In this document: in pieces, positions 1-30,172 of the stretch
How the letters are laid out: each line of letters starts with the position of its first letter
How positions within the stretch are numbered: position 1 is the first letter of the stretch
DNA from: Candidatus Krumholzibacteriota bacterium
Lineage (GTDB): Bacteria; Krumholzibacteriota; Krumholzibacteriia; LZORAL124-64-63
Length of the DNA: 30,172 nt
NCBI GenBank assembly: GCA_039714075.1
Contig: JBDLKA010000036.1
Coordinates: 1-30,172 of the forward strand
Direction of reading: 5' to 3'
Notes under the pieces: model-generated
The model's database searches: none
What the model saw: the letters and a program-made list of their open reading frames with translations, nothing else
What the model was told of the DNA's origin: nothing
Made by a program: the position numbers and the translations under genes

Positions 1-1
1 G

Positions 2-2203
2 ACTTCGGGCCAGGATCTGTCCGGAAATGTCATCAGCGACATGGTCTGGACCGGGCAGAACATCTGGATCGCCACGATCGGCGGCGGCCTGACCCGGGTC
101 ACCGATCTGGACACCAGACCAAAGTTCCGGCAATTCACCACCCCCCTTCTGAATGATCTGGACATCACCGCGGTTACCGGCACGGTCATCGGCGAAGGCG
201 AACGGGTTTTCTACGGCATGGACGGCAAGGGGATCGGCCAGATAAACAGTGGACTTCCCGGCAATACGTATACCACCGGTGACAATCTCATCTCCAACGA
301 CATCAATGCCCTGCAGATGTTCGGCGGCGATCTGTTCGTCGGGACGCCCGTCGGCGTATCCCGCTTCGCCGACAACACCTTCACCGACCAGAACACCGGC
401 CTGACCAACCTGGTGATCAACGATCTGATCGTCGATGCGGACGGAAATCTCCTGGCCGCCAGCAACGCGGGCATCCACCAGTGGGATCCCAGTGGCGAGA
501 CCTGGTCTCTTCTGGGGGCCATCGGATCCTGGGTGGTCGATCTGGCCAGCCGGGACGGGAAGGTCTACGCCCTGGGTCTGAACGCCTCCACACAGGGGGT
601 TCTCAGTGAATACGACGGGTCCGCCTGGAACCCGATCGACCTGCCCTTTCCGGAATGCACCGCCATTGCCGCGGGTGAGGAATTCTGGATCAGCGGACCG
701 GACGACCACGTCACGGCCGGCGGCCAAACGACCAGCAACTATCTGGGCAGGTTGCAGATCGGCGGCACGTTCGACTCGGTGGTCGATGCCTCCACCCAGG
801 TGGCCAACGGCGTGGGCGTGGCCTTCGGTGCGGACGGCAGGGCCTGGATGGGCGACTTTTTCGGCAGACAGATCTCCGCCTACGATGCAACGGACAACTC
901 GTTCTTCTACATATTCGAGCGTCCCCATGCCGCCAACGACACTTTGAACCTGTTTCCCGGCCTGGGCCCGGTCCTGAGCCTTGCCGGTGCAAAGGACGGG
1001 ACGGTTTACGCCGGCCAGTATGCGGGGGGGGGTGTTCTCAAAATCAACGGGACTTCCACCGATCTGATGGATCCGGGCAATTCCGGCCTCCAGGGGCGGG
1101 GCGTCGTCAACATGGTGGCTCATCCCGATGGCCCGCTGATCATCCTGCACGACTGGACCGACGCCCAAACCGTGGAAGTGCTGGTGGACCCCAGCGACTG
1201 GACAGAAACCGGCAACTGGGTGCTGCCGCCCATGGACCAGGGCCTGGACTCCGGGCCGACGGTCTGGGACGCCGTGGTCGAAAAACGGGACGTCATCTGG
1301 TTTGCCGTTGAAGGCGGCGGCCTGGTGCGGTGGGATGTCAACGGGCCGAATGCCGGTCCGAACGACCCCCTGACCTGGTTTGATCCCGGCGACGATCTCT
1401 GGTCGGATCCCGTGACCAGTTTCCAGCCCCAGTCCAACCTGGATCCGGCAAACGCCTCGGCGCTGGCCCTGGGCAAGGACGGTTCCCTGTGGGTGGGCGG
1501 CAACGGTCTGGTCCAGTTCACCTATACATTGGCCGGCGGCACTTCCCTGAACACCACCGTGATCCAGGACATCATCGAAAAAAGTCCGGTGACTCCGGAT
1601 GTCGAAGGTCTGGTCAACGGCAACGTGAGGGACATCGCCACGGACAGGAACGGCGATATCTGGGTGGCCACGCGCACCGGGCTGAACAGGGTGAGCCCCC
1701 GGGGCGGCGAAGCCCGCATCACCGCCTGGATCGATCTGGGGAATTATCTTGCCAATCCGGATTACGGTGAGCTTTACTCCGCCGCCACGGTCATCGCTCC
1801 GCTGCCGGGGCGAACCTACTCCCGGATCGTTCCTTCACCCGACGGGAAGCGGATGCTGCTGAGCTCCGACCAGGGGACGACCCTGATTGCGGTCGGGTCC
1901 GGTCCCAGTGACGGCGGCAGCGAGGACGATCCCCTCGCCAGGATCTACTGCTACCCCAACCCGTGGACTCCGGGAGAACCCGCAGACCAGTTGAAGATCG
2001 GCAGGTTGCCCGGCGAGTCGGCGGCCGTGGCCATCTACAACGTGGAGGGCCAACTGGTCTTCAGCGACAAATTCGTTGCCGGGGACACGGGATTCTGGGA
2101 GGGTGAGAACATCGTGGGCGCCCCCGTGGCCAGTGGGATGTACATTGTGAAGATCACCGCCGGTGGATTGACCACCACCAGAGTCGTGGCCGTGGAGAGG
2201 TGA
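2..2203 (+). CDS. Secreted beta-propeller (two-component-regulator-propeller repeats, PorZ-like) with C-terminal T9SS-type-A/FlgD-Ig-like domain; 5' truncated
   Basis: The frame is open from position 2 (TSGQDLSGNVISDMVW...), so the gene starts before the window. Repeated blade motifs: WIATIGGGL, FVGTPVGVS, WFAVEGGGL, WVGGNGL, WVATRTGL. The C-terminus YCYPNPWTP...IYNVEGQLV...WEGEN..G.PVASGMYIVKI matches the YPNP...IY...G...G.Y.V.I pattern of CTD/FlgD-Ig tails. Confidence 0.75.
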   Translation, partial: TSGQDLSGNVISDMVWTGQNIWIATIGGGLTRVTDLDTRPKFRQFTTPLLNDLDITAVTGTVIGEGERVFYGMDGKGIGQINSGLPGNTYTTGDNLISNDINALQMFGGDLFVGTPVGVSRFADNTFTDQNTGLTNLVINDLIVDADGNLLAASNAGIHQWDPSGETWSLLGAIGSWVVDLASRDGKVYALGLNASTQGVLSEYDGSAWNPIDLPFPECTAIAAGEEFWISGPDDHVTAGGQTTSNYLGRLQIGGTFDSVVDASTQVANGVGVAFGADGRAWMGDFFGRQISAYDATDNSFFYIFERPHAANDTLNLFPGLGPVLSLAGAKDGTVYAGQYAGGGVLKINGTSTDLMDPGNSGLQGRGVVNMVAHPDGPLIILHDWTDAQTVEVLVDPSDWTETGNWVLPPMDQGLDSGPTVWDAVVEKRDVIWFAVEGGGLVRWDVNGPNAGPNDPLTWFDPGDDLWSDPVTSFQPQSNLDPANASALALGKDGSLWVGGNGLVQFTYTLAGGTSLNTTVIQDIIEKSPVTPDVEGLVNGNVRDIATDRNGDIWVATRTGLNRVSPRGGEARITAWIDLGNYLANPDYGELYSAATVIAPLPGRTYSRIVPSPDGKRMLLSSDQGTTLIAVGSGPSDGGSEDDPLARIYCYPNPWTPGEPADQLKIGRLPGESAAVAIYNVEGQLVFSDKFVAGDTGFWEGENIVGAPVASGMYIVKITAGGLTTTRVVAVER

Positions 2204-2258
2204 CCCTCGTCGAGGTTCCTTCGTTTCGGCCCAACCAGTCCTTTGATGCGGAGATGAA

Positions 2259-3449
2259 ATGACTGCGCCAACCCCGCATGTTTTTCTGGAGCGGGACGAA
2301 TTCCTGCCGTTTTTCAAGCCCGACGTGGGCGAAGAGGAAATCGCCGCGGTGACCGAGGTCCTGCGTTCCGGATGGCTGACCTTCGGGCCGAAGGTTCGTG
2401 AATTCGGGACCGCCTGCGCCGCCTACCTCGACGTGCCCTGCGCCGTTCCGGTGGCCAGCTGTTCGGCCGGCCTTTTCCTGACCCTCAAGGCGATGGGCAT
2501 CGGGCCGGGGGACGAGGTGGTCCTGCCGTCCATGACGTTCATCGCCACCCTGACCGCCGTCGTGCATTGCGGCGCCCGTCCCGTGCTGGCGGATATGGAT
2601 CCGGCCAATCTCGGTCTGGACCCGGAATCATTTTCCCGGGCCATCACCCCCCGGACCAAGGCGGTCATTCCCGTCCACCTGGCGGGGCATCCCTGCCGCA
2701 TCAGGGAAATCATCGACATCGCCGCGGCCCACGGCATCAGGGTGATGGAAGACGCCGCCCACAGCTTCGGCGCGGCGGTCGACGGCCGGCGCATCGGCGG
2801 TTTCGGGGACGCCACCGTTTTTTCCTTCTACGCCACCAAATGCATCACCACCGGGGACGGGGGCCTGGTGACCACCGCCAACGAGGAAATGGCGGACAAG
2901 CTTCAACTGCTCAGTTTTCACGGCATGGACGGCAACGCCTGGCAGCGCTATGGAGACAAGGGGCGCTGGTACTACGAGGTGGTGGCCCTGGGGTACAAGT
3001 TCCATCTCGGGGATCCCGCCGCGGCGTTGGGCCTGGTCCAGCTGGGCAGGTCGGACGCCTTCATGGCCCGCCGGACCGAGGTGGCTCTTCGCTTCAACCA
3101 GGCTTTCGCCGGCCTTCCGGGGGTCACCCTGCCCTCGGCGGCGGACTGGGCCACCCACGCCTGGCATCTGTACATCCTGCGCCTGGACCCGTCGGTGATC
3201 GCCGGGGGGCGGGACGGCCTGATCGCGGATCTGACCGCCAACAGGATCGGCAGCTCGGTGCACTTCATACCCTTGCACCACCACCCTGTTTTTCGCGAGG
3301 AGGGCGCCGAGTTCGCTCCCCTGCTGCCGGAAACCGAGAAGTACTACCAGGAGGCGGTCAGTCTCCCGTTGTTTCCCGGCATGGCGGACTCCGATGTCGA
3401 TGATGTGATCGAGGTGGTGGCCGGCAGTATCGGGCGGCGTGCCCGGTGA
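2259..3449 (+). CDS. DegT/DnrJ/EryC1/StrS family PLP-dependent nucleotide-sugar aminotransferase (ArnB-like)
   Basis: Motifs SGWLTFGPKV, GIGPGDEVVLPSMTF, EDAAHSFGA, FSFYATKCITTGDGG (PLP lysine), HAWHLY and LPLFP. Confidence 0.93.
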   Translation: MTAPTPHVFLERDEFLPFFKPDVGEEEIAAVTEVLRSGWLTFGPKVREFGTACAAYLDVPCAVPVASCSAGLFLTLKAMGIGPGDEVVLPSMTFIATLTAVVHCGARPVLADMDPANLGLDPESFSRAITPRTKAVIPVHLAGHPCRIREIIDIAAAHGIRVMEDAAHSFGAAVDGRRIGGFGDATVFSFYATKCITTGDGGLVTTANEEMADKLQLLSFHGMDGNAWQRYGDKGRWYYEVVALGYKFHLGDPAAALGLVQLGRSDAFMARRTEVALRFNQAFAGLPGVTLPSAADWATHAWHLYILRLDPSVIAGGRDGLIADLTANRIGSSVHFIPLHHHPVFREEGAEFAPLLPETEKYYQEAVSLPLFPGMADSDVDDVIEVVAGSIGRRAR

Positions 3450-4567
3450 CAGCCCTTGAAAATACCGGTGAATCGTATCAGTTGGACATTTCCCACCGGG
3501 CTCCGGATGACTGGTCCGACCTTCTGTCCCGGGATCCGGCCGCCGAATACACCCAGACAGGTTATTGGACCGAAGCCGTCAGCACCCACCTGCCGGATGC
3601 CCGCGCGGTCTGGCTGAGCCTGCGCCGTGACGGCCTTCTGGTCGGGGGAGTGAGCCTGGTGGAGCGCACCGGTTCGAAGCAGGTCAAGGGAATGATGCCC
3701 GGCCGGCGGAGACTGGAAAGCAGCCTCGGCGGAACCACCGGCGGGCCGGTGGTTTCCCACGAACTCGAAGCGGGGGAACAGGACCGGGTTTTCAACCATC
3801 TGGTCGAGGGGCTGACGGGATTGGATTCGGGGCCCCTGGGGACCTGCGCCATGGTCCTGGGACCATCCCGGGAAAAGCGGTTCGGCCCCCTGATGCGACG
3901 CCGGTCCGGGTGGGTCAGGAAGGATGCGCCCACTGCGGCGGTGTCCCTCGAAGGCGGTATCGACCAGGTGGAAAAATCGCGTCTGGTCAAGACCAAGCGC
4001 AGCGAGCGCAACCGGGGACTGCGGCGCGGGGCGGAACTTTTTCTCTCCGACGAGGTGGAGCTGCTCCGCGAATATTACCGGATCTACGCGCGGGCCGCCG
4101 ACCACTGGGGAATCGAGCCGACACCTCTGGCGCTGCTGGAAGCGCTGCTGCGGGACCCCGACGACCGGGTCTTCTTCATCTGTGCCCGGTTCGAGGGCAA
4201 GGTCATCGGCGGGCATCTGAATCTGCATTTCGGCGGGCGGGTCCTGCCCTGGAACGGAGTGACCGATCCGGCCCTGTCCCGCTCGCATTTTCCGTCGACC
4301 CTTTGTTTCTGGGGCGACATGGTGGAAGCCTGCCGGCGACAGGCGGACTGGCTGGACATGGGAGGAAGCGGGGGCGTGGACACCCTGGTCGGCTTCAAGA
4401 AATATTTCGGGGCCGAGATGCAGATGCGGGGGCTCTACCTCCGCGAGTCCCGGGCGGCGGCAATTTTGCGGCGGGGGCGGGACCTGTGGCGCTCCCGGCC
4501 CGGAACCGCCGCCCCGGCCAGGTGGCACGATGATGCTCCCGGTTCCGACAGCGGGGCAACCCCATGA
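3446..4567 (+). CDS. FemAB-like / GNAT-fold acyl(aminoacyl)transferase
   Basis: N-terminal W..L.......YTQTGYW, then RNRGLRRG, W......A...WLDMGGS and the GFKKYFGA motif typical of FemAB-related/Acetyltransf_6 proteins. GTG start overlaps the upstream stop (GTGA). Confidence 0.75.
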   Translation: MTALENTGESYQLDISHRAPDDWSDLLSRDPAAEYTQTGYWTEAVSTHLPDARAVWLSLRRDGLLVGGVSLVERTGSKQVKGMMPGRRRLESSLGGTTGGPVVSHELEAGEQDRVFNHLVEGLTGLDSGPLGTCAMVLGPSREKRFGPLMRRRSGWVRKDAPTAAVSLEGGIDQVEKSRLVKTKRSERNRGLRRGAELFLSDEVELLREYYRIYARAADHWGIEPTPLALLEALLRDPDDRVFFICARFEGKVIGGHLNLHFGGRVLPWNGVTDPALSRSHFPSTLCFWGDMVEACRRQADWLDMGGSGGVDTLVGFKKYFGAEMQMRGLYLRESRAAAILRRGRDLWRSRPGTAAPARWHDDAPGSDSGATP

Positions 4568-5919
4568 AGCTGGTCGAAGCCGGGGCCAAGATTCTTTTCA
4601 GCCGGGTCGGCCAGGTCACGGCCAACGCGGTGGTGGTCCTGGTGGTGGCCAAGACCCTGGGACCGGAAGGTCAGGGCCATTACAGCCTGACGGTGGCTTT
4701 GGCCATGCTGCTGGCCGCGCTGCTGGGGGGCGGCATGGGGTTGGCGGCGGTTCCCTCGTTGCGGCAGGACAAGGTGCCGGCGGTCCGCATGCTGAAGGCC
4801 CAGTCGATCTGGGCCGTGGGAATGGTTCTGCTGCTTTTGCTGACGGCCTGGTGGTCCACGGGCGCCGGCCCGGCCGACGTGTTGCACAGAAGACTGGGTT
4901 GGTTTTCGGGCCTGGGTTTCCTGGCCGCGGTGGCCGCCACGGGTTTTCTCGGTTTTGAAATATTTTCCTACGATCTTCTGGCCCGGGGCCGCCTGGTTGT
5001 CGGAGCCGCCGTCAATGGTGGCCGCGCCTTTGTCCACCTGCTGGTGATCCTGGCCCTGGGACTGACCGGGTCCCTGACCTTCGGCCGTTCGGTGGGTGTT
5101 TTCGCCGTCGCGCAGCTGGCGGGCATGCTGGTCATGCTGGTGGTTCTGCTGCGTGAGATCCGCCGGCCCCAGCCCGACACCAGAACGGTTTCCATTCGCG
5201 AATTCATATCCCGGACGGGAATCTCCGAGGAAGGTTCGGATGAGATCCCCGCGGACCTGGCACGTCGTTCCCTGCCCGGTCTCATCCTTTACAATCTGCG
5301 GCACGGTTGGCTGGGGCAGATTTCGGCGGTCGCCTATTTCCTGCTGCTGCGGTTGGACCAGGGCCTGCTGGAATACTACCGCGGTGCGGCCGAGGTGGGA
5401 ATCTACTCCATCGCCGTTTATGTGGGGGAGATGCTCTGGCTGCTTCCCGGAGCCCTGACGCCCCTGCTGGTCCACAGTTCGGCCGCCCACGCTTCGGATC
5501 CGGATCGTGACCGGACGGCGGCCCGTGCGGTGCGGATCGGCATCCTTCTGACCACCGCGGTCGGCCTGCCGTTGTTCTTTCTGGCCGAACCCCTGTTGGC
5601 TTTGTTGGCCGGCGGCGAATACCAGGGTTCCGGGCTGGCCCTGCGCGCCCTGCTGCCGGGTATCGTGGCCTTTGCTCCGGGAGTGGTATTGGCCGGGGAT
5701 TTCATCGGCCGGGGCAAAGCCCACTGGAACACCCAGGCCAGCGTCCTGACCGTCGTGGTCGGCGTGGTCGCCGGCGTCCTTCTCATTCCCGGGCACGGCC
5801 CGGTGGGGGCGGCCTGGGCCAGCAGCATCGCCTATGCCTGCGGATCGGCGGTTATGCTGGTCCGTTTCCGCCAGATTACCCGGATGTCCCTGCGCGGTCT
5901 CATTCTTGGCCGGATGTGA
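4564..5919 (+). CDS. Wzx-like oligosaccharide flippase / polysaccharide biosynthesis protein (MOP superfamily)
   Basis: Many hydrophobic segments, with AKTLGPEGQGHYSL, RLDQGLL...AEVGIYSIA and LIPGHGPVGAAWASSIAY motifs. ATGA overlap with the upstream gene. Confidence 0.85.
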   Translation: MKLVEAGAKILFSRVGQVTANAVVVLVVAKTLGPEGQGHYSLTVALAMLLAALLGGGMGLAAVPSLRQDKVPAVRMLKAQSIWAVGMVLLLLLTAWWSTGAGPADVLHRRLGWFSGLGFLAAVAATGFLGFEIFSYDLLARGRLVVGAAVNGGRAFVHLLVILALGLTGSLTFGRSVGVFAVAQLAGMLVMLVVLLREIRRPQPDTRTVSIREFISRTGISEEGSDEIPADLARRSLPGLILYNLRHGWLGQISAVAYFLLLRLDQGLLEYYRGAAEVGIYSIAVYVGEMLWLLPGALTPLLVHSSAAHASDPDRDRTAARAVRIGILLTTAVGLPLFFLAEPLLALLAGGEYQGSGLALRALLPGIVAFAPGVVLAGDFIGRGKAHWNTQASVLTVVVGVVAGVLLIPGHGPVGAAWASSIAYACGSAVMLVRFRQITRMSLRGLILGRM

Positions 5920-6097
5920 TTCCTTCGGCGAGACTATCCCAGCACCGGAAAAACTGAATATTTGTACCGGCAAACAGGGATTTCTCCCTGGCGTGGCGGG
6001 CCCCTGCCCCTGAATCGCCTGAGCGGCAACAAGTTATCTCGATCTTGATCCCATCTCATTCATCCCGAAAAAAATGCCCTTTTTTTCACAAAGAAGG

Positions 6098-6126
6098 TTG
6101 ACACCCCTGTGGGGCCCGGTTATTCT
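6098..6126 (+). promoter_or_regulatory. Sigma70-type promoter of the dcw operon
   Basis: TTGACA (6098-6103), a 17 bp spacer, then TATTCT (6121-6126). A/T tracts at 6068-6086 resemble an UP element in otherwise GC-rich DNA. Confidence 0.85.
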
Positions 6127-6129
6127 GCG

Positions 6130-6173
6130 GTGGTGATGGGTGGTGAAAAAAAGTGATTTGTGGGGGTTTTTGG
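6130..6173 (+). promoter_or_regulatory. Putative MraZ-binding boxes (10-bp phased GTGG repeats)
   Basis: GTGGTG at 6130 and 6140, GTGGGG at 6160 and TTGG at 6170, with an extra GTGG at 6109. This matches the known ~10-bp periodic GTGG/TGGG MraZ operator upstream of mraZ. Confidence 0.7.
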
Positions 6174-6215
6174 ATCAAAATCGATAGCTGGAGGTCCAGA
6201 CCAGCGGAATTGATG

Positions 6216-6236
6216 GCGGGGGGCCGACGGATCGGC
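6216..6236 (+). repeat. 21-nt leader motif copy 1 (GCGGGGGGCCGACGGATCGGC), hairpin with ACGGAT loop
   Basis: 20/21 identical to 6859-6879. Forms GGCCG-ACGGAT-CGGCC (6222-6237). Confidence 0.85.
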
Positions 6237-6324
6237 CAAAAAACGCAAGGATGCGAACTGACCCGCCATTAATTCCATATTTGGACCGCCGAAATCCCCG
6301 AAACGCCCGGAAAACTGGATAACC

Positions 6325-6801
6325 ATGGAATTCGACCCGACGGCCAACGAAAACCCGGCTCCCGCCTTCACCTTTCACGGGTCCTACACCCGTGCGGTGG
6401 ACGCCAAGGGCCGTTTTGCGTTGCCGTTCCGGTTCCGGCAGGGAGGCTCGGTTCCGGTCGAGGAGAAATACGTGGTCGGCCAGGGGGCGGACGGATCGCT
6501 GAGTCTGCTGCCCTATGCGGTGTGGATCGAGAACTTCAACCGGATGCGCCAGGGCACGCCGGGACCCGAATTGCGGGCCAACATGCGCAAGATGTCCCTG
6601 GCCAGCACCGTGGTCGAGCCCGACAGCCAGGGGCGCGTGGCCGTTACGGTCGAGACCCTGGCCAGGTGCGGGATCACCAAAAAGATCACCGTGGTGGGAA
6701 TGGGTTCCTATATGGAACTGTGGGACCCGGATTCCCTGGACGAGCTGAACGCCGGCGCCGACGAAGTCGATTCCGGTTTCATGGATGAATTCTACCGCTG
6801 A
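6325..6801 (+). CDS. mraZ: Division/cell wall cluster transcriptional repressor MraZ
   Basis: Two AbrB/SpoVT-like repeats (FHGSYTRAVDAKGRFALPFRFR; VEPDSQGRVAV...VVGMGSYMELW). First gene of the dcw cluster. Confidence 0.95.
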   Translation: MEFDPTANENPAPAFTFHGSYTRAVDAKGRFALPFRFRQGGSVPVEEKYVVGQGADGSLSLLPYAVWIENFNRMRQGTPGPELRANMRKMSLASTVVEPDSQGRVAVTVETLARCGITKKITVVGMGSYMELWDPDSLDELNAGADEVDSGFMDEFYR

Positions 6802-6858
6802 CCTGCATTCGGCGGTTGAAGCCCGGCGGCATGGAGGCCGGCCGGATAGAGTCGGGCA

Positions 6859-6879
6859 GCGGGGCGCCGACGGATCGGC
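6859..6879 (+). repeat. 21-nt leader motif copy 2 (GCGGGGCGCCGACGGATCGGC) within a long hairpin 6851-6890
   Basis: Outer stem GTCGGGC/GCCCGAC, a 4-nt bulge, inner stem GGGCGCCG/CGGCGCCC and an ACGGAT loop. Confidence 0.85.
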
Positions 6880-6964
6880 GCCCGCCCGACATCGGTTTCT
6901 GGATTCAAAGGCAAGCATCTTGAGCAAAAGCCCACGGAGGGGCGTCACCAGGGAAGGAGCCCGC

Positions 6965-7378
6965 ATGCCGAGGGAGTTGACCCGGCAGCTCGTCAGGCAC
7001 AGGGACACGGGCAGCCAATTGGAGATCGAAGTCAGACACACCGAAAGGGCTGTCTGGGTCGCTCTCTCGGGGATCCTGGACCGACAGGGGATGCAGAGGG
7101 TCATCAGCCGGGTCGCGCCCCGGCTTGCAAACAGGGGCTGCCGGATCATTCTGGATGGGAAACGGCTGGCCCATCTGGACTACCGGGCGACTCACGGTCT
7201 TCTGGTCTGGAACCGCAAGCTGCGCGACCACCATCATCAACTTTTTCTTCACGGTTGGAGCGATTATCTCAAGGCGATCCTGGTCATGGAAGACTGGGAC
7301 CGTGAACTGGGCGCGATGCCCACCGAACCCTCGACCTGGCGCCTGTTGAGCGGGGCGTCCGCCGAACGAGCACCATGA
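6965..7378 (+). CDS. STAS-domain (anti-anti-sigma-like) protein, 137 aa
   Basis: AAGGAG at 6954-6959 precedes ATG 6965. The sequence pattern VWVALSGILD...RIILDGKRLAHLDYRATHGLL...LFLHGWSDYLKAIL follows the STAS fold. The stop overlaps the rsmH start (ATGA). Confidence 0.75.
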   Translation: MPRELTRQLVRHRDTGSQLEIEVRHTERAVWVALSGILDRQGMQRVISRVAPRLANRGCRIILDGKRLAHLDYRATHGLLVWNRKLRDHHHQLFLHGWSDYLKAILVMEDWDRELGAMPTEPSTWRLLSGASAERAP

Positions 7379-8295
7379 CCGATGTTCCGCACGTCCCGGT
7401 TCTCAAGGACGAGACCCTCGGCCTTCTTCAACCGAGGCAGGGAAAGCGGATCATCGACGGCACTTTCGGCTTCGGGGGACATAGTCTGGCCATGCTTGAG
7501 GCCGGGGCGGAAGTCCTGGGGCTGGACTTGGACGCAGTGGCGGTCGACACCTGCAGACGGATCTCGGGCGACCGCCACGGTCTGAAATGCCGGCGGATCT
7601 CGTTTCGAAACCTGGACGACGCCATGGCGGAGGTCGGTTGGGAAAAAGTGGACGGGGTCCTGCTCGATCTGGGGGTCAGTTCGTTTCAGCTCGATGACCC
7701 GGCCAAGGGATTCAGCTACCGGTCGGACGGCCCGTTGGACCTGCGGTTCAATCAGGACAAAGGTTCGACGGCGGCTGATCTGCTGGCTGCCGCAACCGAG
7801 GCGGAAATCGCCGATCTGATCTGGAAGTGGGGAGAGGAAAGGGCCAGCCGGCGGATCGCCAAAGCCCTGGTCCGGGCCCGCGCCGAAGGGCCGGTCGATA
7901 CGACGGGGAAGTTGCGCCAGGTCATTCAGGGGATCCTGCCCGGAGGGGTGAAACCGGAACCTGTTCTCAGCCGGGTTTTTCAGGCGCTGCGCATCGCCGT
8001 CAACGAGGAACTCGACGCGCTGGCGGAAGTCCTGGCCAAGTTGCCGGGGCTTTTGCGACCCGGGGGAGTCTTTGTGGTGATCTCCTACCACTCACTGGAA
8101 GACAGACTGGTCAAGAGATTCATCGACCGGGAAAAGCGCGACTGTCTGTGCCCGCCGGAAGTGCCGGTTTGTGTCTGCGGGCACCGCAAGGTTCTGAAGG
8201 CCCTGACCCGCAAGGCGGTCCGGGCCTCACAACAGGAGGAAAGGCTGAACAGCAGGGCACGCAGCGCCCGTTTGCGGGCCGCGGAAATCATCTGA
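7375..8295 (+). CDS. rsmH: 16S rRNA m4C1402 methyltransferase RsmH (MraW)
   Basis: HVPVL, DGTFGFGGHS, DLGVSSFQLD...GFSY..DGPLDLRF, FQALRIAVNEEL, ISYHSLEDRLVK and RARSARLR. Confidence 0.97.
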   Translation: MTDVPHVPVLKDETLGLLQPRQGKRIIDGTFGFGGHSLAMLEAGAEVLGLDLDAVAVDTCRRISGDRHGLKCRRISFRNLDDAMAEVGWEKVDGVLLDLGVSSFQLDDPAKGFSYRSDGPLDLRFNQDKGSTAADLLAAATEAEIADLIWKWGEERASRRIAKALVRARAEGPVDTTGKLRQVIQGILPGGVKPEPVLSRVFQALRIAVNEELDALAEVLAKLPGLLRPGGVFVVISYHSLEDRLVKRFIDREKRDCLCPPEVPVCVCGHRKVLKALTRKAVRASQQEERLNSRARSARLRAAEII

Positions 8296-8351
8296 GCTGT
8301 CGGCAGCCGAGGAGGTCCGGAAGGGAGTCCGGACCGGAAAAGAGTTGCAGT

Positions 8352-8882
8352 ATGTGGAAACCCGACCTGAATCTGAAATGCCCCGCGGGCCGGCGGACCC
8401 GCCGCTGCACCCGGACCATGGCCCACCGGCGCCGCCTGGCCGGAGGACAGGTCACCCTGACGGCCCTGGGCGCCCTCTGCCTGGGGCTTCTTCTGGCCGG
8501 TTCCATTTACATATCCAATCAGACCACGGCGTTGCGCACGGAAATCGCGGTCCTTGAGGCCCGCCAGGAGTTTCTCGAGGCGGGTACCGGGCATCTGCTG
8601 ACCCGGTGGAATGCCGCCACCAGCACTGAAGTGATCATTCGCCGGGCCCGGAAGGAACTGGGCCTGGTCGTGCCGGAAGATCCCGGTCTGGTTCTGGTTT
8701 ACGAGGAAGGCGACGGGTCCGATCGCGGGTCCGGTCTCTGGCAGAAATTCCTGAGCCGGTTCGGTGGTGGCACCGCGGTCCAGGCGGCGGAGGATCAGGC
8801 CGGCCTGGTGGTTGGAACGATGGTTTCGTTGACGCCGCGTAACAGCTGGGGAACATCGGTTCCGGGGGGGGACGGGCCATGA
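8352..8882 (+). CDS. ftsL: Cell division protein FtsL-like (single TM + coiled coil); start uncertain (8352 or 8418)
   Basis: Lies between rsmH and ftsI. Basic N-terminus, one TM (LTALGALCLGLLLAGSIYI), a heptad region and IIRRARKELGLVVP. Confidence 0.75.
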   Translation: MWKPDLNLKCPAGRRTRRCTRTMAHRRRLAGGQVTLTALGALCLGLLLAGSIYISNQTTALRTEIAVLEARQEFLEAGTGHLLTRWNAATSTEVIIRRARKELGLVVPEDPGLVLVYEEGDGSDRGSGLWQKFLSRFGGGTAVQAAEDQAGLVVGTMVSLTPRNSWGTSVPGGDGP

Positions 8883-10999
8883 GCAACCGGGGTCATGACG
8901 GCCGGCGGTTCCGGACCCTGCGGATCCTGATGCTGGCGGCGGGAATCGTCCTTGCCGGTCGCATCGTTCACGTCCAGGTTTTTGAACATGAAAAGTATCG
9001 GGCCAAGGCGCTGCGCCAGTGGGAGCGTTTGATTCCCATCAAGGCGGAGCGGGGGAATCTGTACGATCGCCACGGGCAGCCCTTGGCCCTCTCTGTGACA
9101 ACCTGGCGGATCGGGGTCTCCGGTTCATCGGTGGATGACGCCGGCGCCCTGGCGGTATTGCTGTCCGACGTCCTCAAGGGCGACCGGGCCCGCATCAGGA
9201 AAAAGATTTCCCGCGCGGGAAAATCGCATGTGGTTCTGGCTTCCGAAGTCGTGCTGACGTCCGAGCAGAAGTTACGGCTGGAAAAGGATGGGCAGCAGGC
9301 GGTCACCCTGGAACCTTTGCCGTCCCGTCTTTATCCCACCGACGGGGTGGCGGCATCGCTGGTGGGGTTTCACCGGGAAGACCTCGATCAGACGGTGGCC
9401 ACGGGGCTGGAGCACAGCCTGGACGGATACCTGGCGGGGCGGGTCGGCAAGGCGCGCGAAATCAGGACGGCGAATCCCCGGAAGAACAAGGGCCGCATCG
9501 AAGTCGAAAAGGCTGTTCACGGGCAGAGCCTGACCCTGACCCTGGACACCGACCTGCAGATCATCTGCGAAGAAGAGCTTTCCCGGAGCGTCAAGGAGTG
9601 TGGGGCGGTCGGCGGTTCGGTCCTGATTCTGGATCCCGGCAACGGGGATATCCTGGCTTCGGCCAGTTGGCCCTTGCTGAACACCCGTCGCGGACGGCAT
9701 GCGGATCCGGCCATCTGGGTCAACCGCAACTTCACCTACCAGTACGAACCGGGCTCGGTTTTCAAGATCTTTTCCACGGCCTCGCTGCTGCGCAACAGTG
9801 CCATCGATACGGCCACCGTCTTCAATTGCGACAATACCAGGAGTGAAAAGATCTACGTCCGCAACGACCGGGATCATTCCTACGGCAACCTGGCCCTGAT
9901 GGACGCGTTTGCCGTTTCGAGCAACGTATTCTGGGCCAAGGCGGTGGGCAACCTGCGCAAGAGCGAACTGTACCGTGACCTGACCGACTTCGGTTTCGGC
10001 CAGCCTACGACCCTGGCCTACGACGGGCAACCGGCGGGCATCCTTCATCCGGTCACCAGGTGGTCCGGCAGGTCCATGCAGACCATCGCCATAGGGCAGG
10101 AGGTCGCGGTCACGGCCTTGCAACTGGGACTGGCCGTCTGCAGCGTGGCCAACGGCGGCACCCTGTATTCCCCGCGCATGATCAAGGATGTCCGTGACGA
10201 CCGGGGCCGGGTCATCGAGGAGATCCAACCGGTGCCATTGCGCCGGGTCATGGCGCCGCAACTGGCCGAACTGTTGCGCAACGCCATGGGCCGGGTGGTC
10301 CTGGAAGGTACGGGACAAGGGGCGGGAATGGATTGGATCACCACCGGGGGCAAGACCGGCACGGCCCAGAAAAGCGTGGACGGAAAGGGTTTTACGCCGG
10401 GAGCCTACATCGCCAGTTTCGCGGGGATGGTGCCGCTGGAGGACCCCAGGCTTGTCGTCCTGACCGTCCTGGACGAACCCAAGGGTTACCGCCACTACGC
10501 GGCCCAGAGCGCGGTGCCGCTGTTTTCCTCCATCGTCAAGGGGATACGGCGTTCCACCGATTGGCTGACCGACGTTCCCGGGGGACGCACTTCGCCGTTC
10601 ACTCCGCCGGACAAACTGGAAATGGTGGTCGTGCCCGACGTGTTGCATCTGTCGGTGACCAAGGCGGCCCAGAGACTGGGATCGGCCGGCTTCATGGTGG
10701 CCGGAGCGGAAAAAGACGGTGTGGTCATCCAGCAGATCCCCGCCGCGGGCACCCGGTGCCTGCCGGGACAGCAGGTGGAACTGGCGGTGGCCGATCCACG
10801 GGGCGGACGGGGGGCGGAAGCATCCCTGTGTCCTGATTTCACCGGACTGAGCAACCGTCAGGTGAGCAGCCTGGCGGCGCGTCTGGGCATGCCGGTCATC
10901 ATCAAGGGCGTCGGTTATGCCGTTCGCCAGAGTCTGGGGCCGGGCCGGGCCCTCGATGGTCGCCCCATCACCGTCAAGATGGAAACATCGTGGCGTTGA
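8879..10999 (+). CDS. ftsI: Class B penicillin-binding protein FtsI/PBP3 with two C-terminal PASTA domains
   Basis: N-terminal TM and RGNLYDRHG. Catalytic motifs: YEPGSVFK (SxxK), SSN and KTGTAQK. PASTA-like segments VPDVLHLS and CPDFTGLS. Confidence 0.93.
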   Translation: MSNRGHDGRRFRTLRILMLAAGIVLAGRIVHVQVFEHEKYRAKALRQWERLIPIKAERGNLYDRHGQPLALSVTTWRIGVSGSSVDDAGALAVLLSDVLKGDRARIRKKISRAGKSHVVLASEVVLTSEQKLRLEKDGQQAVTLEPLPSRLYPTDGVAASLVGFHREDLDQTVATGLEHSLDGYLAGRVGKAREIRTANPRKNKGRIEVEKAVHGQSLTLTLDTDLQIICEEELSRSVKECGAVGGSVLILDPGNGDILASASWPLLNTRRGRHADPAIWVNRNFTYQYEPGSVFKIFSTASLLRNSAIDTATVFNCDNTRSEKIYVRNDRDHSYGNLALMDAFAVSSNVFWAKAVGNLRKSELYRDLTDFGFGQPTTLAYDGQPAGILHPVTRWSGRSMQTIAIGQEVAVTALQLGLAVCSVANGGTLYSPRMIKDVRDDRGRVIEEIQPVPLRRVMAPQLAELLRNAMGRVVLEGTGQGAGMDWITTGGKTGTAQKSVDGKGFTPGAYIASFAGMVPLEDPRLVVLTVLDEPKGYRHYAAQSAVPLFSSIVKGIRRSTDWLTDVPGGRTSPFTPPDKLEMVVVPDVLHLSVTKAAQRLGSAGFMVAGAEKDGVVIQQIPAAGTRCLPGQQVELAVADPRGGRGAEASLCPDFTGLSNRQVSSLAARLGMPVIIKGVGYAVRQSLGPGRALDGRPITVKMETSWR

Positions 11000-12537
11000 C
11001 CTTCGGCAATCTTTGTTCCGGTCTTCAGTGCCGCGAGTTGACGGGCAATCAGGAAATCCGGATCGAAAACATCACTGCGGACTCGCGCCGGGCGGGCCCC
11101 GCCACCGTGTTCGTGGCGGTGCCGGGAACCGGCGGCGACGGGCATGATTACGTGGCGGATGTCGTGGCCCGCGGTTGCCGGGCCCTGGTTATCCAAACGG
11201 ACCGCCGGGAGACGGTTTCCCTTCTGTTGAAGGATTATGCCGGAGCGACGGCGGTGGTGGATCGGACCCGCCCGGTGCCCGCCCTGCTGGGCAGGATTCT
11301 CCACGGCCAGCCGGATCTCGAACTGTGGACAGCCGCGGTGACGGGAACCAACGGAAAAACCACGGTCTCGTTCCTGCTGCGTGAAATGCTGAACCGGCTG
11401 CGGGGACCCTGCGGCCTGTTGGGAACCGTGGCCTACGCGGATGGTTCGACCACCGAACCGGCCCCTTTGACCACTCCGCCAGGGACGGTGTTCTACAGTT
11501 GGCTGGCGCGCATGGTGGCCAACGGCTGCCGCAGCGTGGCCATGGAACTTTCCTCCCACGGACTCGATCAGGAAAGATGCGCCGGTCTGGGATTGGACGT
11601 GGCGATCATGACGAACATGGGCCGCGACCACCTGGACTATCACGACAGCCCGGAGGATTACCTGGCGGCCAAAGCCCTCATCATGAAGCTCCTGCGCAAA
11701 GGCGCGATCGGGGAAGGCACGGGGCGGCCGGGAGTTCTGGTGCTCAACGGCGACGACCCGCAACTGGCGGGACTGGATACATCCGGCGTGGAGACGGTGC
11801 GATTTTCCTGCCGCCCGGATCAGGAACAGGCCGACCGGGCGGATCTGCGTGTATCGGCGGCCCATCTGGAACTGGAGGGCACGAGGCTGGAACTGGACTG
11901 GCGCGGTCAGGGCCTGAAGATCAAGAGTCCCCTGGTGGGCCGTTTCAACGTGGAGAACCTGACCGCGGCCCTGGCCGGAGGTATCGCCCTGGGACTGGAT
12001 GCCGAGGCCTGCGCCGCGGCCCTGGGCGGTGTGCCGCAGGTTCCCGGACGGCTGGAGAGATTTGTCCTGCCCAACGGCGGTCTGGCCGTGGTCGATTACG
12101 CCCACACCCACGACGCGTTGGCGGCGGTACTGAGGACCTGCGACGAGTTGAAGGCCGGTCGTCTGCTGGTGGTGTTCGGTTGCGGAGGAGACCGGGACCG
12201 CGGCAAGCGCCCCTTGATGGGGCGCGTCGCGGCGCAGGAAAGCGATCTGGCCTGGATCACCTCGGACAACCCGCGCAGCGAGGAACCCGGAGGCATCTGC
12301 CGGGATATCCTGGCGGGGTTCGATGAGGTCGCCGATCCCCGGGCGCGGGCGCGGGCCATGGTGATCGACCGGCGCGAGGCCATTGAAAAGGCCTTGGCCG
12401 AAACGGGGGCGGGCGACATCCTGGTGGTGGCCGGCAAGGGTCACGAAGACTACCAGCTGATCGGCGGCCGCACGATCGACCTGGACGACCGGGTCATTAT
12501 CCGGGAATGGATGGAACGGAACCGGGACTATGGGTAG
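10990..12537 (+). CDS. murE: UDP-MurNAc-L-Ala-D-Glu--meso-DAP ligase MurE
   Basis: VTGTNGKTT, MELSSH, DHLDYH, VPGRLE, VDYAHTHD, FGCGGDRDRGKRPLMG, DNPR (the meso-DAP specificity motif) and AGKGHEDYQ. Confidence 0.97.
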   Translation: MALTFGNLCSGLQCRELTGNQEIRIENITADSRRAGPATVFVAVPGTGGDGHDYVADVVARGCRALVIQTDRRETVSLLLKDYAGATAVVDRTRPVPALLGRILHGQPDLELWTAAVTGTNGKTTVSFLLREMLNRLRGPCGLLGTVAYADGSTTEPAPLTTPPGTVFYSWLARMVANGCRSVAMELSSHGLDQERCAGLGLDVAIMTNMGRDHLDYHDSPEDYLAAKALIMKLLRKGAIGEGTGRPGVLVLNGDDPQLAGLDTSGVETVRFSCRPDQEQADRADLRVSAAHLELEGTRLELDWRGQGLKIKSPLVGRFNVENLTAALAGGIALGLDAEACAAALGGVPQVPGRLERFVLPNGGLAVVDYAHTHDALAAVLRTCDELKAGRLLVVFGCGGDRDRGKRPLMGRVAAQESDLAWITSDNPRSEEPGGICRDILAGFDEVADPRARARAMVIDRREAIEKALAETGAGDILVVAGKGHEDYQLIGGRTIDLDDRVIIREWMERNRDYG

Positions 12538-13990
12538 GGACTGGTACAGCGCCGCCCGGGCGGCCAAGGACCTGGCGGACGCCGGCCTGCTGGCCGGTAT
12601 GGTGGCGCCCGGTCCACGGGGTGTGGAATGGCACGGTCCCGATGGTCCGGCGGATGAACCCGCGGGCGGCTTTGCGGGAGCCGGACTCGATTCCCGGCAT
12701 CTGGCCGCAGGCCAGCTTTTTGCCGCGCTCAAAGGCGAACATGCCGATGGCCGCGATTACATGGCTCCGATGGTCGCCGCCGGACACTGGGTTCTGGCCG
12801 AACATTCGCCTGGCGATCCGGCGATCGATCCGGCGGGTCTCCGGGAAATGGCCCCGAACGCGGGCGTGCTGCTGACCGCCGATGCGGCCGCCGCCCTGGC
12901 CTGCCTGGCCGGCAGGTGGCGGAGCCGGTTTGATCTTCAGGTGGTCGGGGTGACCGGCACCAACGGCAAGACCACGACCAAGGACCTTTTGGCCGCGATC
13001 CTGCGGGGTGCGGGCCCCACCTGCGCCACCGCGGGCAATTTCAACAATCGCCTGGGCCTGCCCTTGACCCTGCTCGGTTTGACCGCCGCCCACCGGTTCG
13101 CCGTGATCGAGATGGGGGCTTCGGCCGTGGGAGACATCGCCCGGCTGGCACCCCTGGCCGCTCCCCGCACGGGTATCATCACCAACGCGTCACCGGCTCA
13201 TCTGGCAGAATTCGGATCCCTGGCGGACATCATCCAGGGCAAGGGTGAACTGCTGGATGTCCTGCCGGCCGACGGCTGCGCCGTTTTGAATGCCGACAGC
13301 CCGGGTTATGCGGACTGGCGCGGGCGGGCCCGTTGTCCGGTCGTGTCCTTCGGGCGAACGCAAGCCGACCATGTCTGGAACTGGCGGCCCCGGGGACCCG
13401 ACGGGCAGCCCCGGATCGAAATGGACGGCCGCCTGTGGCCGGTGCCTCTTCCGGGCGAGCACAACGGCGCCAACCTGGCGGCGGCCCTGCTGGCCGCGCG
13501 GTCGTTTGATCTGGACGACGATACCATCGGCGCCGGTCTGGAAAATTTTTCCGGCTCGCCCCATCGGGGAATCCTCCTGGAAATCGGGGGACGCCTGGTC
13601 CTGGACGACTGCTACAACGCCAACCCCGTCAGCATGGTGACGGCGAGCGCAGCGGCGGGACGATTGCCGGGGCGCGGCAGGACGATCGCCATCCTGGGAG
13701 CCATGGGCGAACTGGGAGACGACAGCGCGGCCATCCACGAACGCACGGGTCTCGACCTGGCCGACGGCCCGGTGGATGTCCTGATCGCCGTGGGTGAAAA
13801 TGCACGTCCCCTCGGGACAGGCTTTGACGCGGGCGGCGGCGTCAGTCATTATTGTGCCGACCTCGAAGAGGCCGCCCGGCTGGCGGCACTTCACACGAAG
13901 GCGGGAGACCGGCTGCTGATCAAGGGATCACGCAGTGCGGCCATGGAGGCGATTCTCCCGCTGCTGGCTGCGGCATTCCGGAAGAACTGA
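12530..13990 (+). CDS. murF: UDP-MurNAc-tripeptide--D-Ala-D-Ala ligase MurF
   Basis: VTGTNGKTTTKD, GNFNNRLGLPLT, EMGAS, DCYNANPVSM, LGAMGELG and KGSRS. Confidence 0.96.
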   Translation: MGRDWYSAARAAKDLADAGLLAGMVAPGPRGVEWHGPDGPADEPAGGFAGAGLDSRHLAAGQLFAALKGEHADGRDYMAPMVAAGHWVLAEHSPGDPAIDPAGLREMAPNAGVLLTADAAAALACLAGRWRSRFDLQVVGVTGTNGKTTTKDLLAAILRGAGPTCATAGNFNNRLGLPLTLLGLTAAHRFAVIEMGASAVGDIARLAPLAAPRTGIITNASPAHLAEFGSLADIIQGKGELLDVLPADGCAVLNADSPGYADWRGRARCPVVSFGRTQADHVWNWRPRGPDGQPRIEMDGRLWPVPLPGEHNGANLAAALLAARSFDLDDDTIGAGLENFSGSPHRGILLEIGGRLVLDDCYNANPVSMVTASAAAGRLPGRGRTIAILGAMGELGDDSAAIHERTGLDLADGPVDVLIAVGENARPLGTGFDAGGGVSHYCADLEEAARLAALHTKAGDRLLIKGSRSAAMEAILPLLAAAFRKN

Positions 13991-14003
13991 AGGCAGGGAG
14001 GCC

Positions 14004-15092
14004 ATGTTTTACCATCTGCTTTATCCGCTGAGCGACTACTGGTCCATCCTCAACGTATTCAAGTACATCACCTTTCGTTCCTCCTATGCCACGGTCACCT
14101 CGCTGCTGATCTGTTTCATATTCGGCAACTGGGTCATCGGCAAGCTGGAGGCCCTGCAGATCGGCGAGACGATAGATTCCGACGGGCCGGAACATCATCA
14201 AAAGAAATCCGGCACCCCGACCATGGGCGGGGTGCTGGTGCTGGCGGCGATCATCATTCCGACCCTGCTGTGGGCGGACCTGACCAACCGGTACGTGCAG
14301 CTGGCCCTGGTGGGTACCCTGTGGATGGGCGCCATCGGTTTCGTGGACGATTATCTGAAAGTGGTCAAGAAGCGTCCCAAGGGCATGATCGGCCGCTTCA
14401 AGCTGGTCGGGCAGATCAGCTACGGCCTGATCCTGGGCGGGGTCCTGGTTTTCGGAGGCGACGACGGGTCGGTCCTGACCAGCACCAGCGTGCCTTTCCT
14501 CAAGGATGTCCTGATCAACTGGGGCTGGCTGTATGTTCCGTTGGTCATCCTGGTGGTGACCGGGGCGAGCAACGCCGTAAACCTGGCCGACGGCCTGGAC
14601 GGACTGGCCATAGGCTTGAGCTCGCTGGCCTTCGCCGGCTTTGCCGTAATCGCCTATCTCAGCGGCCACAGCGTGTTCGCGGAATACCTGAACCTTCTTT
14701 ATCTGCCCGAGGTCGGCGAACTGACCGTCTATTGCGCCGCGGTGGTGGGGGCGGGCATCGGTTTCCTCTGGTTCAACGCCCATCCCGCGCGGATCTTCAT
14801 GGGCGACACCGGCAGCCTGGCCCTGGGCGGCGCCCTGGGCACGGTGGCCATCATGGTGAAAAAGGAATTCCTGCTCGTCGTCATCGGCGGGATTTTCGTG
14901 GCCGAGGCGTTGTCGGTCATGCTGCAGGTCACCTGGTTCCGGCGAACCGGGGGCAAGAGGCTGTTTCGCATGGCGCCCCTGCACCACCATTTCGAGTTGA
15001 CCGGGTGGTCGGAAACCCAGGTCGTGGTGCGATTCTGGATTATCGGCATCCTGTTGCTGCTGCTGGGTATGTCATCCCTGAAGCTTCAGTAG
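14004..15092 (+). CDS. mraY: Phospho-N-acetylmuramoyl-pentapeptide transferase MraY
   Basis: Starts MFYHLLY at ATG 14004 after AGGGAGG. Motifs KKSGTPTMGG, GFVDDYLK, NAVNLADGLDGL, FMGDTGS and MAPLHHHFE. Confidence 0.97.
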   Translation: MFYHLLYPLSDYWSILNVFKYITFRSSYATVTSLLICFIFGNWVIGKLEALQIGETIDSDGPEHHQKKSGTPTMGGVLVLAAIIIPTLLWADLTNRYVQLALVGTLWMGAIGFVDDYLKVVKKRPKGMIGRFKLVGQISYGLILGGVLVFGGDDGSVLTSTSVPFLKDVLINWGWLYVPLVILVVTGASNAVNLADGLDGLAIGLSSLAFAGFAVIAYLSGHSVFAEYLNLLYLPEVGELTVYCAAVVGAGIGFLWFNAHPARIFMGDTGSLALGGALGTVAIMVKKEFLLVVIGGIFVAEALSVMLQVTWFRRTGGKRLFRMAPLHHHFELTGWSETQVVVRFWIIGILLLLLGMSSLKLQ

Positions 15093-15102
15093 AGAGCGGG
15101 CC

Positions 15103-16527
15103 ATGCGCACATTCGCGGACAAAATCTGTTGGGTCGTGGGGCTGGCCCGCAGCGGCTGCGCCGCCGGCGGCCTGCTGCGCCGGCAGGGCGCGACGGTCGT
15201 GGGCATCGACGACGCCGACGAGGCGGCCGTCCGGCTCCGCTGGCGCAACGAGAACCTGGAACATCTGGCGGAATCCGGTTTCGATGAACTCGTTACCGGA
15301 GGTGGCCGGCCCGCTTCGGCGCCGGACCTGGTGGTGGTCAGTCCGGGAGTGCCGCTGGATCAGGAGCGTTTGACCGCCCTGCCGGCCGCGGTTCCGGTCA
15401 TCGGCGAGCTCGAACTGGGGGCCCGTTTCTGCCGGGCCGAAATGGTGGCCATCACCGGCACCAACGGCAAGACCACCACGACCGAACTGGTGGCCCACCT
15501 GGGGCGCCGGGCCGGGCGCCGGGCCGAGGCCCTGGGCAACGTCGGGCGGCCGCTGTGTCTGGTGGCCGAGGAACTCGAACCCGGTGATCTGGCGGTTCTG
15601 GAAGTGTCCAGCTTCCAGTTGGAGTCGGTGAAGGATTTCCAGCCCCGGGTCGGGGCGGTGCTGAACCTGGCCCCCGACCATCTGGACCGCTATCAGGATC
15701 TGGCGGGCTATTACCGGGCCAAGCAGGTTCTGGCCGATATTCTGCCTCCGGAGGGCGTGTTCGTCACCTGGACCGAATGTCCCGAGGCCCTGGGTTGGCC
15801 GACCGCCGCCCGCAGGATCCTGTTTGGAAGGGAAGACGGCGGCGCGCAGGTCTTTTACCGGGATGATTGCCTCTGGGCAGATGTCCGCGGCCGTCAGCAG
15901 CCCCTGGTGGAGGCCGGGGCGCTGGCTCTCCAGTCGCCCCCCAACCTGTTGAACGCCCTGGCCGGCGCCGCGATCGGCCTGTCTCTCGACCTGGAAGTCG
16001 AGGCGGTGTCTGCGGGGCTGTGCGATTTTCCGGGCCTGCCCCATCGCCACCAACTGGTGGCGCGGCGGGGCGGGGTAAAGTTCGTGAACGATACCAAGGC
16101 CACCAATGTCCACGCGGTCTGCGCGGGGTTGGCGGGTTTTCCCGAGCCGGTGATCCTGATTGCCGGCGGCAGCGGCAAGGGGGAGGACTACACGCCCCTG
16201 CGCCAGGTAATGGGCATGGTCCGGCATGTGGTCCTGATCGGCGAGGAAGGTCCTGCCATCGGACGCGCCCTGTCGCCGGAGGTGCCCACGAGTGTGGCGG
16301 GCTCCATGGACGAAGCCGTCGCATTCGGGGCGGAATTGGCTGGGGAATTGTTCGCGGAATTGGCTGGGGAACCGGGCGCCGGACCGGCCGCGACCGGCGA
16401 GGAAGCCGGTGTGGTGGTCCTGCTCAGCCCCGCCTGTGCCAGCTTCGACATGTTCGCCAACTACGGCAAGCGCGGCGAGGCCTTTACCGCCGCAGCGATC
16501 AAGGCCGGGGCGGACCCGGTGGAGTGA
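15103..16527 (+). CDS. murD: UDP-MurNAc-L-Ala--D-Glu ligase MurD
   Basis: GLARSG, SPGVP, ITGTNGKTTT, LEVSSFQL, DHLDRY, NDTKATN and LLSPACASFDMF. Confidence 0.97.
   Translation: MRTFADKICWVVGLARSGCAAGGLLRRQGATVVGIDDADEAAVRLRWRNENLEHLAESGFDELVTGGGRPASAPDLVVVSPGVPLDQERLTALPAAVPVIGELELGARFCRAEMVAITGTNGKTTTTELVAHLGRRAGRRAEALGNVGRPLCLVAEELEPGDLAVLEVSSFQLESVKDFQPRVGAVLNLAPDHLDRYQDLAGYYRAKQVLADILPPEGVFVTWTECPEALGWPTAARRILFGREDGGAQVFYRDDCLWADVRGRQQPLVEAGALALQSPPNLLNALAGAAIGLSLDLEVEAVSAGLCDFPGLPHRHQLVARRGGVKFVNDTKATNVHAVCAGLAGFPEPVILIAGGSGKGEDYTPLRQVMGMVRHVVLIGEEGPAIGRALSPEVPTSVAGSMDEAVAFGAELAGELFAELAGEPGAGPAATGEEAGVVVLLSPACASFDMFANYGKRGEAFTAAAIKAGADPVE
16330..16371 (+). repeat. In-frame 24-nt-period direct repeat (GCGGAATTGGCTGGGGAA x2) in murD
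   Basis: Identical 18-mers at 16330-16347 and 16354-16371, each encoding AELAGE. Confidence 0.9.
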
Positions 16528-16598
16528 CGTGAAAACCCGAGGCCCGGGCCGGAAGGGCCGGTTGGGTTCAGGAACCAACAGACCAGGGAGGGTCGTGG

Positions 16599-17780
16599 AT
16601 GAACAGACGCTTGAGAGGTTTCACGGCCAGCATGGAACACTCGGACCGCCTGCTGCTCGCGTCGGTGGGTGTTCTCCTGTTCATCGGGATATTCGTGGTC
16701 TACGGAGCCGGCAGCTACAACCGCGCGGCCCATTCCTCCCCCCTGGGACAGCACTTCATCGTCGCCAAGCACCTGTTCATGATCGGTGTGGGCCTGGTGA
16801 TGATGATCGGCCTGATGAACCTGGACTACCGCTGGTTCCGGCATCACTGGTTCAACTGGGGCGGGCTCGGCGTCACCTACGGTCTGGTGGCCTGGACCCT
16901 GCTCATCGCCCGCCACGATCCCGACGGGGACCGGATCATCAACCGCTGGGTGACCATCGCGGGGTTTTCCTTCCAGCCGGTGGAGATGGCCAAGCTGGCC
17001 ATGATCTTTTTTCTCGCCGAACGGCTGACCAACCAGGGCGCCGGCCGCAATCCGACCCCGCGGCAACTGGGCCGGGCCCTGCTCCTGGGACCGCTGCCCC
17101 TGTTGGTCCTTCTGGTCCTGCAGCCCAATTTCGGCAATGCCATGGTGATCGGCGGCGTGACCCTGGTCCTGTTGTACGTGGCCGGGGTGTCCGGGAAATG
17201 GCTGCTCAGGTTTTTGGCCGCCCTGCCGCTTCTGGCGGGCATCTGCTATCTGGCCATTCCCAAGATCCACCGCCGGGTGGACAAGCTCATCGACGGGTTC
17301 CGGGAGGGGGATTTCGGTTACCAGGTGAACCAGTCCCTGATCGGACTGGGGGGACCGGGTTGGAAGGGCGCCGGCATCGGCCAGAGCCACAATAAATTTT
17401 CCTTCCTGCCGGAATCCCACACGGACTTCGCCTTTTCGATGCTGGGCGAGGAGTGGGGCCTGTTCGGAACCCTGATGGTGGTGGCCATGTTGATCCTGTT
17501 CGCCTGGCGGGGATTCGGCATCGCCGCCCGGGCCGCCGATCCTTTCGGAAAAGTGGTGGCCGCCGGCCTGACCACGGGCATCGCCATATATGGCGTTGCC
17601 AACATCGCCATGGTTACTGGTATATTCCCCGTGGTGGGGGTGCCCCTGCCTTTTGTCAGCTTTGGCGGGACGGCCATGATCGCGGCCCTGGCCTCGGTCG
17701 GCATCCTGTTGAATATCGAACGCGGCAGCCGTTCCTATCAGGTCTGGAAACGGCGCTGGGACCGGAGTGGAACCGCATGA
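16599..17780 (+). CDS. ftsW: SEDS peptidoglycan glycosyltransferase FtsW
   Basis: Multi-TM protein with RW...FSFQPVEMAK, LQPNFG, YQVNQSLI, FLPESHTDF, GEEWG and PLPFVSFGG. Lies between murD and murG. Confidence 0.95.
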   Translation: MNRRLRGFTASMEHSDRLLLASVGVLLFIGIFVVYGAGSYNRAAHSSPLGQHFIVAKHLFMIGVGLVMMIGLMNLDYRWFRHHWFNWGGLGVTYGLVAWTLLIARHDPDGDRIINRWVTIAGFSFQPVEMAKLAMIFFLAERLTNQGAGRNPTPRQLGRALLLGPLPLLVLLVLQPNFGNAMVIGGVTLVLLYVAGVSGKWLLRFLAALPLLAGICYLAIPKIHRRVDKLIDGFREGDFGYQVNQSLIGLGGPGWKGAGIGQSHNKFSFLPESHTDFAFSMLGEEWGLFGTLMVVAMLILFAWRGFGIAARAADPFGKVVAAGLTTGIAIYGVANIAMVTGIFPVVGVPLPFVSFGGTAMIAALASVGILLNIERGSRSYQVWKRRWDRSGTA

Positions 17781-18925
17781 TCCCGAACACGCCGGCAGAT
17801 CCCGCTTCCGGAAACGGAAAGGCAGGGGTCCATCCGCCGGTCCGTGTTCTGATCACCGGAGGCGGCACAGGAGGCCATGTCTATCCGGGACTGGCGGTGG
17901 CCGGCGCCCTGGAAAAGCTCGCGCCGGGGTCCGACATCCGGTTCGCGGGAACATCGCGCGGTATCGAATCGGTTCTGGTGCCCCGGGCCGGTTATCGTTT
18001 CACGACCTTGCCCGCCTCGGGATTGCGTGGTCTCGGCGGCCGGGCCCGGTTTCTGTTTCTGTTCAATTTTTTCCTGGGATTTTTCCGCAGCGTGCTGATG
18101 TTTCTGGTGTGGCGGCCCCGGGTCGTGCTCGGTACCGGAGGCTATGTCAGCGCGCCGGTGATGCTGGCGGCCAGGTCGCTGGGCATTCCCTGCGCACTGC
18201 AGGAACAGAACGCGATCCCCGGTTCGACGAACCGCCTGGTGGCACGGTGGGCACGCCGGATCTATCTGGGGTTCCCCGGAGCGGCCCGCTATTTCAAGGC
18301 CGACCGCTGCCGGGAAACAGGCAACCCGGTGCGGTCCGGATTCCTGACCGCAGCCGGTGAAGGCAACCCGGTCGCTGCCGGCGGAGTGAAGCACCTTTTG
18401 GTTTTCGGCGGCAGCCGCGGCGCCGCGACCCTCAACGCCGCGGTCGTCGAGGCGGCTGCCGCCTGGGGCGGGCGCGATGACCTGTCGATCCTGATCCAGA
18501 CCGGTCCCGCCGCTCACGCGTCCGTGGCCGCGGCGTTTGACGCGGCGTCATCCGAGCGGATCAGGGTCGTACCTTATATCGAGGACATGGCCACGGAACT
18601 GAAACGGGCCGACCTCGTGGTATCAAGGGCGGGGGCCATGACCCTGGCCGAACTCCAGTGCGTCGGCCGGCCGGCGGTGCTGGTCCCGTTTCCCTTTGCC
18701 ACGGACGACCACCAGCTGCGCAACGCCGAGGATTGCGCCGCGGCCGGCGCGGCGGTGGTCCTGAAGGATGACCAGTGCGACGGAATGACCCTGGTCGGCC
18801 TGGTGGACGAGTTGCTGGCCGACCCGTCCCGCCTACAGGGCATGGCCGCGGCGGCCGCGGGCCTGGCCCGGCCCCGGGCCGCGGTCGCTATCGCCGAAGA
18901 TCTGTTGGAACTTGCCGCGGGGTGA
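17777..18925 (+). CDS. murG: Undecaprenyl-PP-MurNAc-pentapeptide GlcNAc transferase MurG
   Basis: GGGTGGHVYPG, GTGGYVS, EQNAIPG, TGNPVR, GGSRGA, SRAGA and HQLRNA. ATG 17777 overlaps the ftsW stop. Confidence 0.96.
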   Translation: MIPNTPADPASGNGKAGVHPPVRVLITGGGTGGHVYPGLAVAGALEKLAPGSDIRFAGTSRGIESVLVPRAGYRFTTLPASGLRGLGGRARFLFLFNFFLGFFRSVLMFLVWRPRVVLGTGGYVSAPVMLAARSLGIPCALQEQNAIPGSTNRLVARWARRIYLGFPGAARYFKADRCRETGNPVRSGFLTAAGEGNPVAAGGVKHLLVFGGSRGAATLNAAVVEAAAAWGGRDDLSILIQTGPAAHASVAAAFDAASSERIRVVPYIEDMATELKRADLVVSRAGAMTLAELQCVGRPAVLVPFPFATDDHQLRNAEDCAAAGAAVVLKDDQCDGMTLVGLVDELLADPSRLQGMAAAAAGLARPRAAVAIAEDLLELAAG

Positions 18926-18965
18926 TCCCCGGCGACCGCTCCGTTCAAGAGAGAGGATTGGATTC

Positions 18966-20423
18966 TTGTCCCGCCAGAAGAACCCCGAATTGCCCAAAGA
19001 CATGTTGCGCGGCATGTTCCGCGACATGAGCCACAAGATGTTCCGCAACACCCGGCATATCCATCTGGTGGCCATCGGCGGGGTGGGCATGAGCGGCATC
19101 GCCGAAGTCCTGCTGAATCTCGGCTTCACCGTCAGCGGCAGCGATCTGCATGAAACGCAGGTCACCGAACGGCTGGTCGGATTGGGGGCGCGGGTTTTCA
19201 CCGGCCATGACCCGGCCAACATCACCGGTGCCGATGTCGTGGTGCGGTCCTCGGCCGTGACCGAGGCCAACAGCGAAGTGACCGCGGCGCGCAGCCGCCG
19301 GATTCCGGTCATCCGCCGCGCGGAAATGCTGGCGGAACTCATGCGGCTCAAATACGGGATCGCTGTGGCGGGCTCCCACGGCAAGACGACCACGACCAGC
19401 CTGGTGGCCGCGGTCATGGCGGCCGGCGAACTGGACCCGACCGTCATCGTGGGCGGCCAGGTCCGGGCCATGGGTTCCAACGCGGTACTGGGTGCGGGGG
19501 ACCACCTGGTGGCCGAGGCCGACGAAAGCGACGGCACCTTCCTGCACCTGACGCCCACCATTGCCGTGGTGACGAACATCGACCACGAACACGTGGATTT
19601 CTATCCCGACATGGACTCCCTGCGGGACGCGTTCCGGGAGTTCCTTCTGCGGATCCCCTTCTACGGCGCCTGTGTCCTGTGTGTCGACGACCCTGAAGTC
19701 CGGGCCCTGCTGCCGAACCTGGACCGCAAGATCATTACCTACGGCCTGAGCGAAGGGGCACAGGTGCGGTCGGATCCGGGCATGGTCGTCACGGGTGACT
19801 TCGGGCAGGAGGCCGTGGTCTGGGCCCATGGCCAGGAGCTGGGGACCCTGCGTTTGCAGCTGCGCGGCCGGCACAATCTCCAGAACGCGCTGGCGGCCGT
19901 GGCGGTGGGCCTGGAACTGGGTGTGCCGTTCGAGCGGATCGCCTCCGGTTTGGCCGACAGCAGCGGTGTGGGACGGCGTTGCGAGGAGCACGGGGAACAC
20001 GGCGGCGTGCAGGTGGTGGATGACTACGGGCATCATCCCACCGAGGTGCTGGCCATCATGCAGGTGGCCCACGAATTCGAACGTCCGGTGGCCGTCCTCT
20101 TCCAGCCCCACCGGTTTTCCCGCACGGAAATGTTCGCCCGGGAATTCGCCGACGCCCTGGCTTCGGCAACCACCGTGGGGCTGCTGCCGGTCTATCCGGC
20201 GGGCGAGGATCCCCTGCCCGGGATCGACAGCGGTTTGATCGCCCGCCATCTGCAGGACAAGGGGCTGCGCCGGGTGAAGGTGCTCTCCGGTCCCGAAGCG
20301 ATCGTTTCCTGGCTTGACGACGAGGTGCCCGCCGGCAGCCTGGTGCTCACCCTCGGAGCGGGGGATGTCGGCCGCCGCGTGGCGGAAATCTGCAGCCATC
20401 TGGACGAAAGATCCACGCGGTGA
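18966..20423 (+). CDS. murC: UDP-MurNAc--L-Ala ligase MurC; start uncertain (TTG 18966 with SD, or ATG 19002/19014/19026/19038)
   Basis: HIHLVAIGGVGMSGIA, VAGSHGKTTTTS, AEADESDG, DDYGHHPTE, FQPHRFSRT and LGAGDV. Confidence 0.95.
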   Translation: MSRQKNPELPKDMLRGMFRDMSHKMFRNTRHIHLVAIGGVGMSGIAEVLLNLGFTVSGSDLHETQVTERLVGLGARVFTGHDPANITGADVVVRSSAVTEANSEVTAARSRRIPVIRRAEMLAELMRLKYGIAVAGSHGKTTTTSLVAAVMAAGELDPTVIVGGQVRAMGSNAVLGAGDHLVAEADESDGTFLHLTPTIAVVTNIDHEHVDFYPDMDSLRDAFREFLLRIPFYGACVLCVDDPEVRALLPNLDRKIITYGLSEGAQVRSDPGMVVTGDFGQEAVVWAHGQELGTLRLQLRGRHNLQNALAAVAVGLELGVPFERIASGLADSSGVGRRCEEHGEHGGVQVVDDYGHHPTEVLAIMQVAHEFERPVAVLFQPHRFSRTEMFAREFADALASATTVGLLPVYPAGEDPLPGIDSGLIARHLQDKGLRRVKVLSGPEAIVSWLDDEVPAGSLVLTLGAGDVGRRVAEICSHLDERSTR

Positions 20424-21211
20424 GCCGCTTTGCCGAGCGACGAACGCCGCGGCGTTCCCGGGTCGGCATGGTGCTGAGGCTGGCCCTCGGTTTTCTGGTT
20501 CTGGCAGGGGTCGGTCTCGGCTTCCGGTGGGCCCTGACCTCGTCCACCTTCGCCGTGGCCCGGGTGGAGTCCGGCGCCTATCGTTTCACTTCCCGGGCGG
20601 AACTCGAGGAAGCCTTCTCCGAGTTCCTCGGCCACAACATCTGGACCCTTTCCACCGACGAGATCGCCGTGCGCCTGGAGACCCTGCCCTGGGTGCGGGA
20701 CATGCGGGTGCGGCGGTCGTTGCCCAACACCATCGAAGTGGACTTCCGCGAGTGGCGGCCCCTGTGGCAGGTTTCGGAAATCAAGGGCGCCCACGCCGGC
20801 GGCCTGCGGCCCCTGGTCATGATCGAGGACGGGCGGATCCTGGAGTTCCCCGGCCACGTGGTCATGGCCGGTTTGCCGGTGCTGGTCGGAGTGCCCGCCG
20901 TCCGCGAGGGTGGCGACGGGGTTCTGCAGGTGGAAAAAAAACACATGAAAGAAATCATGGAACTGATTTCCGCCATGGAGGATGCGGGGATCGAATCCGT
21001 TAGTCCGGTTGATTTTGTGGTTGCCCGGAACGAAGGATACGCTATCGTCCTGCAGGACAAACGAGGCATCCTGATGGTCGGCAGGGAGGAATTCTCCGAT
21101 CGTCTGAATCGCTACATGACGGCCCGTGACTATCTGGATCCCGGCCTGGAAATCGATCTGCGATTCAAGGACAGGCTGACGGTCAAGGAATCTCCGGCCC
21201 TTGTTGATTGA
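20420..21211 (+). CDS. ftsQ: Cell division protein FtsQ/DivIB
   Basis: Single N-terminal TM, POTRA domain (LETLPWVRDMRVRRSLPNTIEV..REWRP) and C-terminal IDLRF. Lies before ftsA. Confidence 0.92.
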   Translation: MSRFAERRTPRRSRVGMVLRLALGFLVLAGVGLGFRWALTSSTFAVARVESGAYRFTSRAELEEAFSEFLGHNIWTLSTDEIAVRLETLPWVRDMRVRRSLPNTIEVDFREWRPLWQVSEIKGAHAGGLRPLVMIEDGRILEFPGHVVMAGLPVLVGVPAVREGGDGVLQVEKKHMKEIMELISAMEDAGIESVSPVDFVVARNEGYAIVLQDKRGILMVGREEFSDRLNRYMTARDYLDPGLEIDLRFKDRLTVKESPALVD

Positions 21212-21260
21212 GGAACGCCCGGTAGCGGGGTTACGGAAAAGTTTCGCGAATGGAGTCGGC

Positions 21261-22508
21261 ATGAGTCAGGGAAGACTGATTGTCGCTTGTGATTTCGGCA
21301 CGACCACCTTTCGTGCCCTCGTCACGGAGACCACCGAAAGCGGCGACCTCGAGATTCTCGGGTTCGCCCAGGAAAAAGTCGAAGGATTCCTGGACGGGGA
21401 TTTCATCGACCTGGGCAAGGGCAGCCGCTGCATCGCCCGGACCATGCGGCAACTCGAAGCCGATTCCGATATCTACGTCACCGGGTTCACCTACAATATT
21501 TCCGGCTCCCATCTGCACAGCGTGCGCGCGACCGCCCAGGTTCCCATCGGACCCGGTCCCCGGCCCATCCGCGAATCCGACCTCGAGGAGGCGCGCCGGC
21601 GGGCGCGGTCCATGTCCATTCCCTTCGACAACAAGATCCTGGCCGTCACGCCGGTGGAATACGCGGTGGACAGGGTGCGCGGCATCGTGGACCCGGTCGG
21701 CCGGATGGGCAGCCAACTCGAGATGCAGGCCCACCTGATCACCGGCTCGCGAAGCGTTCTGCACAACGTGGAAAACGCCATCGAAACGGCGAAGTACAAA
21801 CCGCTCGGGGAAGAGGTGGACGTCCTGGCGACAGGGCGGTCATTGCTGCGGCCGGTGGATCTCGAGCAGGGTGTCATCCTGGTCGACGTCGGGGGACTGG
21901 CCACCAACTGGGCCGTTTACCGCAAGGGCGCCATCGTGGCCAACGGGGTGGTCCCGCTGGGTGGGGAACACCTGACGGCGGACCTGGCCCACGGCCTGCG
22001 CATCTCCACCGCGGAGGCCGACCGGATCAAGGCCGAGCGCGGTGTCGTTCTGCGCAGCCTGGTGGACGAGGTGTCCATCCAGGTCCTGTTCGAGGAGGAG
22101 CGCCCCGAACAGACCCCCGGTTTGATCGCCGCCATTCTGGAGCCCCGCGTGGAGGAAATCTTCACCTACGTCAAGAACGATTTCGGCGACCTGCGCGAAT
22201 TGGCCGGTCTCGGGGCGGGCGTTGTCCTGACCGGCGGCGGCAGCCTGTGCCGGGGCACCCGCCAACTCTGTGAAGAGGTCTTCGATCTGCCGGTTCAAAG
22301 GCGCCATCTGCCCGACGGGCTGATCGGCGCGGAGCGTCTGCCTGCGGGCCAGTGGGCTTCGGTCCTGGGATTGAGCATGTGGGCGGCCCAGGATGCCGAA
22401 GGATTCACCGAAAATGAGCCGGGAAACGGAAGTACCGGTTTTTTGAACAGGTTACGGGGAATCTTCCGGAGCAGTGATGACGATGACGCGATGGCTGCGG
22501 AGGCCTGA
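21261..22508 (+). CDS. ftsA: Cell division protein FtsA (divergent)
   Basis: DFGTT, EYAVD...DPVGRMG, GVILVDVGG, GGEHLTADLA..L....AEADRIK, EPRVEEI, GVVLTGGGS and C-terminal amphipathic FLNRLRGIF. SD GGAG precedes ATG 21261. Confidence 0.92.
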   Translation: MSQGRLIVACDFGTTTFRALVTETTESGDLEILGFAQEKVEGFLDGDFIDLGKGSRCIARTMRQLEADSDIYVTGFTYNISGSHLHSVRATAQVPIGPGPRPIRESDLEEARRRARSMSIPFDNKILAVTPVEYAVDRVRGIVDPVGRMGSQLEMQAHLITGSRSVLHNVENAIETAKYKPLGEEVDVLATGRSLLRPVDLEQGVILVDVGGLATNWAVYRKGAIVANGVVPLGGEHLTADLAHGLRISTAEADRIKAERGVVLRSLVDEVSIQVLFEEERPEQTPGLIAAILEPRVEEIFTYVKNDFGDLRELAGLGAGVVLTGGGSLCRGTRQLCEEVFDLPVQRRHLPDGLIGAERLPAGQWASVLGLSMWAAQDAEGFTENEPGNGSTGFLNRLRGIFRSSDDDDAMAAEA

Positions 22509-22574
22509 TGATCCCGAAATCGGTGCGCGGTGCCGGAAATCGGCAATAAATGTAAAAAACAGGCAAAATAGTGC

Positions 22575-22603
22575 TTGGCGGCCGTTGATTCATGTGCTAG
22601 TTA
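22575..22603 (+). promoter_or_regulatory. Possible internal promoter for ftsZ
   Basis: AT-rich 153-bp spacer containing TTGGCG-17bp-TAGTTA with TG at the extended -10 position. The -10 is imperfect. Confidence 0.3.
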
Positions 22604-22661
22604 AGTGGAAGACACATTTTTTGCAGGGTCAGTTGCCCAACTCAAGGAGGAGGCGGGTATC

Positions 22662-24188
22662 ATGATGTTTGAGTACGCGGAAGACATCGAACGCTTGGCT
22701 GATATCAAGGTGGCGGGAGTCGGAGGAGCCGGCGGAAACGCTGTCGGACGAATGATAGAAGCAGGTCTGACGGGGGTCGAATTCCTCGCCGTCAACACGG
22801 ACCTGCAGGCCCTCAAGGATTCCCAGGCTCACCATTCCATGCAGATCGGGGCGCAGCTCACCAAAGGGCTGGGGTCCGGTGGCAAGCCCGCCATCGGCAA
22901 AGCGGCCGCCGAAGAAGACTGTGAGCAGATTGCGTCGGCCCTCAACGGGGCCGATATGGTTTTTGTGACCGCGGGCATGGGTGGGGGAACCGGCACCGGG
23001 GCCGCACCCATCATAGCGGAAATCGCCCGCAACCAGGGCGCGCTGACCGTGGGCATCGTCACCAAGCCTTTTGCCTTCGAGGGCAAGGTCCGCATGGATC
23101 AGGCCCTGGCCGGGATCGAGGAATTCAAGGCCGCCGTCGACACCCTGATCCTGATTCCCAACCAGCGTCTGCTGGAAGTTGTGCCGGCGAACACGTCGAT
23201 GCAGGAGGCCTTCCGCATCGCCGACAACGTGCTTTACGAAGCCACCCGCGGCATCTACGAAATCATTTCCCGCCACGACCATGTGAACCTCGATTTCGCC
23301 GACGTGCGTTCGGTGATGAAGGGCATGGGCGAGGCCATGATGGGCACCGGTCGCGCCGAAGGCGAAAAGCGTGCGGTCGAAGCCGCCAAGGCGGCCATCA
23401 GTTCGCCCCTGTTGGAGAACATCGACATCAACGGCAGCCAGGCCGTCCTGGTCAACGTCCTGGGCCGGGAAGTCGGTCTCGAGGACACCGCCGCGGCCAT
23501 GCAGTACATCCAGGATGCCGCCGGGCCCGAAGCCCACGTCATCTTCGGTTACGGGAACGACGAGTCCATGGGTGATACCCTGCAGGTGACCGTCATCGCC
23601 ACGGGGTTCAATCCGTCCTCCATCAATCGGCGTCCGGCCGCCACGGTGATCGCGGAGCCGACCGCGGTTGTTCCCGAACCCGAAAATGTCCGGACAGGCA
23701 TTCAGATGGAGATTCAGACGGAGGTTCAGCCCGAAGCTGGCCAGACGCCGGCTCCCGCCGGGGAATTCAGCGAGGAGGCCGCGACCTTCGAAGCCGCGGG
23801 ACCCGCGGCTGAAGTCCGTATCGAATCGATGATGGACGATCTCGACGAAGTGATGGAAGACAAACCCGAAGCAGCCCGGGTGAGCGAGGCCGCCGAGGGC
23901 TTTTTGGTGCGCGCCGCCGCCGGAGGCGGAGCCGACGAGGTTCGCCGCCTCGAGCCGCCGGCAGCACCGGAACCGGAAGTAACCGCGTCCGCCGGCGGGG
24001 AAGAGGCCGCGCAGCCGTTCCTGCGACCGGTGGGAACCCGGAGCATTGGTGAGGTGGATGCGCCGGAGTGGCCGGCCCAGCCCGCGCAACCGGCGCCCGT
24101 CAACAGGTCCGTCGCCGCGGGCCTTGGCCCCGACAATCCGGCGGACGATCTCAAGGCGCCCGCATACACCAGGAAGTATATGGACTGA
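22662..24188 (+). CDS. ftsZ: Cell division protein FtsZ with long acidic linker
   Basis: [33 protein letters not shown] and VIATGF, with C-terminal peptide [24 protein letters not shown] upstream. Confidence 0.98.
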
Positions 24189-24189
24189 T

Positions 24190-25890
24190 ATGTCTCTGTG
24201 GGGACGAATCCTCGGCAACCGGCGCAACCGGGCGTGCGCCGAAGGTGTTTCCCTGCTTGAACAGGGACGTTATGCCGAAGCCGTCGATCTCCTGCGCAAG
24301 GCGGCCCTGGATTCTTCCGCCCATCCCACCGGTTCCCTGGCCTCGTTCCATTTTCGTCAGGCTCTCGTCGCCCAGGGACGCCGCCACCTGCAGGCCGGCG
24401 ACAACGAGGATGCGATCCGGTATTTCGACGAAGCGGTCGAACACTGGGACCAGTATCCGGATCTTCACTGCCTGCTGGGCGCGTCCCGGGGCAGGGACGG
24501 CGACTGGGACGCGGCCCTGAACGGGGCCCGGACCGCCTTGCGGCGAAATCCCGACTATGCGGAAGCCCGCCTGCTGGAAACCGTCGCGCTGCAGAAGTTG
24601 GAGCGGTTGGTGGAAGCGGCCGACAGCCTGAACGCCCTGGTGGAATCCGGCCGGCGCGTCGAGCACTGGCTGATCAGCGGCCTGGAGGGTAAAAACCGGT
24701 TCACCCCGCAGGAATTGCCGGACGATCTGGAAGATCTGCTCATCAATTCCCTGAGCGGCCATTCCGAAAAGGAAGAGGTCGCCGCGGCGGTGGCCCAGTG
24801 CCGGGCGGGGCACTGGCAGGAGGGGCTGGACCGTTTTGCGGACCTGGTCAAAAAAAGGCCCCGCTATCCCGATTACCGCACCCGGCATTCCGCCGCCCTG
24901 TTCCAGGTGGGCCGCAACACCGAGGCTCTCGCCGAAGTCGATGCCGCCCTGGCGCTGAACGAAACCTACCGCACCGCCATCAACCTGAAGGGACTGATCC
25001 TCGCGGACGTAGGCCGTCTGCGCGAGGCGCGGGAATTCCTCGAGGCCGCCGATGATGCCGCCGGCCGGGGGAGTCAGCCGGCGGCCCATGAAGAGCTTTT
25101 CGGAGCATACCTGCGCGGCGTGCTGGCGCTGTTGAGCGGCCGGCCCCGTCGTGTGGAAGAGCTGCTGGGCCCCTGGGGTGATCTGGTCAAGAACTTCGCG
25201 CGGGCGGAACTCCTGCTGGCCGCGGCGGAGGATCTGCGGGGAAGCAGCCGGGCCTGCGGTCTGCGGCTGGCCGGGCTGGCCGAGGAATGGACGGCCGAAC
25301 CCATCTACTTTTTCCTGCTGGCCAGCCACCATCTTCGTGAACGGCGCTACGAGGAAGCCGCGGGAGTCCTCGGCCGCTGGCCCGCCTCTTCCGCCGAACC
25401 GGACCGGCGTCCCCTGTACCTGGAGGCGCATCTGGCCCTGGCGCAGGGGAAAGCCCCCGAGTTGCCCGCCCACTCCGGGGACCATGCGCCGGAAGACGAG
25501 GCCACCGAAGCCGCTGAAGCAACGGTTCCCCGTCCCGAGGCGTGGGAATTCCTGACCGCCCAGGGAGAGTTGATGAAGGGCGAAGGAGCCGCCGCCTGGA
25601 AAGCCTGCGACAACCTGATCGCCGGGGGATTTTTGACCGAACCGGTCGTCGTTGTGCAGGTCGCCGCCGCGGCCCTCTCCCCGGAGGCGGTGCCGGACGC
25701 CTGGAATCCGCCGGCCGTCCGGCCGGAATCCTGCCTGCCGGGAATGGTCTATCTGTCGTCGGGGGAAAGGGAAGGCGGCGAGGCGGCGGATTTGCTGGAG
25801 AAGTACCACACGGTGCATCCCGAACAGGTGACCCTGCAGTGGCTGCGGCCGGCCTTCTGGTTTGATCCGGTCCGCAACTGGATCGCCTGA
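24190..25890 (+). CDS. Tetratricopeptide repeat protein (no clear signal peptide), 566 aa
   Basis: TPR-like helices (GRYAEAVDLLRKA; YPDLHCLLG; NPDYAEARLL; YPDYRTRHS). The ATG is 1 nt after the ftsZ stop. Confidence 0.8.
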   Translation: MSLWGRILGNRRNRACAEGVSLLEQGRYAEAVDLLRKAALDSSAHPTGSLASFHFRQALVAQGRRHLQAGDNEDAIRYFDEAVEHWDQYPDLHCLLGASRGRDGDWDAALNGARTALRRNPDYAEARLLETVALQKLERLVEAADSLNALVESGRRVEHWLISGLEGKNRFTPQELPDDLEDLLINSLSGHSEKEEVAAAVAQCRAGHWQEGLDRFADLVKKRPRYPDYRTRHSAALFQVGRNTEALAEVDAALALNETYRTAINLKGLILADVGRLREAREFLEAADDAAGRGSQPAAHEELFGAYLRGVLALLSGRPRRVEELLGPWGDLVKNFARAELLLAAAEDLRGSSRACGLRLAGLAEEWTAEPIYFFLLASHHLRERRYEEAAGVLGRWPASSAEPDRRPLYLEAHLALAQGKAPELPAHSGDHAPEDEATEAAEATVPRPEAWEFLTAQGELMKGEGAAAWKACDNLIAGGFLTEPVVVVQVAAAALSPEAVPDAWNPPAVRPESCLPGMVYLSSGEREGGEAADLLEKYHTVHPEQVTLQWLRPAFWFDPVRNWIA

Positions 25891-25899
25891 GCGCTTGTC

Positions 25900-26301
25900 T
25901 CAGGCGGGTTGGTTCGTCAGGGAATCGGCCAGCAGCCTTTCGACTTCCCGGGTCAGCTTTTCCAGGTCATAGGGTTTGCTCATGTAGGCGTCGGCCTGGT
26001 ACTGGAAACCCCGCACTCGATTTCGTTCGTCCTCGCTGGCGGTGAGGATGAGGATGGGAACATCCTTGGTGTCCATGAGGCTGCGGACCCTTTTCAGGAA
26101 ACCGAAACCGTCCATGACCGGCATCATCAGATCCAGGATGACGCAATCCGGTACTTCATTCCGGATGGCCTTGAAGCCCTCCGCGCCGTTTTCGGCCTCG
26201 GTGATCCCGAAACCCCGGGTCGTCAACTGGAGCTTGAGGATGCGGCGCAGATCGGGATCGTCCTCGACGACCAGGATTCTGGGTTTCGCGACATCAGTCA
26301 T
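25900..26301 (-). CDS. Single-domain response regulator (CheY-like receiver)
   Basis: RILVVEDD, LDLMMPVMDG (phospho-Asp), PILILTA and YMSKPY. No output domain. Confidence 0.93.
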   Translation of the reverse strand: MTDVAKPRILVVEDDPDLRRILKLQLTTRGFGITEAENGAEGFKAIRNEVPDCVILDLMMPVMDGFGFLKRVRSLMDTKDVPILILTASEDERNRVRGFQYQADAYMSKPYDLEKLTREVERLLADSLTNQPA

Positions 26302-26434
26302 GGCAGTATCTTTACCCTTCCGGAAATCCGGTCCGCCGGAACTTGCGGCCGATTATTATGTTTCCCTTGAGGTTTTCGGCTGTTCGGGACGTAACTTGAA
26401 CTCAATAATCATCCTCCAAAAGGGTCTGGGGCAC

Positions 26435-27928
26435 ATGGATTCCATCGCCAACATTCAATCCCGGGGATTTCGACGGCGCATCGCCGGCCGGACCGGTCTC
26501 GTTCGGGTTCTGGCAACCGTCCTGCTGGCTGGGGGCGTACTTGCTGCCGGGGTGGGGAATGCCCAGACCGCGGCCGATCCCTGCGAAAACGGTCCCACTC
26601 TATACCGGGCGGCCAAATTCACCGAAGCACGCGCGGCTTTTCTCGCCTGCCTGGACCAGGGGGGCGCCGGCGTCGATATCCTTTTGCCCCTGGTGGTGAT
26701 GGCCGTCCGTGAGGAACGGCAGGGCGAAGGGATCGAATTCGGCCTGCAGGCGGTCGAGTCCGCCCCCGAGGATGCCGAAGCCCGCTACTGGTACGGCCGG
26801 GCCCTGCTGGGCGCCGAAAGGGTCGACGAAGCCCGCGGGCAGTGGGAGAAGGGGCTTCAGCTTTCGGTCAACCACAAGGGCATTCTCGAGGGCATGGCGC
26901 GCCTGGCCATGGCGGAAAACGAACCGGCCAAGGCCTACCAGCTTCTGGCCCAGCTGCAGCGGCAGGGCGTGAACGACCCCTGGCTGAACCGCCTGATGGC
27001 CGACATCGCCGCGGGCAAGGGTCTGTGGCAGCAATCCCTGGGACATCTGGAAATGGCCATGGCCCAGGAGGAGCCCGGTCTGCAGGACTACATGACCGCC
27101 TCGGAATTGAGCATTCTCGTGGGCGACCATCAGGGCGCCGTCGATTTCTGCCGCCGGGCCGTGGCCCTGGAACCGGGTGCGGTTTCATTCGGCGGGTTGG
27201 GGGAGGCCTACTTCGCCGTCGAGGAGATCGATTCGGCGCTGGTCTACCTTCAGTTGGCGGTTGAACAGGCTCCCCAGGATCCCCGCTACCGCTTCAATCT
27301 GGCCAATGCCCTGGAAGTTGCCGGCCTGTACGAAGAGGCTGATGGCCATTTCATCGCCTTTTTGGACATGGTTCCGGATGATTCCGTGGGGCATTTCAAT
27401 TACGGGGTCCACCTGGACAGGCTGGGCCGCTCCGAGGAGGCTCTGGCCGAGGTCACCCGGGCCGTGGACCTGAACCCCGACATGTTGACCGCACGCGTGG
27501 TCAGGGCGCAGATCCTGGAGGATATGGGCCGGTGGGACGAGGCCCTGGAAGTGGTGCGGGGGTTGAACGCCGTCGATGAAGTCAACACCGTGGAATTGAA
27601 CGCCTGGGAAGAGCGGATCCTCCGTCAGCGGGACTTTTCCCGGACCGCCGTCAGCGAGGGGAAGATCCATCTGCTGCACATGGTTCTGGGCAGTGCCGAA
27701 GTCCTGGAAATTGTCACTGCGGAACTGGCGGCCGGGACCGCCTTCACCACTTTGGCCGTGCAGTATTCCTCGGGTGGGGCGGCGGCCAAGGGAGGGGATA
27801 TCGGCTGGATCGTTCCGACGGATATGGTGGAATCGATGCAGACGGTCATCCTGCCCCTGGGCATCAACGAAACAAGCCCCCCGGTGGAAGCCGGAGGGCT
27901 GTATCATATCTTCAAGAGGGTTCCCTGA
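26435..27928 (+). CDS. Exported TPR protein with C-terminal parvulin (PpiC-type) peptidyl-prolyl isomerase domain
   Basis: Signal-peptide-like N-terminus (RRR...VLATVLLAGGVLAAGVGNAQ), many TPRs, and C-terminal HLLHMVL...FTTLAVQYS...KGGDIGW...ETSPPVEAGGLYHIFK. Confidence 0.82.
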   Translation: MDSIANIQSRGFRRRIAGRTGLVRVLATVLLAGGVLAAGVGNAQTAADPCENGPTLYRAAKFTEARAAFLACLDQGGAGVDILLPLVVMAVREERQGEGIEFGLQAVESAPEDAEARYWYGRALLGAERVDEARGQWEKGLQLSVNHKGILEGMARLAMAENEPAKAYQLLAQLQRQGVNDPWLNRLMADIAAGKGLWQQSLGHLEMAMAQEEPGLQDYMTASELSILVGDHQGAVDFCRRAVALEPGAVSFGGLGEAYFAVEEIDSALVYLQLAVEQAPQDPRYRFNLANALEVAGLYEEADGHFIAFLDMVPDDSVGHFNYGVHLDRLGRSEEALAEVTRAVDLNPDMLTARVVRAQILEDMGRWDEALEVVRGLNAVDEVNTVELNAWEERILRQRDFSRTAVSEGKIHLLHMVLGSAEVLEIVTAELAAGTAFTTLAVQYSSGGAAAKGGDIGWIVPTDMVESMQTVILPLGINETSPPVEAGGLYHIFKRVP

Positions 27929-27969
27929 TCCTGGAAATATCCAGCGAAATTCCCGCGCGACAAAGGCGC

Positions 27970-28161
27970 TCAGACGACCTTCTTGACGTTGCCCGTGCGG
28001 ATGCAGCGGGTGCACACGTAACCGCGGCGCACCTTGCCGTCCATCTCGAACCTGATTTTCTGCAGATTGGGCAGCCAGCGGTGACGGGTCAGGTTGTGAG
28101 CATGGCTCACCCTGTTTCCGTATTGGGGCCCTTTGTCGCAGACAGAGCACTTCCTGCTCAT
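27970..28161 (-). CDS. rpmB: 50S ribosomal protein L28
   Basis: [35 protein letters not shown]...VCTRCIR, the CxxC-containing form. AGGAGG SD upstream. Confidence 0.97.
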
Positions 28162-28197
28162 GGGATTCCTCCTAGGAGTTGAATTCACAGGAGCGGC

Positions 28198-28226
28198 AAT
28201 TTAACATCTGAGTCGCGGCTCAGCAA
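28198..28226 (-). promoter_or_regulatory. Sigma70-type promoter for rpmB
   Basis: Minus strand TTGCTG, a 17 bp spacer, then TAAATT, with TG at the extended -10 position. Confidence 0.6.
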
Positions 28227-28259
28227 GGAATTATCTGATTTTTGGCCAGGTCGGAGTCC

Positions 28260-30172
28260 ATGAAACCGGAATTCAGTCAAGACACCCCCGTGCAGTTTCT
28301 CAAGTCGGTCGGCCCGGCCCGGGCCCGGGCCTTGGCCCGCCTGGGGGTCGAAACCGTCGGCGACCTGCTGTCCCACTATCCCCGCCGCTATTTCGACCGC
28401 AGCTCCACGGTGCCGATCCGGAGCCTGCGCCCGGGGCAGGATGTCACGGTCCGGGGTGAGATCCTGACCGCCAGCGAACGCCGGACCCGGACCGGGGGCA
28501 GCCTGCTGACGGTGACCCTGGGCGACGATACGGGGGTCCTGTTCTGTGTCTGGTTCAACCAGAAGTTCCTGCTGAAGCAATTCAAATCGGGCCGGAAGAT
28601 GATGGTCAGCGGTACGGTCCAGATGCACGGCGGCCGCGCCCAGGTGGCCCATCCGGATTACGAGGTGTTCGAACCGGCCGCCACCGAAGACGACGCCGGC
28701 CCCGGCCTGCACACCGGCCGCATGGTGCCCGTCTACGGCCTGACCTCGGGTGTCGGGCAGCACTGGCTGCGCGGCCTGGTGCACCAGGCCCTGGACAGGA
28801 TGAGCGATCTCCATGTGGACCCTTTGCCGGCCGCTCTGTTGGCGAAGCACGGTATGCCCGACCGGCGCCGGGCCCTGGAGGAAATCCATTTTCCCGCGGA
28901 TCGGCAGGGGATGGAAGCCGCTCGCGACCGGTTGGTATACGAAGAGTTGTTCACGATCCAGATCCTGATGGCCTTGCGCCGGGAGTCGCGACGCGGACTG
29001 GCGGGATTGACCCTGGCCAAACCCGGGGGCCTGACCACCAGCCTGGTGGAGACCCTGCCCTTCAGCCTGACCAAGGCCCAGCGCCGGGTCCTGAAGGAAA
29101 TCCTGGGCGACATGCGGTCCGGGCGTTCCATGCACCGCCTGCTGCAGGGGGATGTGGGTTCGGGCAAGACCCTGGTGGCGCTGATCGCGGCGCTGTTCGT
29201 CATCGAACAGGGCTACCAGGCGGTGATCATGGCTCCCACCGAGGTCCTGGCGCGGCAGCACGGGCAGACCCTGACGCGGCTCTGCGAACCGTTGGGCATC
29301 ACGGTGGAGACCTTGACCGGGTCCACGCCCGCGGCCGAACGCAGGGGCATCCTGGCCGGGGTGGCCGCCGGGGAAATCGATCTTCTGGTGGGGACCCACG
29401 CCGTGATCCAGGAGGATGTCAGGATTCCCCGCCTGGCTCTGGCCGTGGTGGATGAGCAGCACCGTTTCGGTGTTCGCCAGCGGGGCCGCCCCGCCTCGGC
29501 GACCGAAGCCGGCGAACCGGTTCATGTGCTGGTCATGAGCGCCACGCCCATTCCGCGCAGTCTGTCCCTCACTCTTTACGGGGATCTCGATCTTTCCCTC
29601 ATCGACGAGCTTCCGGCGGGCCGGCAGCCGATCACCACCAGCCTGGTCAGGGAAAAGGACGAAAAGTCGGTCTGGGAGGGTTGCCGCCGCGAGGTGGCGG
29701 TCGGCCGGCAGGTCTACGTCATCTATCCGGTCATCGAGGAAACAGAGGGGCAGGACCTGAAGGCGGCCACCGTGGAATTCGAGAGGTTGCAGGCGGAGGT
29801 GTTCCCCGGCAGCAAGGTGGCACTGCTGCATGGGCGTCTCAAGGCCCGGGATAAGGACCAGGTCATGGGGGCCTTTTCGCGGGGCGAGGTCCAGGTCCTG
29901 GTGGCGACCACGGTGGTGGAGGTGGGGGTGGACGTTCCCAACGCCACGGCCATGGTCATCCACAACCCCGAACGGTTCGGCCTGGCCCAGCTGCACCAGC
30001 TGCGGGGGCGCATCGGCCGGGGCGAACACGCTTCCCGCTGCTGGTTGCTGTGCGACCGCTATCTGGCCGAAGAGAGCTTTCAACGGATCCGGTTCTTTTC
30101 CGAAAACAGCGACGGTTTCGCCCTGGCGGAGGAGGACCTCCGTCTGCGCGGCCCCGGGGACGCCTGGGGAGT
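28260..30172 (+). CDS. recG: ATP-dependent DNA helicase RecG; 3' truncated (absent from the ORF track because it has no stop in the window)
   Basis: Read by hand from ATG 28260: MKPEFSQDTPVQFLKSVGPARA...HYPRRY, LLQGDVGSGKT, VDEQHRFG, MSATPIPR, FGLAQLHQLRGRIGRG and DLRLRGPG. Confidence 0.96.
   Translation, partial: MKPEFSQDTPVQFLKSVGPARARALARLGVETVGDLLSHYPRRYFDRSSTVPIRSLRPGQDVTVRGEILTASERRTRTGGSLLTVTLGDDTGVLFCVWFNQKFLLKQFKSGRKMMVSGTVQMHGGRAQVAHPDYEVFEPAATEDDAGPGLHTGRMVPVYGLTSGVGQHWLRGLVHQALDRMSDLHVDPLPAALLAKHGMPDRRRALEEIHFPADRQGMEAARDRLVYEELFTIQILMALRRESRRGLAGLTLAKPGGLTTSLVETLPFSLTKAQRRVLKEILGDMRSGRSMHRLLQGDVGSGKTLVALIAALFVIEQGYQAVIMAPTEVLARQHGQTLTRLCEPLGITVETLTGSTPAAERRGILAGVAAGEIDLLVGTHAVIQEDVRIPRLALAVVDEQHRFGVRQRGRPASATEAGEPVHVLVMSATPIPRSLSLTLYGDLDLSLIDELPAGRQPITTSLVREKDEKSVWEGCRREVAVGRQVYVIYPVIEETEGQDLKAATVEFERLQAEVFPGSKVALLHGRLKARDKDQVMGAFSRGEVQVLVATTVVEVGVDVPNATAMVIHNPERFGLAQLHQLRGRIGRGEHASRCWLLCDRYLAEESFQRIRFFSENSDGFALAEEDLRLRGPGDAWG

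Follow-up and report, generated by a model that had tools for sequence, protein, structure and literature searches.

According to the available portions of PMC7652899 and PMC3791407, the RNA site of RsmE/CsrA proteins is an ANGGAN hexaloop on a short stem, in which the A and the GGA are contacted by the protein and the N positions are variable, and a CsrA dimer bridges two such sites lying 10-63 nt apart. Most ligands selected by SELEX do not exceed four contiguous pairs, and stems of very high stability may interfere with binding (PMC7652899, in part). The window analysed here, a stretch of 30,172 nt, is the dcw cluster of Candidatus Krumholzibacteriia, an uncultured lineage. Its mRNA carries about 11 conserved hairpins with ANGGAN loops, which suggests that cell division in this lineage is under post-transcriptional control. 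The window was compared with the loci of 12 relatives (the in-group, L001-L012) and with 66 dcw clusters of an outgroup, the locus set amounting to 80.

Frequency and lineage distribution of closed ANGGAN loops

The + strand of the window contains 124 ANGGAN, of which perfect Watson-Crick stems of at least 2, 3, and 4 bp close 23, 17, and 8, respectively; the corresponding numbers for the - strand are 92, 8, 1, and 0. The ANGGAN count itself is not enriched (124 or more in 685 of 1000 dinucleotide-preserving shuffles). By contrast, none of these shuffles reached the observed number of hairpins at either at least 3 bp (mean 2.80, sd 1.65, maximum 9) or at least 4 bp (mean 0.73, maximum 4), and the hairpin set proposed in a preliminary description of this DNA thus stands up to the shuffle control. 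Among the 256 loop classes of the form XNYZWN, ANGGAN ranks first by the share closed by at least 3 bp (13.7%, versus 2.2% of all 30146 hexaloop positions). Closed ANGGAN make up 110 of 854 in dcw sequence versus 4 of 89 in 33 kb of flanking sequence. The non-coding part of dcw amounts to 719 nt; stems of at least 3 bp close 11 of its 13 ANGGAN, and of the seven hexaloop hairpins there that reach 4 bp or more, six have this loop. Seven ANGGAN hairpins occur within the first ~850 nt of the transcript, four of them within a 163-nt spacer and one, at the mraZ 3' end, non-conserved.

The in-group is enriched like the window (97 of 819 ANGGAN closed) and the outgroup shows no enrichment (67 of 2955); the eight lowest binomial P values among the 80 loci all belong to in-group members. 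ANGGAN in the SD position are found in hairpins in 5 of 16 cases in the window and 27 of 159 in the in-group, more than the 15 of 590 in the outgroup, and therefore the enrichment is no SD artefact. The favoured loop geometry is NN-GGA-N with A as the favoured first base (41 of 61 in the relatives, 8 of 14 in the window), the outgroups being flat in this respect. A chance origin from a GC-rich genome, SD sequences, and codon choice is highly improbable. For the set as a whole it is refuted by the shuffles, by the background level on the - strand and in the 66 outgroup loci, by the closure of non-coding ANGGAN, and by the compensatory stem changes described below. It stands for named individual hairpins only: those at 6778, 7283, and perhaps 7401 track conserved amino acids with common codons, the one at 21247 occurs in no relative, and 3-bp stems are weak.

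Conservation and covariation of individual hairpins

The features are collected in Table 1. The TTGACA of the mraZ promoter is kept in relatives, and a promoter followed by GTGG-rich repeats, putative MraZ boxes, is located just upstream of the dcw operon. Transcription of mraZ presumably starts downstream of the promoter, which places the GGA hairpins of the leader within a 5'UTR of ~190 nt. The core sites are the two-loop Y element in this 5'UTR, the four mraZ-STAS hairpins, the ftsZ SD, and the hairpin just inside ftsA; conservation is shallower for the mraY, ftsW, and ftsL hairpins. Since the alignments hold only 9-10 related sequences, the covariation counts are small.

Table 1. Promoter and RNA elements of the dcw cluster, in window coordinates
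Feature	Positions	Strand	Sequence or structure	Basis or location
mraZ promoter, sigma-70-like	6098..6126	+	TTGACA, 17 nt spacer, TATTCT	Consensus scan, 10/12 matches
Y-shaped element	6208..6274	+	Outer stem P1 (6208-6221 with 6262-6274) around two ANGGAN hairpins	RNAalifold
Leader hairpin 1	6222..6237	+	GGCCG-ACGGAT-CGGCC	Exact string and relatives
Leader hairpin 2	6244..6255	+	CGC-AAGGAT-GCG	Exact string and alignment
mraZ 3' end	6778..6789	+	TTC-ATGGAT-GAA	Last mraZ codons; tracks amino acids F-M-D-E-F
Hairpin A	6823..6845	+	CCGG.CGGC-ATGGAG-GCCG.CCGG	Exact string and alignment
Hairpin B	6851..6890	+	GTCGGGC..GGGCGCCG-ACGGAT-CGGCGCCC-GCCCGAC; 15-16 bp, cap ANGGAT	
Hairpin C	6930..6943	+	GCCC-ACGGAG-GGGC	20 nt 5' of SD hairpin D
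Hairpin D	6951..6962	+	GGG-AAGGAG-CCC	SD of STAS gene (ATG 6965)
rsmH-ftsL hairpin	8314..8335	+	GGTCCGGA-AGGGAG-TCCGGACC	Loop end 25 nt 5' of ATG 8352
mraY SD hairpin	13992..14003	+	GGC-AGGGAG-GCC	Abuts ATG at 14004
ftsW SD hairpin	16581..16594	+	GACC-AGGGAG-GGTC	ATG at 16599
ftsA SD	21247..21258	+	CGA-ATGGAG-TCG	Hairpin in 0/7 in-group loci covering the site
ftsA +4 hairpin	21264..21277	+	AGTC-AGGGAA-GACT	Codons 2-6; in 6/7 covering in-group loci
ftsZ SD hairpin	22641..22652	+	CTC-AAGGAG-GAG	ATG at 22662

Each of the 12 hairpin strings listed in the preliminary description occurs once in the window, at the place assigned to it, and eight of them read C-ANGGAN-G, as it had said. Two to four of the 12 are probably coincidences. 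The hairpins at 6778 (within the mraZ coding sequence) and 21247 lack conservation in relatives and drop out of the set, whereas CC-AGGGAA-GG at 6948, with only 2 bp, is better replaced by the overlapping hairpin D. The latter was absent from the list, as were the hairpins at 21264, 7283, and 7401.

In the RNAalifold consensus of nine sequences the Y element comprises 21 pairs, five of them changed on both sides, and 91.5% of cells are paired versus 21-44% with the partners slid. It lies within the minimum-free-energy fold of the 5'UTR (z = -4.0; 0 of 200 shuffles as good), and the matches of a covariance model built on it are limited to its nine training loci. Leader hairpin 1 varies at N2 and N6 of its loop across relatives (ACGGAT, ATGGAT, AAGGAT, AAGGAA, ATGGAG), and in L007, L008, and L010 its stem reaches 6 bp. 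Because a regular expression on this hairpin was used to pick the rows of one alignment, its invariance there is by construction. Leader hairpin 2 reads GCC-AAGGAN-GGC in L008 and L010, where two of its pairs differ at both positions. The GGA-to-GGA distance of the two leader hairpins is 20 nt in all eight sequences with both, and the pair is located 73-98 nt 5' of the mraZ start codon.

In relatives, the length of the mraZ-STAS spacer is not divisible by 3, and thus this stretch is non-coding. In alignments whose rows were chosen independently of these loops, the A, G, G, and A of the loops at 6831 (hairpin A), 6870, and 6934 are fixed in 9 of 9 sequences, with T/A/C, C/A, and C/T/A at the respective N2 positions. 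Hairpin B has four pairs changed on both sides (L007, L008, L009, L010) and appears in the minimum-free-energy fold; as a terminator it was rejected, having no qualifying T-run. Hairpin C is present in 10 of 10 sequences. In L011 its stem is wholly different (TCACTC-ATGGAG-GAGTGA) and hairpin D reads GCGGA-AAGGAG-TCCGC, so that both STAS-start stems are exchanged, whereas both loops and their spacing persist; from C to D the loop-to-loop distance measures 19-21 nt in each of the 10 sequences. Over the set of relatives, A and GGA are fixed, N is variable, and stems covary. The stability of the intergenic fold is no better than that of shuffles (z = -1.16; 26 of 200 as good). The STAS gene, which overlaps rsmH by an ATGA stop/start, is operon-embedded and anti-sigma-antagonist-like. 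The densest hairpin target is this STAS-domain gene, no canonical division gene.

Conservation is uneven elsewhere. The hairpin in the last mraZ codons is retained in L002 and L003 only and is probably a by-product of coding. The ftsL spacer forms a stem in most relatives, with an ANGGAN loop in L001 and L003 only (2 of 10 covering loci), and the ftsL hairpin is a weak member of the set. The mraY SD hairpin is kept in L001-L006 (6 of 12 in-group loci), and L008 retains the GGC/GCC stem with a loop lacking GGA. At ftsW, the hairpin sits within an otherwise unalignable spacer and is found in L001, L004, L005, and L006 (4 of the 8 in-group loci with sequence there), L002 having GACC-AGGAAG-GGTC. 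The ftsZ SD hairpin is present in all in-group loci reaching the site (L001, L002, L003, L004, L006, L008, L011), with ATGGAG as its loop in L011; its stem is invariant, so the conservation says nothing on pairing. No covariation was seen among relatives in the ftsZ, mraY, and ftsW SD hairpins, and their GGAG could owe its conservation to the SD function alone. The ftsA SD is real, the hairpin at 21247 probably being fortuitous. The GGA of the ftsA +4 hairpin lies 18 nt 3' of the SD GGA at 21252, and in L008 the hairpin becomes GCC-AGGGAA-GGC via two synonymous changes. It is spelled by rare codons (AGT, 7% of Ser; GGA, 17% of Gly; AGA, 3% of Arg), which we count as support for selected hairpins.

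Candidate readers and possible mode of control

The dcw hairpins present GGA in the loops of short hairpins, including the high-affinity ANGGAN hexaloop form, and A and GGA are constrained with the N positions free. Sites overlap the SD or initiation region of STAS, mraY, ftsW, ftsA, and ftsZ, and paired sites fall within 10-63 nt of each other (20 nt in the leader, 19-21 nt at STAS, 18 nt at ftsA). All these sequence-level properties fit the CsrA/RsmA-type reading of the preliminary description, but a tblastn search with E. coli CsrA found no csrA in the window or in any of the 80 loci (best E 0.38). Judging by the sequence, we give slightly better than even chances to the interpretation of the ~11 selected hairpins as candidate dimer sites of the CsrA/RsmA family with translational repression. 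The stems of 8 bp and 15 bp count against it in view of the short-stem preference in SELEX. The placement of the hairpins on initiation regions, also proposed earlier, holds for the five on SDs and fails for the mraZ pair, A, B, and ftsL. Half of the best-conserved core hairpins (the leader pair, A, and B) are far from any start codon, which counts against the putative gating of division-machinery translation proposed earlier.

Conservation proves selection on the loop and says nothing on the identity of its reader. The latter might be a different trans-acting factor, either a novel RNA-binding protein of the phylum or an sRNA whose UCC loops kiss the GGA loops, although we consider this unlikely. 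We know of no other protein family with ANGGAN specificity, and a free base between A and GGA poorly suits the contiguous pairing of a kissing sRNA. The fixed A, free base, and fixed GGA coincide with the CsrA/RsmE contact signature as given in part of PMC7652899. That neither the window nor any of the 80 loci yielded a CsrA speaks for another factor. The available text of PMC13443453 reports CsrA homologs for Krumholzibacteriota, which supports the CsrA reading. Their low 'predicted functional' share, most being 'non-functional' in a model trained on B. subtilis hag repression, counts against that reading and favours another factor; the authors caution that a low predicted share does not mean inactive proteins.

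A dedicated binder might also be dispensable if the stems displayed the SD to aid or tune the 30S subunit and the upstream hairpins stabilised or punctuated the mRNA, where they could be processing sites, 5' protective structures, or leaky attenuators. In agreement with such roles, five hairpins lie on SDs, a short T-rich stretch begins 5-7 nt after the 15-bp GC-rich stem of hairpin B in several relatives, and stems persist with a changed loop in the ftsL spacer and with a non-GGA loop at mraY of L008. However, the non-SD loops are GGAT or GGAA as frequently as GGAG, leaving 3 nt complementary to the standard anti-SD, and the scan for terminator-like sites called none at the hairpins. Moreover, selection on the first A of the loop, the exact hexaloop geometry, and the fixed 20-nt pairs would remain unexplained, and outgroup dcw clusters, with an equal need for SD and mRNA stability, have no such hairpins. 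We therefore regard a binder-free role as quite unlikely.

Under the CsrA/RsmA interpretation, a CsrA-like dimer would bridge the two loops of the leader Y element, hairpins C and D, and the ftsA SD with the +4 hairpin, and the SDs of mraY, ftsW, and ftsZ would each lie under a single CsrA-type site. Protein bound at an SD site would obstruct the 30S subunit and reduce translation of genes without translational coupling, and repression of STAS would be transmitted to rsmH through the ATGA overlap. The upstream sites (the leader pair, A, and B) could be high-affinity anchors or act on mRNA stability. We infer here the identity of the binder, repression as the direction of control, and the physiological signal. 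As a further and quite unlikely reading, the first ~850 nt may be an mRNA-borne multi-dimer CsrA platform, or the reader a new protein family convergent on ANGGAN. Such a platform would titrate and sense free CsrA and would couple the STAS partner-switching protein and mraY, ftsW, ftsA, and ftsZ to the CsrA state, which could reflect, for example, flagellar assembly via FliW or carbon status. It would amount to a post-transcriptional division checkpoint, which to our knowledge is undescribed in any bacterium.

Relation to known RNA families and CsrA targets

No Rfam family reaches the gathering score anywhere in the window. The mraW motif and TwoAYGGAY are the Rfam names for dcw-leader/AYGGAY RNA motifs. 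Neither of them is among the five matches of a permissive scan (E up to 10) of positions 5900-8500, nor are Csr/Rsm families. Three terminator-like sites were found in 5800-8500, none coinciding with a GGA hairpin. A Csr/Rsm sponge sRNA was considered and rejected: there is no Rfam match, the mraZ-STAS spacer has no called promoter-like site, and none of the terminator-like sites falls on the hairpins.

The known MraZ-dependent control of the dcw operon is repression at the DNA level, whereas the hairpins are RNA-level elements downstream. The sponge RNAs CsrB, RsmY, and RsmZ contain many packed GGA hairpins, as do the first ~850 nt of the dcw transcript, but the dcw hairpins are embedded in mRNA. 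The B. subtilis hag leader (CsrA-FliW) has a two-hairpin layout in common with the STAS start; its target is flagellin, a single gene, whereas here division genes bear a series of sites along the operon. CsrA sites of E. coli tend to be less regular and are not known to form arrays over consecutive cistrons of an operon. Bridging in E. coli glgC and other dual-site CsrA targets spans 10-63 nt (PMC7652899, in part), and the pairs described here are 18-21 nt apart.

Unlike the sites of Pseudomonas RsmE/RsmA, the dcw hairpins belong to the dcw operon of an uncultured phylum and include some much longer stems of 8-15 bp. Nevertheless, in the available portions of PMC7652899 and PMC3791407 the Pseudomonas sites of hcnA and RsmZ share with them the six-base ANGGAN loop and the short stem, sometimes over the SD, and the same positions are invariant or free in both. 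In particular, the G-rich stem of RsmZ hairpin 2 carries an AAGGAU loop (PMC3791407, in part), like the AAGGAT loop at 6247 in the mraZ leader.

Closed ANGGAN loops in the dcw cluster and its relatives

A complete division and cell wall (dcw) cluster, identified by Pfam matches with gene starts refined afterwards, occupies the plus strand of the window (G+C content 62-69%; see table). The preliminary description listed 12 perfect stems closing an ANGGAN hexaloop in this region, and all of them were found, each once and in place. In total, the plus strand has 124 ANGGAN sequences, of which 17 are flanked by three or more perfectly complementary bases and 8 by four or more; on the minus strand, 1 of 92 is closed by at least 3 bp and 0 of 92 by at least 4. 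The dinucleotide-shuffle control proposed at that stage (n = 1000) yielded 2.80 ± 1.65 (maximum 9) and 0.73 ± 0.82 (maximum 4) such hairpins, respectively, and none of the shuffles reached the observed counts; the total number of ANGGAN sequences in the window is ordinary compared with the shuffles. Chance or coding constraint, which does hold for a few individual hairpins, is extremely improbable as an account of the set as a whole. When all 256 loop classes of this form are compared, ANGGAN ranks first (13.7% closed vs. 2.2% over all positions), and a scan of every GGA placement in loops confined the excess to GGA with two bases before it and one after. The first base of the loop is preferentially A (8 of 14 in the window and 41 of 61 in relatives), the outgroups being flat. 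The hairpins cluster in non-coding sequence: the 5'UTR and dcw spacers, 719 nt in all, contain 13 ANGGAN, of which 11 have closing stems of 3 bp or more, and ANGGAN accounts for six of the seven hexaloop hairpins with stems of 4 bp or longer.

Relatives were collected by a scan with MraY as query and one genome per species. It gave 12 close relatives (the in-group, L001-L012; MraY identity 76-95%), most of them labelled Candidatus Krumholzibacteriia or Krumholzibacteriota, the distant relatives L013 (63%) and L024 (60%), and an outgroup of 66 dcw loci, mostly from Pseudomonadota; the comparison covers 9-13 related sequences. The excess recurs in the in-group and is again strand-specific (97 of 819 ANGGAN closed on the plus strand, 10 of 471 on the minus strand), the outgroup stays at background level (67 of 2955 and 51 of 2065), and the eight lowest binomial P values over all 80 loci belong to in-group members. 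The feature is absent from L013 and L024, and the farthest relative possessing it is L011. Among ANGGAN in Shine-Dalgarno (SD) position, 4-13 nt upstream of a long-ORF start, 5 of 16 are closed in the window, 27 of 159 in the in-group, and 15 of 590 in the outgroups; the hairpin excess is no by-product of SD sequences. Within dcw, 110 of 854 ANGGAN are closed, vs. 4 of 89 in 33 kb of flanking non-dcw sequence from the window and the in-group, a flank sample too small to call dcw special in the genome.

In the protein encoded at 41-2203 (plus strand), a two-component-regulator propeller repeat occurs together with a weak match, below the Pfam cut-off, to the type IX secretion C-terminal sorting domain, which is consistent with an FCB-group relative.

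Genes and RNA features of the dcw region
Feature	Position	Strand	Location or source
Promoter-like site TTGACA-17-TATTCT	6098-6126	+	mraZ 5'UTR
Y element	outer stem 6208-6221 with 6262-6274	+	surrounds GGCCG-ANGGAN-CGGCC and CGC-AAGGAN-GCG
mraZ	6325-6801	+	Pfam
Hairpin A	6823-6845	+	mraZ-STAS spacer
Hairpin B (15 bp)	6851-6890	+	mraZ-STAS spacer
Hairpin C	6930-6943	+	mraZ-STAS spacer
Hairpin D (STAS SD)	6951-6962	+	mraZ-STAS spacer
STAS-domain gene	6965-7378	+	Pfam
rsmH	7375-8295	+	Pfam
ftsL	8352-8882	+	Pfam
ftsI, murE, murF	between ftsL and mraY	+	Pfam
mraY	14004-15092	+	Pfam
murD	between mraY and ftsW	+	Pfam
ftsW	16599-17780	+	Pfam
murG, murC, ftsQ	between ftsW and ftsA	+	Pfam
ftsA	21261-22508	+	Pfam
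ftsZ	22662-24188	+	Pfam

The mraZ leader and the mraZ-STAS spacer

The mraZ 5'UTR has a fold z-score of -4.0, beating 200 of 200 shuffles, and contains a two-loop structure, the Y element, whose loops are exactly 20 nt apart. Covariation of its stems, suggested earlier as a check, was borne out by RNAalifold, which recovers the element from nine sequences with five pairs changed on both sides and 91.5% of cells pairing (vs. 21-44% with the partners slid), although the rows of this alignment were chosen by the hairpin 1 pattern, which leaves hairpin 2 and the outer stem as its sole unbiased parts. In particular, hairpin 2 has changed from CGC/GCG to GCC/GGC in the in-group loci L008 and L010. 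The real matches of R1, a covariance model of the Y element, are its own nine training loci only, and L011-L080 contain none; weak matches (E up to 1) fall on the STAS-leader hairpins of L006 (20.3 bits, E 0.018) and of the window (15.3 bits, E 0.58), and a third on the minus strand of L001 (16 bits, E 0.36).

Two further features of the leader are kept in relatives. GTGG-rich direct repeats at 6127-6167 (plus strand), consisting of GGTGGTGA twice and then GTGATTTGTGGGG, adjoin the mraZ promoter-like site downstream and may be MraZ operator boxes; the predicted transcription start lies near 6133. The mraZ start codon lies in ANGGAN (ATGGAA, ATGGAT, or ATGGAC; 6325-6330 in the window) in most relatives, the flanking stem is absent, and this is possibly Met-Glu/Asp coding alone.

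The STAS gene between mraZ and rsmH encodes a 137-aa protein with a Pfam STAS_2 match and a weak match to the anti-sigma-factor-antagonist superfamily, and its stop codon overlaps the rsmH ATG. It is an unusual member of the dcw cluster, with orthologs in L001-L003 and L005-L011, and has the densest GGA hairpins of any cistron, which points to it as the most heavily targeted one. In the distant relative L013 the same slot is occupied by an ORF (3245-3641) without hairpins, which on our reading of its translation may be STAS-like.

The 163-nt mraZ-STAS spacer is non-coding, as its lengths in relatives (160-218 nt) are not frame-preserving, although an ORF from 6785 stays open in the window. Across the spacer alignment (mean identity 61%), the A, G, G, and A of loops A, B, and C are kept in nine of nine sequences with N2 variable, and four pairs of hairpin B are changed on both sides. 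At the STAS start of L011 both stems are replaced (TCACTC-ATGGAG-GAGTGA and GCGGA-AAGGAG-TCCGC), with both loops retained 21 nt apart. Invariance of the A and of the GGA, with a variable base separating them, favors recognition by a protein over base pairing.

Sites at downstream genes

All in-group loci that extend to the site have the ftsZ SD hairpin; that of mraY occurs in 6 of 12 loci and that of ftsW in 4 of 8. The stems of all three show zero variation among relatives, so their pairing is putative. The hairpin over ftsA codons 2-6 (6 of 7 loci) uses rare codons, and in L008 it shows a compensatory change that is doubly synonymous. In agreement with the preliminary description, the overlapping starts and murD have no hairpin. 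The rsmH-ftsL spacers (8296-8351 in the window) form a stem-loop in most relatives, with an ANGGAN loop in just 2 of 10 loci; the loop is ANGGAG in the window, L001, and L003 and different in L002, L005, and L006, and structure seems to matter more than GGA at this site. Roles that need no binder, such as SD display, processing, or stability, would suit the ftsL stem, the long hairpin B, and the mraY stem of L008, but they leave the fixed A, the hexaloop geometry, the 20-nt pairs, and the absence from outgroups unexplained, and we consider them quite unlikely.

The hairpins at 6778, 21247, 3684, and 24260 were ruled out as RNA elements, none being conserved, as was that at 7283, which represents common codons of a conserved V-M-E-D peptide. 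The hairpin at 7401, a possible RNA element, is built with the minor codons GTT and CTC but lost in L007-L011.

The last ~60 nt (22600-22661, plus strand) of the 153-nt ftsA-ftsZ spacer are near-invariant in L001-L006 but not in L008; an internal promoter of ftsZ, or another RNA element preceding the SD hairpin, may account for this. FtsZ itself is long (508 aa), and the TPR-protein ORF that follows (24046-25890, plus strand) has a reading frame open for ~140 nt within the ftsZ 3' end.

Putative CsrA-type control and known systems

According to passages of PMC7652899, PMC3791407, and PMC13443453, CsrA/RsmE binds with high affinity to an ANGGAN hexaloop carried by a short stem, contacting A and GGA, with N variable; a single dimer can bridge sites 10-63 nt apart, and covering of the SD is the usual route of repression. 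All of these sequence-level characteristics are found in the dcw hairpins, and on these together with the A-N-GGA pattern we lean towards taking the hairpins as binding sites of a CsrA-family protein. Such a protein would occlude the SD of the STAS gene, with rsmH coupled to it, and those of mraY, ftsW, ftsA, and ftsZ, and the upstream pairs would serve in anchoring or stability.

A tblastn search with E. coli K-12 CsrA (taken from locus L081) gave no credible csrA match in the window and the 80 dcw loci (1,397,542 bases; best E 0.38). Reading of the hairpins by a different partner, an unknown protein or an sRNA, is a somewhat unlikely alternative. As for CsrA itself, sections of PMC13443453 attribute CsrA homologs to Krumholzibacteriota, with a low share predicted active by a B. 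subtilis-trained model, which according to its authors does not imply inactivity; in its supplement the phylum appears as figure labels only. Flagellar genes are reported in part of PMC10936416 for one Krumholzibacteriota MAG, and csrA, fliW, K03563, and K13626 are all absent from its supplements.

The window contains no Rfam family at gathering score, and 5900-8500 gave five weak unrelated matches (best E 0.15); the mraZ-leader Y element and the multi-hairpin mraZ-STAS spacer, neither matching Rfam, would be two new cis-regulatory RNA motifs. Intrinsic terminators were considered as well, and none coincide with the hairpins. Searches of the full-text literature outside subscription journals turned up no account of a dcw operon, or of the Krumholzibacteria lineage, under CsrA-type control, and a conserved, covarying CsrA-type series would be the first found case of post-transcriptional control at the level of the whole dcw operon. 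To our knowledge, Krumholzibacteriota are a candidate phylum with no cultured members. CsrA regulons have been described mainly in Proteobacteria and Firmicutes, with a focus on carbon metabolism, motility, and virulence, and SD occlusion at a GGA hairpin is a well-known mechanism. What is new here is the proposed target operon, together with the lineage and the two RNA motifs; the mechanism belongs to a known type.

Follow-up and report, generated by a model that had tools for sequence, protein, structure and literature searches.

Introduction

In the model bacteria described to date mraZ and rsmH are adjacent genes, and the role of rsmH in their operon has been called unclear (bioRxiv 10.1101/2022.02.09.479790). 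In Rhodobacter sphaeroides the dcw operon is described as controlled post-transcriptionally at its head, with UpsM and StsR acting on the dcw 5' UTR, and the locus presented here would share this type of control; the R. sphaeroides system, as it is outlined in PMC8266604, differs in that it employs an sRNA and RNase E and has no inserted protein gene. CsrA and RsmE recognise a site made up of an A, a GGA and a free N within a hexaloop, and the action of CsrA on E. coli glgC is captured by a tether-and-bridge model (PMC7652899). The same source describes the E. coli idlP-iraD pair, where CsrA represses through translational coupling. In B. subtilis the level of free CsrA is governed by FliW and flagellin (PMC13443453), and the C. 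jejuni flaA leader carries two ANGGA stem-loops, the second of which lies on the ribosome-binding site (PMC4894983).

STAS-only proteins provide the other point of comparison. SypA, BtrV, RsfA and P. aeruginosa PA3347 are regarded as non-canonical members of this group whose STAS domain acts on partners beyond a sigma/anti-sigma pair, and the passages of PMC8256260 that deal with them describe none as belonging to a division operon or as controlled by CsrA. SypA residues Phe53, Ser56 and 84 are among the kinase-contact residues of SpoIIAA/RsbV-type complexes, and SypA may use its own kinase face for a further partner whose identity is not known (PMC10120452).

Here we describe a STAS gene that lies between mraZ and rsmH in most sampled families of Krumholzibacteriia. 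Our search of titles and abstracts returned no paper that deals with it or that reports dcw genes of these bacteria as targets of CsrA; the parts themselves (a STAS domain, a CsrA-type operator and translational coupling) are known, and their arrangement is apparently undescribed.

Results

The window, as the term is used below, is the whole stretch of DNA that was analysed, namely 30,172 nucleotides of contig JBDLKA010000036.1 from a Candidatus Krumholzibacteriota bacterium (assembly GCA_039714075.1). It holds a dcw cluster that begins with mraZ, the STAS gene, rsmH and an ftsL-like gene and continues with the usual genes to ftsZ; the mur and fts labels that we give to genes past ftsL and ftsQ are assigned from the look of their sequences and are putative. 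In the ORF layout murC runs directly into an ftsQ-like gene at 20423-20468, with neither murB nor ddl intervening, and a small ORF on the reverse strand at 27970-28188, bL28-like by eye, lies between a TPR/PPIase gene and a recG-like gene.

Positions 6965 to 7378 of the forward strand form an uninterrupted reading frame, without internal stops, that translates into 137 amino acids. It is flanked by mraZ (6325-6801, forward; PF02381, TIGR00242 and other MraZ models) and by rsmH, also called mraW (7375-8295, forward; TIGR00006, 280.8 bits), with the TGA of the STAS frame shared with the rsmH ATG in an ATGA at 7375. An AAGGAG at 6954-6959 precedes the frame as a Shine-Dalgarno (SD) sequence, and an MP[RG] start behind the same motif is kept in most members of f1, the family of the source genome (f1 to f9 denote the nine Krumholzibacteriia families that were sampled). 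This conserved context argues for the start at 6965; that start, and an SD of the gene's own, had been proposed by an earlier sequence-only reading. Among six members of the genus the dN/dS of the STAS gene is 0.33 over its whole length and 0.23 over its core, with values of 0.19 for mraZ and 0.15 for rsmH, and its dS is 0.29 as compared with 0.51 for mraZ and 0.66 for rsmH. The whole-gene dN/dS of 0.33 indicates that the STAS gene is not a chance reading frame. Judged from sequence comparison, ORF 6965-7378 is a real, conserved, single-domain STAS-fold gene that is apparently undescribed, as supported by family scan, structural model, alignment and conservation. The protein was also said to be Arg-rich, and this describes the product of the source genome well (19 Arg and a pI of 10.4, computed from the translation) but does not extend to the class, as the f3, f5 and f9 proteins are mostly neutral or acidic.

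Regarding the fold, the protein scores above the cut-off of the Pfam STAS_2 model (PF13466, 37.7 versus 29.2 bits), just under that of PF01740 (20.2 versus 22.6) and under the family cut-off of TIGR00377, the SpoIIAA/RsbV family (23.5 versus 53.45). An AlphaFold2 model built with 24 sequences has STAS topology with a mean pLDDT of 77.5, mostly 86-96 over residues 21-110 and below 50 at residues 1-15 and 117-137. In a Foldseek search the top match is SpoIIAA (1tid_B, E 8.9e-7; rmsd of 2.5 across 98 columns), followed by a Haliangium antagonist, TM1442 and RsbV, and MlaB (PDB 6xgy) is a weaker match (E 7.5e-4). Searches of the ESM Atlas return generic STAS clusters, the top two of which for this protein are commonest in Ca. 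Eiseniibacteriota, which we treat as a lead only. These results bear out the STAS-like pattern that had been noticed by eye, and they also set the protein apart. Specifically, SpoIIAA/RsbV proteins (TIGR00377; PDB 1tid, 1th8 and 6m36) are its best matches in sequence and structure, are likewise single STAS domains, and have a G-x-L-D loop that f1 STAS proteins retain; in contrast to them, the Krumholzibacteriia protein has Tyr or Phe at the phosphoacceptor and His at the interface Phe, and the f1 gene sits in the dcw operon without an adjoining kinase or sigma gene. MlaB is also a single STAS domain that serves as a protein-binding subunit, but there are no mla or ABC genes near the present gene, which has mraZ and rsmH as its neighbours in every locus where both flanks are present. 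Note that the 'MlaB' database labels on some homologues are automatic names. The STAS protein falls outside SpoIIAA/RsbV membership and resembles a non-canonical STAS-only regulator.

In an HMM alignment from a profile search of PDB sequences, HLDYRA aligns with SpoIIAA FMDSSG (FMDASG in the 1tid chain), which places Tyr73 at the SpoIIAA Ser58 phosphoacceptor position. This is the alignment of LDYRA with the D-S-S/T-G motif that had been made by eye, and the absence of the serine holds throughout: position 73 is Ser or Thr in 0 of 44 orthologues and Tyr or Phe in 38. With the score under the TIGR00377 cut-off, a classical Ser-phosphorylated anti-anti-sigma factor is indeed unlikely. His70 is conserved in 41 of the 44 orthologues, Tyr101 is conserved in 42, and these two residues and the fold are retained across families that share only ~11-24% protein identity. 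By sequence offset (-3, 0 and +28), in a register taken from the SpoIIAA HMM alignment, His70, Tyr73 and Tyr101 correspond to SypA Phe53, Ser56 and residue 84. Because these are kinase-contact positions, the conserved surface would be the old kinase-docking face, remodelled with His and aromatic residues. SypA, BtrV and PA3347, as described in PMC8256260, differ from the present protein in keeping a regulated serine.

The source genome itself encodes one RsbW-like kinase, eight SpoIIE-like phosphatase domains and six other STAS proteins, all of which have Ser at the phosphoacceptor position. The sole RsbW-like gene (contig C50, at 22219) lies on a different contig from the dcw cluster, next to a serine-bearing STAS gene, and none lies alongside 6965-7378. 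By eye, contig C50 of the source genome (19842-24159) carries a run of dksA, lspA, rluD, rsbV, rsbW, ruvX and mltG. Co-occurrence with RsbW was considered as a clue to function and found to be uninformative, as 120 of 121 genomes carry an RsbW-like gene, including those of families that lack the STAS gene. A different HATPase_c_2 gene is found ~21-25 kb downstream in five of five relatives examined, also in a family without the STAS gene. It belongs to a post-ftsZ block seen in all five (L166, L168, L169, L171 and L174; ~21-25 kb 3' of mraZ) that consists of a TPR gene, a recG-like gene, a protein of ~270-300 aa whose C-terminal domain is HATPase_c_2 and, in some, a following gene that resembles small GTPases; the window stops within the recG-like gene of this block.

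We next consider how widely the gene occurs, noting that related genomes are not independent observations. A search with the single protein gave a match in 26 of 41 genomes, including 22 of the 24 other f1 members. Twenty-four of the 26 matched loci are flanked by mraZ and by rsmH (22 of them in f1), one is cut at a contig end, and one, L024, is a weak match without an mraZ or rsmH flank that was dropped as a different STAS gene. The mraZ-rsmH interval was also cut from 60 further genomes, hand-picked from an mraZ search, and from two earlier loci. A family profile detects an intervening STAS-like ORF in f1 (8/8), f2 (5/5), f3 (14/14), f5 (9/9) and f9 (1/1), and with weak scores in f6 (8/8; E 3e-8 to 0.006), the members of which are very divergent. 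There is no intervening ORF in the f4 (0/10), f7 (0/4) and f8 (0/3) loci, where the gap between mraZ and rsmH is ~10-120 nt. The position that had been proposed from the one sequence is therefore kept in relatives, with the mraZ-STAS-rsmH order present in six of the nine families sampled and the gene missing from this place in three.

A 44-row profile, built from the families already positive for the gene, was run against 201 genomes of the phylum, all of which belong to the one class Krumholzibacteriia. At E <1e-18 it finds f1 (82/87), f2 (6/7), f3 (41/42), f5 (11/12), f6 (8/9) and f9 (1/1), and in f4 (23 genomes), f7 (8) and f8 (12) it gives generic STAS scores only, the best being 6.6e-12. 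A midpoint-rooted RsmH plus MraZ tree of 77 genomes places f7 within an f3/f9 clade (support of 1.0 for the f3/f9/f7 clade and 0.94 for the node below the first f3 branch) and joins f4 to f8. From this placement the STAS gene was likely lost in f7. No fusion of the STAS protein was found among 7997 longer candidates, which is weak evidence; one 436-aa candidate (P0006) loses the reading frame past residue ~107 and was set aside as an apparent frameshifted read-through.

The head of the operon has several other features on the forward strand. A consensus scan identifies a sigma70-like candidate dcw promoter at 6098-6126 (TTGACA-17-TATTCT, 10 of 12 matches), which is the only promoter-like site in 5900-8500, where shuffled sequences average 0.4. 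Directly behind its -10 box, two GTGGTG repeats with a 4-nt spacer (6130-6145) match the B. subtilis MraZ repeat pattern given in bioRxiv 10.1101/2022.02.09.479790 with no mismatch, the only such match in the window. With one mismatch allowed the MraZ-box pattern is expected 0.77 times per window by chance, so position is the main support for calling these repeats MraZ-box-like. By eye, weaker GTGGTG-type repeats with a 10-bp period run on to ~6165. The mraZ leader (6207-6275) forms a long stem around two ANGGA hairpins (ACGGA at 6227 and AAGGA at 6247; z -6.63, 0 of 200 shuffles), and an ANGGA hairpin 5' of mraZ is a property of only part of f1. Between mraZ and the STAS gene the consensus scan found neither a terminator nor an internal promoter, no terminator was found before rsmH, and a search of 5900-8500 against Rfam brought no family near its gathering score.

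Translational coupling of rsmH to the STAS gene had been suggested from the overlapping stop and start, and within f1 this prediction is supported: an NTGA overlap joins the two genes in 30 of 30 f1 loci, only four of which have an SD-like motif ahead of rsmH, with the remaining 26, like the source genome, having none. By the same strict pattern, families that lack the STAS gene have an SD-like motif before rsmH in seven of seven loci (f7 and f8) and three of ten (f4). The coupling does not carry over to f2, f3, f5, f6 and f9, where the STAS stop lies mostly a few to ~60 nt before rsmH; in most f3 loci it is the start of the STAS gene that is close to its neighbour, ~10-17 nt after the mraZ stop. 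Two further ANGGA hairpins with 8-bp stems lie near these junctions. One (7278-7299, forward; z -2.44), which lies inside the STAS reading frame and 89 nt ahead of the rsmH start codon, has counterparts with a stem of at least 5 bp in 11 of 30 f1 genes and is possibly incidental as it is tied to VMEDW codons. The other, with loop AGGGAG, lies 30 nt before the ftsL-like ATG at 8352 (8314-8335, forward; z -2.03) and recurs in only three of 30 f1 loci, all from the genus of the source genome.

The 163-nt mraZ-STAS spacer holds five ANGGA motifs. A distal hairpin on the forward strand (6851-6890, loop ACGGAT at 6870-6875; z -4.69, 0 of 200 shuffles) recurs with a variable N in the same f1 sub-clade; a 14-mer from it occurs three times in the genome, twice at this locus, and we rejected a REP-like repeat as its identity. 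Closer to the gene are two small forward-strand hairpins, SL1 (6930-6943, GCCC-ACGGAG-GGGC) and SL2 (6951-6962, GGG-AAGGAG-CCC), with the second ANGGA hexaloop being the SD sequence itself. An ANGGA at -30 to -38 marks SL1 in 29 of 30 f1 leaders, and one in the SD zone is present in 30 of 30 with all four bases occurring as N (L011, where the contig begins inside the gene, is left out of leader counts). Five of five tested SL1 pairs vary on both sides and 94% of cells are paired, as compared with 38-53% in slid controls and 0 of 500 shuffles, a shuffle test that is inflated by relatedness of the genomes. The SL2 stem has at least 3 bp in 29 of 30 f1 genomes, and GGGA.GG is invariant. A leader rule fixed on the first f1 set was passed by 19 of 19 newly fetched f1 genomes. 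Note that an ANGGA in the SD zone alone is found for 725 of 2819 predicted genes of the source genome and is thus weak as a sole criterion. The hairpin-plus-SD unit is present as two or three tandem copies in several genera (L015, L018, L020-L023, L081, L082, L193 and L194). In the source genome SL1 has only 4 bp; it forms when the whole spacer is folded, and the 56-nt leader folded alone adopts an alternative structure (z -0.56) that pairs the SL1 3' arm with the CCC following the SD. The operator was not seen before the STAS gene in f2, f3, f5 and f9, and f6 has only partial look-alikes, in three of five csrA-bearing genomes examined.

In the source genome csrA (PF02599; contig C1, 10338-10610) adjoins fliW, an adjacency also seen in the described CsrA-FliW flagellin systems. 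Across families, csrA was found in f1 (31/31 genomes), f2 (7/7), f3 (6/25), f4 (0/20), f5 (12/12), f6 (5/10), f7 (0/4), f8 (0/10) and f9 (1/1). When applied to flagellin genes, the same leader rule passes seven of 13 f1 leaders and fails six, and none of seven flagellin leaders from other families passes. Genome-wide it passes two of 2813 predicted genes of the source genome, ftsB (PF04977) and one other, against a background that is approximate, since these genes were predicted by a crude caller based on codons that overlooked even the STAS gene. A looser rule passes ten of 22 enolase-linked f1 ftsB leaders; the ftsB/divIC gene that follows enolase (contig C5, 5178-5217, in the source genome; L141 and L142-L163) has a leader with an ANGGA hairpin and an ANGGA within the SD. 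ANGGA hexaloop hairpins are not enriched genome-wide in the source genome, and they are slightly enriched upstream of predicted starts (5 of 329 with stems of at least 7, versus an overall rate of 0.0025). Elsewhere in this genome about eleven ANGGA motifs, four of them in hairpins with stems of at least 5 bp, cluster upstream of a small gene on the reverse strand of contig C13 (24600-25250), which may represent a leader bound by CsrA or else a sponge RNA, and on contig C23 (21308-21352) an 8-bp ANGGA hairpin lies 36 nt before a 137-aa gene that is acetyltransferase-like by eye.

No flagellin gene was found in the source assembly, which is 92% complete. The STAS gene is present though neither csrA nor flagellin was found in ten of 14 f3 and four of eight f6 genomes examined, which indicates that the core job of the protein is not flagellar and makes control by CsrA look as if it was added later, at the level of f1. 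We rejected FlgM binding as a core function because of the same persistence; a flgM-like match below cut-off does exist in the source genome. In f2 (G025, G030, G040 and G047) csrA is found in seven of seven genomes and flagellin in only two of seven, so CsrA seems to be retained there without flagella. According to a published model, few of the CsrA proteins of Krumholzibacteriota would repress hag of B. subtilis, and its authors caution that a prediction of no hag repression does not mean an inactive CsrA (PMC13443453).

Discussion

The account that we lean toward, with some reserve, is that a serine-less STAS gene sits at the head of dcw, that in f1 CsrA represses this gene along with the coupled rsmH, and that the protein acts through its abundance. 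The leader, which the sequence-only reading overlooked, is the clearest candidate for an input signal in the sequence. That reading had expected a stress or metabolic signal; the leader points to a CsrA-FliW-flagellin circuit rather than to a general stress signal. By analogy with the flagellin leaders, a CsrA dimer would probably bind SL1, bridge to SL2 and block ribosome loading. Given that step, it is likely that RsmH output drops along with STAS translation, as rsmH would start by re-initiation at the STAS stop. In part of f1, sites of this type also precede mraZ, ftsL and ftsB. Free CsrA would in turn be set by the FliW-flagellin switch, in which case these division genes would track flagellar assembly. 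The likeness to B. subtilis hag and C. jejuni flaA, as those leaders are described, lies in the two ANGGA stem-loops with the second on the ribosome-binding site; the difference is that the predicted f1 target is a division-operon gene pair, joined by ftsB in part of f1, and not a flagellar gene. The account of idlP-iraD likewise places CsrA-type sites on a first ORF overlapping the gene that follows, but the f1 upstream ORF encodes a folded, conserved 137-aa protein and not a short peptide.

The most doubtful part of this account is what the protein does, since here lies its weakest step: the STAS protein may hold one conserved partner through the remodelled kinase-docking face, and it likely works via its amount and not via phosphorylation. 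A decoy or pseudo-substrate in the RsbW/SpoIIE network is our tentative guess for that interaction, and we hold it with more doubt than belief. Tyr-Arg in place of Ser-Ser, Ile at the acidic E21/D20 position and His in place of Phe look like a poor fit to a kinase active site, and the nearly universal RsbW-like genes do not follow the distribution of the STAS gene. MraZ and RsmH as the partner are, each taken singly, rather improbable.

A related reading makes the protein a direct modulator of MraZ or RsmH, as an anti-repressor or an enzyme accessory, with gene order mirroring a physical complex. The STAS gene was never off the mraZ-rsmH position in the loci examined, f1 couples it to rsmH and most f3 members start it just past the mraZ stop, and antagonism between MraZ and RsmH is reported in E. 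coli (bioRxiv 10.1101/2022.02.09.479790). Against this, the coupled neighbour varies by family, f7, which lies in the f3/f9 clade and has no STAS gene, retains a similar MraZ tail, and the lack of any fusion points weakly the same way; we regard such a modulator as unlikely. The hairpins could also be read by a factor other than CsrA, such as the STAS protein or another RNA-binding protein, or could merely hide the SD, for example in an autoregulatory or ribosome-coupled switch. The basic f1 protein, the alternative fold in which an SL1 arm pairs with the CCC behind the SD, and the missing operator in the csrA-bearing families f2, f5 and f9 would all fit this. However, the invariant A and GGA with a free N in a hexaloop is the site described for CsrA/RsmE in PMC7652899, the same layout precedes seven of 13 f1 flagellin genes, and self-binding by the STAS protein sits poorly with the mostly non-basic f3, f5 and f9 orthologues, which together leave this explanation quite improbable.

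A last possibility is that the ORF is a decaying anti-anti-sigma gene that persists mainly as a translated leader and, as idlP does for iraD, passes translation control on to rsmH. It would account for a dN/dS higher and a dS lower than those of the neighbours, for termini that are variable and predicted to be disordered, and for the absence of the gene from three of nine families together with the great divergence of f6. But the fold and the His70/Tyr101 pair persist despite the low identity, including in families without the rsmH overlap, and with a core dN/dS of 0.23 we consider this very unlikely.

Returning to the CsrA account, a broader version of it can be stated that we offer as speculation and think more apt to be wrong than right as a whole: the serine-less STAS protein would be an ancestral third member of mraZ-rsmH that tunes MraZ, RsmH or a sigma switch, and f1 would have wired it and rsmH, and in some members mraZ, ftsL or ftsB, into a CsrA-FliW-flagellin checkpoint. 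As a conserved protein fixed between mraZ and rsmH, the STAS product offers a concrete candidate for the input that is missing there. The motif in the leader predicts that a FliW-type CsrA, known mainly as a regulator of flagellin, acts on division genes, and if this is true flagellar assembly and cell division would be linked directly, at the level of translation, in these bacteria.
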